Source: an uncultured Bifidobacteriaceae bacterium
GTDB lineage: Bacteria; Verrucomicrobiota; Verrucomicrobiia; Limisphaerales; JADLHS01
Direction of reading: 5' to 3'
Length of the DNA: 36,637 bases
Assembly: GCA_964364975.1 (NCBI GenBank)
Contig: CAYIOH010000001.1
Coordinates: 1 to 36,637 of the forward strand
Shown here: piece by piece, positions 1-36,637 of the stretch
How positions within the stretch are numbered: the stretch's first letter is position 1
How the letters are laid out: each line of letters starts with the position of its first letter
The notes under the pieces: generated by a model
What the model was told of the DNA's origin: nothing
Database searches by the model: none
The model's input: the letters and a program-made list of their open reading frames with translations, nothing else
Translations under genes and position numbers: made by a program

Positions 1-159
1 CAAGTTGAAGCGGAATACATTCCGCGCTCCGTTACCGGGACGCTTCCCGATGCTCAAATCAGTCGTCCGAGGGGGTATTCCACACGGACAAAGGCTCCAA
101 GCGCCTGCCTGTGACGCCGAGGCAGACAGGCGCCCTTCCTGCGCTGAGAAATTTTCCGC

Positions 160-2073
160 TCACACCTGCCTGCGCCGCAGAGCCGGGCGTCGCGGCAGGC
201 AGGCCTGCGGAACCTCCTCCAGCGAAACCTGGAATCTTCGGGTCGTGATCCCGCCATGTCGGCAGCATTCCAGGATGTCCCGCAAGCGTTCGGAGTTAAT
301 GTCGGGCGTCGCCAGGATCAGTTCTTCCGCGCCCAGACTCCGCATCTTTTCACCGAGGACTTGGAACGAACTGAGGATGGGATAGCCGTGGAACATCTTT
401 TGTTGCTTGCCCGGGTCATCGTCAATAAAGCCAACCGGGGTCAACGAAAGTTTCTGATTCGTGAGGAGTTCGTGCATCAGGAGACTCCCGTTGCGGTCGG
501 CGCCGTAGATCAAGACCTTCCGCTTGTGTTCGGGATTGGAGCGCGCATAGTAGGCCAGCAGGCGGACGGAAAAACGAATCCCAAGCAACAGCGAACTCAT
601 CACGTAGAAATCCATGATCAAGACGGCCTGGGGGCAATGCTTGAGTGGCAGGCAACGCAGGACTCCGCCCACCACCAGGCAGCCAAGCAGCGTCGAACGC
701 ATTCCACGCAAGAGGTCCGGCAGACCCGCATGCTCCCATTTGATGCGATAGAAGCCGGTGAAATAGAAGACGAGCACTTTGGTGAGCAACACCACCGGGA
801 GCGTCTCGATAAAGCAGATTTTCACTGGACCTTCGAAACGTCCTTCGAAGTGGATCCAGTACGTCACGTAGTAGGCCAACGAGATGAGCGCCAAGTCAAT
901 CAGGATTTGGAACATCTGGTAGCCCAGCAGCGGGAGTTTCGAGAGCGGCAGCAGGGTTCCGTTGCGAAGCCACTGCAGCTCCTGGTAGCGCAGCTTCTGC
1001 ACCGCATAGACCGTGGCCACGCCCATCGCCAGCAGAATCAGGCCGACGTTGAGATTGCGGACTGAGGCGAGCAGGAACGCGATACCGCCCAGCGTCGTGC
1101 AGATGCCGTAGAGAACGATCACACAGTTCTTGTGCGTGATCCCCAACTGCATCAACCGATGGTGAATATGGTCGCGGTCCGCCTCGAACATGCTCTGTCC
1201 ACCCCGGAAGAACAGCCGATACGTGCTGCCCCGCGTCTGCTCGATGACGTGCATTGCCCGCAGAAAGCGGCGCGCCATCGCCAGCAGCGTGTCCATGATC
1301 GGCAGCCCGAACGCCAGAATCGGGATCAACACCGACACCGCTGCGCTGCTTTTGTGGGACGTCTTGATGCTCAACACCGCCAGCGTGAACCCGACGAACA
1401 GGCTCCCCGCATCGCCCATGAAGATGGAGGCCGGATGAAAATTGTACCGCAGAAATCCAGCGAGCGCGCCCGCCAGGACCGAGCAGAGCAGCGCCAGTTC
1501 GACTTGTTGATTGAGCAGCGCGATCGCCGCCAGGGTGAGCGAAGAGAGCACACCGATCCCCGCCGCCAGACCGTCGAGTCCATCAATCAGGTTGAACGCG
1601 TTGGTCACCCCAACGATCCACAGCATGGTGACGGGGATGCTCAACAGCCCAAGTTCAATGGACGTTCCCCAGGGCAGGGCCACGTGGTCAATCACGAACC
1701 CGAACCGGGTCGCCACGAGCGCCGCCATTAGCTGGATCAGGAACTTGAATCGCGCGCCCAGCGAGCAGATGTCATCGCACACACCGAGCACGACGATGAT
1801 TGCAGACACAGGCAGGAAGCCTTTCCACCATTGTTCGTTGATCAGCGGCGCGGGGTAGTGGCCGAGGCGAAAGACGTACAGGCCAAGAAGCACGGTCACG
1901 TGGAACGCAGCGAACACTGCCAGCCCACCCATCCGAGGGATCGGTCGCTGATGCACCTTGCGGGCATTGGGCACATCCACTGCGCCAAGAAAAATCGCCA
2001 GCTTCCGCACCAGTGGCGTCAATAGAAGGGAGAAAAGCAACCCTCCAGCGAAGACGAGCAAATACTTGAGCAT
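160..2073 (-). CDS. Polyprenyl-phosphate HexNAc-1-phosphate transferase (WecA/MraY family, GT4) fused to a C-terminal CapD/WbpM-N-terminal-like membrane + Rossmann-like module
   Basis: 637-aa ORF. The N-terminal multi-pass membrane domain carries MraY/WecA-type motifs (VCDDICSL, NAFNLIDGLDGLAAG, FMGDAGSLFVGF, HIHHRL). The C-terminal ~250 aa has extra TM helices plus KVLIYGADRNGSLL...PVGFIDDDPGKQ, as in the N-terminal half of CapD/WbpM/PglF, but no dehydratase domain follows. Confidence 0.8.
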   Translation of the reverse strand: MLKYLLVFAGGLLFSLLLTPLVRKLAIFLGAVDVPNARKVHQRPIPRMGGLAVFAAFHVTVLLGLYVFRLGHYPAPLINEQWWKGFLPVSAIIVVLGVCDDICSLGARFKFLIQLMAALVATRFGFVIDHVALPWGTSIELGLLSIPVTMLWIVGVTNAFNLIDGLDGLAAGIGVLSSLTLAAIALLNQQVELALLCSVLAGALAGFLRYNFHPASIFMGDAGSLFVGFTLAVLSIKTSHKSSAAVSVLIPILAFGLPIMDTLLAMARRFLRAMHVIEQTRGSTYRLFFRGGQSMFEADRDHIHHRLMQLGITHKNCVIVLYGICTTLGGIAFLLASVRNLNVGLILLAMGVATVYAVQKLRYQELQWLRNGTLLPLSKLPLLGYQMFQILIDLALISLAYYVTYWIHFEGRFEGPVKICFIETLPVVLLTKVLVFYFTGFYRIKWEHAGLPDLLRGMRSTLLGCLVVGGVLRCLPLKHCPQAVLIMDFYVMSSLLLGIRFSVRLLAYYARSNPEHKRKVLIYGADRNGSLLMHELLTNQKLSLTPVGFIDDDPGKQQKMFHGYPILSSFQVLGEKMRSLGAEELILATPDINSERLRDILECCRHGGITTRRFQVSLEEVPQACLPRRPALRRRQV

Positions 2074-2113
2074 TTAATTATGCCGGCGAAACGGCATGAA
2101 ACAGTGTCCCCTT

Positions 2114-2296
2114 TCAGCAGCGGCCTCGGCCTGTGGGTCGCTCCGCCTCGTCAATAAGCATCACGGGGGTCTCGTCGCGGATGGGAAAACGCAGGCCGCA
2201 TTGGCCGTTCTCGCAAGTCAGCCTGTCTTGTGTTTGTGCCAACCTCGATTTGCAGGCGGGACACACCAGGATTTCCATCAGTTGCTGTGTGATCAT
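2114..2296 (-). CDS. Trm112/YcaR (UPF0434) family small zinc-ribbon protein
   Basis: 60-aa ORF with LMEILVCPACKSRL...LTC...CGLRFPIRDETPVMLIDEAE, the typical Trm112-like pattern. Confidence 0.75.
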   Translation of the reverse strand: MITQQLMEILVCPACKSRLAQTQDRLTCENGQCGLRFPIRDETPVMLIDEAERPTGRGRC

Positions 2297-2316
2297 AAAT
2301 CGGCGGAAACTCCGGC

Positions 2317-3300
2317 CTACTCACATGCCGGTGACATCGAGCGATTGCCGCTATTCCCGATCTTGGCGCTCCGCTGTTCGTAATCGGCGATCGTTTTGCA
2401 CAACCCTTCTTCAAGCGTCGTCGTCGCCCGAAAACCGAATTCACCGGCCGCTCTCTCCACGTTCAGACAGCGGTGCGGCTGCCCATTTGGCTTGGAGGTG
2501 TCCCAGCGGATTTCGCCTTTGAAGTGCGTCAATTGTGCGATGATCCGCACCAGTTTCCTTACAGAAATCTCCTGTCCGGTGCCCAGATTGACCGGCTCCG
2601 GTTTGTTGTAATGTTCCGCCGCCCGCAGGATTCCTTCAGCAGCGTCCTCGACGTACATGAACTCCCGCGTGGCGGTACCATCCCCCCAGCATTCGACAAA
2701 CGCATCGCCGCGCTCACGGGCGTCGATACATTTTTTAATGATCGCTGGGATGACGTGCGAAGAATCAGGGTCGAAATTGTCGCCGGGACCGTACAGGTTG
2801 ACCGGCAGCAGATAAATCGCGTTCAGTCCATACTCTTGGCGATAGGCCATGCACTGCACGAGCAGGGCCTTTTTGGCGATGCCGTACGGCGCATTGGTTT
2901 CCTCGGGATACCCGTTCCATAGATCAGCTTCCTTGAACGGCACCGGCGTGAATTTCGGATAGCAGCAAATCGTCCCGATCACCACAAGCTTCGACAATTG
3001 AAACTGCCGTGCCTGCTCGATCAATTCAATGCCCATGATGGCATTATTGTAGAAGAATTTTCCAGGATGCGCCCGATTGGCCCCGATGCCGCCCGCGGTT
3101 GCGGCCAAATGCAACACCATCGTGGGGCGTGTGTCTTTAAACAACCGCGCAATCGCGTGGAGGTGGTGCAAATCGTATTCCGCGCGGCGCGGTAAAAAAA
3201 TATTCCGGCATCCGCGCGCTCGCAATCCCTCGACCACGAACGAACCAAGAAAACCTGCGCCCCCGGTGACGACTACTCGTTGATTTTGAAAAAAGCTCAT
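2317..3300 (-). CDS. fcl: GDP-L-fucose synthase (GDP-4-keto-6-deoxymannose 3,5-epimerase/4-reductase)
   Basis: 327 aa. SDR Rossmann motif [12 protein letters not shown], catalytic YGIAKK, and [26 protein letters not shown] typical of Fcl/WcaG. It lies immediately downstream of gmd. Confidence 0.85.
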
Positions 3301-3321
3301 AAAATTCCTCCTGTTTGATTG

Positions 3322-4338
3322 TTATTCTGCCATGACCTCGGCCACCTTGCCCGCCAGCTTGTCCTCCAGCATCTGTATGTCCGCCTCGACCATCAACCGC
3401 ACGAGTTCCTTGAATTCCGTCTTGGGTTCCCAGCCGAGAATTCGTTTGGCCTTGGATGCGTCGCCTACCAGGATGTCCACTTCAGCCGGGCGCAAATACT
3501 TTGCATCAAGCGTTACGTATTTCTCCCAATCCAACCCCACACACCCGAACGCCTCCTCGCAGAACTCGCGCACGGTGTGCGTTTCGCCGGTGGCGATGAC
3601 ATAATCATCGGGTGTGTCTTGTTGCAGCATCAACCACATTGCCTCGACGTATTCGGGGGCATAACCCCAATCGCGTTTGGCGTCAAGATTCCCCAAAAAC
3701 ACTCTTTTTTGAAGCCCCGCTTGGATGTGAGCGACAGCTCGCGTGATCTTCCGCGTGACAAATGTTTCGCCCCGGCGGGGCGACTCGTGATTGAATAAAA
3801 TTCCATTACAGGCAAACAGATTGTAACTCTCGCGATAATTGACCGTAGCCCAGTAAGCGAACACCTTGGAAACACCGTAGGGACTGCGGGGATGAAACCG
3901 CGTCGTCTCGCGCTGGGGAATCTCCGCAACCTTGCCGAACATCTCGCTTGATGACGCTTGATAAAATCGTGGAGCCACACCCGCCGCGCGGATCGCTTCG
4001 AGGAGGCGCAGGGTGCCGACCCCTGTGATATCCGCCGTGTACTCGGGAGTATCGAAGCTGACGCGAACATGACTCTGCGCGCCGAGATGATAAATCTCAT
4101 CCGGTTGCACATCATGAAACAACTTCACCAGGGCCATGGAATCGCTGAGATCGCCGTGGTGCAGCATCAAGCGAACTCCCCGGTTGTGCGGATCTTGATA
4201 AAGATGGTCCAGGCGGCCGGTGTTGAAAGTGCTGGCGCGCCGGATGATTCCATGCACTTCGTAGCCCTTGTCCAACAACAGTTCCGCCAGATATGAGCCG
4301 TCCTGTCCTGTGATTCCTGTGATTAACGCTTGTTTCAT
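3322..4338 (-). CDS. gmd: GDP-mannose 4,6-dehydratase
   Basis: 338 aa. N-terminus [47 protein letters not shown] and [17 protein letters not shown] are hallmark Gmd sequences. Confidence 0.95.
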
Positions 4339-4347
4339 GTTCCTCTC

Positions 4348-5667
4348 CTAGGTTCTTGCCGGCTGCCGCTCCACTTCTGCCGGAATTTGATTTCTCTCCT
4401 TCGTTGCGTCCGCCGCCTTACCGCCAAGTTCGGCGATTAACGACCGGAATTTGTCCACCGCCAGTCGCCGATCGAATAATCTCTCGGCCAAGCCGCGTCC
4501 CCGCTGCCCCATTTCCTGAAGCTCTTCTCGATGATTGAATCCCCACAGAATCGCCGCGCGGAGCTGTTCAACCGAATTGGGTTCTACACGAATGCCGCAG
4601 CGGCCTTGCCGAATCAGCTCCGCGATGTCGCTTTCTTCTTCCACGGCCGCGATGAACGGACGGCCCGCGGCGAGAATGCCATAGACCTTGCTCGGCACGA
4701 TCAATCCCGCCAGCCCGCGTTCGAGCGTCACCAGATGAACGTCCGCCGCGCTCAATGAATACGAGAGCGATTCCTTCGGTTGGTAGGGAAGCAAGAGCAC
4801 GTTCTTCAATCCCAATGCCCGCGCCCTGGTCAGCAAGCGTTCCTTGGCGGCGCCTTCGCCCACGAAAACGAATCTGACCGTTGGCAAATCCTGCATCGCC
4901 GCCGCGATTTCGATCACTCGGTGCAGACCTTGCGACAGGCCCAAATTGCCCGAGTACATCACCACGAAACACCCGCCGAGTTGATGCTGTTCACGAAACG
5001 GATTCTGCTTTGGTTGGGGTCGCAGTTTTCTGGTGTCCACCCAATTCGAGATGATCCGGATTCGGCTGGCCCGACAGCAGGCCTTGGCTTTGACGCGCTC
5101 GCGCATGTCGTGGCCCAGCACAACCACGGCATCCGCCCCGCGAAGAATCTGGCGCGTGCCGGCGTCGAGCAGTTTGATCAGCAGCGGATTGTGCAATTGC
5201 CCCAGGGCGACGCCTACCTCGGGGAACAGATCCTGCACGTAAAACACAAATTTCGCCCGATGGAGCTTCGCGAACAACAAGCCGATCAATCCGAGCACGG
5301 GCGGGTCAGTCTCCGCCACGACGACTTCGGGCCGACGCGCGAAGAAGCCAGCCAGAAAACTGAAACAGAAGTACGACAACAGGTTCAGCACCCGTGCGGC
5401 GAAGAGGCGTTTGTTCAGTCGCGGGTTGTACGCCCGGAGGATACGGACGCGGCCCCGCGTCTCAGCGAGGATGGGAGACACCGAGCCCCAGCACGCCATA
5501 TTGTACGGGCGGCCCGCAACCACCGTCACCTCGTGCGTCTCGCTCAAGTCCTCGCACAACTCGGACAAGAGTTGCCCGGTGGCCTCGACGTCGGGATGGA
5601 AGGAGCGATTGAAGAATAGAATGTGCATATGGGACGGGAGGGCCGGGGTGGGCCGCTCCATCGGCAA
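4348..5667 (-). CDS. Glycosyltransferase family 4 (WcaI-like)
   Basis: 439-aa ORF. HILFFNRSFHPDVEATGQLLSELCEDLS...VTVVAG N-terminus resembles WcaI-type GT4; C-terminal GT1-fold motif LLPYQPKE...ADVHLVTLE. The start may be the internal ATG at 5628 (MHILFF). Confidence 0.75.
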   Translation of the reverse strand: MPMERPTPALPSHMHILFFNRSFHPDVEATGQLLSELCEDLSETHEVTVVAGRPYNMACWGSVSPILAETRGRVRILRAYNPRLNKRLFAARVLNLLSYFCFSFLAGFFARRPEVVVAETDPPVLGLIGLLFAKLHRAKFVFYVQDLFPEVGVALGQLHNPLLIKLLDAGTRQILRGADAVVVLGHDMRERVKAKACCRASRIRIISNWVDTRKLRPQPKQNPFREQHQLGGCFVVMYSGNLGLSQGLHRVIEIAAAMQDLPTVRFVFVGEGAAKERLLTRARALGLKNVLLLPYQPKESLSYSLSAADVHLVTLERGLAGLIVPSKVYGILAAGRPFIAAVEEESDIAELIRQGRCGIRVEPNSVEQLRAAILWGFNHREELQEMGQRGRGLAERLFDRRLAVDKFRSLIAELGGKAADATKERNQIPAEVERQPART

Positions 5668-5697
5668 AGTTACGGTTTAGTGGTATCCCTACGCCTG

Positions 5698-7476
5698 CTA
5701 CGCGTGAACCGCGCGCCTCACCCTGTTCTCTCTTCCAAGGGGCGCCCTCTGCACGAGCAGGTTGCCCATCACGAGCACATCCATGTCGGTGCGCTGGAAA
5801 CAGGCCACCGCCTGCTGGGGCGTGTCCACCACAGGCTCGTTTTCATTAAAGCTCGTGTTGAGCACCACGGGCACCCCGCTCTTCCGCGCAAACGTGCGGA
5901 TCAAATCGTAATAGAGTTCATTCTGCGACCGCTTGACGGTGTGCAACCGCCCGGTGGCATCTTGATGACAAACCGCGGCCAGCGCCTCGCGCTTGTCCGG
6001 CTTGATCTTCACCACGTGCATCATGAAGGGGCTCTCCATGTCCTGCCCGAAATAATTCCCAGTTTCGTCCGCCAGGATGCTGGGCGCAAACGGCCGGAAC
6101 GACTCGCGCCGTTTGATTTTCTGGTTGATCAAATCCTTCATGCCCGGCCAGCCTGGATGCGCGAGGATGGAGCGATTGCCCAACGCGCGCGGGCCCCATT
6201 CGCTGCGGCCCTGATACCAGCCCGTGACGTGGCCCGAATTCAAATGCGCCGCCACGCGCTCCAGCAAAGCCGCCCGTTCAAGCCGATCGAAACTCAATCC
6301 CGCGTTGCACAGCGCTGTTTCCATTTCTTTCTCGGAATATTCCGCTCCCCAATACGCGTGCTCCATGCTCCCTGCTCTTTGCCTTCCCAGTACCACATTC
6401 CAAACGTAGAGCGCCGCGCCGACCGCCGTGCCGTCATCCGACGCCGCGCATTGGATGTAACTGCGTCGAAAAGGCGTCTCGCGCAGAATCCGCGCGTTGC
6501 AAACACCGTTCAACGCGCAGCCGCCGGCGGTCACGAGATTTTCCGCCGGAGCCTGTGCGTGCAACCACTTCAGACAGCCCAACACGACGTCCTCAAAGTG
6601 GGCTTGGCAGGATGCGGCGATGTCCTTTTCGCGCTGGGTGATTTCTGTCCCGAGCGCACGAGGCAGACCAAGGCGGGCTTTCAACGCTGGCGAATACAGC
6701 GGCGGCAGCAAGATTTCGCCTCGTTCGTCCACGCATTCTTCCAGATTTTTGCCCAATGGCACAAAAAAACGGGAGTTCAACCGGTACTGTCCGCTGCCAT
6801 TACCGGCCAACAACTCGCGCATCAACGCCAACTGCGACTGCTCACCGTAAGCCGCCAACCCCATCACCTTGTATTCCTCGCCGAACCTGGCGAATCCGAT
6901 GAACTGGCAAAGCGCCGTGTAAAAGAAGCCGAGCGAATCCGGCATGAAAACGCGGTCAAGGATATGAATTTGGTTTCCCTCGCAACGCACAAACATGCCG
7001 GATGTAAAGTCGCCAGCGGCATCGTAGGAAAAGCCAGCCGCTCGATCGAAATCACTGGCGAAATAGGAACCGGCAATGTGCGCCAGGTGATGCTCCACGC
7101 GAACAACCTTGAAGCGGCAATCCTTTTCCGGCACGCCGCAGGCATCCGCCACAAGTTGTCGGATGCTCTGCATTTTGGCGCGCCGCTGAAAGTGCGTGAA
7201 CACACCGCGCGCGGATGTGAATGGCGTCCGCAAGACATTTGATGCCTTCGCGGCCAGGTTGGCGTTGCTGTCGTTGCCGACGGCGACGTAATCCACGTCC
7301 CGCACTGTCGCGCTGGCCATCTTGAGCACCGCGCGCAGCGCCTGCGCCGGAAAACCGGCGCGATGCTTGATCCGCGACCCCAGCCGTTCCTCGGCCACGG
7401 CCGCCACCAGCCGCCCATCCACCAGCGCGCAAGCGGCGGAGTCCGGATGGAAGGCGTTAAGACCGAGGATGAGCAT
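5698..7476 (-). CDS. Carbamoyltransferase (NodU/CmcH family)
   Basis: 592 aa. MLILGLNAFHPDSAACALVDGRLVAAVAEERL N-terminus, HHLAHIAGSY, and C-terminal VLNTSFNENEPVV are typical of NodU/CmcH O-carbamoyltransferases. Confidence 0.9.
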   Translation of the reverse strand: MLILGLNAFHPDSAACALVDGRLVAAVAEERLGSRIKHRAGFPAQALRAVLKMASATVRDVDYVAVGNDSNANLAAKASNVLRTPFTSARGVFTHFQRRAKMQSIRQLVADACGVPEKDCRFKVVRVEHHLAHIAGSYFASDFDRAAGFSYDAAGDFTSGMFVRCEGNQIHILDRVFMPDSLGFFYTALCQFIGFARFGEEYKVMGLAAYGEQSQLALMRELLAGNGSGQYRLNSRFFVPLGKNLEECVDERGEILLPPLYSPALKARLGLPRALGTEITQREKDIAASCQAHFEDVVLGCLKWLHAQAPAENLVTAGGCALNGVCNARILRETPFRRSYIQCAASDDGTAVGAALYVWNVVLGRQRAGSMEHAYWGAEYSEKEMETALCNAGLSFDRLERAALLERVAAHLNSGHVTGWYQGRSEWGPRALGNRSILAHPGWPGMKDLINQKIKRRESFRPFAPSILADETGNYFGQDMESPFMMHVVKIKPDKREALAAVCHQDATGRLHTVKRSQNELYYDLIRTFARKSGVPVVLNTSFNENEPVVDTPQQAVACFQRTDMDVLVMGNLLVQRAPLGRENRVRRAVHA

Positions 7477-7507
7477 AAGAGCAGTGAGCTTAGGGCGGGG
7501 CGCAAGG

Positions 7508-7834
7508 CTACTTTTTCAGGGTGCAGCGAAACGAATAACGCCTTTTGCTTTGCTCGGCGAGTTCGCTAAGCAAGTGTGCTGTTTCACTTGGTTGCAAGTG
7601 GCTTTCCCGCGTAAAGAGGATGAGCATGTTAGCAACCTCGAAAACGGATCGCCGCGCAGTGTTGAGAAAATTGGCAAAGTCCACATCGGATGCACTTCCC
7701 GACCCTTCGGCAATGTTGTTTGTAATACTCAGCACGGCAGCACGCAGTTGTTCCACAAAGCGATGGTAGCGCCGCTCGGCCAGCTTTTCGGCCAGCTTGA
7801 ACAGGGGCTGCTCAGGTCTGTGGCGCGTTGCCAA
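7508..7834 (-). CDS. Four-helix-bundle protein (23S rRNA intervening-sequence protein family)
   Basis: 108 aa. EQLRAAVLSITNNIAEGSGSASDVDFANFLNTARRSVFEV matches the conserved core of this family as I recall it. The N-terminal helix looks shorter than usual. Confidence 0.65.
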   Translation of the reverse strand: MATRHRPEQPLFKLAEKLAERRYHRFVEQLRAAVLSITNNIAEGSGSASDVDFANFLNTARRSVFEVANMLILFTRESHLQPSETAHLLSELAEQSKRRYSFRCTLKK

Positions 7835-7864
7835 ATCTGCAGGCTCTCGAATCGGAAGGAATCA

Positions 7865-8827
7865 TCACTCATGGTCAGGTGTTGTTCTTGGTTTGCGCCG
7901 GGATTCCCGTCTTGGCCCCTCGCTCCGGACTTCAGGCTCGCCGCTCCCCGCTCCTTGCTCGCGGCTAGCGACTCTCAGCTTTTGTTCCAAAAGCCGCAGT
8001 GACAAAATGATTTCCGCCAGCGTACGCTGAAAGACGTAGTACCAACCCCTCCAGCCGTCAAAGATCAGGCCTTTGCCGAGCAGCGTGTAAATGAAGACCA
8101 GGAACGGGGCGAACACGATCTTCCGCCGCACCCGATCGGCCAAGGACAGCCCTGTGAGCCCGGACGACGGACAACGGACCACGGACCACGGACCACAGAT
8201 TTCTGCTTTCAGATTTCTGCTTTCCGCTTTGCCCCATGCTCCCTGCTCCCCGCTCCCGGTTCTCATCAAATGCTCCGCTTCCAGCCTCGCATACCGATCC
8301 TGCTCCCTGAGCCAGCGATCCAGCGGCTTGCGATCGTCGTGATAGAGCACCGAGCGCAGCGGCAGGACCTTCCCCTCGATCTGCACCCGATGCCCATGCC
8401 CCTCGTCGCGATAGCGTGCGCGCTCCTTCTGGTAAAGCACCACCCGTGGCGGATAGAGCGACGCCCGCATTGGACGGCCCCAAACGCAGTAACGAAAACG
8501 GACGGAATAGCCGGCCACTCCTTGCTCCGGCCTCCATGCTCCAAGCTCGCGGACCAACTCCTCCGACAGCAGGTAGTCTGCGTCCAAGGAAAGCACCCAC
8601 GGCGTCCGAATGTGCTGCAAGCCGAAGTTGCACTGCTGCGCAAAGGAATCGAACTCCCGCTGTACGATCCACGCCTGCGGCAGCTTCCTCACCAAGTCAC
8701 ACGTCTCGTCCGTGCTGAAGCTATCGACCACCACGATCTCCTTCGCCCACCTCAGCCGCGACAACGTGCGCTCGATGTTCGGCGCTTCGTTGTACGTCAG
8801 AATGAGCGGCGTGATTTGAAGAAGCAT
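7865..8827 (-). CDS. Glycosyltransferase family 2, carrying an internal heptamer-array insertion and a heptamer-derived C-terminal tail
   Basis: 320 aa. TPLILTYNEAPNIERTLSRL...VVVDSFSTDET...LSLDADY GT2 motifs, and a C-terminal membrane-proximal region GWRGWYYVFQRTL. The segment GSGEQGAWGKAESRNLKAEICGPWSVVRCPSSG coincides with the DNA array at 8162-8259. Confidence 0.85.
   Translation of the reverse strand: MLLQITPLILTYNEAPNIERTLSRLRWAKEIVVVDSFSTDETCDLVRKLPQAWIVQREFDSFAQQCNFGLQHIRTPWVLSLDADYLLSEELVRELGAWRPEQGVAGYSVRFRYCVWGRPMRASLYPPRVVLYQKERARYRDEGHGHRVQIEGKVLPLRSVLYHDDRKPLDRWLREQDRYARLEAEHLMRTGSGEQGAWGKAESRNLKAEICGPWSVVRCPSSGLTGLSLADRVRRKIVFAPFLVFIYTLLGKGLIFDGWRGWYYVFQRTLAEIILSLRLLEQKLRVASREQGAGSGEPEVRSEGPRRESRRKPRTTPDHE
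7922..7984. repeat. Heptamer-periodic array (GCTCnnn phase) forming the C-terminal tail region of the GT2 gene
   Basis: GCTCCGG ACTTCAG GCTCGCC GCTCCCC GCTCCTT GCTCGCG GCTAGCG ACTCTCA GCTTTTG, with GCT recurring every 7 nt. Encodes ...RVASREQGAGSGEPEVRSE.... Confidence 0.5.
8162..8259. repeat. Mosaic heptamer array (14 units) inside the GT2 CDS
   Basis: GGACGAC GGACAAC GGACCAC GGACCAC GGACCAC AGATTTC TGCTTTC AGATTTC TGCTTTC CGCTTTG CCCCATG CTCCCTG CTCCCCG CTCCCGG. Confidence 0.85.
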
Positions 8828-8842
8828 GGACGGAAGGGTGGA

Positions 8843-8904
8843 GGTCAGAGATCAGAGATCAGAGGTCAGCCTTCGGTTTTCAGTCGTCAGTCGTCAGCCG
8901 TCGG
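8843..8904. repeat. Two heptamer arrays flanking a short core, intergenic and overlapping the GT4 stop codon
   Basis: GGTCAGA GATCAGA GATCAGA GGTCAG - ccttcggttt - TCAGTCG TCAGTCG TCAGCCG TCGG. The stop codon at 8894-8896 (TGA on the minus strand) is part of the second array. Confidence 0.85.
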
Positions 8905-10135
8905 AGACCACGCAATCCGGTTTTGGGCCTTGCCCGAGCGCCCAGCAGTAAACGGCGTGCATCTGCTCCGCGACGCCCAGCCAACTGTATCTGGTTTCCA
9001 CCAGTTGGCGGCCGCGGGCACCCATCTCGCGTCTCTCCTCATCAGTCTGGCCTATGGCTTGGCCTAAGGCCAAGGCCAGGTGTTCCGCACCGACGTCGAT
9101 ACACCAGCCGCAACGGTGCGTTTCCAATTCTTCCCACGGTGTGGCACGTGTTGTGATCACGGGCACACCACAGGCGAGCGCTTCGCCGACCACCAGGCCG
9201 AAATTTTCGGAGTAGCTTGGCAGAACGAACAGGTCCGCCCCGCGATAAAGCTCCCACCTGGCCTCACCTGCCACTTGCCCAGCGAATTCAAAGTCGTTCT
9301 CAATGTGTAGTTGACGGGCGAGAGCTTCGAGCTCCCGCTGGTGACAGCCTTCATCCCGGCCCGCGACGACGACCCGCCAACCTTGAGGTCGCACACTTGC
9401 CCAGGCGCACAGCAGATCAGGAAGCCCTTTTATTGGGTGTATCCTCCCCAGGTAGAGAAGGACCTTTGATCTGGAAGCGAAGGGCGAAGGACGAAGGGCG
9501 AAGGGCACTTTGCTCTCGGCTCTTGGCTTTTGGCTTAAATCCGGCACTTCGATCCCATTCGGCACGACCGCGATCGCCTGCCGCAGGCCCACCGCGCGAA
9601 ACTCCCGAGCCTCTTCTGGCGAGGTCGCATGCAACACTTGGGCGCACTGCAAGTCACGACGCTGATACAGCACCCAGGCGATCCGTTTCTTCAGCCCTTT
9701 GAATCGGAGTGCCCAGCTGGAGAGCATCCCACGTGGGCTGACGATACGAGGGATTCTGAATTCCCGGCACACTGTGGCCACCGCGTGGTTCGTCAACAAC
9801 CAAAGCCCGGTATCATGCACGAGTTGCACGTCCCCGTTACGAGAACGATCACGGATAGCAGATTTGAATCGCGGTGTCCACTGGGCACACCGCTCAAGCG
9901 CCGAACTGCAAGAGACGAGGGTTGTCTGTGCCGCCGCACGCGAGGGAATCAGAGGCTCGCCAAACCCCGGACCGTAATCGAGCGAAACCACCTCGACCTT
10001 AACGCCATGGTGCCCCAAAGCCTCACACAGTGCTGGCACACTGCGCGAAGGACCACCGCTTTCGGGATGCAATCCCGCAATCGCAAACAGGACTTTGAAT
10101 GAGGTCACGCTAAGCGGCAGCGCTATGCTCGGCAC
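8894..10135 (-). CDS. Glycosyltransferase family 4
   Basis: 413 aa. GT4 N-domain (GGPSRSV...), C-domain LGRIHPIKG, LPSYSENFGLVVGEALACGVPVITT (EX7E-type). A 21-codon low-complexity insert coincides with the array at 9474-9536. The stop codon lies inside the array at 8880-8904. Confidence 0.8.
   Translation of the reverse strand: MPSIALPLSVTSFKVLFAIAGLHPESGGPSRSVPALCEALGHHGVKVEVVSLDYGPGFGEPLIPSRAAAQTTLVSCSSALERCAQWTPRFKSAIRDRSRNGDVQLVHDTGLWLLTNHAVATVCREFRIPRIVSPRGMLSSWALRFKGLKKRIAWVLYQRRDLQCAQVLHATSPEEAREFRAVGLRQAIAVVPNGIEVPDLSQKPRAESKVPFALRPSPFASRSKVLLYLGRIHPIKGLPDLLCAWASVRPQGWRVVVAGRDEGCHQRELEALARQLHIENDFEFAGQVAGEARWELYRGADLFVLPSYSENFGLVVGEALACGVPVITTRATPWEELETHRCGWCIDVGAEHLALALGQAIGQTDEERREMGARGRQLVETRYSWLGVAEQMHAVYCWALGQGPKPDCVVSDG
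9474..9536. repeat. Mosaic heptamer array (9 units = 63 bp = 21 codons) inside the GT4 CDS
   Basis: GAAGCGA AGGGCGA AGGACGA AGGGCGA AGGGCAC TTTGCTC TCGGCTC TTGGCTT TTGGCTT. Translated on the minus strand as SQKPRAESKVPFALRPSPFAS. Confidence 0.85.
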
Positions 10136-10175
10136 ACGATGCCCGCGCGGCTAGAAGGCAAGACGTGAAGGACCT

Positions 10176-11618
10176 TTATTTTCCGCACTGTGATTCCGTA
10201 CCAACTGCCGGCCACCCAGCGACTACCACATCGGCCGGTTTCGGCAGGCGAAATCTCGTTTTGCGCCGGAACCTTCCTATCGCAACGGCGCGACCGTTTG
10301 CACCCGAAAACACGCTCGCTCCTCGAGCGACGCAATAAGCTGCCGCAACGGCTGCACCAGCAGATGACATCAACTCGGCCAACCTCCCTGTTTGCACAAT
10401 AGACAGCGCAAGAACCGACCAACATAAGAACTTAGTAAGATTTTGCTTCTGCACGCTCGCGGCCATCTGATAGTCGCAATGCCGAGTCAATGATCCCAAC
10501 AGGAAATTGCCCACGAACAACCCGATGATTCCGAAGTTGATGTAAAACTCGAATGAGGGGCCTAGCCCAACGCTGGTAGTTTCTCGAAAATTCAGTCCTG
10601 TGTATTTGGCAACGATTTCTGAGTTGCCTACGTACACCGGCTTTCCTGGCCAGAGGATGCGCGGAATGAGAGCCGTGAAGCCTTCGACTATCGACTGGCC
10701 CCACAAGTATTCCACGTGCCCCGCCTGCAGGTTGTTGACCACTCTGCCGAACATCCATCCCTGCGCCAGCCTCGAAGTGATGACCTTCCGTTGCTGTGGA
10801 TCCCAAGGGTTGAACCACTCAAAGTTCTCGAAGGTATTCCGCATCTGTGCGGCGCGTACGGATAAGGCAGCTCCTTTTTCCCAGAGCAGTTCGCGCATGA
10901 CGGACCGGTCTCGCATGTACGTCTGGAAGATTGACATGCCGAGGTAACACAGGATACAGGCCGGAACGAGCATCCTTAATCTCCGTTGCGTTCTCCTTGT
11001 GATGACTGCCGCGAGAAGAGAAAAGATCATCAGACCGTAGCCAGAGAAACCAAGCAGAAGAACGGAGGCCGCGAAAACCACGGTGGCAATCGCAAACGCG
11101 GCCGTCAGCCCAGTTGATCCTGACACTGAGCCGCCGAAATTCGGGCGGAACAGGTAGCAAGCGAAAAGGGATGCAAGGACGATGGCCTTTCCACCGGAAG
11201 CGAGGGCTGTGGCTGTAGGCAAGCCCCGGACAAGAGGGAAAACCCCAAGCCAGACAACCAAGCCGGCCAGTCCAGTGGAATAAAGTTGCTTCCTTGAAAC
11301 TGTGTATGACCCCGGGCGCGTAGTCGCGCCCGTCGCCACCTTCACCTGCCGACGATGAATCAACAGCAAACCAAGGACGAAAGCCAAAAAGCTGATAGTG
11401 CCGTGCCTCTGAGAAACGAGGGCGAGCTGGGTTTCTTCCGAGGACCGGTACGAAAGTGAGACCAGCGCTGGAATCCAGTCATTCAATAAGGCAAAGACCA
11501 AGTACATGAGTGGATAAGCAGTGGTTGATATCCTTTGATCCAGGAACCGTCGTAGCATCAAAACGGCTGCGGACAGACGGATTGCCAGGAGGGCGGTGAT
11601 TTCAAATTCAACTTCCAC
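10176..11618 (-). CDS. Polytopic membrane protein, O-antigen polymerase/ligase-like (Wzy/WaaL superfamily) candidate
   Basis: 480-aa ORF with about 10 hydrophobic segments and one larger loop. Its position inside a glycan cluster and its locally lower GC are typical of wzy. No sequence motif was firmly recognised. Confidence 0.45.
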   Translation of the reverse strand: MEVEFEITALLAIRLSAAVLMLRRFLDQRISTTAYPLMYLVFALLNDWIPALVSLSYRSSEETQLALVSQRHGTISFLAFVLGLLLIHRRQVKVATGATTRPGSYTVSRKQLYSTGLAGLVVWLGVFPLVRGLPTATALASGGKAIVLASLFACYLFRPNFGGSVSGSTGLTAAFAIATVVFAASVLLLGFSGYGLMIFSLLAAVITRRTQRRLRMLVPACILCYLGMSIFQTYMRDRSVMRELLWEKGAALSVRAAQMRNTFENFEWFNPWDPQQRKVITSRLAQGWMFGRVVNNLQAGHVEYLWGQSIVEGFTALIPRILWPGKPVYVGNSEIVAKYTGLNFRETTSVGLGPSFEFYINFGIIGLFVGNFLLGSLTRHCDYQMAASVQKQNLTKFLCWSVLALSIVQTGRLAELMSSAGAAVAAAYCVARGASVFSGANGRAVAIGRFRRKTRFRLPKPADVVVAGWPAVGTESQCGK

Positions 11619-11704
11619 AACTAAGCCTATTATCGAATGATTGGCCTGAGCTCGACGGCGATGAGAGCTTTCGATATTTTCCGCTCTTGAAGTTGCCCAT
11701 TGCG

Positions 11705-12979
11705 TTAGGCGGTTTTCCGACCAGTCCAGTCATGCTTCCTTGACCCACGAGCACTCGCAATAAAGACTTCGGCCCATCGTTGGCGAAAGCGTTCCAAGCC
11801 GAACTTTGTTTGCAGGCTGTGACGCGCATTTGCGCCCGCTTCCTGCCGCGCTATCGGGTTCGCCGCGAAATAACGGATGCCCTCAGCCAGCGCCCCCGGT
11901 GTACATTCTCTGCAAACGTAGCCGTCCACGCCGTGTTCAATCAGTTCCGTCACCCCACCGACAGGGAAAACAACCGACGCCACACCTTCACGCTTGGCTT
12001 CAAAAACCACATTCGGCGACGGTTCCTCCCAGACTGATGGGCATACGTGAACGTCGGCTGAGCGCAAGAGACTCGCCACATCTCCCCGGTAGCCAAGGAA
12101 ACAGATGCGCTCACCCCATCCGCCGGCTTTGACTTGATTCTGCAAACGAGAGAAAGTCTGGTTTCCCCAGGTTGACTCCCCGGCAACCCAGAATACTAAA
12201 TTCTCACCCTGCTTAAGCAACAACTCAGCCGCTCCGACCAGCACCGGAACGCCCTTGTGTTCGGCTACCTGGCCAACATAAAGCACGACCACACTGCCAG
12301 CCGGAACCGACGGCAATTCACTTGTTGTGGTCAGGCTCCGGAACGGCGGGTGATTGTAAATCACTTGCATTCTATCCGCTTCCACCCCCATCGCGAGGAA
12401 CCGCTGCCGCAAGAATTCGCAGTTGCAAACCACCCGGCCTGCGTCGTGCAGCAACTTCTGGCTCGTCCAGCGATATAACCAGTTTTGCCAGGGAAGCTGG
12501 TCGCCCGCCCGATAAATCAGCGGCAACCCGACCCACCGAATCGCAGGAGCCGCATACATCCAGAATAACCAGTTGGGCGCATAGACATGAGTCGCACGCC
12601 AGCGTCGTGCCTCGCGCCACACCCGCCAGCACGTGGCCACCAGCCCATAAAGATTGAAGAAGCCGTAGTAAAAGTAGCGCCCCAACAGATATTTGCCCCA
12701 GTGGTAGCCAAACGGCGCGGTCGTCCACTCGAAACCCAGCCGCGTGAGTTCCGGTTGAATCACCTGCGCGCCGAATTTGCCACAGGTCACGAACCGCGCT
12801 TGCAGTCCGAGTTCCCTCAAACAACGAAAAACTTCGAGGTTCGCCCGTTCTTGGCCGAACCAATCCGTGCCACCAAAGAGCACCAGCACCCGCATTCCAT
12901 CAAGGCGCGGCAAGTCCTTCCCCGCCGCCGACGCTGCAGGAATTCCTTCGCCAGACTGAACATCTTCACTCACCTGCAT
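11705..12979 (-). CDS. Glycosyltransferase family 4
   Basis: 424 aa. MRVLVLFGGTDWFGQERANL N-domain; YVGQVAEHKG, VCPSVWEEPSPNVVFEAKREGVASVV C-domain. The internal ATG at 12895 (MRVLVLF) is an alternative start. Confidence 0.8.
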   Translation of the reverse strand: MQVSEDVQSGEGIPAASAAGKDLPRLDGMRVLVLFGGTDWFGQERANLEVFRCLRELGLQARFVTCGKFGAQVIQPELTRLGFEWTTAPFGYHWGKYLLGRYFYYGFFNLYGLVATCWRVWREARRWRATHVYAPNWLFWMYAAPAIRWVGLPLIYRAGDQLPWQNWLYRWTSQKLLHDAGRVVCNCEFLRQRFLAMGVEADRMQVIYNHPPFRSLTTTSELPSVPAGSVVVLYVGQVAEHKGVPVLVGAAELLLKQGENLVFWVAGESTWGNQTFSRLQNQVKAGGWGERICFLGYRGDVASLLRSADVHVCPSVWEEPSPNVVFEAKREGVASVVFPVGGVTELIEHGVDGYVCRECTPGALAEGIRYFAANPIARQEAGANARHSLQTKFGLERFRQRWAEVFIASARGSRKHDWTGRKTA

Positions 12980-13033
12980 AGCGTTTTTCCCATTTGCTGT
13001 GCTACCTGGGTCGCCTCACTCCGTGTGCCTCCT

Positions 13034-13103
13034 GTAGCCGACGACGTAAGGAGGCGGGACAAATATCCATCCAAACCGTCCACCTCCTGACGTCGGTGGC
13101 TAC
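13034..13103. repeat. Imperfect 21-bp inverted repeat in the intergenic gap between two GT4 genes
   Basis: GTAGCCGACGACGTAAGGAGG (13034-13054) versus CCTCCTGACGTCGGTGGCTAC (13083-13103). 18 of 21 positions are complementary; 28-nt spacer. Confidence 0.6.
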
Positions 13104-13127
13104 ACCGCAATAGCGTTCCTTCAGGTG

Positions 13128-14537
13128 TCATCGCTCGTCCTTCGTAGTGACCAACTTTCGTACGGCCTCCACCGTTCCTTTCACCGCTTCCTCTAAACTG
13201 TAAGCCCGCATTTTTTCCTCCAGCGCCGGTGTGAAATCATACCCGGCCAATTTCATTTCCCCGAGCGCCATCAACCGGCCAGCCAGCGCTGTGACATCGG
13301 CGACAGGGAAAGCGAATCCGGTTCTTCCTCCCTCAATCAAGTCCGGCGCGCAACCCACAGCCACCGAAACAATCGCCGGCAACCCACACGCCATCGCTTC
13401 GTTGACCACCAGTCCCCACGTCTCGCTCTCTGAAGGCAGGACCAGCACCTCGGCGGCGGCATAATAACGCGGCAGTTCTGACTGGTTCTTGAAGCCAGTG
13501 AAGTGAACGCGCAGATTTTCCCGCGCCGCCAGTTCGCGCAATTCGTTCTCCAGTTCGCCAGCCCCGACGAATACGGCGAGCACATTCATCCCGGTAGGGC
13601 GCGTCACTCCGTGCGCGCCGATAGGTTGAATGGGCGTTCCGGACGGCGCGCACGGAGTGACGCGCCCTACCTTGGGATCCGCACGAAGGGTGAGTTCGCC
13701 TCGCAACTTCGCCATCGCCTGCAGTAAATCTTGCGGCCGCTTCTTCGGTATGAATTTTCCCACGAACAAAACCACTAATGTCCGCCGGCAGTCCTGTGGT
13801 CCTGTAGTCCCGTTGTCCTCATCCGTTACACCCCACTGTCTTCTAATTTCAGCTTTCTGCTTTCGCGCTATTTCTGCTTTCCCCCCGAACCATTCATTAT
13901 TCACAAAATGCGGCGCGAAAAATATTTTCCCCTCCGGCACGCCGTAATGCGCGAGATATTCCGCGTTGCGTCGGCCAACCGGTAGATACCCGGCGAATTG
14001 CCGGAGCAGTAGTCGATAGGCAATGGCCTTGACCGAGCGCTTAAGCCAGGAGCGGGGAGTACCGAGTTGGGAATCGCCCCGCACAAGAATCGGCACGCCC
14101 GCGCGCCGACATGCCCGCACCGCCTGCCAATACGATTTCAAATGCCAACCGCAAACGATGAAGGCGTCGAAGCGCTTCGCGCTTTGACCACTGACCACTG
14201 ACCACTGACCACTGACCTCCATCCCATGCTTTGTTGTCCCGTTGTCCGTTGTCCGCTGTCCCGTGGTCCCAGAAATGATGTCTGCAATTTCTGGCGTATC
14301 GCAGCCGAAGAAATTATTCACGCCAGGCCGTGCTGATACGTTGATCAGGAAACGGTGGTTGTAACCCGACAGCAAGTCCACGTCCCAATCGAACGCCACA
14401 CCAAACCCGGCCTTCCCCTGCTCCGCCGCCGATTGCCGGTGTGCAAAAAAACCCTCCAAATCCACTTCCTTTGCCAACCCGCGAAACCAAGGCGCCAGGT
14501 ATTGGATCGGATGACTTGCCAAAACTCCCAGTCGCAT
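13128..14537 (-). CDS. Glycosyltransferase family 4 interrupted in frame by three repeat-derived segments
   Basis: 469 aa. GT4/GT1-fold motifs FVGKFIPKKRPQDLL, VLPSESETWGLVVNEAMACGLPAIVS. Three non-family-like segments coincide with DNA repeats at 14186-14269, 13791-13881 and 13593-13671. Confidence 0.8.
   Translation of the reverse strand: MRLGVLASHPIQYLAPWFRGLAKEVDLEGFFAHRQSAAEQGKAGFGVAFDWDVDLLSGYNHRFLINVSARPGVNNFFGCDTPEIADIISGTTGQRTTDNGTTKHGMEVSGQWSVVSGQSAKRFDAFIVCGWHLKSYWQAVRACRRAGVPILVRGDSQLGTPRSWLKRSVKAIAYRLLLRQFAGYLPVGRRNAEYLAHYGVPEGKIFFAPHFVNNEWFGGKAEIARKQKAEIRRQWGVTDEDNGTTGPQDCRRTLVVLFVGKFIPKKRPQDLLQAMAKLRGELTLRADPKVGRVTPCAPSGTPIQPIGAHGVTRPTGMNVLAVFVGAGELENELRELAARENLRVHFTGFKNQSELPRYYAAAEVLVLPSESETWGLVVNEAMACGLPAIVSVAVGCAPDLIEGGRTGFAFPVADVTALAGRLMALGEMKLAGYDFTPALEEKMRAYSLEEAVKGTVEAVRKLVTTKDER
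13593..13671. repeat. Perfect 28-bp-stem palindromic element (REP/RPE-like) inside the GT4 CDS
   Basis: GGTAGGGCGCGTCACTCCGTGCGCGCCG (13593-13620) and its exact reverse complement CGGCGCGCACGGAGTGACGCGCCCTACC (13644-13671), with a 23-nt loop. Translated in frame as ...VGRVTPCAPSGTPIQPIGAHGVTRPT.... Confidence 0.9.
13791..13881. repeat. Mosaic heptamer array inside the GT4 CDS
   Basis: GTCCTGT GGTCCTG TAGTCCC GTTGTCC TCATCCG ... TTTCAGC TTTCTGC TTTCGCG CTATTTC TGCTTTC. Shares the 11-mer TTTCTGCTTTC (two copies here) and GTGGTCC/GTTGTCC units with 8162-8259 and 14186-14269. Confidence 0.75.
14186..14269. repeat. Mosaic heptamer array (12 units = 84 bp = 28 codons) with a perfect (GACCACT)4 tract, inside the GT4 CDS
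   Basis: GACCACT x4 (14186-14213) GACCTCC ATCCCAT GCTTTGT TGTCCCG TTGTCCG TTGTCCG CTGTCCC GTGGTCC. Encodes ...TTGQRTTDNGTTKHGMEVSGQWSVVSGQ.... Confidence 0.9.
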
Positions 14538-14542
14538 CTGGC

Positions 14543-15439
14543 TCAGTTCAACTGCGGGGGTGGTTGGGGCGTCCTGTCCGCCAACATTGAAGCGGTCACG
14601 AATCGCAAGCCTGCCACCGCGCTCAGGCGTTTAACATTCTTGACGAAATGTAACAACCCATGGCCCGCCAGATCCTCGGGGTGAAAGTGAAAAGCCCACG
14701 CCGGACCGGGCGACCGCGGCAGCGCGTCCCACGGTTCGGTGAGCATCTTGGTGCGGTTGCGCAACCCGGCAATGGAGAGGCATCCATGACGCAGCCGCCA
14801 AGCAACGCGACGCAGCCTGGCTGCTGCCTGGTTCTGAAATTGAGCAATCGGAATCTCCAGCAAGCGCATTTGGCCTGGACGCTGATAGTCGTCGGTCGCC
14901 GGATGGTAAGGGACGTCGGGGCAGCGCAACCAATCCACCTTCAGGGTGTCCGTTCCCGCGCGGGGCCAAACTATGTTCCCCGGCAACGCTGAAAAATCAA
15001 CGCGCACGCCCACAGACTCGAACTGATTCATCAGGTGGTTGCTGCCGAAGTCCCAGCCGGTGCGCGTGGCGGCAACGGGCGCGTGGGCGGCTAGCGCTTC
15101 GTGCGCCGCCCGCAACCAAGGCGGTTGCGGGTCAAATCCGAAATGGCCCTGCTCTCGTTTGAACGAAGCCAGATGCATGTGCCAGCCAATTTCGTGTCCG
15201 CGATCGATCATGGAACGCCAGAAAGATGGTCGGACTTGAAAACCTGAATCGAATTTGCCAGTCGCAAAACGGACGCTTTCATCGCTGCGAAGCAGCCAGG
15301 TGATCGGCGGCAGTCGCGGGCCGAAGGATTCAACCAGCCCGTCGAGCAAGCGCAGACAGCCCCAAATGTCGTCGCCGCACGGATTCGCCAGCCGCGGAGG
15401 AAGAATCGGATCAACGTCACAGCCCAACAAGACCTTCAT
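14543..15439 (-). CDS. Putative polysaccharide deacetylase-like (CE4-like) protein
   Basis: The ORF is open to 15538, but the ATG at 15439 overlaps the upstream stop (ATGA). It starts MKVLLGCDVDP and contains GHEIGWHMH, resembling NodB motifs 1 and 2. The functional call is tentative. Confidence 0.5.
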   Translation of the reverse strand: MKVLLGCDVDPILPPRLANPCGDDIWGCLRLLDGLVESFGPRLPPITWLLRSDESVRFATGKFDSGFQVRPSFWRSMIDRGHEIGWHMHLASFKREQGHFGFDPQPPWLRAAHEALAAHAPVAATRTGWDFGSNHLMNQFESVGVRVDFSALPGNIVWPRAGTDTLKVDWLRCPDVPYHPATDDYQRPGQMRLLEIPIAQFQNQAAARLRRVAWRLRHGCLSIAGLRNRTKMLTEPWDALPRSPGPAWAFHFHPEDLAGHGLLHFVKNVKRLSAVAGLRFVTASMLADRTPQPPPQLN

Positions 15440-16170
15440 GAGTGCTTCTGCGCAACGATGAATTGTGACGGGGCCAACCGGAGACGCCCCATCCAATGGG
15501 CTTTGCGGAGCGAGGGCTTGAGGAGGCGCCCCAGCCACGGGAACAGGTTGACGAATTTGTCGAGAATGCCTGTGCCGTACTCTTCGAGCACGTCAAAACC
15601 AGTCGTTGCCAACACCTCTGCCACATAGCCGGGATGATGACCGAATAGTGTTTGCGAGTATGGCTCGATGTCGCGATTGAACGGGCTGGCCGCCCGACCC
15701 ACGAGCCGCTGCAAAATTCGTTTCACGTTCCGTTTGTTGCTGTAGTTAAACACCAACCTTCCACCCGGTTTGAGCACACGATGAATCTCCGTCAGCGCCG
15801 TCGTTGGGTCGCCAAGATGGTGGAAGACGCGTACCATCAGGACGGCATCCAACGATCTCTCCGGGAAGGGAAGGTTGGCCACGCTGGCATCATGATATGT
15901 CGCGGCATTGCCATAAATCCTCTGGGCAGCTTGGCGAAGATTGCTGGCTGGCTCTACCAAATGGACTTGCTGATACTTGCCGACATAACAGTCCGCGAGG
16001 CGGCCAAAACCCGCGCCCAGGTCGGCAACGCTTGCGCCGCCCGGGAGACAGTGAGCCGCTATTAAGTGCTCCAGTTCATCCAAATACTTTTTCCCGGACC
16101 CTACCCAGAACTGCTCGTAATCCCTTCCTTCGTAACCTTTCCAATCCAAAGCTTGTATCTTATCTGCCAT
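15436..16170 (-). CDS. Class I SAM-dependent methyltransferase
   Basis: 244 aa. Motif I VADLGAGFGRL and post-I/II DAVLMVRVFHHLGDP...VLKPGGRLVF. Confidence 0.8.
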   Translation of the reverse strand: MADKIQALDWKGYEGRDYEQFWVGSGKKYLDELEHLIAAHCLPGGASVADLGAGFGRLADCYVGKYQQVHLVEPASNLRQAAQRIYGNAATYHDASVANLPFPERSLDAVLMVRVFHHLGDPTTALTEIHRVLKPGGRLVFNYSNKRNVKRILQRLVGRAASPFNRDIEPYSQTLFGHHPGYVAEVLATTGFDVLEEYGTGILDKFVNLFPWLGRLLKPSLRKAHWMGRLRLAPSQFIVAQKHS

Positions 16171-16369
16171 TTTGTGGATTTGTCCTGTTAACGCATGCCT
16201 TTTTCAACAATGCCAAAGTGGGGCGAGCAATTCAGATGATCAAGGAATTTCAATCCGTCCGCACCCACCACGGCGATCTGCGAAAGACGTATCCCGGCGA
16301 CTCTTTCAGCGTCTGTGGCCCTTGCGAAAGAGTGTTCCCGGCTCAACTCCGCGCTGCCAGCACCCTATC

Positions 16370-17443
16370 CTACTCACGCAGCAGTTTCGCCTTCAGCCTC
16401 CGCACTTTTCTAAGCCCTAAGCGCAGCGGCCAGTCAACTGCCGTCCCTTCCACCAGGCTCTTGCAGCCTCGATACACTCTTCTGGCCATCAACGCCGCCG
16501 ACGGGAGTTCGATGCTTCCCTCGGCAACAGCGATGCCTCCACTACCAAGTCGCTGTTTATAGAGATCGTCTCCTTTGCCCAAGTCTATGCGCTCAATGCC
16601 GATCATAGGAGCCCGCTCGGCCATGCTGAGCAACAGGGCCAAACCCGGTGAATACTTGGCAAACTTCGGGTCGTAAGCCGGAAACCAGTAATGCCATACC
16701 GTTTGCGAACGCATTCCAAAATGAGCCGCGGCGAGCTCCCCATCGGCGTAGAGCAACGAGAGAACTCCCGAGAACGCCTTGCCCTGTGCCTTGAGAATCT
16801 GTTCCAACAGCCTGTTTGTCCAAGCATACAGAAAAATGTCGCAGAGGCCGGTTTCCGCATATTGCCTTCGCTTCCACTTTACCAAGGTGTGGAGGGCGGC
16901 AGAGTCGCTTGAGTGCAATTCGAAGCGCAGCGGTCCAAACTCCTTTTCAAACTTGCGGCGCAATGTCCCGAGTTTTTTGATCTGCTCTGAACCTGCCTCG
17001 CGCCGATGCCTGCAATAACCTTCATAACCCATGGAAAGATCCATGTATTTGGACTCCGCCACCCGCCGATGGAAGCCGCAGAAGATATCCTGCTGGTCCA
17101 GCAAATGGTCAAAGTCCCAAATCACCATACCGCACTGCCGCAGTAGTTCCTGTGCCTCAACCTTCACCCACGCCTTGGCCACCAGACCGTGAAAGTCCGT
17201 GAGCCACGCTCCAACAGGCTGGCCAACGCCCACATGGTTGCGCTGGAATGGGAAGAAACCAACCACCTCGCTCGCGTCCTGTAGCACCGCCACATAGACA
17301 TCATTCCTCACCGCTGATACGGCCGCCGTGAATTCCGGACGGAAGTAGGGACTCGCCAATGATGCATCCGACTGCTGGATGTTCGACCAGATTTCCTGCA
17401 GGTCAGGCGCGAGCCGTTCCGCTTTAATTACCGTGACCTTCAT
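16370..17443 (-). CDS. FemAB/CelD(BcsL)-like GNAT-fold acyltransferase
   Basis: The ORF is open to 17566. The ATG at 17443 follows a GGAAGG RBS-like element and avoids overlap with the upstream gene. LLYADGELAAAHFGMRS...WFPAYDPKFAKYSPGLALL...IDLGKGDDLYKQRL resembles CelD/FemAB-like acetyltransferases associated with EPS loci. Confidence 0.6.
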   Translation of the reverse strand: MKVTVIKAERLAPDLQEIWSNIQQSDASLASPYFRPEFTAAVSAVRNDVYVAVLQDASEVVGFFPFQRNHVGVGQPVGAWLTDFHGLVAKAWVKVEAQELLRQCGMVIWDFDHLLDQQDIFCGFHRRVAESKYMDLSMGYEGYCRHRREAGSEQIKKLGTLRRKFEKEFGPLRFELHSSDSAALHTLVKWKRRQYAETGLCDIFLYAWTNRLLEQILKAQGKAFSGVLSLLYADGELAAAHFGMRSQTVWHYWFPAYDPKFAKYSPGLALLLSMAERAPMIGIERIDLGKGDDLYKQRLGSGGIAVAEGSIELPSAALMARRVYRGCKSLVEGTAVDWPLRLGLRKVRRLKAKLLRE

Positions 17444-17471
17444 CCGCTGGGAACCTTCCACCGCCTGCGAA

Positions 17472-18758
17472 TCAGCAACTGATCTTTTCGCGAACAAGCC
17501 GATCGAAGAGGCCGGCATACTGCCGCGCGATCCCCCAAGAGGAATATTTTTCAAATGCGGCCGCATTTCGCTGCGGTATCAGAGCAATACCGCCGAATAG
17601 TATCTGACGCAGAGCCTCAGCTAACTCAGGCATGCGTGTCTCGGGGCCATGCCCTCCATCGTAAGTCACAATTCGGACACCACCAAGCTCGCGTGCCAAG
17701 ACGCAGACGGTGCTTGCCTCGTGAAAGAGAGCGAACATCGGTTTGCCTGAAAGCCAACAAGGAAACAGTTTCGACGCGGTGTAGTGACTGTCGGTGGACC
17801 CCAGCAGCAATAGCAAATCGGCAAGCTGCATGGTGCGCAGGGCATCCAAGTAGCCAATCCGCCTCGGTTCCAGCCGGACGCTCATGCTCAAACTGAAGGA
17901 GGCGGCCCATTGCATAATTCTGTGCGAATCGCGCCCGTCCGGCTGGGCGCTCGTGCCGATCAGATGGAGCTTCAACCGGAAACCCGAGTCGGCCAGCGCA
18001 AGACGAGCCATGGCGCCGAATAATGCGTTCAACGCTGGCAGCATTCGCTCGGTGATCGTGCCGAGGTAGGCAAGGTCCAAGACGCCGTTGGTCTTCTCAA
18101 TCCAACTCCGGCCCTTCTTGCGGGCTGTCTCGTGGTCACTTGCCTCGGCACCAATGGGAATGATCTCAACCGGCACACCATTCCGAAGCAAACGCCGCTG
18201 CCGCAAGGTGGCAAGCGTTTCGTCTGACACCGCTGTGAGAGCGTCCGCACGCGGCACTACGCCGGGTTCCAGCTTGCGTGCCAGCCAGTGCGCGAGGCCC
18301 GCCTTGCTCAAACGCGGTTGTCGCGCCCCCGCGTCGCTCACCCACGGGTCCTGATAATCGAGCACGAACGGGACGTTGAATTTCCGCTTCGCCCAGGCGC
18401 CCACCAGGCTCGTGTAGCCGGGCAGCACCGTCGCAAAAACCAGGGCCACTTCTCCGTCCGTGATCAACTCGCCCACGCGCCGCCGCAACGTCCACTGCCC
18501 GCGCAACGCAATGTCGCCGAAACCTAGTGCGCGGCAAATCCGCGCCGGCCACGCGCCCACGCGCTCCACGCGCAATCCCTCCGGCAACAGCGCCAGCGAC
18601 GCCGCATCGCCCGGTTCCTCGTAATGGCGCGGATGGACCGTGACCACGATGGGTTCCCAACCGAACTCCGCGAGGTGGCCGGCCATCAGACGTACGCGAT
18701 GCACGCCGGCCAGATTGCTCGGCGTGAAGTAAGGCGAAATCAGCAGCGCGCGCTTCAT
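17472..18758 (-). CDS. Glycosyltransferase (GT4-like/GT-B fold)
   Basis: 428 aa. MKRALLISPYFTPSNLAGVHRVRLMAGHLAEFGWEPIVVTV is a GT-B N-domain start. The C-domain is less canonical. Confidence 0.55.
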   Translation of the reverse strand: MKRALLISPYFTPSNLAGVHRVRLMAGHLAEFGWEPIVVTVHPRHYEEPGDAASLALLPEGLRVERVGAWPARICRALGFGDIALRGQWTLRRRVGELITDGEVALVFATVLPGYTSLVGAWAKRKFNVPFVLDYQDPWVSDAGARQPRLSKAGLAHWLARKLEPGVVPRADALTAVSDETLATLRQRRLLRNGVPVEIIPIGAEASDHETARKKGRSWIEKTNGVLDLAYLGTITERMLPALNALFGAMARLALADSGFRLKLHLIGTSAQPDGRDSHRIMQWAASFSLSMSVRLEPRRIGYLDALRTMQLADLLLLLGSTDSHYTASKLFPCWLSGKPMFALFHEASTVCVLARELGGVRIVTYDGGHGPETRMPELAEALRQILFGGIALIPQRNAAAFEKYSSWGIARQYAGLFDRLVREKISC

Positions 18759-18767
18759 TGCGCCTGA

Positions 18768-19595
18768 CTACATTGAACCCGAAAGCTCATCGGGCACAGC
18801 GAACAGGTTTTGCGCAGAGTGGTGCACGAAGTCCGGCCTGCCTGCCGCGTTCAGCTCGAAGACGCGATAATTGGCCCCAGCTAGGATGTCCGCTATCACC
18901 GAATCGAGCCTGCCTTCCAGGGATTCAAACATGATGAGTCTTGGCCGCTCCGCGCGAAGTAAAGCTGTGCTGCCGCGGAGCACTTCGACCTCGAAGTCTT
19001 CGACATCGATTTTGACGAGTCCGATGGACCGGTTCCGCCATAGGTCACGGAAGGAATCCAGCGGGAGGACCTGCGTTTCGATGTCATCGTCCGCCCTGAC
19101 TTGGTGAAGTGCGTTCGTCGTCTCCGGCCGGGATGTATTGCGGATGAACAGACGGCCTTCAGTGGCGCCGAGGGCCACGGGATAGAGTTGGTTCGTGGGC
19201 CAGCCATTGAATTCCCAGTTTCCCTTCAACCTGGCGAACGTCACGGGCGTCGGTTCAAAAGCAAATAGATTCTCGGGGCCAGCAACATCAGCGAGCAGAA
19301 GCAAGATGTGTCCTACGTTAGCTCCCACATCGATGATCACGTCATTCTTGCGAAGCCTCCGTCGGATGAACGTCAGTTCACGATGCTCCGGCCAGTCCGC
19401 GTAGATCAGAGCCGAAGAAACCACACAGTCTGCGTAGGCCACCAGCTTCGCGCCACTCGCGAGCAGAAGAGGCCGGGACCGTTTGACCAGCCGCTTGAAC
19501 AACTGCCAGCGAACCGCAGCCAGGGTCCGCGCCAGTCGTTGCCCCCGATTTCCAGGATTGCGCCAGATCGAGTTGAGGATGATGTGGATGCTCAT
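18768..19595 (-). CDS. FkbM family methyltransferase
   Basis: 275 aa. VIIDVGANVGHILLLLA...FAFEPTPVTFARLKGN...IGLVKIDVEDFEVEVLRG is the FkbM-family signature. Confidence 0.8.
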   Translation of the reverse strand: MSIHIILNSIWRNPGNRGQRLARTLAAVRWQLFKRLVKRSRPLLLASGAKLVAYADCVVSSALIYADWPEHRELTFIRRRLRKNDVIIDVGANVGHILLLLADVAGPENLFAFEPTPVTFARLKGNWEFNGWPTNQLYPVALGATEGRLFIRNTSRPETTNALHQVRADDDIETQVLPLDSFRDLWRNRSIGLVKIDVEDFEVEVLRGSTALLRAERPRLIMFESLEGRLDSVIADILAGANYRVFELNAAGRPDFVHHSAQNLFAVPDELSGSM

Positions 19596-19613
19596 GAAGT
19601 AGAACGGTGACCT

Positions 19614-20372
19614 TCAACTTGCCGACTGAAGTCCCCGCCATGCCTTGTAGCGAAGGTAGAGCCGCGACAGCTTCAGCCGGAAGCGCTGCGGCGTGTCGTC
19701 GGCATGGATGTAAACGCGCCGCATGGCGAAGCGATTGGCCGTGACCGAAGGCGTGTCGGAGAATATGGACGTGGCGCCGCGATACCCCGCCTCTTCCAGC
19801 AGCGGGAAACAGCGCGCCGCATATTCACCGTATGGATAGGCAAAGAAATCCGACGCCAGACCCAGTGCCTTCAGCCACTCACGGGAGCGGGCGACCTCTT
19901 CGCGGGCTTCTGTCTCATTGCACTTCGGCAACTGGCGATGCGCCCACCCGTGCGAGCCAACTTCAATGCCCTCGGCGGCGACTTGCTGCAGCTCCTGCTC
20001 GTTCATGATCCGGCGTTCGGGGAACCCGCGTTCCAGATCCCACCGGTTGACGCCTCCGATTTCGCCTGCAGGCACGAATATTGTCGAAGTCATGCCGCGC
20101 TTTAGTAGCGCTGGCAAGCCAAGTTCCAGAAAGCTGCAAAAGCCGTCGTCGAAGCTGATCACGATGGAGCGTGCTGGCGTAGGCTTCCCGTTTTCCAGCG
20201 CGTCGAAGAGCGCCGCGAAATGGATTGTGCTGAACCCAAGCTGGCGAATCAAATCAAGCTGTGCCTCGAACTGGCGGATGCAAATCTCGTACGCGCCAAG
20301 ATTCGGCTGATCGTCCGGAATCAAGTGGTGATAAAGCAGGATCGGAACGTCGATGCTGGTCAGTGCTGCCAT
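19614..20372 (-). CDS. Polysaccharide deacetylase (CE4 family)
   Basis: 252 aa. PILLYHHL, VISFDDGFCSF (NodB motif 1), GIEVGSHGWAHRQL (motif 2). Confidence 0.85.
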   Translation of the reverse strand: MAALTSIDVPILLYHHLIPDDQPNLGAYEICIRQFEAQLDLIRQLGFSTIHFAALFDALENGKPTPARSIVISFDDGFCSFLELGLPALLKRGMTSTIFVPAGEIGGVNRWDLERGFPERRIMNEQELQQVAAEGIEVGSHGWAHRQLPKCNETEAREEVARSREWLKALGLASDFFAYPYGEYAARCFPLLEEAGYRGATSIFSDTPSVTANRFAMRRVYIHADDTPQRFRLKLSRLYLRYKAWRGLQSAS

Positions 20373-20472
20373 CGCAGTTGAATGGACCTGTCAGCCTGCA
20401 GACGCTGCGGAAAAGAAAGCGTCACCAGTTTGCCAGTATCGGTGCTTTGCGTCACGCAGAACTCTTCCACCC

Positions 20473-21522
20473 TCAGGACACTCCTCCAATCTTCCCGCCT
20501 TGATCGGCTCGTTGAAGGAACAGGACCAGAGATTCCCCTACGACGGCCTCCAACCTTACTGGCCCGGTTGTCGCGTTCCACCCGCCCGCCTGCCGCTGGA
20601 AGTGCTTCGGTGCTTGCATAAGGGTGAAGGGGCCAAAATGCACGCCTTGAAACTCAATCAAGTGATAATTGGAACCATCAAGACAAATGTCGAATGACAT
20701 GTATGGCTCGTCGAACTGACGAAGAAGTTCGCTCGCGAAGTCGAGCAACCCGTTTGGCGGCTCATCAAAGCGAAACCGCCCGCTCCCGCTGGCCCGGAAG
20801 TCCTGCGGTCGCACCTCTCGTTTGAGGACAAACATGCGGTTCTGAAATGCCAAAACCTTGAAGTCCTGACTCAATCCCGGAATGTAATTTTGCAGCACGA
20901 AACGCTTCAACGGTTCGTAATAATCACCGTAGGGCCTCAGATTCTTCCGGCGGAAGATGTGCTTGCGAACGATATATCCAAGGCATGTCTTGAGTGCTTT
21001 GGCTGCTTCGCGCCAGGTCAGCCGCCACTCAGCGGCGCTGGCTTCAAGCAATTCACTTTCCGAATGAACCAGCCGTACGCCACTGCTTCCGAAGCCACAT
21101 ACCTCCTTGAAAACGATGGGGTAGGCAATCTCCGTCCGATCAATCTCGGTCAGTTTCCCCACGTAAAAGCCCTTCGGCGATTGAACTCCGCGCAATTTCT
21201 TATGCAACTCTTGATACCCTTTGTTCTCATGTGAGCGGGTGGCGTGAATGGAGGGAACCAGCAGATTGCCGTTCGAAAGCAGAAAGAGCAGGAGGTCATC
21301 AATGAAAACCTTGTACTCGGGCTGTTGCGAACTCGAATGAATGACAATCGAGTCTTTTGGCCGGACCGCGCCGTTTGCAATCTCGGAGTACGTCGCGCGT
21401 ACCACCGAAAAATGCTCCGACAGGATTCGCACCAACGCATCCACATCCATGCTCTCCCACGGCATTAGTCGTTGCCCGAAGAAGCCATTCGATTCGGTAA
21501 GGAGGTAAACCTCTGGTTTCAA
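20473..21522 (-). CDS. ATP-grasp fold protein (putative ligase for glycan decoration)
   Basis: The ORF is open to 21636 (TTG). I prefer the TTG at 21522, preceded by AGGGGA. VFKEVCGFGSSGVRLV, QNYIPGLSQDFKVLAF and SFDICLDGSNYHLIEFQ resemble ATP-grasp B/C subdomains. Start and function are both tentative. Confidence 0.5.
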   Translation of the reverse strand: MKPEVYLLTESNGFFGQRLMPWESMDVDALVRILSEHFSVVRATYSEIANGAVRPKDSIVIHSSSQQPEYKVFIDDLLLFLLSNGNLLVPSIHATRSHENKGYQELHKKLRGVQSPKGFYVGKLTEIDRTEIAYPIVFKEVCGFGSSGVRLVHSESELLEASAAEWRLTWREAAKALKTCLGYIVRKHIFRRKNLRPYGDYYEPLKRFVLQNYIPGLSQDFKVLAFQNRMFVLKREVRPQDFRASGSGRFRFDEPPNGLLDFASELLRQFDEPYMSFDICLDGSNYHLIEFQGVHFGPFTLMQAPKHFQRQAGGWNATTGPVRLEAVVGESLVLFLQRADQGGKIGGVS

Positions 21523-21590
21523 AGTGTTCCCCTGATTCGCGGCGGATCTGATCGCCAACCGGGAAAAGAATAAGACAAGACAGCGCGCCT

Positions 21591-22685
21591 TCAGCCCTTG
21601 GCCGCGCGCCAAAAAGCGCGCGTAGCCGCCCAACAAAACAAACGGCCAGCCCGCAATGCCCTTGCTCGTCCGAAGCCTGCGAGTTTTTGGAGTTCATGCG
21701 CGGCGGCATCCAGACGCAATTGGTCGGAGAAATACCGCAAATACTCGTATCGCAGCTTTGCCTCCGACCATTGACGAGCCGGCGCGGACAGTTCTCCGTG
21801 GTCATTCTTGATTACTTCCAGCAGTGCCTTTGCCCGATGGTCATAGGTGTGCTCTTTAAGCACCTTTTGCCGGGCTGCCGTCGCGATACGGCACCGATCC
21901 TCTTCCCGCGCCAGGAAACTTGCTACGAGATTCTCGATGTCATTTTCGCTCCGGTAACCAACGAAATGTTCGCCTTCGACAAAGCCCAAGGGGGTCAACT
22001 CAGTTGGGACTCTGGTCACCAGCAAGGCCCCTGCCGCCATTGCCTCGAACGTGCGCAGGCTCGCGTCCAGCGGATGATCATCCCGGTTGACGTTCACAAC
22101 GATTTTCGACGACCGGTAAGCTCTCGCCATTTCCTCACGATTATGCCATCGGCTCCATTCATTCGTTCGAAACCGGGCCGCCAATTTAGGAATGATCCTG
22201 CGTCTCGACTCATAAAACCCTTGTTTCATTGATCCGACCCAACCCACTTCGTAAATTCGCTCGCAATCAGGTCCAGCAAAGAGCCTTTGATCTACGGCAT
22301 GCGGCAACAAAAACACTCGCGGGTGGCCGGCGCGCCGAAAGCCGTTCTCAAAGCCTGGATGAAATACGAACGCGTAGTCGAAAAACATCGCCAATCTTGT
22401 GCGCTCCCGCGTTCCAAAGAACGTATCAATGTGGAAATAGGCCGTTGGAAACGGCGCCTGCGCAAATCCCCAAGGCAGAAACCCCGAAGGGGCGGGGTGC
22501 ATTATCAGGTCCGGCTTGAACGAAGATTCCTTCAAGAAAGCCAGCAGATCGCCATCAGGTTCGCCGTGTTCTAGCTGAGCGAACTCGCAAATCATCACCT
22601 CCGCACACCTTTCGAGCGCCTGATAATAACCAAGCTGCTCGCCCCCCAGTGGCTGGCCATCGGAGAGGAATAGCACCCTGTTCAC
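21591..22685 (-). CDS. CgeB-like glycosyltransferase (DUF3880 + Glyco_trans_1_2 type)
   Basis: 364 aa with a GTG start overlapping the upstream stop (GTGA). KIVVNVNRDDHPLDASLRTFEAMAAGALLVT...EGEHFVGY...ARQKVLKEHTYDHRAKALLE is typical of CgeB-family proteins. Confidence 0.6.
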   Translation of the reverse strand: MNRVLFLSDGQPLGGEQLGYYQALERCAEVMICEFAQLEHGEPDGDLLAFLKESSFKPDLIMHPAPSGFLPWGFAQAPFPTAYFHIDTFFGTRERTRLAMFFDYAFVFHPGFENGFRRAGHPRVFLLPHAVDQRLFAGPDCERIYEVGWVGSMKQGFYESRRRIIPKLAARFRTNEWSRWHNREEMARAYRSSKIVVNVNRDDHPLDASLRTFEAMAAGALLVTRVPTELTPLGFVEGEHFVGYRSENDIENLVASFLAREEDRCRIATAARQKVLKEHTYDHRAKALLEVIKNDHGELSAPARQWSEAKLRYEYLRYFSDQLRLDAAAHELQKLAGFGRARALRAGRLFCWAATRAFWRAAKG

Positions 22686-23563
22686 GATCCTGCCCGCTTT
22701 CGCCCTATGCCCAAACTTCGTCTAAGAGGGCGATTCCAATCTACAAGCCAACGGCGCGCCATCTCCCCTCGGCGCTGAAAATAACGCAGGCTCAGGTTTC
22801 TCCGAATGCCCGACGGCGTTAGCCGATAGGTTGCGTCCTCGATCGTATAGCAATGTCGCCATCCACCGGCCAGTCGGCTGTTGTTCTGCCCTTCCTTAAC
22901 TCGACTGGCGGCCATCTCGCCTCCCGGAACATGTGAATAATCATGATTCTGGTGAACAGCCATCACGCTGGCGGAAGCATCCACAATGGGAGCTTTAAGC
23001 CTGGCGGTTTGCCAAATCAACCAGTTGTCGTAGAACGGTCGCCCAATGGCAAAAGCCGGAAGATTTTGATAAAGACCTTTCGGGAATACAAAGTAATCAA
23101 TCCAAGTTGGCAGTTGTTGTTTGCCGCAATCTTGCACTGTCGTTTTCAAGTTCTCGCGCCACTGCGGATCCCGAAACTCCAAAGGTTGAGTAATGCCGAC
23201 ATCCCAGCGCCGGCCAACCATCAGGAACTGCTGGCGCCAGACTGATACTGTTCGCACGGCTGACATGAAATCTTCCATCAGGACGATGTCAGCATTGATG
23301 AAGCACACATGTTGATGGGTGGCCATCCGGGAGGCCATTTGAAAAATATTGTTCAACAACGGGGTGCCATGCTCATTGCGGGCCATTTCTGGCGAATGCC
23401 GCAATCCCAATTCATTGCAGATGTCAGATGTGCCCTCTTCCTCGCCGAAGATGATGATTTCGGGTCTCGGTTGGAGGAGGGTCCAACTCGTGATCGCATT
23501 TCGCTGGATGGTGGCGATATGCGGATTCGTAAAAGGCTTGGGGCACGCGAAGATGGAGATCAT
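22682..23563 (-). CDS. Conserved hypothetical protein (possible GT-A-fold transferase)
   Basis: The ORF is open to 23665. The ATG at 23563 (MISIFACPKPF...IQRNAITSW...FINADIVL) matches how similar uncharacterised proteins start, as I recall. No catalytic motif was confidently assigned. Confidence 0.45.
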   Translation of the reverse strand: MISIFACPKPFTNPHIATIQRNAITSWTLLQPRPEIIIFGEEEGTSDICNELGLRHSPEMARNEHGTPLLNNIFQMASRMATHQHVCFINADIVLMEDFMSAVRTVSVWRQQFLMVGRRWDVGITQPLEFRDPQWRENLKTTVQDCGKQQLPTWIDYFVFPKGLYQNLPAFAIGRPFYDNWLIWQTARLKAPIVDASASVMAVHQNHDYSHVPGGEMAASRVKEGQNNSRLAGGWRHCYTIEDATYRLTPSGIRRNLSLRYFQRRGEMARRWLVDWNRPLRRSLGIGRKRAGS

Positions 23564-23635
23564 ATCAACTAAGGTGGACTTCTTCCAGACGATTGAGGAA
23601 TCCGGCTCCGGTCGTATCTCAATTACACAAGGACA

Positions 23636-23725
23636 CCTCCGGAAACTCCATTTTTTGAAAACCAAACACGCACAAAGGCCAATGAAATCATGTTTGTATC
23701 TTCATGGAATTGGAGTTTCCGGAGG
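23636..23725. repeat. Perfect 15-bp inverted repeat with 60-nt spacer in a low-GC intergenic region
   Basis: CCTCCGGAAACTCCA (23636-23650) and TGGAGTTTCCGGAGG (23711-23725). Lies between the GT9 stop (23740) and the proposed start of the next gene (23563). Confidence 0.8.
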
Positions 23726-23739
23726 TACCCACAACATCG

Positions 23740-24981
23740 TTAGGACAGTAATCCTCGCGCTGCTGCTTCAGCTTGTTCTACCGTGATGTCCAGTATGCAG
23801 TGGGCGCACCCAGCCGTACACTCCCGCATGCACGGCAGGCGTCCCGTCTTAGGGCGAAGCACAATGTGATCAACGCCCCAAGGTCGGAATCTCTCAGCAG
23901 AGTTAGCACTCCAAGCCCCCGACTCAGCGTGACAGCAAAACTCTAGGACTGGAACTCCACCCGCCGCAGCAAGATGCATCGGTCCACTGTCGTTGCCTAC
24001 AAAAAGCTTCGAGTGCCTCAGCAAGGCAGCGGTTCCTCGTAATGTAGCGCGTCCAACGGCATTGACGACTGCCGCCCCCAAGTTCTTTTCCAGTTTCAAG
24101 CCATATTCTTCCTCGCCAGGACCGCCCACAGCTAGAAGCCGACAGTTGTATCGCTCAAGCAGGCGCGCGCCTAACAGAACAAACCTTTCTATCGGCCAGC
24201 ACTTCCAGAAACAGCCGGCCCCTGGTGCCAATGCGATCAGCATATCATTGTGTTCGATACCTGCCCGAGATAAAAAGGTCCGGGCAAAGTCCTCGTCCCT
24301 CTCATCAAGCCACAGTTCTAAGTTGTCACTACCGACTTTCCCACCCAGAAACCGAACCAAATCCAGGTTGTGTTCGACTTCGTGTTTTCGGTCTTCCCCA
24401 AGAATCTGATGCGTGACTAGCCCGTCCAATCCTGATCCACAGGAAGCACCTTCTGAAAAGCGCCTTTGGGCATAAGCCGCGCGGCTAGGAGAGCCACTCA
24501 AATACATCAGGGAAATCGCATGATAACGATCAATACCCCATCGGGGGCATATCGCCAAATCAAACTTCCTTCGCCAAAGGCGATTCCCACAAAGACCCAA
24601 CGCGCGCAGATGCCGCGTTAACTGCGATGGAGGCCGGGGAGTATCTGGATCAAACGTTAGGACTTCATTTACGTAAGGGCAGTGTTCCACCAAGTTGTAG
24701 CAAACGGGCTTGACGACGAGCGTTATCCAAGCTTGCGGCACCGAGTGCCGCAACTCCCGCAACAACGGACTCGTCAGCACTAGGTCCCCAATATCATCCA
24801 GGCGAACCACAAGCACGCTCTTCGCTTGCTCCAGCCTCACCGCACCTTCTCGACCCCGCCGACAGGCAAGCCAGAAAAATGGCTCGGCGAGCCGTCTCAC
24901 AAACGTGGGGGATGTCGCTCGGGACGCGAGTCGGCGTGCTACAGGTATGATCGTCTCAACGGCTATTGACCCAAGAGTCAT
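23740..24981 (-). CDS. Glycosyltransferase family 9 (heptosyltransferase-like)
   Basis: The ORF is open to 25233, but the ATG at 24981 overlaps the upstream stop (ATGA). VLVVRLDDIGDLVLTSPLLRELR, IALAPGAG...KCWPIERF and LFVGNDSGPMHLAAAGGVPVL are GT9 hallmarks. Confidence 0.8.
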   Translation of the reverse strand: MTLGSIAVETIIPVARRLASRATSPTFVRRLAEPFFWLACRRGREGAVRLEQAKSVLVVRLDDIGDLVLTSPLLRELRHSVPQAWITLVVKPVCYNLVEHCPYVNEVLTFDPDTPRPPSQLTRHLRALGLCGNRLWRRKFDLAICPRWGIDRYHAISLMYLSGSPSRAAYAQRRFSEGASCGSGLDGLVTHQILGEDRKHEVEHNLDLVRFLGGKVGSDNLELWLDERDEDFARTFLSRAGIEHNDMLIALAPGAGCFWKCWPIERFVLLGARLLERYNCRLLAVGGPGEEEYGLKLEKNLGAAVVNAVGRATLRGTAALLRHSKLFVGNDSGPMHLAAAGGVPVLEFCCHAESGAWSANSAERFRPWGVDHIVLRPKTGRLPCMRECTAGCAHCILDITVEQAEAAARGLLS

Positions 24982-26099
24982 AGTGCATTCTCGACAACTT
25001 CGAGATATCGCTTCCAAGTATCCTCGCGCAGGCTCAACAGTCGCTCTCGCTCGCTCTCCTGATTGTCGAGCAGACAGTGCAGTTTGTCTTCCACGCCCCC
25101 TACTGTCGCGTCTTTGACATAGAAAACCGGTAATCCCACCGCTTCGACCATCAGCATTCGGGTGTCGGTTCCTACGCTCACCGACGGGATACCGATGCCC
25201 GCCATCGCCACGGCTGCGTGCAGGCGATTGCATATACCGACTTTTGCGCGCGCGACGATTGAAAAATACTCCTGCGAATTCTTCGGCAGAACCCGCGGTA
25301 TGTCACCATTCAGCGCCGAGGCTATTGCATATTCCTTTTGATCATGACACACAAAAAGCAATCTGTGGTTTTGGCGCAGGCTTGCGATCAGATTTCGCGC
25401 TGTACTTCTCCAAGCATTGGGATTAATACTCTGGCCAAAGTCGTAATGTCCCCCTCCCTCCATATAGTTTATCACCACGAGATCCCTGTCAGCACTTCCA
25501 TTGGTGAGTGCTTTTCCGGCAAGGAACGCGGGACAAGGGATAAGCGGACACGAGTGTTCCAAGAATTCAAAAAGACGTTTGGCAAGGCGGTCCCGTGCCG
25601 TGGTAGCTCGGCAATACGCCAAAATTCTCCCCAGATAAAGGGCGTCGTTCTCATTCTCGATGCGCTCGGGCTGTGCTTCCCAAGGAAAACAGGCGCCTGC
25701 ACCCAGATTCAAAACCGGGATGCCCTTATTGCTCAGGCGTCCAACAACGTGATGCCACAGCGGCTCAGCCCACTCGCAGCGCCAGCAGCCGAACCAAGCC
25801 ACTGGGGTGCCACACTGAACAATCAGATCGCAGGTTTCAAAGTGGCTGAACCTCAGGCCAGACGCTGCGCGTTCGATCAATTGAAACACATGCTGGCGAC
25901 CTCTTGGTAAGTAGCGCGCCAGTTGTGCAACCTGCACTGGGTGCCGGTGCGGGTAAACCGTTAGAGGTCGATGTTTGTTAATTGGAACGAACGTTACTAC
26001 TTGTTTCGAAAAAACATGCCTCAACAAAGAGCAGATGCCTTCCCGAATGAAGTCGTCACCGATATTGGTGTTCAACGTCGTAATTAAGCCAACGCGCAT
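24978..26099 (-). CDS. Polysaccharide pyruvyl transferase family protein
   Basis: 373 aa. MRVGLITTLNTNIGDDFI N-terminus and ICNRLHAAVAMAGIGIPSVSVGTDTR near the C-terminus are typical of CsaB/WcaK-type pyruvyl transferases. Confidence 0.7.
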   Translation of the reverse strand: MRVGLITTLNTNIGDDFIREGICSLLRHVFSKQVVTFVPINKHRPLTVYPHRHPVQVAQLARYLPRGRQHVFQLIERAASGLRFSHFETCDLIVQCGTPVAWFGCWRCEWAEPLWHHVVGRLSNKGIPVLNLGAGACFPWEAQPERIENENDALYLGRILAYCRATTARDRLAKRLFEFLEHSCPLIPCPAFLAGKALTNGSADRDLVVINYMEGGGHYDFGQSINPNAWRSTARNLIASLRQNHRLLFVCHDQKEYAIASALNGDIPRVLPKNSQEYFSIVARAKVGICNRLHAAVAMAGIGIPSVSVGTDTRMLMVEAVGLPVFYVKDATVGGVEDKLHCLLDNQESERERLLSLREDTWKRYLEVVENAL

Positions 26100-26191
26100 A
26101 GCATCTTCATCGGAGAAGGTCGGTTAGCCGCAACCGTCCCACTTCACTACTGAGCAGCCCCAACCGCAGCGGATTATTGGCCGAAGCTATT

Positions 26192-27196
26192 TCAGAACTG
26201 GAGCAAGCCGGCTGAGCGCGCCCACAGTAGAGTCTGGCTAATGCCCTCGCGCAACGGCATGCACGGCTTCCAACCGAGCCGTCGCACCGCGCCTTCCATG
26301 GCGAAGGCGCGGTGCACGCTTGGCCAAATCGGCGCAAGCGGATAACCCAGTTCGCCTGCGCCGCCTACGCCAAACCACCGCTGAATTTGTACCTGGAGAT
26401 TGACGTAAAACCAATCGCTCAACTTGCGCCGTCCGCACGAGAACGGAATCCTCATAGCATCGGCGCAGAAGTGGAACATCTCTTCAACAGTTGCGGCCTG
26501 CCCTACAAGATTTTCCACGCCCGCCTGAGTGCCCATACCCGACGCAATCAATCCGTCGGCCACGTCCTCATTCCATATCGGACTCCAATAAAACCTGCCA
26601 AACAGCGGGAGGTACTCCCATAGCATCCCGCGGTTCAGTAGAGCCCGCGCGAACTGGACAACGAAGCTATCCCAGCCCAGGCCATAGACATTGCCGATGC
26701 GCAAACAGATCGGCGCGATGCCATCACGAGCGAGTTGCAACACGTGTTTTTCCGCGATGATTTTGCTCTTGCCGTATGCCGTCAGCGGCCGGTAGGCACG
26801 TTCCGGCGGTGCGGGAACTTCCGACAGACGAAACGCGCCAGCCGCTTCGATGCTGCTCGCATAGACAAATCGGCGGGCGCCTGAGCGGCGCGCGAAGCTG
26901 GCCATCGCTTCCGTCCCACCGACATTAGTCGCCAGCAATTCTTCGAGCCGGCCGAAGTAGTCGAGCGATGCCGCTAAATGAAAGATCACGTCATAATTCG
27001 CCGGCGCTTCGAGTAAGTGTTTGACGGTGCTGACATCAGACAGATCGCCCGCGAAGTAGTCGAGTCGCTCATGCCGTAGCAGGCCGGACTTTTGCGGATC
27101 GCGTGTGAGCGCGGTAACTTCCCATCCAGCGTTGACCAGTTTGGGTAAAAACGTACGACCGACGACGCCGGTGCCACCCGTAACGAAGGCTTTCAT
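26192..27196 (-). CDS. NAD-dependent epimerase/dehydratase (extended SDR)
   Basis: The ORF is open to 27247. The ATG at 27196 overlaps the upstream stop (ATGA). MKAFVTGGTGVVGRTF Rossmann motif and YGKSK catalytic YxxxK. Confidence 0.8.
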   Translation of the reverse strand: MKAFVTGGTGVVGRTFLPKLVNAGWEVTALTRDPQKSGLLRHERLDYFAGDLSDVSTVKHLLEAPANYDVIFHLAASLDYFGRLEELLATNVGGTEAMASFARRSGARRFVYASSIEAAGAFRLSEVPAPPERAYRPLTAYGKSKIIAEKHVLQLARDGIAPICLRIGNVYGLGWDSFVVQFARALLNRGMLWEYLPLFGRFYWSPIWNEDVADGLIASGMGTQAGVENLVGQAATVEEMFHFCADAMRIPFSCGRRKLSDWFYVNLQVQIQRWFGVGGAGELGYPLAPIWPSVHRAFAMEGAVRRLGWKPCMPLREGISQTLLWARSAGLLQF

Positions 27197-28590
27197 GGTG
27201 CAGAAAGAATCGAGATAAGACCGGAGTGGTGGCGCGCTGGCGGGCAACGTTGCACGATGAGCGGCTGCTTGCCGCGCGGAGTTCTTGGGATTGAGGTAAC
27301 TTGCTCGATCGTGAGCTTCACGTCGCCGCCGAGCTTCTCACCAACGAGCCTGATGATGGCCGATTCATCCTCGCGCGTGAACCCCGGTAGCGGCACGACG
27401 CGCAATACCACACGTCCTGGTTCTTCCTGGACAAACTGGTGCGCGAACACAAGCCGGAACTCGTCGCTGTGGAAGTTAAGAGCCGAAATCGGCACTACGC
27501 GACCCTGCTGGCCAAGGAGAAAATCACTAAGCCGACCATCAATCGCAGTCAACACCAAGTGTGTGCGCTTGCACTGCGGGCAGCGGTTCCCGAGCGTTGC
27601 ACGGTCGCCCGTGCGATACCGGATAAACGGTGTGGCTAGATTCGCGAATCCAGTCAGCACGATTTCGCCCGATTCGCCGGGGTTCTGCACAGGGTGGCCG
27701 TCTTCACCGATCAGTTCGAGCACGCCGGATTGCGGCCAGTGGTGAAAAGTGTCCGCGTGCTCGCAACCTGAGGCGAACCCAGCAAGTTCAGACATCCCGT
27801 ACCACTGAAATATCCGTGCTTGGGGAAAGGCCGCCCTAAGAACCCCACTCTGGTCCGAAGTCAGCGTCTCCGACGCCAGCAGGAGCCCACGCACATCCGG
27901 CATTGCTCCGGGTGCGGGAACCAGTTTCGCAAAGGCCGTCGCCGTCGAGGGAAAGGCCACAATGAACTTGGGCTGGAACCCACGCACGCGCGACCACCAG
28001 TCGCAGGCTGCGCTGGCATCCAGCGCGTGGATCGAAAGATAAATGCGGCTAGGATCGCTTGACGGGCGGAGCAAGCCGCCTCCGGAGAATGCCCACGTGA
28101 GATCGAGCGCGCGCGCGCCCAAGTCGTAGCCGGCCCGGCGCCACATTGCGTGCCGCCACGCGTCAAAAACCGCGTCGTAGGTCTGCGCATCGACCATGAA
28201 ACGCGTCGGCGTGCCCGTGGTGCCGCCGGAAGTAATCGGTCGCAAAGTCTTACTCGGCCGATTCTCTGCAATGAACTCATCTCCTTGAGTGCGCAACTCT
28301 TCCTTGGTGAAGAACGGAAGCCCACACAGATCTTCCAACCGCTCCAGGCAACCGCAGAACCCAGCAGCCCGCAGCTTGCGGGCATGTCCGCGACAATGCC
28401 TGAACGCGTGTCCAAGCAAGTGGTTCAACTGGCGGAGTTGCCATGCCGCTATCCGCTCGGCTTCCCAGTGATCACTGCGCACGAGGAAAGCTGCCGTGCG
28501 CGAATACTGATCATGCCAGCACGACGGCACGGGTGCCAGTCGCCGCAACGCGGCTCCCGGTCGTCGGAATAATCCAATCAACTTCTTCAC
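27193..28590 (-). CDS. Adenylate-forming enzyme, phenylacetate-CoA ligase/CapK-like
   Basis: The ORF is open to 28617. The GTG at 28590 overlaps the upstream stop (GTGA). ITSGGTTGTPTRF (AMP-binding P-loop-like motif), YGMSE, YRTGD and a C-terminal PRTPRGK are typical of the PaaK/CapK/F390-synthetase family. Confidence 0.7.
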   Translation of the reverse strand: MKKLIGLFRRPGAALRRLAPVPSCWHDQYSRTAAFLVRSDHWEAERIAAWQLRQLNHLLGHAFRHCRGHARKLRAAGFCGCLERLEDLCGLPFFTKEELRTQGDEFIAENRPSKTLRPITSGGTTGTPTRFMVDAQTYDAVFDAWRHAMWRRAGYDLGARALDLTWAFSGGGLLRPSSDPSRIYLSIHALDASAACDWWSRVRGFQPKFIVAFPSTATAFAKLVPAPGAMPDVRGLLLASETLTSDQSGVLRAAFPQARIFQWYGMSELAGFASGCEHADTFHHWPQSGVLELIGEDGHPVQNPGESGEIVLTGFANLATPFIRYRTGDRATLGNRCPQCKRTHLVLTAIDGRLSDFLLGQQGRVVPISALNFHSDEFRLVFAHQFVQEEPGRVVLRVVPLPGFTREDESAIIRLVGEKLGGDVKLTIEQVTSIPRTPRGKQPLIVQRCPPARHHSGLISILSAP

Positions 28591-29420
28591 GTTGAAGCAT
28601 TCCTGGGGCGACCCCACCCGGAGACAGAAAACTCATATTCCCCCGAGGCAATCATCAGAAGGACCTGGAACACGACGAAAACTCTACCACGCCATCGCCG
28701 CCGCTTGCGGAGGGATCTGAGCATCCCGGGAGTGATACTGCGCCCGTGGGCAACATAGCCGCTCGTCGCCAGCAACTCGCGCAAGGCCTCCACAGTCCAA
28801 CGAGTGAGAAAATCCGGCGGATATCCAGTGCGACGGTCAACGCCGGGGAGCTTCAGCGGCCGGCGGAGACTCGGGGCCGTGATAAAAACCTGCGCTCGCG
28901 GAAGTCGGGCACGCAAGGCTGCCATAAATACCGCGGGTTGCGCCACACGGACGAGGCTTTCCAAAATAATCACGGCGTCAGCCTCCGACCAATCCGGCGG
29001 CAGTTCAGCGGGGTTGGCTGTCTGCATTGACGTGAAGCCATGCTTACGCAGTACGGAGACGTGAGAGGCAAGCGGGTCCGCCAAGCGCACCTCGTAGCCA
29101 AAGGACCTCAACTGCCATGCAAAACGTCCGGTCTCGGCGAATAGTTCCACAATCTCCGCGCCGGGGCTCAAGTTTCCTCGCACCCATTCGAGCGCCGCTT
29201 GCTCGTTTGGCGTCAGCCAAGTCTTGATCAGTTCGGGTGTGGCCCTTCCAAGCAAGTCATCTGCGTCCTCTGAAAAGTCAGGGTAAACCGGCCCGCTTAT
29301 CGGTTGGGGCTCGAGCCATTGCAACCCCGTCCGCCCGCAGCGAAAGTAAGCGCAGCCAGGCAGCCACTCGACCGCCTCCGCATGCGTTTCACGCCCCGTG
29401 ATAGGGTGTTTCAAGATCAT
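28587..29420 (-). CDS. Putative SAM-dependent methyltransferase-like protein
   Basis: The ORF is open to 29582. The ATG at 29420 overlaps the wzt stop (ATGA). [14 protein letters not shown]...VRLADP...[10 protein letters not shown] is weakly class-I-MTase-like. Function is tentative. Confidence 0.4.
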
Positions 29421-30778
29421 GAGGAAATTCGCCTCGAACTCCATGGAAGCAGCGGCGCGACCAGGCCGAGCCGAGCGTCGTTGACATCGGCGATAATACC
29501 GGCCACTGGTTCGATCGAAAAACTCGCGGCTTGATCCACTGAGAGCACCCCACACACCATCGGGATATCGATGCCAACCCAAAGGTAGTAGCGTCCACGG
29601 TTGAGCAGGTGAGCGGGAAACTCCACCTCGGAAACGTACGCGCCCGCTGGACGCGCTTGGAGTTTGCCTCCGAGCGAATCGCAGTCCGTCGTGGTTAACA
29701 CCACCGTGGTGTCCTGAGCGTGCAAACGGAAACCCAAACGCAATTGCGGCATGGCGGCAGTCAATTCGTAGGTCAGTCGCACACGGAAAGGTTCGTGGTT
29801 CGGCAAGAATGAGGAAGGATTGCCTTCTGAATTGAGAACTTCGACGGAGCGAAGAATCAACGGATGCTCGGCAGCTTTGAGGTTGAGCTTGCCGTTGTCG
29901 GAGTGCCGAGCGGCGCTGTCATTGAGGTAACGGGCGATCACTCTCGCGGGATCGCTCTGATCAGTCAACCGTCCAGCGTTCAGCAGAATGGCGCGAGAGC
30001 AAAGATTGCCAACTGTTCCCATGTTGTGGCTGACGAACAGAACGGTGCGTCCTTGCTGGTGGGCCACTTCGTCCATCTTACCCAAACATTTCTTCTGAAA
30101 CGACGTGTCCCCTACTGCCAGCACTTCGTCCACCACCAGAATTTCCGGTTCCAAATGCGCCGCCACCGCAAACGCCAGCCGCACATACATGCCGCTGCTG
30201 TAGTGTTTCACCGGCGTGTCCAGAAACCTTTCCACTTCCGCAAACGCCACGATTTCGTCGAACTTCTTTTTGATCTCCGCCCGGCTCATTCCCAGGATGG
30301 CGCCGTTCAGGAAGATGTTTTCCCGCCCCGTCAATTCGGGATGGAACCCCGTTCCCACTTCCAACAAACTCGCCACGCGCCCTTTGATGCGTATCTTACC
30401 CGTAGTCGGCTCGGTGATGCGGCTGAGAATTTTGAGCAGCGTGCTTTTCCCCGCGCCGTTGCGCCCGATGATGCCGACCACTTCGCCTTGTTTGACCTCG
30501 AAGGAAACGTCGCGCAAGGCCCAAAAATCTTCGGTTCGTGGAAGACTGGAGTTAGAAGACGGGAGATGGGAGCCGGGAGATCGAACCGAACTGCTATCTG
30601 CTATCTTCGACCTGCCAAAGCCCCAGAGGCGACGGGCGAGGGAGCGGGGAGCACAGAGCGCGGAGCCGGCCTTCTCGGCCAGCACGTCGCGCAGGGCGGT
30701 GTAGCGCTGCCGCTGGGCCTGGTGTTGCAGACGGTATTTCTTGCCGAGGTTCTCGACCGATATGATCGCTTCGCTCAT
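29417..30778 (-). CDS. wzt: O-antigen/polysaccharide ABC exporter ATP-binding protein (Wzt/TagH type) with C-terminal glycan-binding (Wzt_C-like) domain and a 42-codon repeat-derived insert
   Basis: The ATG at 30778 ([17 protein letters not shown]) is the family-typical start; the ORF is open to 30913. Walker [10 protein letters not shown], signature YSSGM, Walker B ILVVDE. A ~170-aa C-terminal beta-rich extension follows. The insert SALCAP...NSSLP coincides with the array at 30541-30666. Confidence 0.9.
30541..30666. repeat. Mosaic heptamer array (18 units = 126 bp = 42 codons) inside the wzt CDS
   Basis: GAAGACT GGAGTTA GAAGACG GGAGATG GGAGCCG GGAGATC GAACCGA ACTGCTA TCTGCTA TCTTCGA CCTGCCA AAGCCCC AGAGGCG ACGGGCG AGGGAGC GGGGAGC ACAGAGC GCGGAGC. 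Confidence 0.8.
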
Positions 30779-30809
30779 TTTCCAAAAAAGCAACAATCTA
30801 AAACGCTGA

Positions 30810-30854
30810 CAAACTGAAAGTTGAAGATTGCAAGGCTGGCACGCCAAACTGAAA
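30810..30854. promoter_or_regulatory. 10-bp direct repeat CAAACTGAAA x2 (35-bp spacing) in the AT-rich gap upstream of wzt
   Basis: CAAACTGAAA at 30810-30819 and 30845-30854. This is the only clearly AT-rich stretch directly 5' of the wzt start (30778). A regulatory role is speculative. Confidence 0.2.
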
Positions 30855-30866
30855 TCATTGCTGCTT

Positions 30867-31558
30867 TCAGCGCTCCCTTTCGGCACGCCTGACCCACGAA
30901 TCGTGAATCTCAACGAATGTGGTGCGCAGATCCCTGGTGATGGTCCAACTGGGGTAGTGGGTCTTCATCTTGTCGAGGTTCGAGATGTAGCAGATGTGGT
31001 CGCCTTGCCGGTTTTGGTCCACATATACGTAATTCATTTTCTTGCCGGAGATTTCCGAGATCAAGTCAAAGGCTTCCAGAATGGAAACGGAGTTGGCGCG
31101 GCTGCCGCCCAGGTTGTAAACCTCGCCGCAGCGCGGCGACTCAATAAATCGGCGCATGAATTGCACGACATCGTGGCTGTGGATGTTGTCGCGCACCTGC
31201 TTGCCCTTGTAACCGAAAACCTTGTACGCGCGGCCCGCCAGGTTACACTTGATGAGGTAGCTAGGAAGCCGTGCAACTCGACGCCGCTGTGGTTCGGTCC
31301 CGTAAGGCAACCGCCGCGCAGGCAGCAGGCGGGCATCCCGAAGTAGCGGCCGTATTCCTGTACCATGACGTCCGCCGCCACCTTCGATGCGCCGAAAATG
31401 GAGTGCTTACTCTGGTCAATGCGGAAGGTTTCCCGGATGCCATCCGCGTAGGCCGGATCGGCATAGTCCCATCGCTGGTCGAGTTCCATGAGTGGAATCT
31501 CGTTGGGCGCGTCGCCATAAACCTTGTTCGTGCTCATGTGGACGAATGGGGCTATTGC
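30867..31558 (-). pseudogene. C-terminal two-thirds of an SDR epimerase (CDP-paratose-2-epimerase-like family), frameshifted
   Basis: Two overlapping ORF fragments (31061-31537 and 30867-31310). They read [20 protein letters not shown]...GASKVAAD...VELHGFL and then, in another frame, [31 protein letters not shown]...GDHICYISNL. The frame switch is near 31262. An in-frame TAG at 31559-31561 bounds the homology. Confidence 0.75.
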
Positions 31559-31570
31559 CTAGCTTTCGAC

Positions 31571-31739
31571 GGTGATGATGACGGAGTCACCCATCGGGAT
31601 AGAAGACACGGCTCTTGCTGGAAGATGGCGGATAGCAGATGGAAGATTGTTCCACTACTTCCCGTTTCGCTTTTCCAACTGTAATCTCTGGTCTTTGATC
31701 TATCATCTTCATACTTCCAACTCCCATCTTCGCGCGGCT
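31571..31739. repeat. Heptamer-periodic spacer between the wzm stop and the epimerase C-terminal pseudogene fragment
   Basis: GAAGATG GCGGATA GCAGATG GAAGATT GTTCCAC TACTTCC CGTTTCG CTTTTCC AACTGTA ATCTCTG GTCTTTG ATCTATC ATCTTCA TACTTCC AACTCCC ATCTTCG. GAAGAT-type units on the left and their complements (ATCTTC) on the right give imperfect dyad symmetry. Confidence 0.75.
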
Positions 31740-31744
31740 GGCGC

Positions 31745-32611
31745 TCAGATAACGTCTGCAAACGTGCGCTCCATCTTCCGGAAGTACCAGATACCTAGAA
31801 AGAGCAGCACAACCACCAGCGCTATAGAAAGACAGAACCCCGGCCAGTAGATCTTGCTGTGACCGCCTAGGATTGCCCAACGGAATCCGTCAATAACACC
31901 CACCATCGGGTTAAGGGAATAAATGGTGAAGAGAGTGCCGCCAAAGCGTTCACGGATGACCGAGCTGCTGAAGCCGACGGGCGAGGCATAAAGACCAAAC
32001 TGGACGAGAAACGGAATCACATAACGGAAATCACGGTACTTGACGTTGAGGGCGGTGATCAGAAGGCCCGGCCCAATGGCGGCGAGAAAGGCCAGCGCAA
32101 TGAACAGGGGCAGCGTCACAATGCGCCAATCCGGCCAGAATTGAAACCAAGCCATCATGGCCACCAGGATGCCAAAGGCGATCAGGAAATCTACAAAGCT
32201 GGTGATGACCGCGCCGGCCGGGATGATCATGCGGGGGAAATAGACTTTGGAGATGAGATTGGCGTTGCCCACCAGGCTCTGGCTGGCTGAGGACAGCGAG
32301 GTGGAGAAGAACATCCAAGGCAGCATGGCCGCGAAGACCATGACCGAGTAGGGGGCGGTGCCCTCAGTCGGCAGCTTCGCGACTTTGCCGAACACGACGG
32401 TCATGATGAGCATGGTCAGCAGCGGCTGGATAAGCGCCCACGCAACGCCAATGACAGTCTGCTTGTAACGGACCGCAATGTCCCGCCAAGCCAGAATGTA
32501 AAAGAGCTCACGGTAGCGCCAAAGGTCGCGCCAGTATTGGCGTTGCGTGCGCCCCGGTTCGATGATCAATTCGTGGGACACGATGGGGTTGGGAGCTAGC
32601 TCATGGTGCAT
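31745..32611 (-). CDS. wzm: ABC-2 type polysaccharide exporter permease
   Basis: WRDLWRYRELFYILAWRDIAVRYKQTVIGVAWALIQPLL is the Wzm/ABC-2 N-terminal signature, followed by 6 TM segments. The ATG at 32611 is proposed as the start. The ORF stays open to 32800 because it runs in frame out of the epimerase N-terminal fragment. Confidence 0.85.
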   Translation of the reverse strand: MHHELAPNPIVSHELIIEPGRTQRQYWRDLWRYRELFYILAWRDIAVRYKQTVIGVAWALIQPLLTMLIMTVVFGKVAKLPTEGTAPYSVMVFAAMLPWMFFSTSLSSASQSLVGNANLISKVYFPRMIIPAGAVITSFVDFLIAFGILVAMMAWFQFWPDWRIVTLPLFIALAFLAAIGPGLLITALNVKYRDFRYVIPFLVQFGLYASPVGFSSSVIRERFGGTLFTIYSLNPMVGVIDGFRWAILGGHSKIYWPGFCLSIALVVVLLFLGIWYFRKMERTFADVI

Positions 32612-32793
32612 GAAGCCGGGAAGTTCCCGCTGCAGGCGTTGCTGGTTCCAACGCGTGTCCCCATGCGGCCCGAAAAAAACCGCGCGCTGGTTGTTGGCCA
32701 CTCCGTGAATGGCATAACCCAGCTCCCGGGGAAAAAAGCGCCAACTTTGGACCCGATGAGGCCGGAGGAACCCGTCACGAGAAGCGTCTTCAT
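32597..32793 (-). pseudogene. N-terminal ~65 codons of the same SDR epimerase, frameshifted at a homopolymer and fused in frame to wzm
   Basis: MKTLLVTGSSGLIGS (frame of ORF 32596-32793), then FFPRELGYAIHGVANNQRAVFFGPHGDTRWNQQRLQRELPGFMHHEL (frame of ORF 31745-32800). The frame switch is at the GGGGAAAAAA run, 32728-32737. Confidence 0.7.
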
Positions 32794-32827
32794 GGTTCAC
32801 TTGTCATCAGCGATCCGTGGTCCGTCG

Positions 32828-33451
32828 TCAGTATTTGACGACGTAGTAAGCGAACTTAAGGACCTCGTTTTGGAAAGCAAGCAGCCCTTCCTCGTGCTGC
32901 CAATAGTTGGCCGCCGTGTAGTCGCTCGAGGCGACGGCCTCAGTGCGAATATCAACGCTCGTTCCGTTGAGCGCTTTGTGAAAAAGCCATTTCACGCGCC
33001 GCGTATGGAAAAGATCGGTGGGTATGATGAGTCGTTTGGCGTGGCTTGCCTTCACCCATCCCTGCACAGCCAAGGATTCATCGCGGGTGCTCATCACTCC
33101 GTTACCGATCTCGATCACGGCTTCAGGCGGCACCTGGTTGCTGAACAAAACCAACTTTGCGACGTGAGTATGCGGCAGGGTGATTCCCAATTCATCGGTA
33201 TAGTTGCTGCGCACGTTCAGCAGCAGGATTCGGGGTGCGAGTCCCTGCTGAAAAAGCCGCGCGGCTTCAAACGGGCGCGTGTCCAATCCGCCGCCCAAAA
33301 CCACGATAGCGTCGGCCTTTTCCAGCTTGTCATTGACGATCCAAGCGTCCGCTAAACCCCGCAAGATCGGGGCGCGGAAGAAGTATGCGACGAGGAGCAA
33401 TGCGCCGAAGGCGCAGGCGCATGAGACAGCTCCTTTGAAGATTTGTCGCAT
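32828..33451 (-). CDS. DUF218 (YdcF/ElyC/SanA-like) protein
   Basis: 207 aa. N-terminal TM helix, ADAIVVLGGGLDTRPFEAARLFQQGLAPRILL and ...THMPRA-like region (LFHTRRV) typical of DUF218. Confidence 0.7.
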   Translation of the reverse strand: MRQIFKGAVSCACAFGALLLVAYFFRAPILRGLADAWIVNDKLEKADAIVVLGGGLDTRPFEAARLFQQGLAPRILLLNVRSNYTDELGITLPHTHVAKLVLFSNQVPPEAVIEIGNGVMSTRDESLAVQGWVKASHAKRLIIPTDLFHTRRVKWLFHKALNGTSVDIRTEAVASSDYTAANYWQHEEGLLAFQNEVLKFAYYVVKY

Positions 33452-33477
33452 CCGGTGCTCAACCCCAGTCTTCAGCG

Positions 33478-34743
33478 TCAGTTTTGTTGGATTGATGAGG
33501 CGGCTGCCGCTTTCGGCGGCGAAAGCGCTTCCAGTCTGGGAACAAGCCGTTCCACGATCTCATGCACGCGAGTTTGGAAGCTTTCGAACGAAAAATCATT
33601 AAGGCTGGCTGAAACAAATCCGCGAGGCCACTTCAGCGCCGCCAGGATTCCTTCCCGGATCTCTGCGGGGTTCCTCGGGTCAACGATGAATCCCAGCTTC
33701 CCACCGCCCACCACCTCGCAGCTCGCGTCGGCTTTGCTCGCAACGACCGGAATTCCACAAGCCATCGCTTCCAAGTAAACGATACCGAATCCTTCACCCC
33801 AGCCCGGCATCACGAAGGCATCCGCCATGCGGTAATGATCCACTTTTTCGTCCTCTGGGATTCGGCCGGCGAAAACGACCTGCGCGGGGTTGAGCGTGGA
33901 GCGTGGAGCGTGGAGGGTCGGGGAGTGGGGCTTCGATACCTCACCCAACCCTCTCCCCGATCGATGCGGAGAGGGCGATGAGTTAGCGCGCGCGCAGTCG
34001 GTCACGGAAAGGCCGAGTGATTGCGCCTTGTTCATCAAGCGCTCCCGGTCCGTTCCATCGCCGACGACGAGGTAGCAAAGACTTGGGATTTCTTTCGACA
34101 AATCAGGCAGAACTTCCATGACTCTGTCCACTCCCTTGTACCGTTCCTGCGCCGAAAGGCGTGCCACGGTCAGCAGGACTGTCCGGTCGCGCAGACAATA
34201 ACGGTCGAGCAGTTGCGAGTTTTTTGGGCCGGGGCGGAAAGCAGCCAACTCGATGCAGTTGGGCAAAATGAAAGTCCGAACGCCGTCCAATCGCGCCCAG
34301 CCCAGAAATCGCTGCTTCGTAAACTCGCTTACCGCAATCAGGGCGTTGATTCTCCTGACCAATCGATTGACCAGCCAACTGCGAGTCGGTTGCCACGCGT
34401 CAATGCCATGGATTACCAACGCGACCGGCGCACGGCAAAACAATCGCGCCGCCAATGCGACCGATAGCAGATTGATGTGGCCGCAAATCAGAAGGTCAGG
34501 GGTCGGAAGTCGGAGAACGGTGGTCAAAACCGTTTTGATATAGCGCAGTTTGCTGCCGACGCCGGAGGTGACGTAGTTAAGCTTCGTCGGCAGTGCGCCG
34601 GGCGGCTCGGGCATCAAGCGTGGAACAGCCACAACTTCTTCAACGTCCTGGGCCGCACAGAGCGCGGTCAGCAGATCGCGATTGAACTTCGCGATGCCTC
34701 CGAAACCGCCGAAGGCGTCCGTCACGAGAACCAGAATGCGCAT
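33478..34743 (-). CDS. Glycosyltransferase family 4 with ~40-codon repeat-derived insert
   Basis: 421 aa. MRILVLVTDAFGGFGGIAKFNRDL N-terminus; VMPGWGEGFGIVYLEAMACGIPVVAS C-domain. The segment VTDCARANSSPSPHRSGRGLGEVSKPHSPTLHAPRSTLNPA coincides with 33892-33982. The start ATG shares one base with the asnB stop (TGATG). Confidence 0.8.
   Translation of the reverse strand: MRILVLVTDAFGGFGGIAKFNRDLLTALCAAQDVEEVVAVPRLMPEPPGALPTKLNYVTSGVGSKLRYIKTVLTTVLRLPTPDLLICGHINLLSVALAARLFCRAPVALVIHGIDAWQPTRSWLVNRLVRRINALIAVSEFTKQRFLGWARLDGVRTFILPNCIELAAFRPGPKNSQLLDRYCLRDRTVLLTVARLSAQERYKGVDRVMEVLPDLSKEIPSLCYLVVGDGTDRERLMNKAQSLGLSVTDCARANSSPSPHRSGRGLGEVSKPHSPTLHAPRSTLNPAQVVFAGRIPEDEKVDHYRMADAFVMPGWGEGFGIVYLEAMACGIPVVASKADASCEVVGGGKLGFIVDPRNPAEIREGILAALKWPRGFVSASLNDFSFESFQTRVHEIVERLVPRLEALSPPKAAAASSIQQN
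33892..33982. repeat. Heptamer array (GAGCGTG)3... plus small hairpin, inside the GT4 CDS
   Basis: GAGCGTG x3 GAGGGTC GGGGAGT GGGGCTT CGATACC TCACCCA ACCCTCT CCCCGAT CGATGCG GAGAGGG CGATGAG. CCCTCTCC (33949-33956) pairs with GGAGAGGG (33968-33975). Confidence 0.8.
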
Positions 34744-36629
34744 CAGTTTCGAGTGAACCGATCGTAAACCTGCCTGGCCCAGCCACGAAGGCCGCGAGAA
34801 TTCGCGCGGGGTTGAGCGTTGAGGGAAAAGGTTTGAGAGTCGCGCAAAAGCCAGTCGCGGACCGGGACGGAAAAGCCGGTCTTGGGCCGGGCAAGCAGGG
34901 CAGCAGGGAGCGGAGAGCGGGGAGTAAGGGCCATGTCGCGCTTGGTCGGAGGCGTCTCGCTGGCGAGCAACGGAGCGACCGCGTGCAGGACCGCCACGTC
35001 CACCAGCGGCACGCGGATTTCCAGCGAGTGAGCCATGCCTGCCCAGTCCGAATCACGCAGGAGTTGGTTGCGCATGTACCAGCACATCTCGAGAGCACTG
35101 ACGCGCACGCGGCCAGAGTTCAGAGGACAGAAGTCAGAATTTGGAACTGATCGCCGATCTCTGATCGCCGATCTCTGAGAAAGCAGACCAGCGGTCAAAT
35201 TCAACAAGGCAAGGGTGTTGAGCTCTTCCCAGCCTTCGCGCACGAGGTCCGGCTCGAGCAATTCAGGCAGTTCCCAAGGCATGAACAGACCACGGCGGAG
35301 CAGGTAGGCATCGGCGTAGCTGGAGCCGTATTCGAGCAGCCCGGCGTATTTGGGCGAGGTGAAGCGATTGAGCACGGGGGTGGAAATCACACGAAGCGCG
35401 CGGCCAAGCGAACGGGCAAAAGGCAAAGGGCGAAGGGCCTTCACGAGGCGCGGAATTTCGCGAAAGCTGGGATAGCCGCCGAACAATTCGTCGCCGCCCA
35501 AACCGGACAGGGCGACCTTCAGCGAAGCGCGCGCGGCGGCGAAGCTGACGAAGTAGGTGTTGACGCCATCCGTGCTCGGCTGATCCATTGCGTCGAAAAG
35601 GCGATTAACGTGAGTTTGAAAATCTCGACGCGCGACCCAAATGGTCTGGTGTTGTGCGCCGTATTGGCGGGCGACGGCTTCGGCGAACGGGACTTCATCG
35701 TTGGCCGTCCCACGAAATTCCTCGAATCCCAGTGTGACCGTGCGCAAACGGCCGCCTTGCTCGGCGGCCAGCGCGGCAAGTGTCGTCGAGTCCAAGCCGG
35801 ATGACAGAAACACACCGACGGGGACATCGGCGATCAGGTGGTGCCGGATTGTGTCCTGGAGAGCGAAGCGCAACAAGTCGTGGAGTTGAGGGCTGGGGGC
35901 TGAGGGTTGAGAGTTCGAGCGTTCGGCATGCGAAAGGATTTCCGTGATTGAGCAGAATTTGCGCTCCCGTCGCCCGCCGCCCTGGCCAACCCAAAGCGTC
36001 GCACCCGGCGGCAAGGACCGGATGGTCTTGAACAGCGTGTAGGGTTCAGGCACGTGTCCCCACAGGAAGAAACCGACGTGCCCGGCCGGATCGGGTGTCT
36101 TCTCAATGTATCCGCCCGCGAGCAACGCCTTCACTTGCGAGGCCGCTCGAAATGTCCTGCCGTCATCCGCAAAATATAGCGGTTTGATGCCGAACGGGTC
36201 GCGCGCCAAAAGCAAGCCGCGTTGCTCGCCATCCCAGAGCGCAAAGGCATACATGCCGCGCAGATCGTTCATCATCGCCTCGCCTTTCTGCGCGTAGAGC
36301 CGGAGCAACACTTCCGTGTCGCTGTTGGATTTGAACACATGGCCTTGTTGTTCGAGCGCCGCGCGCAGTTCGCGGTAGTTGTAAATCTCGCCGTTGAAAA
36401 CGATCGCCAGTTGAAACTCCGGCAGCAGCATGGGCTGCGCACCGGCCGGGGACAGATCAATGATTGAAAGCCGGCGATGGCCAAGACCAACGCGGTGCAA
36501 AGGATCGAACCACTCTCCTGCCCCATCAGGACCACGCAGCGTCATGTGGTCGCGGATGGCGCGCAGTTCCCCGTCATTCACGCCGGGCGCGTCAGAGTTG
36601 TAGGCGAAGATGGCTGCTATGCCACACAT
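34743..36629 (-). CDS. asnB: Asparagine synthase (glutamine-hydrolysing) family amidotransferase
   Basis: 628 aa. MCGIA N-terminal nucleophile, HRRLSIIDLS, GEIYNYRELR, and the PP-loop VGVFLSSGLDST. Three clear repeat-derived segments and one tentative segment lie in the C-terminal half. Confidence 0.9.
   Translation of the reverse strand: MCGIAAIFAYNSDAPGVNDGELRAIRDHMTLRGPDGAGEWFDPLHRVGLGHRRLSIIDLSPAGAQPMLLPEFQLAIVFNGEIYNYRELRAALEQQGHVFKSNSDTEVLLRLYAQKGEAMMNDLRGMYAFALWDGEQRGLLLARDPFGIKPLYFADDGRTFRAASQVKALLAGGYIEKTPDPAGHVGFFLWGHVPEPYTLFKTIRSLPPGATLWVGQGGGRRERKFCSITEILSHAERSNSQPSAPSPQLHDLLRFALQDTIRHHLIADVPVGVFLSSGLDSTTLAALAAEQGGRLRTVTLGFEEFRGTANDEVPFAEAVARQYGAQHQTIWVARRDFQTHVNRLFDAMDQPSTDGVNTYFVSFAAARASLKVALSGLGGDELFGGYPSFREIPRLVKALRPLPFARSLGRALRVISTPVLNRFTSPKYAGLLEYGSSYADAYLLRRGLFMPWELPELLEPDLVREGWEELNTLALLNLTAGLLSQRSAIRDRRSVPNSDFCPLNSGRVRVSALEMCWYMRNQLLRDSDWAGMAHSLEIRVPLVDVAVLHAVAPLLASETPPTKRDMALTPRSPLPAALLARPKTGFSVPVRDWLLRDSQTFSLNAQPRANSRGLRGWARQVYDRFTRN
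34801..34842. repeat. Short heptamer array (about 6 units) near the 3' end of asnB
   Basis: TTCGCGC GGGGTTG AGCGTTG AGGGAAA AGGTTTG AGAGTCG. Encodes SQTFSLNAQPRANS. Same GnGTTGA unit family as 35883-35924. Confidence 0.55.
35114..35197. repeat. Mosaic heptamer array (about 12 units) inside asnB
   Basis: CAGAGTT CAGAGGA CAGAAGT CAGAATT TGGAACT GATCGCC GATCTCT GATCGCC GATCTCT GAGAAAG CAGACCA GCGGTCA. GATCTCTGATC (35156-35166) is the exact reverse complement of GATCAGAGATC at 8850-8860. Confidence 0.8.
35883..35924. repeat. Heptamer array (6 units = 42 bp = 14 codons) inside asnB
   Basis: GAGTTGA GGGCTGG GGGCTGA GGGTTGA GAGTTCG AGCGTTC. Occupies codons 236-249 exactly (ERSNSQPSAPSPQL), just upstream of the PP-loop. 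Confidence 0.75.
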
Positions 36630-36637
36630 AGGGGCGA

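Follow-up and report, generated by a model that had tools for sequence, protein, structure and literature searches.

Our results suggest, with a probability of about 60%, that the heptamer arrays of this contig are hairpin repeats resembling the STRR of cyanobacteria, which have spilled into permissive coding loops and are there filtered for reading frame and freedom from stop codons. Repeats of this class usually take the form of two inverted arrays, (X)n-spacer-(rcX)n, that make a hairpin in the narrow space separating neighbouring genes. The window analysed is the entire contig, and array counts within it cover 36.6 kb. We read the contig as a Verrucomicrobial polysaccharide operon; homologues of its proteins carry the names Verrucomicrobia or Pedosphaera.

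Heptamer periodicity and shared units

TRF returned 20 period-7 rows in the 36.6-kb window. A lag scan identified 12 lag-7 arrays, compared with zero or one at each other lag from 4 to 13; lag 14 gave six. With 3-mer-block shuffles as the null, 0.03–0.17 arrays were obtained, so that the periodicity proposed in the initial annotation lies clearly above chance (12 versus about 0). Ten of the 12 strong arrays are intragenic, and intergenic DNA makes up ~6% of the contig.

The motif positions given earlier all proved exact, namely four copies of TTTCTGCTTTC and the pairs GGACCAC/GTGGTCC, GGACAAC/GTTGTCC and GATCAGAGATC/GATCTCTGATC. The proposed array lengths in multiples of 21 bp did not hold as a rule, the inserts defined by orthologues measuring 96, ~90-102, 36, 60, 21, ~90 and ~123 nt. 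In local alignments, array-bearing segments score 29–38 among themselves, versus a maximum of 25 for random segments of the window. Some of these segments also have non-repeat flanks in common, the flank similarities being short (12–20 nt) and each alone marginally significant. The flank GGRTGGAGGTCAG, for example, is common to the intergenic arrays at 8840..8904 and the loop-1 array of GT4_13128, and the linker array of GT4_8894 resembles AsnB 35406-35438 at 29 of 33 nt. The unit families GTGGTCA/GGACCAC, AAAGCAG, GAAGGGC, GGGAGCA and CTGAYCT are also found inside genes here. The earlier view that several loci have units in common therefore stands in so far as units and flanks exceed the null, but one of the two loci cited for it, 13854-13881, is native coding sequence for a conserved helix, KAEIARKQKAEI. 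The helix-coding stretch 13833..13880 on the minus strand (KAEIARKQKAEIRRQW), native and conserved in homologues (helix pLDDT 95–96), contains TTTCTGCTTTC twice by chance and does not belong to the element. The features are listed in Table 1.

Table 1 Array-bearing sites and related tracts in the window
Feature	Position	Strand	Basis or remark
GT2 C-terminal tail	7868..7972	-	~20 aa longer than syntenic orthologue; pairwise alignment
(GGGAGCG)n array in GT2 tail	7936-7954	-	TRF
GT2 in-frame insertion, 32 aa (96 nt)	8150..8245, arrays reach 8259	-	Not in syntenic L123
Intergenic (CTGAYCT)n + (CTGACGA)n, between GT4_8894 and GT2	8840..8904	-	Lag scan
GT4_8894 interdomain linker, (GCCCTTC)n + (AAGCCAR)n	9464..9536	-	L123 alignment: net length unchanged
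GT4_13128 site-2 insertion, 12 aa (NGTTGPQDCRRT)	13779..13814	-	GGACYACA units, period ~8
GT4_13128 loop-1 insertion, ~30 aa	14172..14273	-	Coding strand (GGACAAC)n-loop-(GTGGTCA)n
Wzt N-terminal variable linker	30533..30664	-	Weak arrays 30557-30580, 30591-30606, 30641-30666 (TRF)
Degenerate 7-periodic tract (GGAAGAT...; CTnnnnn units), epimerase pseudogene fragment to wzm	31600..31745	.	Sequence reading; below lag-7 thresholds
Short (GTGGTCC)2 remnant, DUF218/wzm junction	32802..32832	.	Inverted-repeat pairs with 8163-8200
GT4_33478 composite insert, ~40 aa	33880..34002	-	Occupancy 0-50% in GT4 halves of 25 AsnB-GT4 fusion homologues
AsnB C-terminal variable patch FSLNAQPRA	34803..34842	-	16-nt flank GCGCGGGGTTGAGCGT + array common with 33882-33920
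AsnB clean in-frame insertion, 20 aa (60 nt), (TCAGAGATCGGCGA)2.3	35127..35186	-	Zero occupancy in 120/120 homologues
AsnB loop, (GCCCTTY)n-like patch, no indel	35406..35438	-	Related to GT4_8894 array
AsnB GATase-synthetase interdomain linker, (CTCARCC)n	35883..35918	-	Hot spot in homologues

Array sites in the six host genes

Pfam confirms GT2, three GT4s, Wzt and AsnB as hosts, and no ORF among them is broken. The earlier count of at least seven host genes falls to six clear ones; the patch in the carbamoyltransferase (CarbT, 6357-6377) is native sequence with no indel. Array sites were placed with 120 homologues per alignment, the syntenic locus L123 and an AlphaFold model; for GT4_33478 the comparison used 25 AsnB-GT4 fusion homologues, of which the GT4 half was aligned. 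In the alignments and the model, most arrays map to disordered loops, interdomain linkers or termini of the six hosts. Orthologues are without arrays or have different repeat-derived peptides at the identical hot spots, and several arrays substitute for native loop sequence with no change in net length. Each array had been said to interrupt family-typical sequence. This applies to most, but not to the native helix at 13854-13881, to CarbT 6357-6377 and AsnB 35414-35438 (no indel), or to the GT4_8894 linker (no net length change). Because of their 7-nt periodicity and their absence from the aligned orthologues, the arrays are DNA-level repeats and, for most of them, not native linkers. Families of repeats turn over at identical loops, even between the closest relatives.

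Such turnover is seen in GT4_13128, which has three low-occupancy segments among 120 homologues. In its AF2 model (pLDDT 87.6), low-confidence coil is confined to the three inserts. Loop 1 (pLDDT 58–63, between H83-89 and E125-128) is the main hot spot of the family: 70 of the 120 homologues have inserts of at least 8 aa there, of varied repeat types, and on the tree of these homologues the insert type switches 15–19 times. Site 2 (coil, pLDDT 55) is unoccupied in all but two of the 120 homologues (118 of 120). The closest relative, P0002, has the site-2 insert (57/60 nt), a loop-1 hairpin with its units shuffled, and (CTCAACC)n in place of a GTAG palindrome of the window. This palindrome (13593-13671) is perfect, with arms GGTAGGGCGCG..., and fills another hot spot of the gene.

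The other hosts present a similarly varied picture. In the GT2 insert, (GGGAGCR)n, (AAAGCAG/AAATCTG)n and (GTGGTCC)n are combined into a mosaic that forms a long imperfect hairpin; the pairwise alignment with the L123 GT2 sets 265 aa against 320 aa. The Wzt linker holds a 7-aa insert, SALCAPR, in a region with 0–30% occupancy among 120 homologues, where Verrucomicrobial homologues have peptides of the GQWSAVSG and SISHLPSP types. In GT4_33478, (CACGCTC)n at 33887-33920 adjoins a CCCTCTCC...GGAGAGGG hairpin element at ~33938-33985. The 20-aa insert of AsnB is identical in a second assembly (P0175), and its interdomain linker is occupied in homologues by KSEIRNQ, RTTDDG, AESRKQK, FNFQLS or PLRLDRGEG. 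The tract at 31600..31745, which forms an inverted pair with 30591-30617, is probably what had been described as a pseudogene junction.

The proposed filtering for open frames is consistent with both orientation and unit variants. All three coding-strand frames are stop-free in 16 of 19 intragenic arrays; among random genic 30-mers the share is 57% (p = 0.011). Read in the direction of the genes, the two intergenic arrays have stops in every frame, and the TGA stop of GT4_8894 comes from the first unit of the arrays at 8840..8904.

The same units in other genomes and viral contigs

We located arrays of the (K)GACCAC type in 95 stretches of viral contigs and at more than 120 loci of genomes from at least 8 phyla (Acidobacteriota, Planctomycetota, Verrucomicrobiota, Chloroflexota, Cyanobacteria, Bacteroidota, Firmicutes and Actinomycetota); the cyanobacterial hits with this unit include Nostoc, Anabaena, Calothrix, Coleofasciculus and Microcoleus. 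The unit is specific: (TGACCAC)3 gives 66 viral stretches and (AAAGCAG)3 gives 49, compared with 2 and 1 for two composition-matched permutations, (TGACCAC)3 being ~30–60 times commoner than such permutations. In 884 kb of the genome loci there are 328 lag-7 arrays, against 7–60 at other lags; long open spans contain only 26% of these arrays but 76% of random sites. Most arrays form hairpins of inverted pairs in gene gaps, typically filling the distance between one stop codon and the following start codon; of neighbouring arrays, 37 (+18) cases are inverted and 6 (+2) direct. In-frame arrays were also found in Mfd, PurL, CopA, PheT, PyrK and TrpF of other phyla (Pfam; PDB alignments). Contrary to what had been implied, the arrays are not peculiar to a high-GC polysaccharide locus, and the presence of identical units in housekeeping genes and phage-like contigs of many phyla makes them look like widespread, tolerated 'selfish' DNA in proteins.

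One alternative is that the arrays are contingency loci, in which gain or loss of one 7-nt unit shifts the frame and switches individual GTs, Wzt or AsnB off and on, with a more diverse surface polysaccharide as the outcome. Phase variation by SSRs is established for LPS genes (PMC4692102), and the arrays have in common with phase-variable LPS and capsule SSRs that they are intragenic tandem repeats in glycosyltransferase genes, with a unit not divisible by 3, here within ORFs of a surface-polysaccharide locus. TRF also detected a perfect (TGACCAC)4.7 tract in GT4_13128 and (GAGCGTG)3.4 in GT4_33478. However, the tracts are short, mostly imperfect mosaics, located mid-gene or at the 3' end and not 5'-proximal. 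In other genomes they are mostly intergenic, and among housekeeping genes they are found in frame in the essential Mfd, PurL, PheT, PyrK and TrpF, where switching would harm. We therefore consider phase switching unlikely.

A function as RNA or DNA structure has a similarly low probability. The arrays would then be operon-internal processing, stabilising or pausing hairpins (e.g. RNase III sites or terminator-like stems), housed in coding loops because intergenic space is almost nil. Stop-to-start intercistronic hairpins do occur elsewhere, in almost every gene gap of the viral contig L129, and transcript stabilisation or translation coupling has been proposed for STRR hairpins (PMC2670836). 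Three of ~10 array regions folded here beat shuffles. The z-scores are -5.9 (coding-strand RNA), -3.6 (plus-strand RNA) and -4.0 (DNA) for the GT2 insert and -2.3 for loop 1 of GT4_13128; the GT4_8894 linker (plus strand -4.2, coding strand -0.4) folds well on the antisense strand only, and strand preference is thus inconsistent. Most intragenic arrays fold no better than shuffles, so that the hairpin form is not universal within genes. Moreover, close relatives differ in what a given site contains, and there was no Rfam match.

It is also improbable that the arrays are the terminal repeats of an enzyme-driven element of the MITE or REPIN kind, which a dedicated transposase would move or an RT would write and which phages would carry between phyla. 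Unit specificity is strong (66 and 49 versus 2 and 1), and 95 stretches of viral contigs hold such arrays. The order is fixed, with (GTGGTCA)n left and (TGACCAC)n right in 23 pairs versus 4. The shared flanks, the nested composite inserts and the bona fide GTAG REPIN within GT4_13128 point the same way. However, the spacers between the arms are unrelated and resemble ordinary intergenic sequence, arm lengths and units vary continuously, and replacement without a change in length is unlike cut-and-paste or copy-and-paste insertion. Conserved ends, target-site duplications and linked transposase genes were not seen in the window, and Pfam detected no RAYT transposase gene there.

Native low-complexity linkers under protein-level selection, with no DNA-level element, are highly improbable, for although some arrays sit in linkers that vary naturally (that of Wzt and the interdomain linker of AsnB) and two of those in the initial annotation are indeed native, identical nucleotide units are also found between genes and on either strand, the absence of the inserts from orthologues already contradicts this reading for most arrays, and peptide selection cannot yield a 7-nt period because each unit is read in three frames.

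A proposed copying model and known repeat systems

We favour a model in which STRR-like hairpin repeats enter coding loops in three steps. Ectopic templated copying, by recombination or template switching, from the array pool of the genome would insert into or overwrite a stretch of a gene, which would account for the shared flanks and for the replacements without net length change. Replication slippage would then lengthen, shorten and reshuffle the units. Finally, purifying selection would retain copies in disordered surface loops, interdomain linkers and termini whose total length is divisible by 3 and which are stop-free in three frames; coding-strand GGACCAC where intergenic copies have TGACCAC may exemplify this filtering. 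We infer the copying mechanism and that the peptides have no function of their own, and assume that in-frame arrays are translated as part of the host proteins. Slippage alone leaves the strong cross-phylum unit specificity unexplained, which hints at a sequence-specific factor or selection. Also against the model, the comparisons made caught no insertion event with exact boundaries, and neither a target-site duplication nor an associated enzyme was seen.

The likeness to cyanobacterial STRR and Rickettsia palindromic elements (RPE) noted earlier is apt. STRR2 was reportedly described by Mazel et al. in 1990 as TTGGTCA, and TGACCAC is one base off its complement. RPE, said to have been described by Ogata et al. 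in 2000, are likewise palindromic repeat DNA in frame in unrelated conserved genes, with the peptide on the protein surface and host function apparently kept, and are regarded as selfish DNA that has passed through a filter of selection. Traits of RPE that recur here are in-frame inserts absent from orthologues (GT2 +32 aa, AsnB +20 aa, GT4 loops) and, in the AF2 model of GT4_13128, a surface position outside the fold core, the inserts being low-pLDDT coil. However, RPE measure 100–150 bp and have a family consensus, whereas the arrays measure 21–123 nt, have only 7-nt units and 12–20-nt flanks in common, and in some cases overwrite native sequence without adding length.

STRR are 7-bp-repeat hairpins between genes of cyanobacteria, (PMC2670836), and the arrays match them in tandem 7-bp units and many dispersed copies. 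Location and folding give a mixed picture: in other genomes the arrays are mostly intergenic inverted pairs, in the window 10 of 12 strong arrays are intragenic and three regions fold significantly. They differ in lying in frame within conserved enzymes, STRR being described as intergenic, and in extending beyond cyanobacteria to a host read as a Verrucomicrobium and to units in at least 8 phyla and viral contigs. REP and REPIN sequences, known in Verrucomicrobia from a paper that also mentions RPE (PMC3733652), are likewise short hairpin repeats, mostly between co-directional genes and sometimes intra-ORF, but the heptamer arrays of the window are without the GTAG/CGTC tag, internally tandem and variable in arm length. 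An excess of heptamer SSRs in bacteria is known as well (PMC4692102), and that source attributes a polymerase-slippage hypothesis for 7-nt units to Mrazek 2007. The G-rich GGGNATC SSRs of Xanthomonas and Nostoc resemble the arrays in their heptamer excess, in a length that varies among relatives and in occasionally forming inverted pairs (PMC4692102), but are G-quadruplex-forming, intergenic and under-represented in coding sequence, whereas the units of the present arrays are not G-tracts and many arrays lie within genes.

It is tempting to speculate, as a tentative extension, that the tandem-heptamer hairpins (notably those of GTGGTCA/TGACCAC and AAAGCAG) may constitute a single sequence-specific, pan-bacterial, phage-borne and self-propagating intercistronic class, which a conserved trans-acting factor would recognise or write and which could invade or overwrite coding sequence in frame. 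If so, this class would be a cross-phylum counterpart of the Rickettsia palindromic elements, and the cyanobacterial STRR would be its first-noticed branch.

Heptanucleotide arrays in a surface-polysaccharide locus

The window spans an entire NCBI contig. Homologues of its proteins are named Verrucomicrobia, Verrucomicrobiae or Pedosphaera, and by protein search the MAG is Pedosphaera-like. Genes occupy 34,367 of the 36,637 bases, almost all of them on the minus strand, and Pfam assignments describe one surface-polysaccharide locus, with an initiating transferase, GDP-mannose dehydratase, epimerases, a carbamoyltransferase, a GT2, several GT4s, a GT9, methyl-, acetyl- and pyruvyl-transferases, Wzm/Wzt and AsnB. 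No Rfam family was matched in the window.

Tandem Repeats Finder returned 20 period-7 rows. A lag scan requiring at least 12 of 14 matches found 12 arrays at lag 7, compared with 0-1 at lags 4-6 and 8-13 and 6 at lag 14, while 3-mer-block shuffles, the null, yielded 0.03-0.17 lag-7 arrays; a stricter scan gave 9 versus 0. The 7-nt periodicity claimed in the initial annotation is thus real and far above chance. Every motif coordinate given there is exact, and the host genes are those it named: GT2, three GT4s (called here by start coordinate), Wzt and AsnB, all with open ORFs.

Array hosts, inserts and neighbouring features (positions in nt of the window)
Feature	Positions	Observation
Carbamoyltransferase patch	6357-6377	native by alignment; rejected as an insert
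GT2	7865-8827	array host, open ORF
Two intergenic arrays	8840-8904	stops in all three frames in gene direction; first unit supplies the GT4_8894 TGA stop
GT4_8894	8894-10135	array host, open ORF
GT4_8894 linker arrays	9476-9536	substitute linker sequence; length unchanged versus orthologue
GT4_13128	13128-14537	array host, open ORF
GT4_13128 segment 3	13584-13694	residues 282-318; palindrome, not heptameric
Palindrome in segment 3	13593-13671	perfect, 28-nt arms (GGTAGGGCGCGTCACTCCGTGCGCGCCG and complement), 23-nt loop, begins GGTAGGGCGCG; in frame, encodes VGRVTPCAPS...GAHGVTRPT
GT4_13128 segment 2 (site 2)	13779-13814	residues 242-253
TTTCTGCTTTC, twice	13854-13881	encodes KAEIARKQKAEI; rejected as an insert
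GT4_13128 segment 1 (loop 1)	14172-14273	residues 90-120; (GGACAAC)n and (GTGGTCA)n arrays
8-9-nt tandem repeat (CCACGCGCT)	18549-18573	5' end of GT4-like gene 17472-18758; inverted partner 3.4 kb off (pair 15061-15091 / 18544-18574); outside the heptamer families
Wzt	29417-30778	array host, open ORF
Surroundings of the 147-aa ORF	30780-31745	degenerate 7-periodic sequence on the flanks of the epimerase-like ORF
147-aa ORF	30867-31310	similarity to the NAD-dependent epimerase family confined to its C-terminal third (profile 173-240 of 240); lies between wzt and wzm, apparently as a gene fragment or pseudogene
GT4_33478	33478-34743	array host, open ORF; composite insert of ~40 aa
Second small palindrome	~33938-33985	in GT4_33478
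AsnB	34743-36629	array host, open ORF; its stop overlaps the GT4_33478 start at 34743, two separate genes
AsnB insertion	35127-35186	clean, 20 aa (60 nt); in 0/120 homologues

Sequence is also shared between loci within the window. Array-bearing segments reach best local scores of 29-38, compared with a maximum of 25 among ~400 random pairs, and stretches of non-repeat flank recur: GGRTGGAGGTCAG at the intergenic array (8836) and GT4 loop 1 (14224), GCGCGGGGTTGAGCGT at 33882 and 34804, and AAGCGAA(C)GGGC at 9474 and 35406. Each flank match is short; taken together, these sequence matches indicate that arrays were probably copied between loci and did not arise by independent slippage only.

The core of the GT2 insert (8193-8224) is 81% identical over 32 nt to native GT4 sequence at 13833-13864, which encodes KQKAEIRRQW. 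As evidence of templating the match is marginal (chance alone would give ~0.05 such matches), and the (AAAGCAG)n family is widespread; the match reflects either chance, a conserved K/A/E/R helix resembling (AAAGCAG)n, or a trace of local templating.

Inserts in coding loops and their turnover

The arrays had been described as insertions, and orthologue alignment bears this out for most of them. In an alignment with 119 homologues (family core, ~393 columns), GT4_13128 exceeds the core by three extra segments. In a confident AlphaFold2 model built on 70 sequences (pLDDT 87.6, pTM 0.87) these are the only low-confidence, structure-less stretches, and each is bordered in the GT-B fold by a helix on one side and a strand on the other. 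The palindrome in the third segment has the look, from its sequence, of a REP doublet (REPIN) of the GTAG type that recently entered a coding loop. GT2 has an insertion of 32 aa (96 nt) and a longer C-terminal tail relative to its orthologue in the syntenic locus L123 (GCA_900696445.1). In AsnB, besides the clean insertion, a second array lies in the hypervariable amidotransferase-synthetase interdomain linker and a third within a loop, without an indel; the Wzt arrays lie in an N-terminal variable linker.

Some places depart from this picture. The repeat at 13854-13881 is native coding sequence; the helix that it encodes recurs in essentially all homologues and has a modelled pLDDT of 95. The carbamoyltransferase patch is likewise native, and the GT4_8894 linker arrays are length-neutral. 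Nor do lengths in multiples of 21 bp, as initially proposed, hold as a rule once orthologues set the boundaries: the inserts measure 96, ~90-102, 36, 60, 21, ~90 and ~123 nt, all divisible by 3, as needed for an open frame. No target-site duplications were identifiable with the nearest orthologues at ~65% protein identity.

The proposed filter for open frames fits the data. On the coding strand, 16 of 19 intragenic arrays are stop-free in all three frames, whereas among random 30-nt genic segments the share is 57% (p = 0.011). Six contain stops when the other strand is read, and the two intergenic arrays do contain stops. Where TGACCAC stands in intergenic copies elsewhere, the window has GGACCAC or GGACAAC on the coding strand.

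In three of the inserts, arrays with partly complementary units make up the two arms of an imperfect hairpin. Folding z-scores are -5.9 (coding) and -3.6 (plus strand) as RNA and -4.0 and -1.05 as DNA for the GT2 insert, -2.3 on both strands as RNA and -2.8 and -2.3 as DNA for GT4_13128 loop 1, and -0.4 and -4.2 as RNA for the GT4_8894 linker. A universal hairpin model was rejected, as none of the other seven regions folds better than its shuffles. It is therefore improbable that the arrays are selected RNA or DNA structures kept within genes for want of intergenic space: strand consistency is absent and most arrays do not fold.

Across the GT4 family, the same few sites are used repeatedly in related proteins. 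Inserts of at least 8 aa follow core columns 90, 239 and 264 in 70, 39 and 34 of 120 members, respectively. Judged by sequence, their peptides would make sense only as translated repeats: GPRTTDH from (GGACCAC)n, SGQWSVV from (GTGGTCA)n, KAESRKQ and FSFQLSA from (AAAGCAG)n and its complement, peptides of the QPSTLN type, and TSPNPLPERGGEG, HLTPALSPERRGSG and ADLPVGQDAR from other small palindromes. DNA of three orthologous loci has 7-nt arrays at these insert positions, together with nested composites.

A second small palindrome family, CTCACCC..CCCTCTCCCC-loop-GGAGAGGG, is present in GT4_33478 and in the orthologue inserts of loci L123 and L125. It encodes peptides such as SPSPHRSGRGLGEVS, HLTPALSPERRGSG, TSPNPLPERGGEG and PLRLDRGEGxGEVS, comes back at the same hot-spot loops in homologues of GT4, AsnB and Wzt, and often lies enclosed by heptamer arrays.

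Turnover at these sites is rapid. On a neighbour-joining tree of core columns only, the loop-1 insert type changes 15-19 times among 22-27 carriers, a near-random figure in the case of the KAESRKQ type. L272, the locus of the closest relative of GT4_13128, is ~80% identical in DNA to the window; it has the site-2 insert in common (57/60 nt), a unit-shuffled version of the loop-1 hairpin, and (CTCAACC)n exactly at the site of the window's GTAG palindrome. Thus, inserts are inherited, evolve fast by unit change and are independently replaced at the same sites.

In L272 (979-3231; protein P0002, 750 aa), the methyltransferase-like ORF upstream continues across a repeat-derived linker (…RSPTRHKSSHLLPTRRVGDRRSTLT-MRLGIL…) and on into the GT4; repeats may have mediated a gene fusion here, or the gene call is an artefact. 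About 50 of the 120 AsnB homologues listed (P0122, P0124, P0144 etc.) are ~1000-aa AsnB fusions with a GT4 or GT9 domain.

Arrays in other genomes and viral contigs

A scan of 185,579 species genomes with three units of (K)GACCAC found matches in at least 120 genome loci. The matches listed include Acidobacteriota (many Pyrinomonadaceae, Acidobacteriaceae), Planctomycetota, Verrucomicrobiota, Chloroflexota, Cyanobacteria (Nostoc, Anabaena, Calothrix, Coleofasciculus, Microcoleus), Bacteroidota, Oscillospiraceae and Streptomyces. Since isolates are among them, the arrays are not an assembly artefact. Carriers that are cultured or completely sequenced include Haloferula sargassicola NBRC 104335, Acidobacteria bacterium AB60, Nostoc sp. 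NIES-4103 and the closed Caldilineaceae MAG OZ244818. The listed loci (884 kb) contain 328 lag-7 arrays of many units, compared with 7-60 at other lags, and the GAAGGAC, GGTCCGT/ACGGACA and AGAAGGC units match window families.

Arrays in the listed loci mostly avoid genes, with 26% lying within long open spans versus 76% of random positions. Neighbouring arrays are inverted (37, plus 18 near-matches) rather than direct (6, plus 2), and pairs typically span one gene's stop codon to the next gene's start. Polarity is fixed, with (GTGGTCA)n as the left-hand array and (TGACCAC)n as the right-hand one in 23 pairs versus 4 (e.g. L035 2127-2271, L102 7447-7619), so that an ORF entering from either side meets stops only in the distal arm.

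Arrays also occur in 95 viral contig stretches. By unit, (TGACCAC)3 is present in 66 viral stretches and (AAAGCAG)3 in 49, compared with 2 and 1 for two composition-matched permutations. In viral contig L129 (IMGVR_UViG_3300047586_000106; whole 10 kb, 61% GC), nearly every co-directional gene gap is a hairpin of the form (CAGTGGY)n-loop-(RCCACTG)n that stretches from stop to start codon. The pattern points to a systematic role between cistrons of this phage-like genome, or to its heavy colonisation.

Unit specificity, fixed arrangement and carriage by phages would suit a miniature mobile element driven by an enzyme. Such an element is nonetheless unlikely, because spacers are unrelated, fixed ends are lacking and some replacements leave length unchanged.

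In-frame arrays extend beyond the window's lineage, in ORFs confirmed by Pfam: Mfd (Chloroflexia), PurL (Bacteroidales), CopA (Anaerolineae), PheT (Pyrinomonadaceae), PyrK (Planctomycetia), and a GT9 and TrpF (both Deltaproteobacteria). Aligned to solved structures, the TrpF array takes the place of a native loop of almost the same length, and the PyrK arrays lengthen their protein by only 3-4 residues. We consider it doubtful that the arrays are phase-variation switches, as the same arrays sit in housekeeping genes and the tracts are short and imperfect. That they are simply native linkers is hardly credible, being contradicted by the nucleotide periodicity itself.

Origin and meaning of the arrays

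We favor, with a probability of about 0.6, the reading that the arrays are heptamer repeats like the short tandemly repeated repetitive (STRR) sequences of cyanobacteria, a DNA-level class that usually takes the form of intercistronic hairpins and here also enters or overwrites permissive coding parts of a tightly packed operon. Array sequence would be copied from other arrays by ectopic templated copying, to which the shared flanks and length-neutral replacements point. Slippage may then alter the copies, as suggested by arrays that are perfect at the centre and decayed at the edges and by the reshuffling of units from one close relative to another, and selection would retain those in disordered loops, linkers and termini that keep the frame and avoid stops. 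We infer both the copying mechanism and the absence of a peptide function.

The inverted (GTGGTCA)n/(TGACCAC)n pairs are the cyanobacterial STRR hairpin, found here far outside cyanobacteria. To our knowledge, STRRs have been without an explanation since 1990. In-frame insertion is a feature of Rickettsia palindromic elements. STRR hairpins sit between cyanobacterial genes, for example hupS-hupL (PMC2670836), and REPs occur inside genes, PVC bacteria included, in a study that also mentions the Rickettsia elements (PMC3733652). PMC4692102 covers a heptamer SSR excess in bacteria and, for it, the polymerase-slippage hypothesis of Mrazek 2007. Literature searches on heptanucleotide repeats in Verrucomicrobia/PVC and on in-frame STRRs returned nothing relevant, and, with incomplete coverage of subscription papers, we found no account of heptamer arrays in frame in conserved genes or of their cross-phylum, phage-associated, unit-specific distribution. 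The window is one good example of a wider phenomenon that seems under-described.

Together, working enzymes can carry 7-nt-period repeat DNA through all three reading frames, and the inserts provide a natural map of insertion-tolerant loops in GT-B glycosyltransferases, AsnB and Wzt. Annotation of MAGs is affected, as inserts lengthen proteins, make spurious low-complexity 'domains' and may occasionally fuse genes. Beyond cyanobacteria, STRRs appear cross-phylum, phage-associated and strongly unit-specific, which makes their mechanism testable by comparative genomics.

Follow-up and report, generated by a model that had tools for sequence, protein, structure and literature searches.

How a run of three unlike heptamers came to lie, in frame, within a glycosyltransferase gene is the question raised by positions 8162–8259 of the window (the whole 36,637-nt stretch of DNA analysed here). 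The run consists of heptamers joined head to tail (14 × 7 = 98 nt) in the order GGACNAC ×5, (AGATTTC TGCTTTC) ×2, two hybrid units and CTCCCNG ×3. Read on the plus strand, module A (8162–8196) comprises GGACGAC, GGACAAC and GGACCAC ×3, appearing in the gene as GTGGTCC... and in the peptide as CGPWSVVRCPSS; module B (8197–8224) is (AGATTTC TGCTTTC) ×2, a perfect 14-nt period with sense strand GAAAGCAGAAATCT; and module C (8239–8259) is CTCCCTG CTCCCCG CTCCCGG, with the hybrid or degenerate units CGCTTTG and CCCCATG between B and C (8225–8238). Identity at a lag of 7 nt is 0.77, compared to 0.20–0.33 at adjacent lags, a value matched by none of 10,000 shuffles, and the run is the most 7-periodic 98-nt stretch in the window (window mean 0.26, s.d. 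0.06). It is a tandem repeat in the sense of 7-nt units lying head to tail in at least three copies, above chance, and TRF picks up all three arrays. We consider it likely, with a probability of roughly 75%, that it represents a compound heptanucleotide simple-sequence repeat, i.e., three abutting arrays drawn from lineage-specific 7/8-nt families and located in a length-tolerant loop.

A preliminary description of this DNA had reported a fourteen-unit, three-family run, and on this the sequence, TRF and lag-7 identity agree. The “unbroken 7-nt phase” also ascribed to the run did not hold up, as it depends on the register chosen: in TRF’s register, module C reads TGCTCCC TGCTCCC CGCTCCC (8237–8257), and the hybrid units become an irregular spacer, a 5/12-nt stretch between B and C. 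Because the units on either side are unlike, an unbroken phase has no independent meaning. The repeat is also far from perfect. Perfect copies amount to at most three GGACCAC units and two perfect 14-mers, and the identity of adjacent units falls to 3/7 at the A/B junction and takes the values 5-4-5 of 7 over the B-to-C transition.

The host gene (7865–8827, minus strand) encodes a family-2 glycosyltransferase (GT2) of 320 aa, in which PF00535 matches aa 9–144 at 55.1 bits (gathering cutoff 23.3). Its best protein matches are from Verrucomicrobia, its orthologues measure 250–300 aa, and it is part of a verrucomicrobial ABC-transporter-type polysaccharide cluster whose predicted product is a surface polysaccharide. 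As previously claimed, the array is translated: the peptide GKAESRNLKAEICGPWSVVRCPSS is found at aa 199–222 of this open reading frame, the array as a whole encodes aa about 190–222, and the frame runs on into conserved C-terminal helices. To place its boundaries, loop ends were located by ungapped tblastn anchors in 170 of 171 loci (strict regex anchors gave 19/171), with insert-free control loci taken from genome contigs at ≤58% identity and, among the matches listed, from metagenome contigs at ≤55%. The codons for L187 and F239 are 57 nt apart in 154 of the 170 orthologous loci and 153 nt apart in the window gene, a gain of 96 nt (32 codons) that the array edges match within 2 nt, so that the insert boundaries are now defined by orthologue comparison. 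An AlphaFold2 model assigns pLDDT <50 to aa 194–227, between helices at 169–191 and 229–236; no solved structure covers the loop, since a PDB sequence search matched the generic GT2 N-domain (SunS) only. Taken together, alignment and model support the proposed location of the array, as an insert that follows the catalytic domain and precedes the helical C-terminal part of the protein, in a loop predicted to be disordered and tolerant of length change. Furthermore, the C-terminal tail of the protein reaches past the end of insert-free orthologues, and a C-family array (GCTCGCC GCTCCCC GCTCC, 7936–7954) lies in the tail of the gene.

One alternative is that a mobile element of MITE or REP type, carrying all three modules as one composite, entered the GT2 loop. 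A palindromic element does sit in frame, and is tolerated, in the neighbouring GT4 gene, which counts for this reading; the GT2 run itself, however, lacks the corresponding features. No inverted repeats were detected in 8100–8320, whether terminal or forming a hairpin, and folding energy (single-stranded DNA, plus strand only) was no better than that of shuffles for either the GT2 array (z = −1.05) or the GT4 array pair (z = 0.12). In addition, the A-B-C composite was found at GT2 only, its modules occurring elsewhere apart and in other orientations, and the 26-nt stretch across both copies of module B is absent from viral contigs. We therefore regard insertion of a mobile element as extremely improbable. 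A structured RNA element was also considered and was rejected on the same plus-strand folding values.

The compound repeat in GT2 has many counterparts nearby. The polysaccharide gene cluster contains ~18 arrays of this kind, mostly in coding-sequence linkers or loops, and the window holds ten period-7 arrays compared to 0–1 at each other period among 4–12. Arrays also abut one another far more often than expected, with five adjacent pairs (gap ≤40 nt) against 0.34 expected, a count reached in none of 20,000 random placements. In several enzymes they occupy loops or the linkers that join domains, and they are also contained in an asparagine-synthase-like gene, a carbamoyltransferase gene (5698–7476, minus strand; C-family array TGCTCCA TGCTCCC TGCTC in its interdomain linker, 6359–6377) and intergenic DNA. 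Upstream of its start, GT2 has a 66-nt spacer carrying GAGGTCA/GAGATCA ×4 followed by TCAGTCG ×3 (8841–8902), the latter array overlapping the stop codon (8894–8896) of the GT4 gene upstream of GT2. An array of 7-nt units inside a gene is read in every sense frame, 7 not being divisible by 3, and must therefore lack stops in all of them. Of 15 in-gene arrays, 14 have no stop in any sense frame, three would gain stops if inverted, and both arrays outside genes, those of the spacer, contain stops in sense orientation. Within GT2, a third copy following module B would introduce an in-frame TGA, and module B stops at that point.

A further GT4 gene (13128–14537, minus strand) allows the proposed recurrence of the GT2 modules to be assessed: families A and B do recur there, oriented and spaced differently relative to each other, and family C is missing. 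An inverted 8-nt variant of family A, GTCCTGTG GTCCTGTA GTCCCGTT GTCC (13791–13818), forms together with flanking codons a 12-residue insert (the TDEDNGTTGPQDCRR region) that is missing from five of five aligned orthologues. A B-family stretch, TTTCAGC TTTCTGC TTTC gcgcta TTTCTGC TTTC (13847–13881), lies on the same strand as module B; compared with the related loci L081 and L082 it adds no length, the site there holding a heptamer array of another type (AGGTCAG) and of identical total length. Finally, an insert in an N-domain loop (14185–14270) consists of TGACCAC ×4.7, 15 nt, and then GTTGTCC(C)...GTGGTCC, the last part of which (14233–14270) belongs to the A (GGAC) family, inverted and with 7- and 8-nt units mixed.

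Unit sharing between loci was scored by exact canonical matches against shuffled-unit nulls. Clustering by single linkage with one mismatch allowed proved uninformative, as 53 heptamer arrays were chained together. Against a composition-matched null, the sharing of modules postulated earlier is significant and, inside the window, of modest size (15 single-heptamer pairs compared to 7.8, P = 0.015); it is clearer with close relatives, where eight exact matches were obtained against 0.44 expected. Searches with 14-mers returned 4, 10 and 7 matches (0.23–0.35 expected), above every shuffle, these counts including the query array’s own copies; for the module B 14-mer, only two matches are non-self, both at one locus. 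The same unit families recur at unrelated loci in genomes ~65–77% identical in GT2 protein. The close relatives L081–L083 also exhibit the excess at period 7, together with one at period 8; arrays are both abundant and clustered in the closest relatives, as they are in the window, and relatives often carry the same cores as 8-nt variants. Genomes rich in heptamers have a scattered distribution over related lineages, in which heptamer-poor relatives also occur. No unit family is common to the window and the cyanobacterial loci compared. As judged from these sequence comparisons, the notion that units would behave as reusable families is supported. As a separate observation, (GGACCAC)3 has 27 matches in viral contigs, which are diverse and in several cases place the match near a contig end; these matches say nothing on the origin of the family.

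Such sharing could arise if ectopic recombination or gene conversion among arrays relocated or copied unit families from one locus to another, the compound array being built from existing modules. Consistent with exchange of this kind, loci that are not orthologous have families in common, both in the window and in relatives, far above the null; adjacent inverted arrays of a single family recur; and the family at an orthologous site differs between genomes, with total length unchanged in the case of GT4. Yet the loci compared display no recombinant junction and no common flank longer than ~13 nt, the excess inside the window is modest, and the stepwise similarity of neighbouring units from B to C fits divergence within the array equally well. 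We thus treat exchange between loci as a tentative possibility, and the earlier inference of “module shuffling” in place of one copy-paste element stands in its negative half, no single composite having been copied, with recombination as a candidate mechanism only. What the sequences display is unit-wise slippage and family replacement at orthologous sites, a pattern fitted equally by turnover within an array and by conversion between arrays.

The copy number of these arrays changes by whole units. No conspecific of the window was found among the matches listed from genome and metagenome contigs, and the length variants were seen in relatives. With near-identical flanks, the locus L084 is shorter than L086/L087 by exactly 14 nt (two units) inside the array, and this deletion frameshifts the GT2 gene. 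Both L084 and L085 are out-of-frame alleles with an intact C-terminal frame, and frameshifts affect 2 of 11 array-bearing loci but none of the 156 without an array (Fisher P = 0.004). The two frameshifts were read from short metagenome contigs, where an assembly error is conceivable, a clean two-unit deletion being atypical of such error. In the window itself, the present slippage rate of the GT2 array may be low because no unit has more than three perfect copies.

By analogy with pglE of Neisseria, these alleles raise the prospect of an adaptive contingency locus, in which gain and loss of units would switch GT2, and hence the surface polysaccharide, on and off. A unit length not divisible by 3 inside an open reading frame, a gene cluster for surface polysaccharide, natural out-of-frame alleles whose frame is still intact further downstream (one of which differs from a near-identical sequence by a clean two-unit deletion), the confinement of frameshifts to array-bearing loci and the CAAACAA precedent of pglE (PMC1976384) all point in this direction. 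However, the copies are few and imperfect (three perfect here compared to 15 in pglE), so that a long perfect tract is lacking; the array lies late in the gene (aa 190–222 of 320), away from its 5′ end; and arrays are also present in the asparagine-synthase-like gene, the carbamoyltransferase gene and intergenic DNA, a distribution that fits a genome-wide mutational process over locus-specific selection. An adaptive switch at this locus thus appears rather doubtful.

Returning to the compound simple-sequence repeat as the preferred reading, we propose that slipped-strand mispairing would create the arrays and turn them over, and that one unit family could be replaced by another through concerted evolution within arrays or conversion between them. 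Selection would then retain arrays only if their net length is divisible by 3, they are stop-free and they lie in loops, linkers or termini; the peptide encoded by the GT2 array may be a tolerated spacer without a role in itself, and stochastic on/off frameshifting of the transferase might be a side effect, possibly exploited. Two features are left unexplained by pure local slippage, namely the recurrence of the same units at unrelated loci and the strong preference for period 7 (and 8). Another reading invokes an enzyme dedicated to adding repeats, for instance a reverse transcriptase or a templated (or ruler-like) polymerase at work at breaks, that would lay down 7/8-nt arrays of defined sequence in this lineage. 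The specificity for these two periods, a conserved and lineage-specific unit repertoire and the scatter of heptamer-rich genomes over related lineages would all be consistent with an enzyme of this type. Against it, no candidate enzyme was identified in the window or related loci, the sole observed change is a loss of two internal units, typical of slippage, and the mixing of 7- and 8-nt units of one core in single arrays argues against a strict ruler; we consider it very unlikely.

For the compound repeat, the implications begin with the proteins themselves: low-complexity “inserts” in these enzymes are repeat DNA read in three frames and not protein motifs. In one relative, a two-unit slippage offers a clean natural case of a frameshifted glycosyltransferase, and heptamer arrays could diversify the surface polysaccharides of soil bacteria. 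A bolder and unlikely extension is that a clade of soil Verrucomicrobiota harbours an active, family-specific process that seeds and renews defined 7/8-nt arrays at many sites, protein loops among them, and that surface-polysaccharide genes are switched reversibly by frameshifts in these arrays; the seeding could be ectopic conversion among arrays or the work of a dedicated repeat-adding enzyme. If this were true, a bacterium that is free-living and not a pathogen would possess a contingency-locus system, and comparative work on the clade could approach the unexplained origin of such repeats. Dispersed heptanucleotide repeats were reportedly recognized first in cyanobacteria (1990) and later in other bacteria (2007), and we know of no accepted origin or function for them. 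The same kind of repeat is here abundant in a verrucomicrobial lineage and tolerated in frame in many enzymes, and the comparison of heptamer-rich with heptamer-poor relatives, and of shared families with non-shared arrays, supplies a handle on the cause of the 7-nt preference.

Among known systems, eukaryotic compound microsatellites have different motifs that abut, neighbouring motifs being partly related by point changes. The arrays described here likewise abut far above chance and have neighbours partly related by point changes, but are bacterial, built of 7-nt units and within genes. Closer in unit length are the short tandemly repeated repetitive (STRR) heptanucleotide sequences of cyanobacteria, said to have been described by Mazel and colleagues in 1990, with units that we take to be CCCCAGT, TTGGTCA and CAACAGT for STRR1–3. 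As in that system, a few families of tandem 7-nt units are dispersed over many loci and common to related genomes, and unlike heptamers adjoin; a period-7 excess was also computed in cyanobacterial loci. The present arrays differ in phylum (Verrucomicrobiota) and in unit sequence: no STRR1, STRR3 or TAACTGA doublets were found, nor any STRR doublets at ≤1 mismatch, and two-mismatch matches were limited to the STRR2 (TTGGTCA) doublet, apparently reflecting the reverse strand (GTGGTCA) of the TGACCAC array. They are also set apart by 8-nt variants of the same cores, common in verrucomicrobial relatives, and by their position, most lying within coding sequences, unlike the STRR and TAACTGA repeats, which are described as mainly intergenic. 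Our search of the literature on heptamer repeats found nothing relevant for Verrucomicrobia. Calothrix heptanucleotides are mentioned in one article (PMC4692102), and mixed arrays of different heptamers are reported for Microcystis in another (PMC4679880); Verrucomicrobia are named in neither. As cited in these articles, the survey of Mrázek et al. (2007) found heptanucleotides to be the commonest class of long simple-sequence repeats (SSRs; 5–11 nt) in prokaryotes, and a link between slippage and the polymerase footprint, on which the slippage step above draws, was proposed by Mrázek for heptamers (PMC4679880, PMC4692102). Our arrays resemble those long SSRs in the dominance of heptanucleotides, in their occurrence in non-pathogens with large GC-rich genomes, and in varying in length and sequence between close relatives, with polymerase slippage as the suggested cause. 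They depart from that survey, in which long SSRs of coding regions have unit lengths that are multiples of three (PMC4679880, PMC4692102), in that many genes here contain in-frame arrays of units with lengths other than multiples of three. Heptanucleotide SSRs are also present in Haemophilus influenzae (PMC2651432), and in Neisseria the phase-variable glycosyltransferase gene pglE has 15 CAAACAA repeats in its open reading frame (PMC1976384). In pglE, many perfect copies (15) lie early in the reading frame of a host-restricted pathogen, compared to 2–5 imperfect copies of three families lying late in the gene of a soil bacterium for the GT2 array. What the two have in common is a heptanucleotide repeat within a glycosyltransferase reading frame, in which a change in unit number shifts the frame and natural out-of-frame alleles occur.

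The array at 8162-8259 lies in the family-2 glycosyltransferase (GT2) gene (ORF 7865-8827, minus strand; Glycos_transf_2 domain at aa 9-144) and reads as 14 heptamers of three families: A (GGACGAC, GGACAAC and three GGACCAC), B (AGATTTC and TGCTTTC, alternating twice) and, after CGCTTTG and CCCCATG, C (CTCCCTG, CTCCCCG and CTCCCGG). Tandem Repeats Finder (TRF) resolves a period-7 array of 5.1 copies (8161-8196), a period-14 array of 2.1 perfect copies (8196-8224) and a period-7 array of 3 copies (8237-8257). Lag-7 identity is 0.77 across the 98 nt, against 0.20-0.33 at neighbouring lags; this was equalled in 0 of 10,000 shuffles and makes the stretch the most 7-periodic of its length in the window (mean 0.26, sd 0.06). 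Together, sequence, TRF and lag-7 identity confirm the 14-heptamer, three-family mosaic of a preliminary description, and the peptide reported there, GKAESRNLKAEICGPWSVVRCPSS, is present at aa 199-222. The accompanying claim of an unbroken 7-nt phase proved vacuous: because the register between unlike units is not independently definable, any arrays that abut will be in phase by definition. In the register originally chosen, adjacent units share 6, 6, 7, 7, 3, 5, 5, 5, 5, 4, 5, 6 and 6 of 7 positions, with a single sharp drop between A and B and, from B to C, a gradual change through two hybrid units. In the TRF register, module C becomes TGCTCCC, matching the 6359 and 7936 arrays and similar to the TGCTTTC of B, and B is separated from C by an irregular stretch of a length not divisible by 7. 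That the total should be a multiple of 7 (98 = 14 x 7) has a chance of ~1 in 7 a priori, and the phase is descriptive rather than evidence.

Thousands of homologues of the GT2 protein exist, those named being from Verrucomicrobia MAGs. In an alignment of 20 homologues, the part between "...EAEHLL" and "DR(L/V)RR" is a short loop in the more distant orthologues (250-270 aa), and it is precisely there that the closest relatives carry low-complexity inserts. This loop was measured between two ungapped tblastn anchor probes in 170 orthologous loci (Verrucomicrobia, cyanobacteria, Acidobacteria and others). It spans 57 nt in 154 of them and 54 nt in another 2; greater lengths are confined to ten close-relative loci (70-165 nt) and the window, whose 153 nt amount to a gain of 96 nt (32 codons). 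In the DNA, this gain starts after GAGCATTTGATGAGAA and stops before GGGCTCACAGGGCTGTCCTTGGCCGATCGG, so that its edges fall within 2 nt of those first proposed. An AlphaFold2 model (mean pLDDT 78) drops below 50 solely at aa 194-227, between helix 169-191 and helices 229-294; the insert is thus predicted to be a disordered loop joining the catalytic domain and the C-terminal helical region, and both loop lengths and model support the placement originally given between these two regions. Among the homologues, P0002 (537 aa) comprises two tandem GT2 copies fused in one ORF. The more distant orthologue P0014 (63% identity) has the loop peptide GKAESGKQRTEDRQKGEVSNQWSVVSGLT, whose order (KAES... 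to WSVV... to GLT) is that of the window, while closer relatives carry other families.

Each family recurs within the window. Family A is found as TGACCAC at 14185 (direct), as GTTGTCC... at 14233-14270 (inverted) and as an 8-nt variant at 13791 (inverted), family B at 13847-13881 (same strand), and family C at 6359 and 7936 (direct) and at 30640 and 34899 (inverted). Searches with 14-mers (≤2 mismatches) returned 4, 10 and 7 matches, counts that take in the query array's own copies, against 0.23-0.35 expected; the only non-self matches of the B-family 14-mer are two at a single locus in the family-4 glycosyltransferase (GT4) gene 13128-14537 (minus strand). Sharing of single heptamers is in modest excess over a composition-matched null within the window (15 pairs within one mismatch versus 7.8, P = 0.015) and clearer with close relatives (8 exact canonical matches versus 0.44 expected, a number reached in 0 of 2,000 shuffles); none was significant with other heptamer-rich Verrucomicrobia or with cyanobacteria. 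The modules said to reappear in this GT4 gene do so for A and B, in altered relative orientation, but C is absent there, and the GT2 array is for these reasons not a copy of one composite element, as had been argued. A second occurrence of the A-B-C composite was not found, inverted repeats were not found in 8100-8320, and the array, as single-stranded DNA of the + strand, folds no better than shuffles; 8162-8259 is accordingly read as neither a mobile element nor a hairpin.

At the GT4 site 13847-13881, the B-like stretch adds no length relative to the related contigs L081 and L082, which carry an AGGTCAG-type heptamer array (L082 3199-3224) of identical total length where the window has a GAAAGCA-type one. 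By comparison with orthologues, the 8-nt array 13791-13818 and those at 14185-14270 do constitute inserts. Orthologous sites thus hold their position (and, in GT4, their length) under replacement of the unit family, and the families are drawn from a repertoire common to the clade. Within-array turnover and between-array conversion both fit this replacement. Of the module shuffling first proposed, reusable modules and the rejection of a single copy-paste element stand, whereas the phase argument falls and the shuffling mechanism is unproven. The same GT4 gene also holds, in frame, a perfect 28-nt inverted repeat at 13593-13671 (GGTAGGGCGCGTCACTCCGTGCGCGCCG, a 23-nt loop and the reverse complement) that encodes ..GRVTPCAPSGTPIQPIGAHGVTRPT...; it is absent from L081 and L082. 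One arm also matches the orthologous GT4 gene of locus L002 (3643-3669), whose protein has a related peptide at the same alignment position. The arm has GTAG near its 5' end, a feature shared with what are reportedly called, in a paper's title, GTAG-tagged REPs.

The 7-periodicity characterizes the window as a whole: under one scoring scheme 10 arrays have period 7, every other period between 4 and 12 yields 0-1, and a less strict threshold gives 16 arrays. The GT2 loop array is one of ~18 short-period arrays in a 36.6-kb cluster encoding glycosyltransferases, sugar-nucleotide enzymes, Wzm/Wzt-type ABC transporter components, methyl-, acetyl-, pyruvyl- and carbamoyl-transferases and an asparagine-synthase-like enzyme. 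The arrays cluster strongly, five neighbouring pairs lying ≤40 nt apart (0.34 expected; 0 of 20,000 random placements reached 5), and compound arrays are the rule in the cluster rather than peculiar to the GT2 loop. The majority fall within ORFs at sites expected to accept added length, such as the interdomain linker of the carbamoyltransferase (6359), the linker of GT4 8894-10135 (minus strand; 9477-9536), two sites of GT4 13128-14537, the N-terminal loop of Wzt (30557-30666) and the C-terminal tail of GT2 itself (7936). Period-7/14 arrays at 30557-30666, 31619-31716 (putative; lag-7 identity elevated, 0.52), 33892-33915, 35147-35178, 35415-35438 and 35890-35915 are hosted by that Wzt loop, a GT4 gene and the asparagine-synthase-like gene. 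The GT2 3' end (7865-7960) is a second hot spot, where the window has a tail of ~35 aa with a GCTCCCC array and to which the C-termini of homologues P0003, P0004, P0006 and P0008 also belong; in relatives this end (GPRDHRTTGPQDC...) is coded by GGACCACR octamers (L081 10745-10788; L082 10790-10817; L083 6914-6949). Adjacent arrays of one family in opposite orientation occur in four places (window 14185-14270, L082 11235-11334, L184 and L191) and may hint at strand-switching events; the pair at 14185-14270 folds no better than shuffles. Finally, 27 IMG/VR viral contigs (among them L172, L173, L179, L180, L181, L185, L186, L190 and L194) contain (GGACCAC)3 or a longer run; several of these matches lie <~600 nt from where the contig ends, as would follow if dispersed arrays interrupted assembly.

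A heptamer array cycles through all three frames, and to survive within a gene it must therefore have no stop in any of the three sense frames. This holds for the tandem form of 14 of 15 in-gene arrays, 3 of which would contain stops if inverted. The sole exception is module B, whose sense strand GAAAGCAGAAATCT makes TGA at the unit junction; it ends after two copies at ATC TGT GGT, where a third would give ATC TGA. The two arrays that do carry stops on the sense strand, at 8841 and 8880, are located between genes or where a gene ends; the latter (TCAGTCG x3, 8880-8902) overlaps the end of GT4 8894-10135, including its stop codon (8894-8896), and its sense strand CGACTGA has TGA in every frame. 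Such a pattern is the signature of a coding-blind process followed by selection for frame and openness.

The best relatives, metagenome contigs L081-L090 (65-77% protein identity), each differ in their GT2 loop array: GGGAGAT/GGAAGAT/CGAAGAT in L081 and L084-L087, the octamer GGACCACR in L082 and L088, GCCAAGA in L083 and a degenerate mixture in L089/L090. L081 is enriched for period 7, L082 for period 8 and L083 for both; other Verrucomicrobia loci mostly lack enrichment (exceptions L004, L147 and L144), and several cyanobacteria are period-7-enriched (a Moorena locus, for instance, has 41 arrays). In two relatives the reading frame is shifted between the anchors. In L084 the loop is 70 nt, versus 84 nt in L086 and L087; across an aligned coding region with few substitutions, the only indel is a clean 14-nt, two-unit deletion, GGAAG[ATCGAAGCTGGAAA]ATCGAAG. 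L085, with an array of 8 x 7 = 56 nt, is also out of frame, and both relatives retain an intact conserved C-terminal region (...KGLIFDGWPGWFYVFQRTYAE...) in the shifted frame. Of 11 array-bearing loci, 2 are frameshifted; of 156 loci without an array, none is (Fisher P = 0.004). The two-unit deletion, L085 and this association indicate that whole-unit slippage operates, and it would have yielded recent "off" alleles in these relatives. That frameshifting is exploited as a contingency switch seems to us unlikely. We favour, with a probability of roughly 0.75, a compound heptanucleotide simple sequence repeat (SSR) in a tolerant loop: slippage and array turnover would reshape the heptamer arrays, and a frame and stop-codon filter would act on those within genes.

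The window units differ from cyanobacterial STRR1, STRR3 (short tandemly repeated repetitive sequences) and TAACTGA. The sense-strand unit at 14185-14217, GTGGTCA, is one base from TTGGTCA, the cyanobacterial STRR2 unit; the likeness is probably coincidence. Our literature search on Verrucomicrobia found no description of heptamer repeats of this kind. As far as Mrázek et al. (2007) is relayed in PMC4679880 and PMC4692102, heptanucleotides are the most abundant long-SSR class in genomes rich in 5-11-nt repeats, slippage tied to the DNA length held by the polymerase is the proposed cause, and coding-region SSRs have units in multiples of three. Heptanucleotide repeats are recorded in Calothrix, and "a range of repeating heptamers... 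often mixed" in Microcystis, with close relatives varying in repeat length and sequence (PMC4679880, PMC4692102). Within ORFs, heptanucleotide repeats cause phase variation in Haemophilus (PMC2651432) and in the Neisseria glycosyltransferase pglE, where 15 CAAACAA copies give the off state (PMC1976384). Given these published heptamer SSRs and phase-variable ORFs, the array belongs to a known kind; unusual are how densely coding loops hold in-frame arrays whose unit length is no multiple of three, and the naturally occurring frameshift allele that differs by two units.

Follow-up and report, generated by a model that had tools for sequence, protein, structure and literature searches.

A slippage-maintained compound repeat of seven-nucleotide units, kept in length by the reading frame, probably fills an otherwise unconstrained hinge in a GT4 glycosyltransferase, where its translation product is a disordered loop of 21 residues. 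We give this reading a probability of roughly two in three. Two short arrays in inverted orientation would take up the whole unconstrained inter-domain hinge, and the tract would be one of the many 7-nt arrays spread over the genome, which as a class are typically paired into hairpin arms. Strand slippage or conversion would give rise to such arrays and homogenise them, and within genes they would survive only where any protein sequence is tolerated and the total length keeps the frame. The peptide encoded by the tract is probably a passenger with no specific function, and the copy in the GT4 gene, with its imperfect units and its locus-private unit, appears to be old and decaying. The features discussed below are collected in Table 1; "the window" refers to the whole stretch of 36,637 nucleotides that was analysed.

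Table 1. Position, strand and supporting evidence of the features around the heptamer tract, numbered from the first base of the window.
Feature	Position	Strand	Evidence
GT4 (GT-B, retaining-type) glycosyltransferase gene, 413 aa, host of the tract	8894..10135	-	ORF list, Pfam, AlphaFold model, Foldseek
Translated heptamer-phased tract, codons 201-221, SQKPRAESKVPFALRPSPFAS	9473..9535	-	Sequence, translation, lag-7 identity, coil with lowest pLDDT
Predicted long hairpin, antisense to the gene	9475..9536	+	RNA fold
Arm 1, (GCGAAGG) x4.3; coding strand has GCCCTTC-type units	9477..9506	+	TRF score 53, 91% matches
Joint, 11 nt, degenerate, between the TRF arrays	9507..9517	+	TRF gap; fold
Arm 2, (GGCTTTT) x2.7; coding strand has AAGCCAA-type units	9518..9536	+	TRF score 31
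PF05635 (23S rRNA intervening-sequence protein family) gene, two genes downstream of the GT4 gene	7544..7804	-	Genome search match, 64.8 bits
Single array in asnB, GGGCAAA x3.6; GGGCAAA/GGGCGAA unit related to that of the tract	35414..35438	+	TRF, sequence

The placement of the tract in the protein was derived from domain profiles and a structure model. Pfam recognises a Glyco_transf_4 N domain (PF13439) at residues 27-196 (E 4e-15) and a Glycos_transf_1 C domain (PF00534) at residues 217-377 (E 3e-31), and these limits bear out the position in the inter-domain linker that an initial annotation, made from the letters of the window, had proposed. The AlphaFold model, computed with 113 sequences, reached a mean pLDDT of 93 and a pTM of 0.91 and shows the two Rossmann domains of a GT-B fold; Foldseek matched it to MshA, BshA, PimB', SPS (sucrose-phosphate synthase) and other GT4 structures with a TM of approximately 0.7 and E values down to 6e-20. 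Within the E-x7-E motif of the C domain, E310 is invariant and E318 is conserved in at least 90% of the 113 sequences. Residues 191-223 of the model form a coil that leads from the last N-domain strand (E187-190) to the first C-domain strand, VLLYLG (E224-229), and residues 201-220 have the lowest pLDDT of the protein interior (80 and 64), the nearest value being that of the first ten residues (67). The tract stops three residues ahead of the VLLYLG strand, that is, just before the conserved start of the C domain, as had been described; the strand is followed by the conserved residues R231, H233, P234, K236 and G237. With the coil of lowest pLDDT, the GT-B fold and the conserved E310-x7-E318 pair taken together, the assignment to a surface hinge between the Rossmann domains is therefore right, and the low-confidence coil is where the initial annotation had expected the tract to map on a predicted GT-B structure.

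On the + strand, positions 9474-9536 can be parsed into nine units, namely GAAGCGA, AGGGCGA, AGGACGA, AGGGCGA, AGGGCAC, TTTGCTC, TCGGCTC, TTGGCTT and TTGGCTT, with units 1-5 belonging to the AGGGCGA type and units 6-9 to the TTGGCTT type. The 63-bp tract is real and has the sequence claimed for it, as indicated by the two TRF arrays and by an identity of 0.72 at lag 7; at lag 14 the identity is 0.60, and at lags 1-6 and 8-13 it nowhere exceeds 0.37. The lag-7 value was not attained by any of 100,000 shuffles, which rules out chance as the source of the periodicity, and genome-wide only 0.018% of 64-nt segments reach it. Thus far the tract resembles heptameric SSRs, which have at least three tandem 7-nt copies beyond what chance would give (TRF: 4.3 and 2.7 copies). 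The count of exactly nine heptamers is a fair parse, but the edges are fuzzy, with 10 mismatches to the two consensuses over the 63 bases, a degenerate joint between the arrays and two degenerate units preceding arm 2. Similarly, the tract does lie at 9474-9536, but its codon-exact span is shifted by one base.

For the comparison with homologues, the query was aligned with 112 verrucomicrobial proteins of 49-64% identity, whose source names are those of Verrucomicrobiota or Verrucomicrobiae MAGs. Profile scans with this alignment returned mostly distant homologues among the matches listed, usable as an outgroup only. Between the invariant residues G194 and R231, the 113 aligned sequences have 24-84 residues with a mode of 27-28, and the query has 38. 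Measured from the NG pair to the first C-domain strand, the query linker has 31 residues, compared to 16-18 in homologues from other phyla (L006-L165, among the matches listed), the linker DNA of which shows no 7-nt periodicity. The shortest verrucomicrobial linker among those with DNA read, L173, has 18 residues by the same measure and no heptamer array. The net excess of the query over repeat-free homologues is therefore only about 13-15 residues, or roughly six heptamers, and the clean insertion of 21 codons that had been suggested does not hold. The arrays span the hinge from a conserved P to a conserved R/K, so the old linker was overwritten rather than added to. Long tblastn matches (L015, L017, L032, L053 and others) that might have marked a split gene or a cassette inserted into the hinge of a homologue turned out to be neighbouring paralogous GT4 genes. 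No relatives of the host gene above 63% identity were found, the best database match having 57-63% depending on which alignment is used, and in a same-genus genome the nearest homologue is just 45% identical.

None of the orthologues has a segment homologous to the 21 residues, in line with what the initial annotation had anticipated, but many carry a positionally equivalent heptamer segment built of other units. Across the alignment, linker residues seven apart are identical 388 times, compared to 141-313 times at other lags. With a threshold of at least four matches between residues seven apart, 47 of the 113 aligned proteins, query included, are periodic at the linker, and the N domain of the same 113 sequences shows no 7-residue excess. 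Hinge DNA was read for twelve homologues (L166-L174 and L183-L185), and heptamer arrays were present in ten of these loci, perfect six-unit arrays being frequent among them. A perfect (GGAAATC)6 is found in L168, (GGAAATC)5-6 in L183, (GGAACTC)6 in L171, GGAACTC followed by (GAAACTC)5 in L184, and GGAAATT followed by (CAAAATT)4 (also given as 4-5 units) in L185. Other units occur as (GAAACCA)5 in L169, (CCAACTC)5 in L170, (CCATCTC)3.9 in L167 and (AGATGGA)3.6, continued by its complement, in L174, while L172 has three different arrays. In the hinge of L166 TRF called no array; a G-rich stretch is found there, with a C-rich one after it.

L171 and L184 share 90% DNA identity, yet one and the same G-to-A change separates five of their six units, and the edge unit keeps the old form. 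The same base changed in five of six units next to an unchanged edge unit is the mark of homogenisation and not of independent mutation, and the pattern is one of concerted evolution within the array. All five loci of the RKSEI type (L168, L171, L183, L184 and L185) have a linker of 63 nt with about six units, and L169 and L170 have a linker of 60 nt with about five units of other types. On the core-protein tree, RKSEI-type linkers are spread across many clades and intermixed with other types. The clade nearest to the query on this tree (P0002-P0006) has linker sequences unrelated to that of the query, and separate clades have other small repeats in the same hinge, translated for example as LRLDRGEGQGEVSN or SASDGERAGVRC. 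Orthologue arrays and scattered linker types thus indicate that the hinge is long-standing and permissive, with a lineage-specific content in the query. It is a persistent repeat site and not the scar of a single event in the source genome.

The constant length of the orthologue arrays could also mean that the length of the hinge itself is selected. The extra residues would then form a flexible spacer that tunes the opening and closing of the Rossmann domains or mediates a protein contact, and the repeat would be a mutational source only. In GT-B enzymes the hinge governs domain closure, MshA-type open and closed forms are among the fold matches, and the arrays remain at about six units despite the turnover of the units. 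However, the reading-frame constraint alone also predicts a constant length, the orthologue linkers vary in length over the wide range given above and have no conserved sequence, and the low pLDDT goes along with an alignment and a model in which neither conserved sequence nor ordered structure suggests a contact. We consider a selected spacer very improbable.

As the length of a heptamer is not a multiple of three, a phase-variable contingency switch comes to mind as well, in which the gain or loss of one 7-nt unit would shift the frame, turn the glycosyltransferase off and thereby vary the surface glycan, comparable to the AAGACTC repeat of neuO in E. coli. The host gene is part of a glycan cluster rich in arrays (11 in the window compared to 2.3 expected), there are orthologues with six perfect units, unit turnover implies slippage events, and NeuO provides a precedent in being in frame only when the number of units is divisible by three (PMC13001214). 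Moreover, one member of the P0101 cluster, P0161, is a 195-aa ORF beginning right after the array, which could be a frameshifted allele. Yet a long perfect tract is missing here, since identical units occur at most twice in a row and matches within the arrays amount to 76-91%, and the tract is located mid-gene, away from the 5' end. Within each of ten 90%-identity orthologue clusters, linker length is uniform and the copy number was not seen to vary. The P0054 cluster has six full-length members, and every one of them carries six units, with few differences that include point changes in the linker, whereas neuO spans 3-53 repeats among strains (PMC13001214). Phase switching is hence unlikely for this gene, although somewhat less so than the selected spacer.

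The two arrays of the tract can also be regarded as a hairpin. The RNA fold of the + strand has -32.6 kcal/mol and a z-score of -3.5, equalled in 1 of 200 shuffles, and its predicted unpaired loop consists of the central four bases ACTT (9511-9514) only. The mRNA strand shows no notable folding (z -0.4), and with DNA folding parameters the z-scores were -2.0 for the + strand and +1.5 for the mRNA-sense strand. The strands differ because wherever the + strand has a G.U pair, the mRNA has an A.C mismatch. Arm 2 matches the reverse complement of arm 1 only imperfectly. In inverted comparison their units differ at 3 of 7 positions, and the null has its mode at 3-4; the pairing of the + strand leans on G.U. 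Owing to the repeated units, the z-score of the tract rests on few independent events, and with the unit-level complementarity at the mode of the null, the hairpin alone is therefore thin evidence. The weak pairing of the mRNA strand may reflect selection against a strong hairpin in the translated or replicated strand. Orthologue hinges have mostly single direct arrays and their linkers fold no better than shuffles, which dismisses the hairpin as a general property of the hinge. Readings as terminator, promoter or member of a known RNA family were rejected as well, as the tract had no Rfam match at E ≤1 and no terminator-like or promoter-like site was present in 9000-10200.

The host is a soil or freshwater verrucomicrobium with a genome of 4.85 Mb and 59% G+C in 925 contigs. 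Period 7 dominates the tandem repeats of this genome at high scores, accounting for 101 of 386 arrays at a score of at least 50 and 26 of 140 at a score of at least 60. At a TRF score of at least 36, 307 period-7 arrays were counted. The genome thus has the period-7 excess expected with heptameric SSRs; such repeats are mainly intergenic, but the tract is translated. With crude gene calls, 57% of the arrays lie within genes compared to a random expectation of 81.5%, and 31% are intergenic compared to 14.5%, twice the random share. In 47 of 83 adjacent array pairs, the two units are each other's reverse complement with one mismatch at most (null 2.6%), and no enrichment of direct similarity was found in the same pairs. 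Some arms form dispersed families with unrelated loops and flanks, for instance GTCGAGG/CTCTCGA at 12 loci and GCGTGTT/ACGCAAC at 9 loci. At least 22 inverted pairs lie in frame and well inside long, high-scoring ORFs. Eight host ORFs were assigned by Pfam (LeuRS, UvrA, RecG, two other helicases, a U32 peptidase, a response regulator and RlmN), those of UvrA and the U32 peptidase with two in-frame pairs each. The antisense fold is the more stable one in 20 of 22 in-frame pairs (binomial p = 1.2e-4), and the GT4 tract shares this polarity with the largest asymmetry of the list.

Part of the pairs is associated with PF05635 genes, of which the genome has 8-9. Inverted heptamer arrays flank four of them on both sides (at C111, C28, C525 and C712), and all four true inverted pairs with a gap of 350-440 nt enclose such a gene. 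The PF05635 gene of the window is 1.1 kb away from the tract, with no clear heptamer arms around it, and in L174 a PF05635 gene directly follows the GT4 orthologue. The tract itself is without PF05635 cargo and has the short joint between its arms. We found no paper that links PF05635 to heptamer arrays and no published description of heptamer-armed hairpin elements with PF05635 cargo.

These observations lead to the main rival of local growth and decay, which we keep: the tract may descend from a mobile heptamer-armed hairpin element, of the kind whose arms bracket PF05635 genes, as a copy that has decayed, lacks a gene and was inserted into the hinge in frame instead of growing there. The recurrence of the same arms at 9-12 or more loci in dispersed families, the PF05635 gene within every long-gap pair, the PF05635 genes next to the tract and the L174 orthologue, the in-frame pairs in long ORFs, eight of which Pfam confirmed as conserved genes, and the common polarity would all fit such an origin. 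In its wider form, which we consider rather unlikely, heptamer arrays would be no passive microsatellites but the arms of a class of strand-polar hairpin elements, with or without a PF05635 four-helix-bundle gene, that colonise permissive protein loops in frame. A fixed site would be held for long while the 7-nt unit is rewritten in concert, the GT4 hinge would be a long-occupied site, and the inverted pair of the window would be its decayed occupant. If this were true, the antisense polarity would suggest that the elements pass through a single-strand stage, as DNA or RNA, when they spread or persist.

However, several findings render the insertion of such an element doubtful for the GT4 hinge. 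The tract is the only locus of the genome that matches GGGCGAA x3 when two mismatches are allowed, and a search for the same family in 40 relatives gave matches at control level only, so that a multi-copy family of this unit was found in neither. In addition, the arms are poorly matched, the orthologues have mostly single direct arrays at the site, no target-site duplication or conserved ends were seen, and the mobility of the class itself is unproven. The similar DNA and peptide motif that the initial annotation had pointed out in asnB is indeed present, and this array and the tract have AAGGGCGAAGGGC in common; the likeness of the peptides results from a heptamer array being read in all three frames. 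With a private unit, a single related array in asnB and direct arrays in the orthologues that do not fold, local growth and decay of the GT4 repeat is therefore preferred. Within its repeat class the tract is unremarkable; the class itself is unusual and only partly described.

With regard to its significance, local growth and decay in the hinge implies that a bacterial "microsatellite" can turn into part of a working protein. An unconstrained hinge would be a sink in which 7-nt arrays arise, homogenise and get replaced, with the reading frame as the sole visible filter. The orthologue series offers a natural example of concerted evolution in coding sequence, in which the site is fixed and about six units are kept while the unit changes. 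Together with the genome-wide polarity of the in-frame hairpins, this series is what the present analysis adds. What makes an unexplained element class testable is the inverted orientation of its paired arrays, its occurrence in frame within leuS, uvrA and recG, its strand polarity and its PF05635 brackets. For annotation, such tracts offer an explanation where otherwise conserved enzymes differ in length or have odd inserts of low complexity.

Heptameric repeats are over-represented in bacteria and have been described as three heptanucleotides of Calothrix and, more generally, as the STRR of cyanobacteria such as Calothrix and Nostoc (Rehm et al. 2015, PMC4692102). The G-rich repeats GGGAATC and GGGGAYT of Xanthomonas and Nostoc show a bias towards approximately four units, are occasionally arranged in inverted orientation, and occupy fixed positions with variable sequence, being under-represented in coding regions (PMC4692102). 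The arrays of the source genome resemble both in their tandem 7-nt units and genome-wide over-representation of period 7, in their recurrence at the same gene junctions in relatives with extensive variation of length and sequence, and in having about four units per array with an occasional inverted stem-loop arrangement. Unlike the strictly cyanobacterial STRR and the xanthomonad repeats, they belong to the Verrucomicrobiota, and unlike in Xanthomonas and Nostoc, where one G-rich unit prevails, there are 111 canonical units here. Moreover, the GT4 array differs from all of these in forming the hinge of a protein.

The closest coding example is the O-acetyltransferase NeuO of E. coli K1, in which an AAGACTC repeat is translated in three frames into a 7-residue peptide repeat (PMC13001214). 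Both are coding 7-nt repeats in an enzyme of surface glycans that are read in three frames. The NeuO tract, however, is long and perfect, lies at the 5' end and acts as an on/off switch that varies between and within strains, whereas the GT4 tract is short and degenerate, is placed in a mid-gene hinge, consists of two inverted arrays and has orthologue clusters without copy-number variation. Within its own genome, the tract resembles the hairpin pairs, which have inverted arrays of about four heptamers around a short loop, in lying in frame in a conserved gene and in keeping its site while the unit changes. It is set apart from the pairs that bracket PF05635 genes by its private unit, its G.U pairing on one strand only and its missing cargo.

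The window holds 11 period-7 arrays (tandem 7-nt repeats) at a score of at least 36 over positions 1-36637, where the genome average would predict 2.3. Within the source genome, such arrays were found in 5 of the 21 genes with a PF00534 (GT4 C) domain, compared with 5.5% of all genes, and the three PF00534 genes with strong arrays all lie inside the window.

Turnover of the units was followed at the inter-domain hinge of the GT4 protein in two orthologue loci with a DNA identity of 90%. The hinge reads (GGAACTC)6 in L171 and GGAACTC followed by (GAAACTC)5 in L184, i.e., five units carry a single-base change while the edge unit is as before. In the P0101 cluster of orthologues, P0161 comes from a 2-kb contig, where its 195-aa ORF starts immediately past the hinge array (MKSILFLGRIHP...) and could represent the C-terminal half of a frameshifted GT4 allele.

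In separate clades, the hinge also accommodates small dispersed repeats of two further kinds, with the translations LRLDRGEGQGEVSN and SASDGERAGVRC (homologues P0002, P0036, P0103, P0034 and P0097; and P0004, P0006, P0081 and locus L092). This distribution over separate clades implies that the repeats arrived independently at one permissive site. The hinge is not the sole such site, since further low-complexity inserts occupy other surface loops of GT4 orthologues.

Inverted heptamer arrays flank genes of the 23S rRNA intervening-sequence protein family (PF05635) on both sides on four contigs, and every true inverted array pair with a gap of 350-440 nt in the source genome encloses a PF05635 gene. 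No clear heptamer arms were found around the PF05635 gene in the glycan cluster of the window.

Strong in-frame heptamer-armed hairpins are also contained in leuS, uvrA, recG, helicase, U32 peptidase and rlmN genes of the source genome (60-95 nt; fold energies of -40 to -60 kcal/mol). For 20 of 22 in-frame intragenic hairpins, the antisense strand folds more stably than the mRNA (p = 1.2e-4).

Coordinates of compared hinges, inserts, PF05635 genes and examples of in-frame hairpins
Feature	Location	Strand	Remark
Orthologue hinge region	L171:501-1676
Orthologue hinge region	L184:301-1476
Low-complexity insert	P0151/P0150, about residues 58-105		outside hinge
Low-complexity insert	P0011 cluster		outside hinge, after first C-domain helix
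PF05635 gene	C111:6772-7265		bracketed
PF05635 gene	C28:3334-3747		bracketed
PF05635 gene	C525:1691-2124		bracketed
PF05635 gene	C712:1731-2158		bracketed
PF05635 gene	window 7544-7804	-	directly downstream of GT2 gene
PF05635 gene	L174:1913-2173		after GT4 orthologue
In-frame hairpin	C18:3973-4045
In-frame hairpins	C200:3531-3597 and 4162-4239		two on one contig
In-frame hairpin	C351:3549-3623
In-frame hairpin	C38:11723-11785
In-frame hairpins	C812:650-735 and 1062-1142		two on one contig

Copies of a GCGTGTT/ACGCAAC hairpin family occur on contigs C38, C261, C673, C696, C89, C94, C14, C464 and C275. The arms and the loop-adjacent stem are kept (GCGTCAAG...CTTGACGC), and the individual copies have unrelated flanks and unrelated loop centres of 15-30 nt, an odd combination for a simple mobile element.

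Follow-up and report, generated by a model that had tools for sequence, protein, structure and literature searches.

A perfect 79-nt hairpin inside a glycosyltransferase gene is very probably an in-frame inverted doublet of a RAYT-associated, GTAG-type REP family of Verrucomicrobiota

Introduction

Palindromic repeats that lie in frame in functional genes and are translated have a precedent in the Rickettsia palindromic elements (RPEs), reportedly described by Ogata et al. in 2000. RPEs are longer than the 79-nt doublet that is the subject of this report, and the repetitive extragenic palindromes (REPs) of Escherichia coli are essentially extragenic.

REPs tagged with GTAG, which pair as homodimers or heterodimers, have been described by Di Nocera et al. 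(2013, BMC Genomics 14:522; PMC3733652), together with the 'REPtrons' that involve RAYTs. In that study, a minority of REPs are intragenic, dimers encode 20–30 aa, and the verrucomicrobium Opitutus terrae has the most intragenic GTAG copies; some REP families are species-specific, and others are common to several species. The same study classes RPEs as CGTC-tagged elements without a dedicated transposase. In the REPIN-RAYT system (Bertels and Rainey 2011, PLoS Genet; PMC3116915) and in later RAREFAN work, REPINs are copied whole and have a fairly conserved spacer.

Here, we analysed a stretch of DNA of 36,637 nt (hereafter, the window), in which an earlier, sequence-only reading had picked out a perfect palindrome with a 28-bp stem, translated in frame inside a GT4 glycosyltransferase gene. 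We conclude that this 79-nt hairpin is very probably an inverted doublet, A-A′, of a GTAG-type REP (REPIN-like), and that it belongs to a dispersed Verrucomicrobiota family associated with RAYTs.

Results

An inverted-repeat search located two arms of 28 nt each, at positions 13593–13620 and 13644–13671, with 23 nt between them. The arms are 100% complementary (28/28), and the open reading frame (ORF) in which they lie continues through them, bearing out the perfect in-frame palindrome at 13593–13671 that the sequence-only reading had described. The features of the locus are as follows.

13128..14537, minus strand: host gene, a GT4 (GT-B) glycosyltransferase of 469 aa, assigned by Pfam, AlphaFold, Foldseek and alignment
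13592..13672, no strand: putative inserted unit of 81 nt (27 codons), comprising the doublet and one base on either side
13593..13620, plus strand: left REP unit, type A, GGTAGGGCGCGTCACTCCGTGCGCGCCG, with its head, GGTAG, at 13593–13597; same sequence as the consensus derived from the 168 A units of other genomes
13621..13643, no strand: spacer of 23 nt, the loop of the long hairpin, from the repeat search
13644..13671, minus strand: right REP unit, type A, inverted, with a head read on the minus strand from 13671; pairs with the left unit at 28/28 positions

Among the local inverted repeats of the 36.6-kb window, the 79-nt hairpin is the longest and the sole perfect one. RNA folding of the hairpin region yields −75.4 kcal/mol, compared with −36.7 ± 3.4 kcal/mol for shuffled sequences (z = −11.4). 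Beyond a 2-nt bulge, five more base pairs (ATCCC/GGGAT) extend the hairpin to about 13588–13678. This outer pairing is probably fortuitous, because the copy of the element in an orthologous gene (P0015, see below) does not have it. The ends assigned to the 81-nt unit are putative, because the bases just outside the doublet are C and T here.

The window contains this one doublet. A search for further copies of the arm in the window, allowing up to three mismatches, found none, and 100 shuffles gave 0 matches. A search of the window for a B-type unit (see below) found none, and a tblastn search of the window for a RAYT gene returned only noise. Scans for terminators and promoters found none at the hairpin, with counts not above those for shuffles, and the stem is not followed by a T-run. 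The sole Rfam match to the hairpin was mir-5856, which we rejected as a generic long-hairpin match, with a score of 35 bits, where the gathering threshold is 90, and with matches on both strands.

The translation of the glycosyltransferase ORF (13128–14537, minus strand) across the hairpin is ...RADPKVGRVTPCAPSGTPIQPIGAHGVTRPTGMNVLAVFVGAGE..., and the protein reads through the insert as ...RADPK-VGRVTPCAPSGTPIQPIGAHGVTRPT-GMNVLAVFVGAGE.... The element wholly encodes residues 290–315 and shares codon 289. A second sense frame through the hairpin is also open, encoding GRARHSVRA...RRARSDAPY, and the third frame contains stops. The Pfam family Glycos_transf_1 (PF00534) matches the window protein with E = 1.6e-29 over profile positions 46–155 only, the match beginning at position 46 because the insert interrupts it. 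With 105 orthologues as its basis, the AlphaFold model averages a pLDDT of 87.4, and 334 of its residues reach 90 or more. Foldseek matches the model to the solved GT-B enzymes MshA, BshA and PimB′; specifically, the match to MshA (3c4q) has E = 9e-17 and a target-normalised TM-score of 0.77. Both glutamates of the EX7E motif, E372 and E380, are present, and all 42 columns that are invariant among the 105 orthologues, E380 included, are kept. The window protein (P0001) differs from the consensus residue at a few sites that ≥90% of orthologues conserve, e.g., A182 and Y184. The gene is apparently intact, with its translation and activity predicted.

Low pLDDT values are confined to three insert segments, of which the hairpin peptide is one. 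In particular, residues from about 285 to 317 have pLDDT values of 45–50 and are positioned between a helix (residues 269–284) and a strand (residues 318–324). In this model, the hairpin peptide is in a predicted unstructured loop, within a low-confidence region, in line with the structure check proposed in the sequence-only reading. The glycosyltransferase homologues that have a name are all labelled Verrucomicrobiota, with lengths of 388–750 aa. The best non-self match to the window protein in the protein search is 66–71% identical, and that search, metagenomes included, found no empty-site allele of the window gene and no relative above 71% identity. Short orthologues (388–395 aa) have none of the three segments, the hairpin peptide among them, and many orthologues have inserts at the three loops where the window protein has inserts. 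The loop segment is hypervariable, with family members having anything between 15 and 65 residues there (mode 17–19), and in other orthologues the hairpin-bearing loop is filled by different repeat-like peptides. The orthologue alignment, with its 388–395 aa members that go without the segment, shows that this is not conserved protein sequence.

We scanned representative genomes with the exact 20-nt core of the arm, and found it in at least 117 stretches from at least 84 assemblies. Among the matches listed, nearly all are labelled Verrucomicrobiota, comprising Limisphaerales, Pedosphaera, subdivision 3, Udaeobacter and Chthoniobacterales, and up to six contigs per assembly carry the core; five units are present in 20 kb of P. 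parvula. Units and doublets were counted in 0.9 Mb of fetched DNA. This DNA contains 168 copies of one 28-nt unit, A (GGTAGGGCGCGTCACTCCGTGCGCGCCG, the window arm), and 59 copies of a related 28-nt unit, B (GGTAGGGCGGGCAGTCCTCTGCCCGCCG). The A unit is composed of a head, GGTAG, followed by a stem, GGCGCG/CGCGCC, and folds alone at −15.0 kcal/mol, while the B unit has a GTAG-containing head and a 9-bp stem, and folds alone at −20.9 kcal/mol. Both units have the architecture of a REP, with a short palindrome (stem of about 6–9 bp) adjoining the head. The terminal GTAG is retained in most of the 168 A units, with G at position 2 in 162, T at position 3 in 141, A at position 4 in 155 and G at position 5 in 164.

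The units form 86 head-out (convergent) inverted doublets, namely 54 A-B′, 31 A-A′ and 1 B-B, and a further 55 units are unpaired. The window element is an A-A′ homodimer and, as in REPINs, its inverted units are able to form one long hairpin. The spacers of A-A′ doublets are mostly 17–23 nt long and vary in sequence between genomes. Three doublets of one genome (JAHCLO01; L001, L018 and L036) each have a 23-nt spacer, two of them sharing GGGGAAGCG, and copies per genome are few. As is characteristic of REPs, most elements are extragenic, with 108 of 141 having no spanning long open frame. No target-site duplication was seen in the flanks of the 141 copies, which display only an A/T preference at position −1; the base just outside the head is A or T in 71% of cases, compared with a background of 42%. 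Because it combines a GTAG head, a palindrome of its own, inverted doublets and the flanking of RAYT genes described below, we assign the unit to GTAG-type REP dimers (REPIN-/BIME-like). The sequence-only reading had proposed a selfish palindromic repeat residing in a functional gene. The occurrence of the core in at least 117 stretches and the short orthologues that are without the segment support that proposal: the arm core recurs in at least 84 assemblies, and the segment is not conserved among orthologues.

Perfect arms are common in this family. Among the 31 A-A′ doublets, which come from different genomes and vary in their spacers, 12 are free of mismatches and 18 have no more than one. 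No position of the 28-nt unit falls below 84% conservation in the sampled copies, and the majority exceed 96%, values that overestimate arm conservation because the copies were chosen by an exact match to the 20-nt core. One arm at least had to contain the exact 20-mer, but no selection applied to the partner arm or to the outer eight bases. Because perfect arms are common family-wide, the perfect stem does not date the window copy, and arm perfection plausibly reflects a family-wide constraint, such as would be imposed by RAYT recognition. A perfect stem had been taken as a sign of either recent insertion or active maintenance; with 12 of 31 doublets perfect, recency loses its footing, and the data come closer to active maintenance.

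The fetched DNA also contains two RAYT-like ORFs.

L085:1318-1782: RAYT-like ORF with matches to NCBIfam NF047646 and PDB 4ER8, flanked by A/B doublets
L012:3857-4345: RAYT-like ORF with matches to NCBIfam NF047646 and PDB 4ER8, flanked by A/B doublets

In both cases, the stop codon of the ORF lies within the head of the downstream unit. The ORFs match NF047646 (REP-associated tyrosine transposase) with 67 and 79 bits over almost the entire profile, the equivalog cutoff being 80 bits. The closest PDB structure is that of E. coli TnpA_REP (4ER8; E = 8.6e-6), with the HUH and Tyr motifs aligned; Pfam returned no significant match to the ORFs (Y1_Tnp, E = 0.21). A search for RAYT homologues found 1537 clusters at E ≤ 1e-10, many of which are called RayT by their sources and one of which is from Pedosphaera parvula. 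Furthermore, A or B units are located within 250 nt of the RAYT gene in all six loci of related genomes that were inspected, i.e., the two ORFs in the fetched loci and four further loci fetched, including a locus of the isolate P. parvula Ellin514. Judged from sequence, the REP family is linked to a conserved RAYT, a predicted HUH/Y1 transposase of the TnpA_REP type, and we infer that this enzyme mobilises the doublets.

We scored an element as intragenic if a frame free of stops spans it with ≥240 nt to either side, which applies to 33 of 141 (23%). Coding density in bacteria is typically about 85–90%, and a genic fraction so far below it suggests selection against genic copies. Ten other intragenic hosts were searched against Pfam, and all ten proved to be real genes, the element being flanked by domains on either side. 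These hosts encode a GlnRS/GluRS, MetH (with two elements), a pyridine-nucleotide disulfide oxidoreductase, a methyltransferase, a DNA methylase, a peptidase U32, a radical-SAM enzyme of the CofH/MqnC type, a Ser/Thr kinase, PrpD and another GT4. In-frame insertion into protein-coding genes, the hallmark that RPEs would lead one to look for, is therefore seen in the window ORF and in ten other hosts.

Through an A or a B unit, in either orientation, two of the three frames are stop-free. The spacer is 17, 20 or 23 nt (2 mod 3) in eight of nine intragenic A-A′ doublets, compared with five of 22 others (Fisher p = 0.0012). Because the intragenic spacers are 17, 20 or 23 nt, the inserted length, 58 nt plus the spacer, would be a multiple of three, which in the window gives 81 nt, or 27 codons. 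The spacer bias fits a selection that keeps only those copies that preserve the frame.

In one other glycosyltransferase orthologue, P0015 (from the MAG GCA_026125285.1), the corresponding loop also contains an A-A′ doublet, in the same frame and again with a 23-nt spacer, which brings the doublet-carrying orthologues to two of 120. The arms of the P0015 and window elements match at 26/28 and 28/28 positions (54/56), and their spacers at 11/23. The junction codons differ, in that the P0015 element abuts AVFVG directly and the window has GMNVL between. The two proteins share 68% identity, and both have nearer relatives (77–78%) in which the loop holds something else. Because the spacers and junctions differ, only two of 120 orthologues are carriers and closer relatives are without the unit, we prefer two separate insertions into a permissive loop; independent insertion in the window gene and in P0015 would be the more parsimonious account of these alignments.

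Discussion

The A/B units have much in common with the GTAG REPs of Di Nocera et al. (PMC3733652), including a GTAG head followed by a stem-loop, head-out dimers, variable spacers, the flanking of RAYT genes and the intragenic location of some copies. The peptides of O. terrae GTAG-17 to -20 (VGPALAAG...GERPPY) differ from those of the A/B family, and a search of the supplement of that study for A/B-family peptides found none. In addition, the A/B family spans at least 84 assemblies, whereas the families of that study are species-specific or common to several species, and the mod-3 spacer filter does not feature there.

REPIN-RAYT systems resemble the present one in having two inverted REPs, a short spacer, a long hairpin and a RAYT flanked by its own REPs, but A/B spacers vary strongly between genomes and A-B′ doublets outnumber A-A′ doublets (54 vs 31). 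Spacers that diverge this widely between genomes make a poorer fit with classical REPINs, which are copied as whole units. The E. coli REP/BIME system with TnpA_REP (4ER8; Messing et al. 2012, PMC3479197) likewise pairs its units as mosaics in opposite orientation and has an enzyme with an HUH motif and a catalytic tyrosine, yet E. coli REPs and A/B units have no common sequence past the GTAG head.

Outside the REPs, RPEs provide the nearest parallel, as a palindromic repeat that is in frame in functional genes, translated, and tolerated at surface positions. RPEs are, however, CGTC-tagged and without a dedicated transposase (PMC3733652), whereas the A/B units have a GTAG head and a RAYT; the likeness to RPEs that the sequence-only reading had drawn holds for the consequence of insertion, not for the family. 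MITEs (miniature inverted-repeat transposable elements) are likewise short and non-autonomous, and in them, too, inverted repeats are conserved at the ends and the interior varies. The A/B elements are not MITEs, given that no target-site duplication is evident in their flanks, that they are associated with a Y1/HUH rather than a DDE enzyme, and that they have a stem-loop in each terminal repeat. A literature search on the exact unit, on its peptides and on Pedosphaera together with REP returned nothing relevant. The kind of element is already known; as far as the searchable literature goes, the A/B family of sequences, the range of assemblies that it spans and the spacer filter seem not to have been described before.

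In the mechanism that we propose, a RAYT acting in trans on a single-stranded hairpin would have copied the doublet into the glycosyltransferase gene, the target being the DNA that encodes the loop between the first helix and the second strand of the C-terminal Rossmann domain. The insertion would have survived by virtue of two stop-free frames out of three through the unit, a length, most likely 81 nt, that keeps the frame, and a permissive, hypervariable loop in which about 26–27 added residues can be accommodated. The REP-encoded peptide would be a tolerated by-product with no adaptive role, and most other intragenic insertions would have been purged by selection.

The element might instead have been co-opted, with a stable mRNA hairpin or DNA cruciform regulating the glycosyltransferase through ribosome pausing, an RNase III/E site or a protein-binding site. 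The strength of the fold (−75.4 kcal/mol, z = −11.4), the near-invariance of the arms across at least 84 assemblies while spacers drift, and the element in the same loop of the P0015 orthologue are all consistent with such a role, and REPs of other bacteria are reported to alter mRNA stability or to bind gyrase or IHF (PMC3733652). Recognition by a conserved RAYT, however, accounts equally well for the conservation of the arms. The A unit is also present in unrelated genes (GlnRS/GluRS, MetH, kinase, PrpD and methylase) and is mostly intergenic, the nearest glycosyltransferase orthologues have no element or have other repeats in that loop, and no T-run terminator follows the stem, all of which makes co-option unlikely. 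We consider it very unlikely that the host is a decaying pseudogene, inactivated by the hairpin and two other repeat inserts, with an open frame that is a mere remnant. That reading draws on the three separate inserts within one gene, on the Glycos_transf_1 match cut to profile positions 46–155 by the insert, and on the few sites conserved at ≥90% where P0001 is off consensus (A182 and Y184). Against it, 469 codons are open through all three inserts, 42/42 invariant columns (105 orthologues) are kept, including E380 of EX7E, with E372 also present, the core outside the inserts is confidently modelled (334 residues at pLDDT ≥90), and many orthologues have inserts at the same three loops.

The presence of the P0015 element in the same loop and the same frame, with a 23-nt spacer too, raises the question of whether the window gene and the P0015 gene share the segment by descent, either as ancestral protein sequence or from one ancient insertion. 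This is highly improbable in view of the two carriers among 120 orthologues, their identity of 68%, the closer relatives of each (77–78%) that are without the element, and the junction codons, which differ (AVFVG follows directly in P0015; GMNVL lies between in the window). Moreover, the arms match at 54/56 positions, yet the match drops to 11/23 in the spacers and to 68% identity in the host proteins. Lastly, the contig is of the metagenome type, and chimeric reads can generate perfect palindromes. A false palindrome arising from assembly or amplification is nonetheless scarcely credible here, as the 28-nt unit and the doublet geometry recur in at least 84 independent assemblies and in the isolate P. 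parvula Ellin514, and the reading frame is kept.

With the hairpin read as a RAYT-mobilised REP doublet, the REP-RAYT picture widens to Pedosphaera- and Limisphaerales-type lineages, in which one 28-nt unit is common to at least 84 assemblies, and this breadth could aid the study of long-term matching between REPs and transposases. The mod-3 spacer bias indicates, compactly and in quantitative terms, that selection acts on selfish intragenic DNA, and leaves the known mechanism unchanged. A rather speculative extension, which we consider improbable, is that intragenic doublets are more than passengers, being inserted and precisely excised by RAYTs at permissive loops, so that surface-polysaccharide glycosyltransferases and other proteins would exist as reversible length variants, or serving as RNA control points through their near-invariant hairpins. 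As we read it, a REP has struck the same glycosyltransferase loop independently in each of two lineages, several other repeat families have entered it as well, and there could be some targeting beyond tolerance.

The sequence-only reading had also taken peptides of the kind encoded here for recurrent junk translations, and indeed GRARHSVRA, RRARSDAPY, VGRVTPCAP and GAHGVTRPT recur in unrelated real genes. These four odd peptides, together with GGQRTARPT, RRAEDCPPY and GRAGSPLPA, are explained as REP translations. They turn up in soil and freshwater Verrucomicrobiota, both in predicted proteins and in ORFs annotated as 'hypothetical', and their origin in a REP family allows annotators to flag or mask them. 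For the full-length window glycosyltransferase, the predicted tryptic peptide of the REP-encoded insert is VTPCAPSGTPIQPIGAHGVTR.

Tandem-repeat inserts in the glycosyltransferase gene and its cluster

Besides the hairpin doublet, the host glycosyltransferase (GT) gene contains two more in-frame inserts, made of 7- to 8-nt tandem repeats that include a perfect TGACCAC array of 4.7 copies.

14185-14217, within the GT gene, tandem repeat
14233-14270, within the GT gene, tandem repeat
13790-13819, within the GT gene, tandem repeat

The inserts are translated as GTTGQRTTDNGTT...EVSGQWSVVSGQ and EDNGTTGPQDC. In the orthologue alignment, short GT orthologues lack the two inserts; P0018, P0023, P0024 and P0002 carry related peptides at the same loops. 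Slippage at the perfect heptamer array could in principle shift the reading frame of the GT gene.

The loop that holds the hairpin doublet is also occupied in other orthologues. In P0008, P0036, P0030, P0003, P0023 and P0009, other repeat-like peptides are present in this loop (alignment A1, columns about 650-710), namely LTPALSPGEREN...PLLGERVGVRA, GRADLPVGQDARQRVP and HGARLWSQTQSQHGG...ALHTTALQS. The peptides resemble what other repeat families would give when translated, and the loop seems to be a collecting site for many kinds of repeat.

Five or more further genes of the window's cluster, all of them real, likewise contain in-frame heptamer tandem arrays: one GT2, two GT4s, one Wzt-type ABC transporter and one asparagine synthase, the last with three arrays.

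8161-8257, in-frame heptamer array
9477-9536, in-frame heptamer array
30557-30666, in-frame heptamer array
33892-33915, in-frame heptamer array
35147-35178, in-frame heptamer array
35414-35438, in-frame heptamer array
35887-35911, in-frame heptamer array

In other genomes too, REP doublets can have heptamer runs of a similar kind on their flanks (loci L117, L068, L034 and L112 are examples).

The window has a second local inverted repeat (23635-23726), with 19-nt arms that are 95% complementary and 54 nt apart. It overlaps ORF 22682-23665 at the ORF's 3' end and extends over most of the gap to ORF 23740-25233; the left arm of the repeat is followed by a T-run. No copies of this inverted repeat were found in any fetched locus.

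A-unit inserts in other genes

Two Ser/Thr kinase paralogues on a single contig (L110:1-2355 and L110:3201-7568, minus strand) both contain an A-derived insert that has partly decayed, with the peptide GRARHS[V/E]RAEHAQNEDGVTRPT, in the activation loop, immediately C-terminal to the DFG motif. On locus L001, the GT4 gene directly upstream of the gene for the GT orthologue P0015 contains an in-frame A-B' doublet (L001:9282-9356; aa 230-254). An unrelated inverted-repeat family, AGCGGTG...CACCGCACTCCA, is also present at this locus, in three copies that lie between genes.

RAYT genes and neighbouring A units

In both first-found RAYT (REP-associated tyrosine transposase) genes, the stop codon is provided by the TAG within the head of the REP unit that lies downstream, so that the transposase ORF terminates within its own repeat.

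L012:4344-4348, RAYT stop in REP head GGTAGGG
L085:1781-1785, RAYT stop in REP head GATAGGG

The RAYT gene of Pedosphaera parvula Ellin514 (ABOX02000006.1) is preceded, about 2-3 kb upstream, by a tandem repeat with a 358-nt period (2.2 copies, 96% matches; L119:6999-7798), each copy of which contains one A unit.

Taxonomic labels of unit-bearing records

Some A-unit-bearing records (L014, L015, L030, L031, L034, L054, L058, L064, L076-L078, L113 and L117) carry titles that name Bifidobacterium, Klebsiella, Hyphomicrobiales, Sulfotelmatobacter or Angelobacter. These titles may be binning or naming errors; the G+C of the records is 0.54-0.64, similar to that of Verrucomicrobiota loci.

Follow-up and report, generated by a model that had tools for sequence, protein, structure and literature searches.

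The closest described exporter to the one analysed here is WzmWzt of A. aeolicus (7K2T, 8DKU, 8DNE and 6M96). The gate helix of such proteins has been defined as an extended connection between strands beta1 and beta2 (PMC6379404). Chain caps and the role of the carbohydrate-binding domain have been described, the Aquifex cap being 3-O-methyl mannose or rhamnose (PMC9445017), and in the E. coli O9a/O8 systems and the Kdo-capped systems of Klebsiella/Raoultella the cap-making genes are linked to the transporter (PMC3482155, PMC9445017). Heptamers are the most abundant long simple sequence repeats in bacteria and polymerase slippage has been proposed as their cause (PMC4692102, PMC4679880). Literature searches on heptamer repeats in Verrucomicrobia returned nothing specific.

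The window, that is the whole 36.6-kb stretch of DNA that was analysed, carries a wzt gene that contains such a tract, together with its permease partner:

29417..30778, minus strand: wzt, encoding an intact ABC-transporter ATPase of 453 aa that ends in a carbohydrate-binding domain (ORF, Pfam and alignment)
30656..30778, minus strand: strand beta1 (residues 4-18, including conserved K13 and Y15) and gate helix (residues 29-41) of Wzt (AF2 model)
30541..30666, minus strand: decayed tract of mixed heptanucleotide repeats, 18 x 7 nt, read in frame as residues 39-80
30122..30517, minus strand: nucleotide-binding domain core, Pfam ABC_tran, residues 88-219 (Pfam and alignment)
30443-30466, minus strand: Walker A of wzt, GRNGAGKS (alignment)
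29426..29860, minus strand: C-terminal beta-sandwich carbohydrate-binding domain, residues 307-451 (Wzt_C and model)
31745..32800, minus strand: wzm, ABC-2 permease partner (ABC2_membrane, 59 bits)

Analysis of the ORF at 29417-30778 upheld its identification as Wzt in an earlier note on this DNA. The reading frame is intact, its start ATG aligned with orthologue residue M1, and the conserved blocks that flank the repeat tract share a single frame. Walker A, the signature motif, Walker B and the H-loop (SHN) were invariant in alignment A1, as were L11, K13, Y15, L29 and R30 in the homologue alignment. The Pfam scan gave ABC_tran at 84.7 bits and Wzt_C (PF14524), covering residues 310-403, at 38.3 bits against a cut-off of 30.4, the latter confirming the C-terminal glycan-binding domain that had also been proposed; this beta-sandwich was modelled confidently by AF2. 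The best PDB matches by sequence (E = 8e-66) and by fold (E = 8e-38) were A. aeolicus Wzt 8dku, 7k2t and 8dne, and Foldseek aligned 422-448 columns to the full-length protein, C-terminal domain included. No protein more than 71% identical to this Wzt was found in the searched collection. In the model, helix 29-41 lies between strands 4-18 and 82-96, as a gate helix does, with its connection lengthened by the repeat tract. Judged on these features, the gene is predicted to encode a functional Wzt that serves as ATPase in a Wzm/Wzt glycan exporter. Its presumed partner Wzm was 49-66% identical to the Wzm proteins encoded beside wzt in other loci; since a 966-bp gap holding an epimerase remnant separates wzm and wzt, co-expression of the two is not assured.

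We consider it fairly probable (about 0.6) that this is an ordinary Wzt exporter whose gate helix-beta2 loop was colonised by heptanucleotide repeats that are carried as a tolerated passenger, and whose C-terminal domain is linked to a neighbouring gene cassette. The passenger part of this reading follows from the presence of like repeats scattered in the genome and in the same loop of relatives.

Residues 39-80 (SALCAP...NSSLP) are encoded by the 126 bp of the tract with an offset of at most 2 nt. Lag-7 identity within 30541-30666 was 55.5% and lag-14 identity 53.6%, compared with a window average of 25.9% (sd 5.6%), and the lag-7 value was reached in none of 20,000 shuffles. The 126-nt windows that attained 55.5% were those of other heptamer arrays and exactly 30541-30666. 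The period-7 signal and the coordinates reported earlier were therefore sound, while the "18 units" proved to be three or four differing short blocks (GCTCCSC x4, CGCCYNT x2, TAGCAGA x2 and NNNCTCC x6), mixed and decayed. Adjacent units have 2-6 of their 7 bases in common, the best pair being TAGCAGA/TAGCAGT, and TRF picked up only three short pieces of the tract. Three parts could be delimited:

30625..30666, minus strand: block 1, GCTCCGC GCTCTGT GCTCCCC GCTCCCT CGCCCGT CGCCTCT (DNA alignments)
30583..30613, minus strand: conserved core, GGCAGGTCGAAGATAGCAGATAGCAGTTCGG, with units NGAAGAT and AGCAGAT
30541..30582, minus strand: block 3, six C/T-rich units, GATCTCC CGGCTCC CATCTCC CGTCTTC TAACTCC AGTCTTC (alignment A5)

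The encoded peptide is Ser/Pro/Arg-rich and of low complexity, and residues 42-76 had pLDDT values below 50 and are predicted to be disordered (AF2). By eye, the palindrome of the insert in the GT4 gene of the window had no counterpart in the wzt tract. An assembly artefact was rejected since an independent contig, L091 from ENA assembly ERZ1292633, reproduces the tract; the two were identical at 1658 of 1661 positions, with equal tract length, in this one near-identical contig found.

Alignments of related genes indicated that the 3' two-thirds of the tract are common by descent to other verrucomicrobial wzt genes. The first three units of block 1 are extra relative to L001 and L003, and its final part encodes an ancestral 'SLARRLW'; P0060 and P0089 carry the 7-aa addition of block 1 as well. 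A homologous GCTCCCC array in L002 matched the block 1 region at 39 of 44 nt, with flanks 73-75% identical. The core and block 3 are shared with L087, L092 and L093, the core being absent or diverged in L093, and block 3 has its homologues in CCCATCT-type arrays that related wzt genes carry. Loop lengths differed between orthologous tracts, so the number of units varies among relatives.

The core was identical to that of L087 at 30 of 31 nt, in genes that are 60% identical as a whole, which places its conservation at the level of the ABC signature region. Conservation of this degree is not predicted by pure neutrality. An exact 22-mer of the core is present in L091 and L092. Origin of a 25-nt core as a dispersed repeat was rejected: it occurs once in the window even with 3 mismatches allowed, and all its other occurrences were in wzt loops. 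The tract or its 31-nt core might instead act in the nucleic acid itself, as a template-strand G-quadruplex, a direct repeat that binds protein or a signal that pauses or couples translation. The core is conserved irrespective of codon phase (13 nt of it are read in a different phase in L088), arrays lie directly upstream of wzt in L016, L037, L046 and L072 and here just past the wzm stop (31677-31733), and G-rich heptamer repeats are able to form G4 structures (PMC4692102). However, heptamer motifs varied widely between lineages and most were not G-rich, the core was absent or diverged in L093 and L094, no RNA structure was detected in the tract (z = +1.47, a fold weaker than that of 188 of 200 shuffles), and an Rfam search of the whole window gave no match. 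We regard such a role as highly improbable.

The earlier note had treated the tract as a 42-codon insert, deletion of which would restore the usual spacing. Solved minimal Wzt, TarH and TagH structures have about 28-33 residues ahead of the FWAL strand and the protein of the window has 78-81; against these, removal of 42 residues does restore the spacing. Against its own subfamily it does not: the segment from LRDV to W was 22-67 residues long (median 30) in 114 close homologues and 53 residues long here, so that subtraction of 42 leaves 11, below every one of the 114. The gate helix-beta2 loop itself comprises 49 residues; the two nearest orthologues have 28 and 31, and the range among 22 aligned homologues is 18-54. 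With 18-31 residues in the closest relatives, the excess here is only about 21 residues, and a deletion of all 42 would remove too much. 'SLARRLW', within the claimed array, aligned with SVARRVW and GRRLW of array-free orthologues, and the net excess of the tract over P0002 was 63 nt, or 9 units. A clean insert was thus not borne out by the orthologues, in which the loop is naturally variable and 'SLARRLW' ancestral, and a single insertion of 42 codons was rejected by the DNA alignments. From these comparisons the tract is best described as a probable mosaic, consisting of an ancestral loop and at least two in-frame expansions with a net gain of nine units relative to the nearest orthologue.

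Position and recurrence raise the question of an adaptive loop, a disordered segment beside the gate helix that would tune recruitment of the lipid-linked glycan or contact the membrane, Wzm or the capping enzymes. The proposed undecaprenyl-diphosphate binding pocket is formed by the beta1-beta2 connection in which the segment lies (PMC6379404), this one site has been expanded repeatedly, the verrucomicrobial clade often has long loops (at least 37 residues in 22 of the 114 homologues) and the core is strongly conserved. We nevertheless judge this explanation very unlikely: the peptides are wholly different between lineages, the phase in which the same DNA is read changes from gene to gene, low complexity and disorder characterise the segment, and the nearest orthologues with an equal C-terminal domain and cassette need only 28-31 residues.

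The distribution of the repeats speaks for a passenger origin. Nineteen period-7 segments were counted in the window, where about 0.5 were expected and 0-2 were found in shuffles, in this one window of the genome; among lags 3-12, lag 7 alone reached 0.7 in any 42-nt window. Thirteen of 16 window arrays lie inside ORFs, at linkers or loops. The GT4 gene at 33478-34743 has a 40-aa insert that is missing from array-free orthologues. In 83 wzt loci, 13 from several phyla carry a period-7 array in the gate-helix loop, with differing motifs, and array density was 1.6 per kb in the loop and 0.072 per kb elsewhere, a 22-fold difference. An enrichment of this size could mean that tracts are selected for, beyond being tolerated. 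The earlier reading had overlooked both the heptamers across the window and the lineage and the loop as a recurrent hot spot.

Under the tolerated-passenger reading, 7-nt tracts would arise and change length by slipped-strand mispairing. Units of 7 nt are not divisible by 3, so Wzt keeps its frame only when units are gained or lost in net steps of three, and the surviving tract would represent the ancestral loop with three units added before 'RRLW' and about six after it, later blurred by point mutation. Its frame and the model show translation as a disordered Ser/Pro/Arg-rich loop, which may be tolerated because this position is solvent-exposed and was already variable in length; the same loop has been struck repeatedly in other lineages. 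A tract of homogeneous units would make wzt prone to frameshifts, and that of the window is probably too decayed for frequent switching. If so, Wzt can accommodate large disordered insertions directly behind the gate helix, which is thought to recruit the lipid-linked substrate. Repeats of 7 nt, usually regarded as curiosities of intergenic DNA, can be translated within many enzymes of a single cluster. Such tracts also matter for annotation: they lengthen predicted proteins, introduce low-complexity 'inserts' and disrupt assemblies, as in L002, whose contig begins inside one.

A contingency locus, in which the 5' tract is kept as a reversible ON/OFF switch of glycan export, would be comparable to the phase-variable, heptanucleotide-associated neuO of E. 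coli K1 (PMC13001214). The unit length of 7, the location in the first fifth of wzt and the presence of tracts in the same loop in 13 of 83 loci from several phyla fit such a switch. The L092 wzt is frameshifted, having exactly one 7-nt unit fewer than L093, L087 and the window, and the L002 tract, (GCTCCCC)n, is far more homogeneous than that of the window. We consider a switch unlikely for the present gene. Because no more than two near-identical units adjoin in its tract, which contains no long homogeneous stretch, slippage is expected to be rare, and the near-identical contig L091 keeps the tract length. The L092 gene has a second lesion, an insertion inside Walker A, and for this reason looks like a decaying pseudogene and not a switched-off allele. 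Most arrays of the window, moreover, are in genes without an obvious reason to switch. A broader version, which we rate as quite unlikely, would make the gate-helix loop a conserved heptamer landing site in free-living Verrucomicrobiota and some Deltaproteobacteria, serving as an ON/OFF switch or evolvability device, with the 31-nt core marking a DNA-level function; if true, it would mean phase variation of a glycan exporter outside host-adapted pathogens. The loop, with 13 of 83 loci occupied and one natural one-unit frameshift, offers a test case for glycan switching by slippage in environmental bacteria.

The other part of the preferred reading, an ordinary exporter with a linked cassette, concerns the genes downstream of wzt:

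28587..29420, minus strand: methyltransferase-fold gene, 277 aa, cassette gene 1 position, next after wzt (AF2 fold, profile)
27193..28617, minus strand: cassette gene 2, CapK/PaaK-like adenylate-forming enzyme (AMP-binding, 36 bits)
26192..27247, minus strand: cassette gene 3, SDR-type NAD-dependent epimerase/reductase (Pfam and synteny)
24978..26099, minus strand: cassette gene 4, polysaccharide pyruvyl-transferase-like (PS_pyruv_trans, 55 bits; syntenic)
23740..25233, minus strand: cassette gene 5, GT9 heptosyltransferase-like glycosyltransferase

As had been noted before, the wzt stop overlaps the ATG of the next gene as ATGA. That this gene is methyltransferase-like was supported by fold comparison and not by Pfam scores. 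Methyltransf_23 scored 17.2 bits, below its cut-off of 27, no other Pfam methyltransferase family reached its cut-off, and NCBIfam gave neither a hit nor a name; the family has 17 members, of which just 3 have a precomputed PF13489 hit. The AF2 model (pLDDT 86.3) has a small beta domain (residues 1-37) ahead of a Rossmann-like domain, and the top 50 Foldseek matches were nearly all SAM methyltransferases (E down to 5e-11). The best folds were those of the NDP-sugar C3-methyltransferases KijD1, TcaB9 and MtmC (E = 5e-11, TM 0.62 over about 300 columns), which the 277-aa protein also resembles in its small N-terminal beta domain and from which it differs in being about 125 residues shorter, only 10-13% identical and with only two Cys in its N-terminal part. 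The family profile matched 2avn at E = 1.9e-4. Motif I is atypical, reading ELFAETG in place of a glycine-rich GxGxG and aligning to LGGGTG of 2avn; E92, F94, E96 and G98 are invariant in the family. Its methyltransferase nature is suggested by fold, and SAM binding is a prediction.

Cassette gene 2 matched a DVU_1553-family AMP-dependent ligase (1e-33, below the cut-off of the model) and is syntenic in L084, L085, L086 and L003. The likely start of cassette gene 3 is the ATG at 27196, which overlaps the preceding stop as ATGA, and a GT9 gene occurs at the equivalent position in L084-L086 with an identity of only 29-33%. The C-terminal domain type of this Wzt is linked to the five-gene cassette: the methyltransferase-fold gene, within the cassette, was present in all 5 loci with that domain type and in none of 81 others, and in 5 of 6 loci it directly follows wzt and overlaps it by 4 nt. 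By analogy with capped systems, the C-terminal domain is predicted to recognise a capped chain end, with export dependent on the cap, and the enzymes of the cassette most likely synthesise the terminal cap read by this domain and attach it to the chain. This combination of a five-gene cassette with one subtype of the Wzt C-terminal domain is new and provides a direct lead to a new chain-end cap.

The terminator/exporter pair suggested in the earlier note is supported by this genetic association, but the gene is one of five that are co-conserved and its best folds are not WbdD. In its simplest form the 277-aa protein alone would terminate the chain by O-methylating the non-reducing end, and the Wzt C-terminal domain would read the methyl group in the manner of E. 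coli O8 or A. aeolicus. A class I methyltransferase fold, translational coupling to wzt in most loci, the strict link to the domain type and the fact that methyl caps are a known class (PMC9445017) speak for it. We find it rather doubtful. The best-matching folds belong to enzymes that act on nucleotide sugars, motif I reads ELFAETG, four more genes are co-conserved with it, and two other clear methyltransferases are encoded in the window (15436-16170 and 18768-19595). WbdD was absent from the 6 PDB sequences retrieved with the family profile at E <= 1 and from the top 50 folds. Carbamoyl- and pyruvyl-transferases are also present in the window. Given these folds, motif I, the five-gene cassette and the other transferases, a methyl cap added by the 277-aa protein is one possibility among several. 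None of the ORFs of the window gave a match to a kinase domain, and Pfam scans matched no window protein to Kdo-transferase families.

Compared with the known exporters, the Wzt of the window resembles that of A. aeolicus in the order of beta1, gate helix, nucleotide-binding domain, hinge and C-terminal beta-sandwich, and both have an adjacent ABC-2 permease. It differs in having 78 residues before the beta2 motif, where A. aeolicus has about 28, and in the subtype of its C-terminal domain, the HMMER alignment stopping in the first strands at residue 347. E. coli O9a/O8 uses the terminator WbdD; the window yielded no WbdD-like kinase/methyltransferase with a coiled coil. In place of the cap genes of these and the Kdo-capped systems, it has a conserved cassette of methyltransferase-fold, CapK-like ligase, SDR, pyruvyl-transferase-like and GT9 genes.

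The capsule O-acetyltransferase gene of E. coli K1, neuO, is likewise a surface-glycan gene with a 7-nt tract close to its 5' end. That tract is in the 5' coding region, is long and perfect, is known to switch and is translated only when the number of units keeps the frame. The wzt tract, on the contrary, is degenerate, has at most two similar neighbouring units and was of the same length in one near-identical contig. The arrays of the window are like the cyanobacterial STRR, the Xanthomonas/Nostoc GGGNATC and the Beggiatoaceae TAACTGA repeats in consisting of head-to-tail 7-nt units at many loci per genome, and, as in known bacterial heptamer repeats, blocks of different motifs adjoin and length and sequence vary among relatives (PMC4692102, PMC4679880). 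Whereas those repeats have been described as mainly intergenic, most arrays of the window are in ORFs and translated, the host is a probable verrucomicrobium, and one protein loop is the recurrent target.

Pfam and NCBIfam scans indicated that the window is a single large glycan-assembly cluster with all substantial ORFs on the minus strand. It carries genes for a WecA/WbaP-like initiating transferase, a GDP-mannose dehydratase, an epimerase, several GT4, GT2 and GT9 glycosyltransferases, a carbamoyltransferase, a deacetylase, a FemAB-like acyltransferase, two clear methyltransferases (types Methyltransf_11 and FkbM), an asparagine-synthase-type amidotransferase and the following features.

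31745-32800 (-), wzm
30867-31537 (-), two overlapping ORF pieces in different frames between wzm and wzt
29417-30778 (-), wzt, 453 aa, ATG start
30541-30666, heptanucleotide tract, Wzt residues 39-80
28587-29420, methyltransferase-fold gene, 277 aa

The wzt product aligns with its orthologues from residue 1, and the alignment shows no variation in any catalytic motif. Pfam scores were 84.7 bits for ABC_tran and 38.3 bits for Wzt_C (PF14524; cut-off 30.4), in agreement with the C-terminal domain predicted by the earlier note. By sequence the closest solved structures were those of Aquifex aeolicus Wzt (E = 8e-66), then TarH and TagH, while the closest fold was full-length A. aeolicus WzmWzt (E = 8e-38; 422-448 aligned columns covering both domains). 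Judged from its sequence, wzt is thus intact and of the cap-reading type.

The ORF pieces at 30867-31537 match solely the C-terminal half of NAD-dependent epimerase/dehydratase (Pfam profile positions 136-240), and are read as the remnant of a putative epimerase gene, frameshifted and 5'-truncated. An intact epimerase gene lies upstream of wzm in the related locus L085, and the remnant holds all three SNPs that separate the window from L091. Two related loci have genes of the 23S_rRNA_IVP/bAvd four-helix-bundle family beside wzm and wzt (L088 3336-3743 and 5873-6280; L090 195-575), and L088 has a Uma2-family gene between wzm and wzt; in this clade, insertions seem to occur readily at that junction.

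Analysis of the tract revealed that 30541-30666, the coordinates given in the earlier note, is the exact local optimum of the lag-7 signal. Bases were identical at 55.5% of positions at lag 7, 53.6% at lag 14, 41% at lag 21 (three units) and 20-34% at the remaining lags from 1 to 20; the whole-window mean at lag 7 was 25.9%, and none of 20,000 shuffles reached 55.5%. The tract is a composite of different heptamer units, in the order GCTCCSC x4, CGCCYNT x2, two odd units, TCGAAGA, TAGCAGA, TAGCAGT, TCGGTTC and six of NNNCTCC type, and adjacent units have just 2-6 of 7 bases in common. The TAG within its ATAGCAG units is out of frame in both copies. RNA structure in the tract did not exceed chance. 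The tract is translated, because the conserved blocks on both sides, N-terminal (L11, K13, Y15, L29, R30) and FWAL/Walker A, share one frame. An assembly artefact was ruled out, since L091 (ENA assembly ERZ1292633), which agrees with the window at 1658 of 1661 positions, has the identical tract; at that small distance its length is unchanged.

The solved A. aeolicus Wzt, TarH and TagH have 28-33 residues ahead of strand beta2 while Wzt here has 78-81. Among 114 close homologues the LRDV-to-W stretch spans 22-67 residues (median 30) versus 53 here, and the loop of the two nearest orthologues has 28 and 31 residues versus 49 by the same measure. The tract is therefore an insert relative to the solved proteins, and only partly so relative to its own subfamily. 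The array proposed in the earlier note is real and the interpretation given there is right in part, while its description as a 42-codon insert is wrong: removal of all 42 codons, which was said to restore the usual spacing, fits the solved proteins alone and leaves a loop shorter than that of any relative. DNA comparison showed that 'SLARRLW', within the claimed array, is homologous to SVARRVW in L001 and GRRLW in L003, two wzt loci with no arrays. Three units (21 nt, 'SALCAPR') are extra ahead of it, an addition common to P0013/L002, P0060/L088 and P0089/L089, and about six are extra after it; the net surplus over the homologue P0002 is 63 nt, or 9 units.

In the AlphaFold model, strand beta1 covers residues 4-18 and beta2 residues 82-96; between them lie a helix (29-41) and a segment with pLDDT < 50 (42-76). 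In A. aeolicus WzmWzt the extended beta1-beta2 connection forms a 'gate helix' at the cytosolic membrane interface, lining the proposed undecaprenyl-diphosphate pocket (PMC6379404). The return limb of this functionally important element is thus made longer by the tract.

Among lags 3-12, strong local periodicity in the window occurred at lag 7 only, with 19 period-7 segments versus 0-2 in shuffles; period 14 was next commonest and other periods were essentially absent. Thirteen of the 16 arrays in the window lie inside ORFs, most of them in frame within glycosyltransferase, carbamoyltransferase and amidotransferase genes.

9477-9536, GT4 interdomain linker
14172-14261, N-domain of another GT4
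C-terminal half of a GT2
Amidotransferase, four sites
Loop of the GT4 at 33478-34743
Coordinates of period-7 arrays in the window: 6359-6382, 7936-7973, 8161-8262, 8841-8902, 9477-9536, 14172-14261, 31677-31733, 32806-32832, 33700-33726, 33889-33930, 34899-34924, 35114-35178, 35415-35438, 35887-35915

The GT4 at 33478-34743 has 43 residues where array-free orthologues (361-379 aa) have a three-residue turn, and other verrucomicrobial homologues carry different inserts at the same site. The orthologous clusters L001, L003, L084 and L085, from other lineages, had no period-7 segments; the arrays are therefore a trait of the genome and not of the gene cluster.

Arrays are often neighbouring blocks of unrelated motifs (at 8161-8262, CGGACCA x5, TTTCTGC x4, then TGCTCCC x3), and units of GCTCCCC/GGGGAGC type appear repeatedly on either strand. 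The GT4 at 8894-10135 takes its stop codon from the first TGA of the (CGACTGA)n array at 8841-8902, which on the coding strand runs on as (TGATCTC)n to about 13 nt before the next ATG (8827); arrays with a stop-containing motif thus sit exactly at gene ends. Directly after the wzm stop (31745-31747), the AAGATGG/GAAGATG-type array at 31677-31733 has a motif similar to GGAAGAT and CGAAGAT, which are units of the wzt loops in L094, L093, L092 and the window. The 40-aa GT4 insert (33860-34020, -) consists of the palindrome CCCTCTCC gcatcgatcg GGGAGAGG and then (CCACGCT)x3. The palindrome translates as ...SPSPHRSGRGLGEV..., and 'GRGQGEVS' also occurs in inserts of unrelated proteins (GT4s P0143 and P0145; Wzt loops P0012 and P0037), which suggests a candidate palindromic element of small size that inserts in frame into coding sequences as well. 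In other loci, verrucomicrobial L004 (102-4572) and L009 (2109-3943) have many period-8 arrays (TTTCAGCN) besides heptamers, nine of them in 4.5 kb of L004. L086 has long GGTCCTT/GGTCCAT arrays (205-312, 2252-2510) at the start and middle of a 1106-aa asparagine-synthase/GT4 fusion gene, and the shortest wzt loop seen (18 residues). Contig L002 begins within a 99-nt (GCTCCCC)n array (1-99) ending immediately upstream of the wzt start codon, suggesting that assemblies break at heptamer tracts.

A period-7 segment lies between KxY (beta1) and W (beta2) in 13 of 83 wzt loci drawn from genomes and metagenomes, with hosts including Verrucomicrobiota, Geobacter, other Deltaproteobacteria and one cyanobacterium. 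Segment density was 1.6 per kb in the loop versus 0.072 per kb in the remainder of the same loci, a 22-fold enrichment that persisted with array-bearing loci alone. Motifs vary (GCTCCCC, GGTCAGT, CCCCTCT, GAAAGGA, TCGGAAA, CTTCACC, CAATCGC), and median loop length was 57 residues with an array versus 44 without. We consider, with a probability of roughly 0.6, that the wzt tract is a tolerated, decayed repeat. Such tracts would arise and grow through slippage, only net three-unit changes and motifs without stops would survive in coding DNA, and tracts would accumulate in tolerant loops until frozen by point mutation.

Position and unit size would also suit an active phase-variation switch, and a one-unit frameshift is found in nature. 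Alignment of L092, another wzt 5' end with the 22-nt core, revealed a CCCATCT block exactly one 7-nt unit shorter than in L093, L087 and the window, and 203 nt (2 modulo 3) from start codon to EDFWAL block. The tract studied here is too degenerate for a switch, which we regard as unlikely. The L092 gene, whose Walker A is split by some 100 inserted nt between GIIG and NGAGKST, is probably decaying rather than switched off. Translated on the opposite strand, this insertion (within 1318-1608) reads …PGEMEVLHGSRGKQ…DESLFHGAGR, a sequence that the contig encodes again at 49-288; the insertion thus represents a small repeated element.

The 3' two-thirds of the tract align base for base with the wzt loops of verrucomicrobial L087, L092 and L093, and 13 nt of them are read in another codon phase in L088; it is therefore the DNA that is homologous, and not the peptide sequence that is conserved. 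A 31-nt core is identical at 30 of 31 positions between the window and L087, while the whole genes are 60% identical, and when the comparison was slid along the genes, no region but the ABC signature equalled this level. A tolerated repeat leaves such conservation unexplained. It speaks for an adaptive loop, which we find improbable, and also for a DNA- or RNA-level element, for which we see very little likelihood.

Wzt regions were compared with long-loop verrucomicrobial homologues and with short-loop homologues carrying the gene cassette found downstream of wzt. Respective similarities were 70% and 50% for the first 38 residues (95% interval of long-loop minus short-loop, 12 to 27 points), 79% and 77% for the nucleotide-binding domain (-0.8 to 4.8, no clear difference) and 25% and 67% for the C-terminal domain (-47 to -37). 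The pattern fits an exchange in which C-terminal domain and cassette may have entered a resident wzt as a module; unequal evolutionary rates are a possible alternative reading of the same pattern.

The wzt stop overlaps the downstream ATG as ATGA, as the earlier note had read it, and the 4-nt overlap also occurs in L001, L003, L085 and L086. The 277-aa product belongs to a family of 17 proteins. Its claimed methyltransferase likeness is supported by a confident model (pLDDT 86) with best folds among NDP-sugar C3-methyltransferases (KijD1, TcaB9, MtmC), then many other SAM methyltransferases, and by a family profile match to a Thermotoga methyltransferase-related protein (E = 1.9e-4); against it, motif I is ELFAETG, not GxGxG, and the Pfam score is under threshold. 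Synteny is the stronger result. After wzt, a five-gene cassette of methyltransferase-fold gene, CapK/PaaK-like ligase, SDR, pyruvyl-transferase-like gene and GT9 follows in conserved order in L084, L085 and L086, with partial conservation in L003 and L001. The GT9 ORF (23740-25233) overlaps the pyruvyl-transferase-like gene (24978-26099) by 256 nt; its first ~135 residues have no profile match and NCBIfam heptosyltransferase matches set in at residues 136-140, which makes a more downstream true start probable. A tblastn search placed the methyltransferase-fold gene in all 5 loci with a Wzt C-terminal domain at least 63% identical to that of the window, and in none of the 81 with 36% or less. 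The suggested terminator/exporter pair holds as this strict linkage, while neither family profile nor fold comparison showed any WbdD resemblance. Known chain-end caps are chemical modifications or unique sugars (PMC9445017). We tentatively propose that the cassette could make and attach the cap read by this type of C-terminal domain, probably a dedicated modified sugar and not a bare O-methyl group.

Among the long simple-sequence repeats of bacteria, heptamers are the most abundant; they are recorded as mainly intergenic, and polymerase slippage has been proposed to cause them (PMC4692102, PMC4679880). The wzt described here adds a new member to the Wzt family, and its tract is a new variant of this known repeat class at an unexpected, recurrent and structurally interesting place.

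Follow-up and report, generated by a model that had tools for sequence, protein, structure and literature searches.

In Salmonella Paratyphi A, rfbE (tyv), the gene of the CDP-tyvelose 2-epimerase, is a pseudogene, and the branching sugar is changed from tyvelose to paratose (PMC5826628). The locus described here is part of the window, the whole 36,637-nt stretch of contig CAYIOH010000001.1 that was analysed. It resembles the Salmonella case in that a gene of the same superfamily branch in an O-antigen cluster was mutationally inactivated while the remaining cluster is functional. There are differences as well. Here, the gene is split by a neighbour gene, ~58 codons are lost and two frameshifts are present; its family is only TyvE-like, with Phe at the catalytic Tyr position; the host is environmental and uncultured, and the partners of a CDP-hexose pathway are absent from the contig.

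The neighbour gene belongs to an exporter of a known type. In the Aquifex aeolicus WzmWzt and the mycobacterial Wzm-Wzt, as here, an ABC-2 permease is associated with an ATPase that carries its carbohydrate-binding domain at the C-terminus, and a methyltransferase follows (PMC9445017). In the usual ABC-transporter-dependent O-antigen or glycan loci, wzm and wzt are adjacent, 30-40 nt apart in the related loci L004 and L006, whereas ~970 nt separate them in the window. Inserted DNA at this place is shared with L007, L052, L088, L089 and others, the inserts of relatives being 23S_rRNA_IVP four-helix-bundle, toxin-antitoxin and HNH genes. To judge by these gene orders, insertions recur at the wzm-wzt junction. 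The inserts of the relatives are however intact small accessory genes, in contrast to the window, where the insert derives from the neighbour gene upstream, of which it comprises the 3' two-thirds.

A third point of comparison is provided by the TAACTGA heptamer repeats of Beggiatoaceae, Cyanobacteria and Bacteroidetes, for which an involvement in gene rearrangement or in the control of translation was suggested (PMC4679880). As in the present locus, these repeats form short arrays of 7-nt units in intergenic DNA beside start or stop codons. The cyanobacterial STRR sequences constitute another type of intergenic heptamer direct repeat. Unlike the TAACTGA type, the spacer studied here is degenerate, the units vary from tract to tract, and many tracts of the contig are located inside ORFs.

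The two parts of a single CDP-tyvelose/paratose-2-epimerase-like SDR gene were found on the minus strand, the N-terminal part at 32793-32597 and the C-terminal part at ~31552-30867. A profile built from 120 intact homologues matched the locus in three frames (hmmsearch), with its positions 1-24, 22-65, 124-223 and 223-350 giving E-values of 4e-6, 3e-18, 8e-67 and 1e-79, respectively; positions 66-123 had no match anywhere at the locus. The reconstructed protein is 78-83% identical (~80%) to intact 350-aa homologues, for which the JGI name is CDP-paratose 2-epimerase. The profile matches, this identity and the missing positions bear out the proposal of the sequence-only reading, a model's earlier inspection of this DNA, that both fragments come from a single SDR epimerase gene, the centre of which is missing.

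The N-fragment (32597..32793, minus strand) covers profile positions 1-65. It starts with the ATG at 32793, contains the Rossmann motif TGSSGLIGS and ends with the HHEL codons at 32597, exactly where the earlier inspection had placed its end. It is also matched by tblastn with residues 1-29 and 20-66 of P0001, and its alignment to nt 2-197 of L003, an intact homologue gene, contains a single 1-nt gap. The C-fragment (30867..31552, minus strand) covers positions 124-350, among which the TNK segment and GASK lie, and terminates at the TGA 30869-30867. Its homology to nt 382-1031 of L003 runs from ~31552/31549 down to 30901, and the fragment is also present in the haplotype L092. The epimerase had been said to resume at 31558 and to continue to 30867; this end is correct, while the start lies about two codons too far upstream, clear homology beginning at A/PFVHM.

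Both fragments match the TyvE-like extended SDR family in sequence, and the solved structures that fit this family best in a PDB search are those of TyvE, 9rl0 and 1orr. An uninterrupted ORF of ~340-355 aa with a complete Rossmann domain is nevertheless not present at the locus. Because positions 66-123 are absent, two frameshifts are present and wzm is intercalated, the gene is regarded as a pseudogene and not as a functional member of the family. The SDR catalytic triad (Thr124/Tyr164/Lys168 plus TNK in TaTyvE numbering, PMC13098431) is incomplete in the whole clade: TNK and Lys are kept in 120/120 homologues and in the C-fragment. The column equivalent to Tyr164 holds Phe in 119 of the 120 homologues and Leu in the remaining one, which defines a TyvE-like clade devoid of the catalytic tyrosine. 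This clade is TyvE-like by sequence and its chemistry is putative. A second epimerase copy or a CDP-hexose pathway gene was not found within the 36.6-kb contig, to which the search was confined, and exact-protein look-ups of the 351-aa ORF described below, of the 158-aa C-fragment ORF and of Wzt returned no recorded match.

The gene that separates the two fragments, wzm (31745..32581, minus strand), is intact, with 278 codons from the GTG at 32581 plus a stop, and encodes an ABC-2 type polysaccharide-export permease. Its product belongs to the Wzm family by its score for Pfam PF01061 (ABC2_membrane; 59.1 bits, cut-off 26.9) and by its 88% identity to homologues of 277-278 aa, which are covered from end to end, along with 96% of the query. 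The PDB matches are the Wzm chains 9qfx (E = 2.7e-20) and 6m96 (E = 3.1e-15). The score for the NCBIfam galactan Wzm equivalog (61.9) is below the cut-off of 380, which excludes that specific subfamily. The proposed position of wzm inside the epimerase gene is thus correct, an intact wzm being enclosed by the two fragments. The C-fragment likewise separates wzm from wzt, as had been stated, and is followed by an 88-nt spacer from the epimerase stop to the wzt ATG (30779..30866, minus strand) with weak periodicity (lag-7 z = 1.4). On the same strand, 966 nt downstream of wzm (31744-30779), lies an intact wzt (29417..30778, minus strand; ATG 30778), the product of which combines an ABC ATPase (ABC_tran, 84.7 bits) with a Wzt_C carbohydrate-binding domain (38.3 bits, cut-off 30.4), as expected for Wzt. 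Its NBD is 76-84% identical to those of relatives, and the N-terminal linker holds heptamer tracts at 30557-30666 (Tandem Repeats Finder). The distance from wzm to the Wzt NBD is at least 1 kb in 11 of 60 related loci (~18%); as far as these loci indicate, such a separation is not unusual in this gene family.

Two single-nucleotide lesions further disrupt the epimerase. Frameshift 1 (32728..32737, minus strand) appears in the L003 alignment as a net 1-nt deletion in or next to a T6C4 run; the gap falls in the TTTTTTCCCC run, which reads GGGGAAAAAA at 32728-32737 on the plus strand. Frameshift 2 (31261..31263, minus strand) is a 1-nt deletion, TTCCT-AGCTAC against TTCTTAAGCTAT in the same alignment, in which the gap at 31262 reads GGCTTCCT-AGCTAC and is outside any long homopolymer. 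Both had been noticed from the letters, at 32728-32737 and near 31262, and both were recovered in other Hainich groundwater contigs, frameshift 1 being identical in L001 and L002 and frameshift 2 common to the window and L092. L001 (ENA ERZ1292636, well H32) is 100% identical over window positions 35895-32083 and spans junction 1, the border between the N-fragment and wzm, together with frameshift 1; given this complete identity, its independence from the window's own assembly is uncertain. L002 (Logan SRR32696677), 100% identical over 33734-32626, spans frameshift 1 and ends 29 nt before junction 1. L092 (ERZ1292633, well H41), 99.76% identical over 31855-30195, spans frameshift 2 and junction 2, where the C-fragment resumes, and, with 3 SNPs and 1 indel relative to the window, represents a haplotype of its own. 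The structure is therefore confirmed as real and is no assembly artefact.

The pseudogene differs at three sites between the window and L092, and two of these three SNPs are window-specific replacements, E174A (31237) and G270S (30950), of residues that are invariant in 8 homologues. Such changes at family-invariant sites are as expected under neutral decay and, within the small sample of 3 SNPs, are suggestive of relaxed constraint. The disabling lesions are common to two haplotypes from two wells. The epimerase has in all likelihood been inactivated recently, is dead and drifts neutrally; it would have become dispensable.

All genes around the locus are on one strand. A simple scan of this region detected no promoter-like sites, and the terminator-like matches (3 found, 3.2 expected) are at chance level. 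The upstream neighbour, a DUF218 (YdcF-like) gene (32828..33451, minus strand; Pfam PF02698, E = 2.3e-10), serves as a synteny anchor. In L052 (Akkermansiaceae UBA2367), the order is DUF218, an intact 354-aa epimerase, wzm, a TA gene, wzt and a methyltransferase; the epimerase is also upstream of wzm in L008 and L049 (Verrucomicrobia), and L089 shows the order DUF218-wzm-x-wzt. The ancestral order was probably epimerase before wzm before wzt, as in L052. This comparison relies on distant relatives because a contig scan with the DUF218 protein and a protein search found no close sister genome with the order preceding the rearrangement; the best identities were 66% for a DUF218 homologue and 83% for an epimerase.

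On this basis, it is very probable that a local rearrangement in a long co-directional polysaccharide cluster broke a TyvE-like SDR gene, which was thereby recently inactivated. The cluster would be of the O-antigen type, specifying an ABC-transporter-dependent polysaccharide of an uncultured groundwater bacterium that probably belongs to the Verrucomicrobiota, and would have had the ancestral order DUF218 - epimerase - wzm - wzt - methyltransferase. A block comprising 15 nt, wzm and its heptamer-periodic 3' spacer would now be lodged in the epimerase gene after codon ~66, in place of most of the stretch that corresponds to profile positions 66-123 and holds the NAD-binding core of its Rossmann fold. 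The 3' two-thirds of the gene would in this way have ended up between wzm and wzt, and the two 1-nt deletions would have come with the rearrangement or after it. Both wzm and wzt are presumably still transcribed through a cluster read-through transcript, and Wzt, starting at the ATG 30778, would be expressed from behind ~970 nt of dead DNA. The two borders have the hexamer AGCTAG in common (32601-32596 and 31564-31559); with a chance expectation of ~0.1, this candidate microhomology was given no weight.

The spacer between the wzm stop and the C-fragment measures ~190-195 nt (region 31744-31550). Its heptamer-periodic part (31601..31744, minus strand) is strongest at 31676-31732 and consists of GAAGATG-like units followed by inverted, ATCTTCC-like ones (inverted repeat I1). 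At lag 7, the autocorrelation of the spacer reaches 0.415, compared with 0.25 +/- 0.03 after shuffling (z = 5.1-5.4); lags 14 and 21 are likewise raised, and the maximum in 79 coding chunks of the contig is z = 2.07. The heptamer periodicity noticed earlier after the wzm stop is thus present, beyond chance. Tandem Repeats Finder, at a minimum score of 30, reported nothing in 31550-31744, where there are no three exact copies, and the spacer is called degenerate for that reason; three or more near-identical head-to-tail copies were not observed either. The RNA fold of the spacer is no better than that of shuffles (z = -1.1), its Rfam search gave nothing meaningful (E = 0.54 and 0.78, under the gathering score), and a 1-nt indel at 31667 distinguishes the window from L092. 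The spacer was also considered as a remnant of the small genes that relatives carry between wzm and wzt (23S_rRNA_IVP, DUF3368), and no similarity was found.

The sequence-only reading had linked these repeats to the rearrangement. In such a case, the tract would have caused the event or resulted from it, either as filler from polymerase slippage in repair or by recombination between tracts flanking wzm, which would have cut wzm out and inserted it again. Indeed, it abuts one junction, and since only 3 of the 13 intergenic spacers of the contig are periodic, which disposes of the idea that they all are heptamer tracts, this adjacency is not trivially expected. Heptamer tracts moreover flank wzm on both sides in L007, and a role in gene rearrangement was suggested for intergenic heptamer repeats of other bacteria (PMC4679880). 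However, about 10 further heptamer-periodic tracts are present on the contig, each with its own unit sequence, an argument against a common mobile element, and the other junction (32597) has no tract. In addition, 9 of 85 related loci, the close relatives L004 and L005 among them, show heptamer periodicity directly 3' of the wzm stop (lag 6: 0; lag 8: 3); these loci do not carry this rearrangement, so that a native origin suffices. The proposed link is consequently not sustained, and it is unlikely that the tract caused the rearrangement or was produced by it. Because tracts occur throughout the contig and after wzm in these 9 loci, the tract is probably the native 3' spacer of wzm and not a rearrangement scar. 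Many of the tracts of the contig are found inside ORFs, where they encode loop insertions.

An import of wzm into the epimerase as a foreign cassette by horizontal transfer, with loss of the native wzm, would replace the local exchange between neighbours. The window Wzm is 84-85% identical to the Wzm of loci with another context (NusG-MarR-wzm-wzt; L004-L006) and just 65-70% identical to that of the DUF218-context loci L052 and L089. The corresponding Wzt-NBD identities are however saturated, at 72-84% for all pairs, and for this reason the comparison between Wzm and Wzt-NBD was dropped as a sign of import. L004, L006 and L007 show the same mismatch among themselves, which makes the comparison uninformative. 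The GC content is not distinctive and the contig contains no integrase or transposase. Such an import therefore appears improbable, and a local rearrangement is preferred.

The epimerase-derived sequence runs in frame into Wzm, as had been reported: a 351-aa ORF is free of stops from 32800 to 31745. It was also inferred that Wzm may be translated with, or from within, a 63-codon epimerase-derived leader. A functional fusion of this kind would produce Wzm as 351 aa from the GTG 32800 or as 288 aa from the ATG 32611. Besides the open frame itself, it can be invoked in its favor that a gene caller predicted the 351-aa ORF on L001, that the homologues P0133, P0139 and P0144 are annotated with N-terminal extensions of 20-40 aa, and that most genes here have no Shine-Dalgarno sequence, which makes the choice of the start unreadable from the letters. 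On the other hand, the GTG 32581-32579, 15 nt past junction 1, occupies the Met column of the homologues, the closest of which are 277-278 aa long and begin with M-x-x-E-L-(I/V)-I-E-P-G-R, compared with GTG-S-H-E-L-I-I-E-P-G-R in the window; owing to this alignment, wzm is considered to keep its native start. The GTG 32800 is in a different frame from the epimerase ATG, and homologues lend it no support. The linker GCTCCCAACCCCATC (32582..32596, minus strand), 15 nt from the last epimerase codon to the wzm start, has no stop in the wzm frame and is pyrimidine-rich, as is the sequence just 5' of wzm in L052 and L007. An open frame over these 15 nt has an estimated chance probability of ~0.26 (1/3 for the frame x 0.79 for the lack of a stop), and is thus unremarkable. 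Finally, frameshift 1 directs translation that begins at the epimerase ATG to a stop at the TAG 32598-32596, 14 nt before the wzm GTG, which leaves a 65-codon remnant (32596..32793, minus strand), an upstream ORF and no fusion. These data do not bear the leader out, and a functional fusion is quite doubtful. Wzm translation most likely begins at its native position, GTG 32581, and the in-frame run is most likely incidental. The 65-codon ORF could conceivably act as a translational-coupling leader for wzm.

A broader hypothesis is that heptamer tracts, in this lineage and its relatives, are active sites of slippage and recombination that shuffle glycan cassettes, wzm being moved together with one tract into its neighbour, and grow in-frame loops in glycosyltransferases and Wzt. 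This is a long shot; if true, the tracts would be a general diversity generator for surface-polysaccharide loci. In a smaller variant, frameshift 1 may have been selected, turning an initial in-frame epimerase-Wzm fusion into a 65-codon uORF that delivers ribosomes before the GTG.

The central ~60 codons of the epimerase had been described as replaced. Positions 66-123 are indeed missing, and the statement is only slightly too strong, given a possible 34-nt relic. This tentative remnant of the mid-section (31567..31600, minus strand), with the codons IPFDDFDTNAVG, is in frame and collinear with the C-fragment; 24 of its 34 nt match the L052 gene, with a local score of z = 4.4 relative to shuffled sequences, a manual count gives ~19/34 for L003, and the protein profile does not detect it. 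This relic, together with the near equality of the 184 nt missing and the ~190-195 nt of spacer, would be accommodated by a pure insertion, in which nothing was deleted and the central 184 nt of the epimerase survive, decayed or overwritten, as the entire 190-nt spacer. Against this, the profile leaves positions 66-123 unmatched, the spacer gives no DNA signal with L003 (z = 0.4) or L008 (z = -0.4), and a heptamer tract of the type that follows wzm in relatives makes up its 5' half. As the flanks are still ~80% identical, point-mutational decay cannot explain a total loss of similarity. A complete diverged mid-section was therefore rejected, save for the possible relic, and pure insertion is very unlikely. 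The weakest alternative, in which an assembly chimera or sequencing errors created the junctions and frameshifts, could draw on the low coverage given in the names of the matching metagenome contigs (cov 4 and cov 2) and on the homopolymer run at frameshift 1. It is extremely improbable, however, since the two junctions and the two frameshifts recur among three other assemblies, which come from at least two wells, L092 belongs to a separate haplotype, and frameshift 2 is not in a long homopolymer.

The preferred reading, a local rearrangement followed by decay, makes this finding a real yet ordinary case of gene-cluster decay. The annotation of such loci calls for caution: the 351-aa 'Wzm' ORF is a pseudogene-gene chimera, and the epimerase fragments are best annotated together, as a single pseudogene. 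The heptamer tracts that flank wzm in different phyla, the heptamer-encoded enzyme loops and the Tyr-less TyvE-like clade may be of wider interest than the pseudogene. The locus itself provides a record, backed at the population level, of a polysaccharide cluster losing one sugar-modifying enzyme through a local change of gene order, the exporter being kept. By analogy with the rfbE pseudogene that separates Salmonella Paratyphi A from Typhi, an altered surface glycan would be the likely consequence.

The epimerase gene, which starts at an ATG at 32793 (minus strand) with MKTLLVTGSSGLIGS, is a genuine pseudogene, interrupted by the neighbouring gene wzm. Its pieces were joined into one reconstructed protein, and a database search with this query returned thousands of 350-aa matches, the best 120 at E = 1e-148 to 1e-163; the name CDP-paratose 2-epimerase is that of JGI, for homologues named by any source. 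The alignment with eight homologues gives 78-83% identity and one gap, extending from HHEL to the segment that opens with A/S. A profile built from 120 homologues and searched against the window detects four pieces in three reading frames, at profile positions 1-24 (E = 4e-6), 22-65 (E = 3e-18), 124-223 (E = 8e-67) and 223-350 (E = 1e-79), and no match in the window for positions 66-123. At the DNA level, 32792-32598 aligns with nt 2-197 of an intact epimerase gene (L003) with one 1-nt gap in a T6C4 run (32728-32737), and 31549-30901 aligns with nt 382-1031 of the same gene at 79.5% identity, again with one 1-nt gap, at 31262. Profile, protein and DNA alignments agree that both fragments belong to the same epimerase family, as the sequence-only reading had proposed, and its central gap and two frameshifts are recovered as well. 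The absent segment comprises the Rossmann-core strands and helices that follow the glycine-rich loop and precede the catalytic TNK segment; judging from the SDR structure, the product could not function even if both frameshifts were bypassed. Among the 120 intact homologues (P0001-P0120), the column aligned to the SDR catalytic Tyr164 of the CDP-tyvelose epimerase TaTyvE (PMC13098431) holds Phe in 119 and Leu in one, and Thr124-Asn125-Lys126 and Lys168 are invariant. The window carries FGASK at this site (31390-31376, minus strand). The chemistry of this clade may differ from that of canonical TyvE.

This structure is not an assembly artefact. Parts of the locus occur in three other assemblies. 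L001 (ENA ERZ1292636, Hainich well H32) shows no difference from the window over 35895-32083, covering the first frameshift and the border between the N-terminal fragment and wzm, where misassembly is very unlikely. L002 (Logan SRR32696677) agrees fully over 33734-32626 and covers the same frameshift. L092 (ERZ1292633, well H41), retrieved by an exact search with the sequence of the border between spacer and C-terminal fragment, matches 31855-30195 at 99.76%; it covers that border, the entire C-terminal fragment, the second frameshift and the start of wzt, and misassembly is effectively excluded there. L092 has one extra A in the spacer (31667), a synonymous change (31245), and the family-invariant residues E and G where the window has A (31237) and S (30950). 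These four differences make it a separate haplotype. Such a pattern is expected of a pseudogene that drifts once inactivated, although the SNPs are few (n=3).

An ABC-2 permease gene occupies the region between the two fragments. Its product scores 59.1 bits for PF01061, where the cut-off is 26.9, is 88% identical to 277-278-aa proteins and is related to two Wzm chains of known structure, 9qfx and 6m96. Its nearest homologues start with MxxEL(I/V)IEPGR and the window reads I-V-S-H-E-L-I-I-E-P-G-R. Since the valine codon GTG (32581-32579) falls in the column of the homologues' methionine in the Wzm alignment, wzm is placed at 32581-31745 (278 codons), and this native-position GTG is the probable start. 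The absence of a Shine-Dalgarno motif before it is uninformative, because most genes of the contig also lack one. Initiation at ATG 32611 is unlikely. The production of a long fusion is more doubtful still. The 15 nt between the last epimerase codon and the GTG, GCTCCCAACCCCATC, are free of stop codons in the wzm frame, so that a 351-aa ORF from GTG 32800 reads through. Because of the first frameshift, the epimerase ATG opens instead a separate 65-codon ORF ending at TAG 32598-32596, 14 nt before the GTG. With the GTG at the homologues' Met, the epimerase-derived leader proposed for Wzm is not supported as stated. Ribosomes might reach wzm by termination-reinitiation from this remnant ORF, but this is conjecture rather than a finding. 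Gene callers take the chimeric ORF 32800-31745 (in L001 3096-3812: frameshifted epimerase remnant, linker and wzm) as one protein, and this Wzm will appear in databases with ~73 spurious N-terminal residues.

The ancestral gene order can be approached through related loci. The nearest Wzm loci (L004-L006, 84-85% identical) read NusG-MarR-wzm-wzt-methyltransferase with a wzm-wzt gap of 30-38 nt. The epimerase is present in 3/80 GTDB loci retrieved with a Wzm alignment (L052, L008 and L049, all Verrucomicrobiota), always upstream of wzm and co-oriented. L052 (Akkermansiaceae UBA2367) has the order of the window with the epimerase whole: DUF218, intact 354-aa epimerase, wzm, small DUF3368 gene, wzt, methyltransferase. 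Loci found with the DUF218 protein read DUF218-wzm-x-wzt (L089) and DUF218-x-x-wzm-wzt (L088). On the basis of these gene orders we infer that DUF218-epimerase-wzm-wzt is ancestral. Epimerase fragments around wzm occur in no related locus, which makes the rearranged order particular to the population of the window. In L052, an intergenic element of ~80 nt (containing GAAATTTCGAAATGAGGAAA, CACCGCGCT, CTTCATTTC and CCCAATTTCAGC) is repeated before the epimerase, wzm and wzt genes (4806-4916, 5982-6072, 7800-7883).

From this order, wzm would have swapped places with the 3' part of the epimerase. It may have been excised and re-inserted; a tandem duplication of C-terminal fragment, wzm and spacer may have been followed by two deletions; or the template may have switched during replication. 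All three routes fit the data. Each border of the intercalated block carries the hexamer AGCTAG (32601-32596 and 31564-31559), which could be microhomology but is within chance expectation. The last 50 nt of the spacer may be an epimerase relic: 31600-31567 matches the L052 epimerase codons for IPFDDFDTNAVG at 24/34 positions, in frame and collinear with the C-terminal fragment save for a 30-nt deficit. This rating is tentative because the epimerase protein profile does not detect the stretch.

Between the wzm stop and the C-terminal fragment (31744-31550), Tandem Repeats Finder calls no repeat. The lag-7 autocorrelation there is 0.415 vs 0.25 +/- 0.03 for shuffles (z = 5.1-5.4), and in 79 same-length coding chunks of the contig z never exceeds 2.07. 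The signal peaks at 31676-31732 with GAAGATG-like units followed by the inverted form ATCTTCC. No RNA fold of the spacer reaches significance, and it has neither an Rfam match nor a terminator. About ten further heptamer tracts occur on the contig. Two are intergenic, at 8828-8893 (z = 7.3) and 32794-32827 (z = 3.8); a further ten intergenic spacers have no heptamer periodicity. Most of the remainder lie, with the frame kept, inside long ORFs (GT2, GT4s including that at 33478-34743, other glycosyltransferases, the Wzt N-terminal linker and AsnB), at 7911-7983, 8138-8272, 9460-9547, 14154-14242, 30557-30666, 33873-33947, 35109-35179, 35414-35438 and 35887-35911. In the GT4 33478-34743 the tract coincides with a ~42-aa insertion relative to PimA (PDB 4n9w), and in Wzt it occupies a linker of variable length; such tracts look like surface loops grown in frame by 7-nt slippage.

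A role in gene rearrangement has been suggested for heptamer repeats of other phyla (PMC4679880), and the sequence-only reading had tied the tract to the rearrangement. However, 9/85 related loci show heptamer periodicity (z > 3) in the 84 nt 3' of the wzm stop, against 0 and 3 for lag-6 and lag-8 controls. A heptamer tract after wzm is therefore a recurrent native feature, and the simplest reading is that the tract of the window arrived or stayed with wzm; a causal tie is improbable, and that claim is not supported as stated. L004 (5831-5868) and L005 have CGATCTT-type units similar to the ATCTTCC units of the window, in L007 GCAACTA arrays flank wzm on both sides and also precede wzt (~5940-6000, ~11220-11289), and arrays also lie downstream of wzm in L011, L012, L024, L042, L019, L080 and L072. 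The units vary among relatives (GCAACTA, GCAGAGG, CCTGTCT, GTGAGAG, TAATTAG and others), which belong to Planctomycetia, Verrucomicrobia, Anaerolineae and Cyanobacteria.

A single complete contig of 36,637 bp makes up the window, and its genes, nearly all on the minus strand, form one polysaccharide-biosynthesis cluster: an AsnB-like amidotransferase, several GT4/GT2/GT9 glycosyltransferases, methyltransferases, a carbamoyltransferase, a pyruvyl transferase, a deacetylase, a WecA-type initiating transferase, GDP-mannose 4,6-dehydratase with a partner epimerase/reductase, wzm and wzt. The pseudogene locus is bordered by the DUF218 gene (33451-32828, minus) and wzt (30778-29417, minus). A 388-nt gap (7477-7864) between the carbamoyltransferase and GT2 genes holds a weak tblastn match (7634-7851, minus, E = 1.3e-4) to a 23S_rRNA_IVP-family protein of L007; this stretch may be a relic or a small gene missed in gene calling. 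A gap of at least 1 kb separates wzm from wzt in 11/60 related loci and contains toxin-antitoxin, HNH or 23S_rRNA_IVP genes. This slot is a recurrent insertion site for 23S_rRNA_IVP four-helix-bundle, DUF3368/PIN-type and HepT-type toxin-antitoxin, and HNH genes (L007 6949-11289, L052 6898-7883, L088 11629-12448, L089 5501-5983). Since separation is common in the family, the transporter evidently tolerates uncoupled genes.

The observation first made from the sequence is confirmed in detail, and its interpretation is partly right: the split pseudogene stands, and the leader and the repeat-linked rearrangement are not supported as stated. The 36.6-kb contig has no second epimerase copy and no cytidylyltransferase, CDP-glucose dehydratase or DegT-type gene, which, for this contig, fits the loss of a step no longer needed. 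The closest known parallel comes from Salmonella Paratyphi A, where the rfbE pseudogene alters the side sugar of the O-antigen (PMC5826628). The present case is a fresh example of a well-known event, gene decay with local rearrangement in surface-polysaccharide clusters.

What the first reader, a model, noticed from the sequence alone, without database searches (positions are those of the whole stretch)
34743..36629. AsnB carries three clear, and possibly four, separate heptamer-derived segments
Three arrays lie in the synthetase half: 35883-35924 (codons 236-249 exactly, ERSNSQPSAPSPQL), 35114-35197 (about 28 codons, TAGLLSQRSAIRDRRSVPNSDFCPLNSG) and 34801-34842 (about 14 codons, SQTFSLNAQPRANS). 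A further GCAAAGGGCGAAGGGCC stretch at 35403-35444 (ALRPLPFARSLG) is tentative. None touches the MCGIA glutaminase nucleophile or the SGGLDS-type PP-loop. Multiple independent in-frame hits in one enzyme argue for a high insertion rate filtered by selection.
Basis: partly seen in the sequence, partly recalled or inferred. Interest (0 to 1): 0.65.

Follow-up and report, generated by a model that had tools for sequence, protein, structure and literature searches.

The report
Seven-base repeats in AsnB enzyme loops
A sugar-pathway amidotransferase of a groundwater verrucomicrobium has one real 20-residue insertion made of 7-base tandem repeats and two floppy loops that look like worn remnants of such repeats. 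This is a local case of a lineage-wide repeat phenomenon, and the enzyme itself is not special.

Summary
The gene (34743-36629, minus strand) is an intact AsnB-family glutamine amidotransferase.

- **Segment 2 is the only real length-adding insertion.** It is 20 aa / 60 nt at residues 482-504. It is absent from 114 of 119 orthologues and falls in insert states of an orthologue HMM. It sits in a 77-nt, 11-unit heptamer mosaic with a perfect (GAGATCG GCGATCA)x2.3 module inside a degenerate NNTCTGN array.
- **Segment 1 is not extra length.** It is the interdomain linker, 25 aa against an orthologue range of 14-56. Its DNA is a degenerate (TCAAC[C/T]C)n array of a unit family that recurs in the genome.
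- **Segment 3 is weaker.** It has 2 insert residues and a lag-7 p of about 0.01.
- **Segment 4 is not supported.** It has the modal length, a helix-turn-helix fold and no family-wide periodicity.

Across orthologues the same three loops carry other heptamer arrays or a palindromic element. One orthologue has that element at all three sites. The genome holds 203 strong period-7 arrays against 2 expected.

The best reading is selfish or neutral STRR-like repeat DNA tolerated in disordered loops and filtered for reading frame. How the arrays arise is unresolved.

The parts
34743..36629 (-). asnB-family glutamine amidotransferase CDS, 628 aa. The stop overlaps the start of the downstream GT4 gene (TGATG).
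   Evidence: ORF. Pfam GATase_7 51-171 and Asn_synthase 253-598. TIGR01536 369 bits against a cutoff of 267. Fold matches TsnB9 7ylz and E. coli AsnB 1ct9.
35113..35189 (-). Segment 2: a 77-nt tract of 11 units in one heptamer register. The units are GGTCTGC TTTCTCA | GAGATCG GCGATCA GAGATCG GCGATCA GTTCCAA | ATTCTGA CTTCTGT CCTCTGA ACTCTGG. The last unit is native sequence (N-S-G).
   Evidence: Sequence. Lag-7 matches 44/77, genome fraction 6e-4.
35118..35186 (-). The true insertion: 60 nt / 20 aa. The HMM places it at residues 485-504 (35118-35177) and MAFFT at residues 482-501 (35127-35186).
   Evidence: Occupancy is 1-3% in 119 orthologues, and 114 of 119 have 18 aa between the anchors against 38 here. 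Insert states in the orthologue HMM. Coil with pLDDT 56-71.
35147..35178 (-). Perfect 14-mer module (plus strand CTGATCGCCGATCT) x2.3, the youngest-looking part of the mosaic.
   Evidence: TRF score 64, 100% matches. The half-unit CCGATCT equals AGATCGG, which forms an array in genome G028.
35883..35924 (-). Segment 1: interdomain linker E236-L249, a degenerate array CGAACTC TCAACCC TCAGCCC CCAGCCC TCAACTC of the TCAAC[C/T]C (= AACYCTC) family. It is not extra length relative to orthologues.
   Evidence: TRF 35887-35911. Lag-7 matches 21/35. Exact two-unit match to a family seen 24 times against 0 in the control. Linker is 25 aa against 14-56 in orthologues. Coil 239-247, pLDDT about 70.
34801..34842 (-). 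Segment 3: C-terminal loop S597-S610, weakly heptamer-phased (GACTCTC AAACCTT TTCCCTC AACGCTC AACCCCG). It is probably an eroded array, with only N604-A605 in insert states.
   Evidence: Lag-7 matches 16/35, p 1.2e-2. HMM. pLDDT below 50 at 602-610. 16-nt identity to the GT4 insert tail. Amino-acid lag-7 periodicity at this site across orthologues.
35403..35444 (-). Segment 4 (tentative in the finding): not an insertion, and most likely a chance 7-nt periodicity in a structured helix-turn-helix.
   Evidence: Length 32 aa equals the mode in 98 of 119 orthologues. No insert states. H388-399 and H405-423 with pLDDT 80-85. No lag-7 amino-acid signal in orthologues.
33880..33975 (-). Context in the neighbouring GT4 gene: palindromic element CCCTCTCCGCATCGATCGGGGAGAGGG-TTGGGTGAGGTATCGAA followed by a heptamer tail (CACGCTC)x3. 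It shares the 16-mer ACGCTCAACCCCGCGC with asnB segment 3, read in another frame.
   Evidence: Sequence. blastn. Element family has about 32 copies in the genome against 0 in the control.

Best explanation
The gene is a working AsnB-type amidotransferase of a glycan-synthesis cluster. Three of its surface loops are landing or turnover sites for the short repeat DNA that pervades this verrucomicrobial order.

1. In this genome one loop (residues 482-504) has gained a 60-nt in-frame mosaic of heptamer tandem repeats.
2. The interdomain linker and a C-terminal loop are built from older, eroded heptamer arrays.
3. The repeats are STRR-like heptanucleotide arrays, in relatives often joined to a REP-like palindromic element.
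4. They have no role in catalysis.
5. They persist because they lie in disordered, non-catalytic loops, are a multiple of 3 in net length, and lie in the one orientation that has no stop codon in any frame.

Shown: the insert, its repeat anatomy, the loop locations, the genome-wide and order-wide excess of such arrays, and recurrent independent events at the same three sites.

Inferred: neutrality, and the way the arrays arise. They may form by duplication or slippage in 7-nt register from native proto-repeats, by copying from dispersed arrays, or both.
For: - **Insert.** Present here and absent in 114 of 119 orthologues; in insert states of the HMM.
- **Repeat anatomy.**
- **Genome-wide excess.** Period-7 arrays with score >=40 number 203 against 2 in a Markov control, and with score >=50 number 90 against 0.
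- **Same families elsewhere.** AACYCTC dimers occur 24 times against 0. (AACYCTC)3 is found in 27 of 41 relatives.
- **Orthologue linkers are arrays of other units.** G014 has GCTCCCT x5, G006 has CAGCTTT, and G028 has GAAGATC plus a palindrome plus AACTCTC.
- **Amino-acid periodicity.** Lag-7 identity is 0.148 in the linker and 0.152 at site 3, against about 0.07-0.08 at other lags, across 119 orthologues.
- **Permissive sites.** Orthologue P0102 carries the palindromic element at all three sites.
- **Structure.** The AlphaFold model has mean pLDDT 89.8, and its lowest-confidence stretches are 241-250, 481-500 and 601-610.
- **DNA-level origin.** A 16-mer is shared with the neighbouring GT4 insert but read in another frame.
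- **No RNA structure signal.** Folding z-scores range from -1.2 to +1.3.
Against: - Segments 1 and 3 are individually weak (p about 2e-3 and 1e-2 per window) and add little or no length, so their heptamer origin rests on family context.
- Low pLDDT partly reflects poor alignment conservation, so loop disorder is not independent evidence.
- No closer relative than about 73% identity exists in the databases searched. The insertion therefore cannot be dated and no intermediates can be seen.
- Neutrality is untested.
- Array copy number peaks at about 4 units, and the unit repertoire is shared across families. Plain slippage does not explain either.
Confidence: 0.7

Rival explanations
1. Only segment 2 is repeat-derived. 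Segments 1, 3 and 4 are ordinary low-complexity, fast-evolving loop sequence whose 7-nt periodicity is chance picked out by eye.
For: Per-window empirical p values of 1.7e-3, 1.2e-2 and 2.9e-3 are unremarkable over about 1,900 windows. TRF arrays of score 30-39 are common in the Markov control, 148 per genome. There are no insert states at seg1 or seg4. At the window's own array density, 3 arrays in asnB is not an excess.
Against: Seg1 holds an exact dimer of a family seen 24 times against 0 in the control. Orthologue linkers are clean arrays of other units. A lag-7 amino-acid signal is specific to the linker and site 3 across 119 orthologues. Seg3 shares a 16-mer with a repeat tail nearby. 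For seg4 this rival is my own reading.
Confidence: 0.15
2. The arrays are a contingency (phase-variation) device. Gain or loss of 7-nt units switches this glycan-modifying enzyme on and off.
For: The unit length is not a multiple of 3. The gene lies in a surface-glycan cluster that is about 4-fold enriched in arrays.
Against: The longest perfect tract is 2.3 copies of a 14-mer and everything else is degenerate. A second assembly contig is 100% identical over 3,813 nt. The orthologues read in full are open across these sites.
Confidence: 0.06
3. The repeat-encoded peptides are selected, functional flexible linkers or interaction loops. An example would be tuning domain motion between the glutaminase and synthetase halves.
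For: The linker is always present at 14-56 aa and hydrophilic. The loops are retained in frame.
Against: There is no sequence conservation at these sites (identity near 0). Unrelated units and a palindromic element substitute for each other. The same DNA is read in different frames in two genes.
Confidence: 0.07
4. The 60-nt tract is an assembly or binning artefact.
For: The genome is a fragmented metagenome-assembled genome of 925 contigs.
Against: The tract is in frame, and a separately recorded contig is identical. Similar inserts occur at the same site in other assemblies.
Confidence: 0.02

Closest known systems
Heptanucleotide tandem repeats of bacteria: cyanobacterial STRR (Calothrix/Nostoc) and the Xanthomonas GGGAATC and Nostoc GGGGAYT arrays (PMC4692102, which also cites Mrazek 2007 for heptamer over-representation)
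   Same: 7-nt units. Several unit families per genome. Hundreds of dispersed short arrays. A preferred size of about four units (against 'majority four units' in PMC4692102). Inverted pairs that can form hairpins.
   Different: A different phylum (Verrucomicrobiota) and other unit sequences that are mostly not G-rich. Here the arrays are translated in frame inside enzymes and form mosaics of several units. [quoted passage not shown]
Rickettsia palindromic elements (RPE) inserted in frame in protein-coding genes (PMC10969869)
   Same: Selfish repeat DNA retained inside ORFs as in-frame peptide segments at structurally permissive positions of unrelated enzymes. The palindromic CCCTCTCC...GGAGAGGG element in orthologue P0102 and in the neighbouring GT4 behaves this way.
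   Different: RPEs are about 150 bp and palindromic. The asnB segments in this window have no palindromic core, are tandem 7-mers, and are only 40-77 nt long.
SSR-based phase-variable (contingency) loci, for example Haemophilus tetranucleotide or heptanucleotide tracts (PMC2651432, PMC8262952: titles and abstracts only)
   Same: The unit is not a multiple of 3, the arrays are intragenic, and the context is surface glycans.
   Different: There is no long perfect tract and no observed length variation, and the arrays are fixed in frame.

Membership tests
Asparagine synthase B / class II (Ntn) glutamine amidotransferase | N-terminal Cys nucleophile directly after Met, and a GATase class II domain | tested here: met
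   MCGIA at residues 1-5. PF13537 3e-44 and PF13522 5.5e-42.
Asparagine synthase B / class II (Ntn) glutamine amidotransferase | Synthetase domain with a PP-loop (SGGxDS type) | tested here: met
   PF00733 2.2e-54. SSGLDS at 276-281, with S276, G278, D280 and S281 invariant in 62 sequences. TIGR01536 369 bits against a cutoff of 267.
Asparagine synthase B / class II (Ntn) glutamine amidotransferase | Two-domain AsnB fold | tested here: met
   Foldseek: 7ylz E 4.6e-30, TM 0.70/0.76; 1ct9 TM 0.63/0.79.
Asparagine synthase B / class II (Ntn) glutamine amidotransferase | Makes asparagine, as opposed to amidating a sugar or other carboxylate | not testable with these tools
   The glycan-cluster context and the fusions of orthologues to GT4 or GT9 suggest a glycan amidotransferase. 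No assay was possible.
Heptanucleotide tandem-repeat (STRR-like) arrays | Head-to-tail 7-nt units, three or more copies | tested here: met
   Seg2 has 11 phased units including a perfect 14-mer x2.3, and seg1 has 3.6 copies. Seg3 is not called by TRF and seg4 is marginal.
Heptanucleotide tandem-repeat (STRR-like) arrays | Genome-wide excess of period-7 arrays with several recurrent unit families | tested here: met
   203 against 2 at score >=40. 73 canonical units. Array pairs sharing a unit: 575 against 30 expected.
Heptanucleotide tandem-repeat (STRR-like) arrays | Copy-number change by slippage between strains | not testable with these tools
The only other copy is 100% identical. No relative closer than about 73% aa identity.
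Heptanucleotide tandem-repeat (STRR-like) arrays | Same unit sequences as the cyanobacterial STRR1-3 | not tested
   The 40 commonest units listed are different sequences. No formal comparison was made.
RPE-like in-frame palindromic elements | Palindromic core with dispersed homologous copies | tested here: not met
   None of the four asnB segments has the CCCTCTCC..GGAGAGGG core, and no donor copy was found by blastn. The feature is met for the neighbouring GT4 and for orthologues P0102 and P0047.
SSR contingency locus | Long perfect tract and observed length heterogeneity | tested here: not met
   The longest perfect repeat is 32 nt, 2.3 copies of a 14-mer. The sequence is identical in a second contig. 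Population data were not available.

The most novel reading that the evidence does not exclude
The arrays may not be simple slippage microsatellites. They may instead be products of an active, sequence-biased process in the order Pedosphaerales that lays down modules of about four units (about 28 nt) from a limited, order-wide repertoire of heptamers, often next to a palindromic element. That process would keep rewriting the same permissive loops of conserved enzymes, acting as a lineage-specific generator of protein loop diversity.
Probability: 0.2. Interest if true: 0.7.

Novelty: new variant of a known kind. Interest (0 to 1): 0.45.

Why it matters
If the family-level picture holds, one conserved enzyme gives a clean natural experiment on where a protein fold tolerates foreign sequence. 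Three loops have absorbed heptamer arrays and palindromic elements many times across an order, and the catalytic core never has.

The result also extends heptanucleotide repeat biology from cyanobacteria and xanthomonads, where it is mainly intergenic, to Verrucomicrobiota, where the arrays are translated.

The peaked module size of about four units and the shared unit repertoire are not explained by plain polymerase slippage. They could point to an unknown generating or dispersal mechanism.

For annotation, it warns that low-complexity inserts in these genomes are DNA-level repeats and not functional motifs.

Tried and rejected
- **Second copy of the locus.** Contig L021 is 100% identical over 3,813 nt, so it gives no information on variation.
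- **Donor copy of the 60-nt insert.** blastn-short against the genome found only unit-level matches of 13-21 nt.
- **RNA structure of the four segments.** No signal; z-scores from -1.2 to +1.3.
- **Coding versus intergenic census.** Using stop-to-stop ORFs of at least 200 aa, 62% of arrays and 79% of random sites fall inside. This is too crude at 59% GC to say more than a mild depletion.
- **Alignment to distant paralogues to define the linker.** Several frames were picked wrongly and the C-terminal half did not align. Only a short gap of about 8-9 residues at 237-243 in some paralogues could be read.
- **Pfam per-position insert states.** The tools do not show them, so I used an HMM built from 119 orthologues instead.
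- **Literature.** No paper on heptamer repeats in Verrucomicrobia was found.
- **Phase-variation and assembly-artefact readings.** Considered and given low weight; see the rival explanations.
Full report
**The gene.** Window 34743-36629 (minus strand) encodes a 628-aa protein beginning MCGIA.
- It has class II glutamine amidotransferase domains (PF13537, PF13522) and the Asn_synthase domain PF00733.
- It scores 369 bits on TIGR01536, cutoff 267.
- An AlphaFold model built on 62 sequences has mean pLDDT 89.8. It matches TsnB9 (7ylz, TM 0.70/0.76) and E. coli AsnB (1ct9).
- The PP-loop reads SSGLDS at residues 276-281.
- Orthologues are labelled Verrucomicrobia or Pedosphaera. Many are fused to a GT4 or GT9 glycosyltransferase. 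With the cluster context, this suggests a glycan amidotransferase and not a housekeeping asparagine synthetase. That is inference.
- An identical contig comes from a sample whose record name begins 'Hain_PNK108', which I read as Hainich groundwater.

**Checking the observation at DNA level.** TRF calls three arrays in the gene:
- 35147-35178: 14-mer x2.3, perfect, score 64.
- 35887-35911: 7-mer x3.6, 83% matches, score 36.
- 35414-35438: 7-mer x3.6, 83% matches, score 36.

It does not call 34801-34842. Counting lag-7 self-matches against all windows of the genome gives fractions of 1.7e-3 (seg1), 6e-4 (seg2), 1.2e-2 (seg3) and 2.9e-3 (seg4). With about 1,900 overlapping windows in the gene, only seg2 is convincing alone.

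Read in register, seg2 is 11 phased units, 77 nt, at 35113-35189:
- GGTCTGC TTTCTCA
- GAGATCG GCGATCA GAGATCG GCGATCA GTTCCAA
- ATTCTGA CTTCTGT CCTCTGA ACTCTGG

A perfect GATC-containing module is nested in a degenerate NNTCTGN array, and the last unit of that array is native coding sequence.

Seg1 reads CGAACTC TCAACCC TCAGCCC CCAGCCC TCAACTC. It contains an exact dimer of the AACYCTC family, which occurs 24 times in the genome and never in a 5th-order Markov control.

**Are they insertions?** I aligned 119 orthologues of 59-73% identity.

| Site | This gene | Orthologues |
|---|---|---|
| Seg2, residues between anchors N470 and V509 | 38 aa | 18 aa in 114 of 119 |
| Seg1, linker I231..L257 | 25 aa | 14-56 aa, median about 23 |
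| Seg3 | 18 aa | mode 17 aa |
| Seg4 | 32 aa | mode 32 aa in 98 of 119 |

Only residues 482-501 have near-zero occupancy. An HMM built from the orthologues puts the query in insert states only at 485-504 (QRSAIRDRRSVPNSDFCPLN) and 604-605. The real insert is 60 nt, not 84, and is not a multiple of 7.

**Structure.**
- Seg1 is the coil 239-247 between helices 228-238 and 248-264, with pLDDT about 70.
- Seg2 is the coil between H472-479 and H506-533, with pLDDT 56-71.
- Seg3 includes 602-610, the only stretch with pLDDT below 50.
- Seg4 is a helix-turn-helix (H388-399, H405-423) with pLDDT 80-85.

The three real sites are the least confident parts of the model. The caveat is that low confidence partly follows from the poor alignment at these sites.

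**Family picture.** The same three loops are hot spots across the order.
- *Linker DNA in orthologues.* G014 has (GCTCCCT)x5. G006 has CAGCTTT units. G028 has (GAAGATC)n, then a palindrome, then (AACTCTC)n. G003 has two palindromes and then AACYCTC units.
- *Site 3.* G028 carries (GCAGAAA)x4 followed by (TCGCAAA)x5.
- *Site 2.* Three other orthologues carry independent inserts.
- *P0102.* This orthologue has the element CCCTCTCCGCCTCGAACGGGGAGAGGG..GGGTGAGGTGTCGAA (peptide PLRLERGEGQGEV) at all three sites.
- *Peptide periodicity.* A heptamer read in frame gives a 7-aa period. Across the 119 orthologues, amino-acid identity at lag 7 is 0.148 in the linker and 0.152 at site 3, against about 0.05-0.09 at lags 5, 6, 8 and 9. 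Seg4 shows no such signal.

This supports a heptamer origin for seg1 and seg3 and argues against it for seg4.

**Genome and lineage context.**
- The genome (4.85 Mb, 59% GC) has 203 period-7 arrays with TRF score >=40 against 2 in the control, and 90 against 0 at score >=50. Periods 14 and 21 are also raised.
- Units are non-random. There are 73 canonical units, and 575 array pairs share a unit against 30 expected.
- Many arrays are inverted pairs forming hairpins with heptamer stems, for example (GCGTGTT)n..(AACACGC)n.
- Copy number peaks near four units, with few above five. The same preference is reported for Xanthomonas arrays (PMC4692102).
- (AACYCTC)3 occurs in 27 of 41 related genomes.
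- Six of eight units in a 4.9-kb locus of a genome from another family have exact matches among this genome's units. One of them is AGATCGG, which equals half of the seg2 14-mer.
- The window itself has 18 arrays against 4.4 expected at the genome rate. AsnB is therefore not exceptional within it: 3 arrays against about 0.9 expected at the local rate.
- Seg3 shares the 16-mer ACGCTCAACCCCGCGC with the heptamer tail of the palindromic insert in the adjacent GT4 gene. AsnB reads it as NAQPRA and GT4 as TLNPA, which is evidence of a DNA-level origin and not a protein-level one.

**Mechanism.**

*Shown:* one in-frame repeat insert, two repeat-derived hypervariable loops, recurrent independent events at the same sites, and their restriction to non-catalytic coils.

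*Inferred:* the segments are passenger DNA filtered by selection for net length divisible by 3, for the stop-free orientation, and for loop position. The reverse strand of both the AACYCTC units and the GATC units contains TGA. An array read through all three frames can therefore lie in a gene in only one orientation.

How the arrays arise is open.
- The native-like terminal unit of seg2, and a 21-nt duplication at the same site in P0047, fit local duplication in 7-nt register.
- The shared unit repertoire and the modules of about four units fit copying from dispersed arrays or a biased process.
- PMC4692102 relays the hypothesis that heptamer slippage relates to the DNA segment held by the polymerase.

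No RNA structure signal was found. Phase variation is unlikely, because there is no long perfect tract and a second contig is identical.

**Comparison with known systems.** The closest are bacterial heptanucleotide repeats (cyanobacterial STRR and the Xanthomonas and Nostoc arrays, PMC4692102) and in-frame Rickettsia palindromic elements (PMC10969869). The differences are the phylum, the unit sequences, translation inside enzymes, and the mosaic build. I found no paper on this in Verrucomicrobia. Earlier notes of this scan on other arrays in the same window reached the same general reading.

**Verdict.** This is a new variant of a known kind, of moderate interest.

Noticed in passing
L002 (G006) 1501-4806; L003 (G028) 97-3408; proteins P0001-P0120: Many orthologues are single ORFs fusing AsnB to a GT4 and/or a GT9 heptosyltransferase-like domain. 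In the window the genes are separate, with a TGATG stop/start overlap at 34741-34745.
   Followed up: partly
L005 (G009) 1048-2649: The G009 orthologue ends after about residue 374 (…LKVASRFAAN*), and the GT4 gene starts in another frame. The C-terminal 250 aa appear to be lost.
   Followed up: no
genome contigs, e.g. C261:1850-1925, C283:2190-2270, C18:3973-4045: Dispersed hairpin elements whose stems are heptamer arrays, such as (GCGTGTT)n-GTCAAG-loop-CTTGAC-(AACACGC)n and (TCGAGGG)n-loop-(CCCTCGA)n. Loops vary while stems are conserved. 60 of 295 arrays are in such inverted pairs.
   Followed up: partly
window 33932-33975 and about 32 genome sites (e.g. C3:20130, C9:7924, C28:16382): A REP-like palindromic element CCCTCTCC-N5-14-GGAGAGGG followed by YCRGGGTGAGGTGTCGA. 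When translated it gives the 'PLRLERGEGQGEV' type peptide. In several cases it is followed by a heptamer-phased tail.
   Followed up: partly
whole genome G000: Copy number of period-7 arrays is peaked at about 4 units with a sharp fall above 5. This is unlike a slippage-type geometric tail and parallels the 'four units' preference reported for Xanthomonas.
   Followed up: partly
window 1-36637 (contig C1): The glycan cluster is about 4-fold enriched in period-7/14/21 arrays, 18 against 4.4 expected (Poisson P about 1e-6). A few other contigs (C97, C89, C58, C22) are similar.
   Followed up: no
window 34804-34819 and 33882-33897: An identical 16-mer ACGCTCAACCCCGCGC occurs in asnB segment 3 and in the GT4 insert tail. 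It is read in different frames (NAQPRA against TLNPA).
   Followed up: yes
L023 (P0047), site 2 of the orthologue: A 21-nt tandem duplication (TSDRRPI / SSDRLR) lies next to a palindromic-element insert at the same loop. This is an example of a three-heptamer, frame-keeping step.
   Followed up: no
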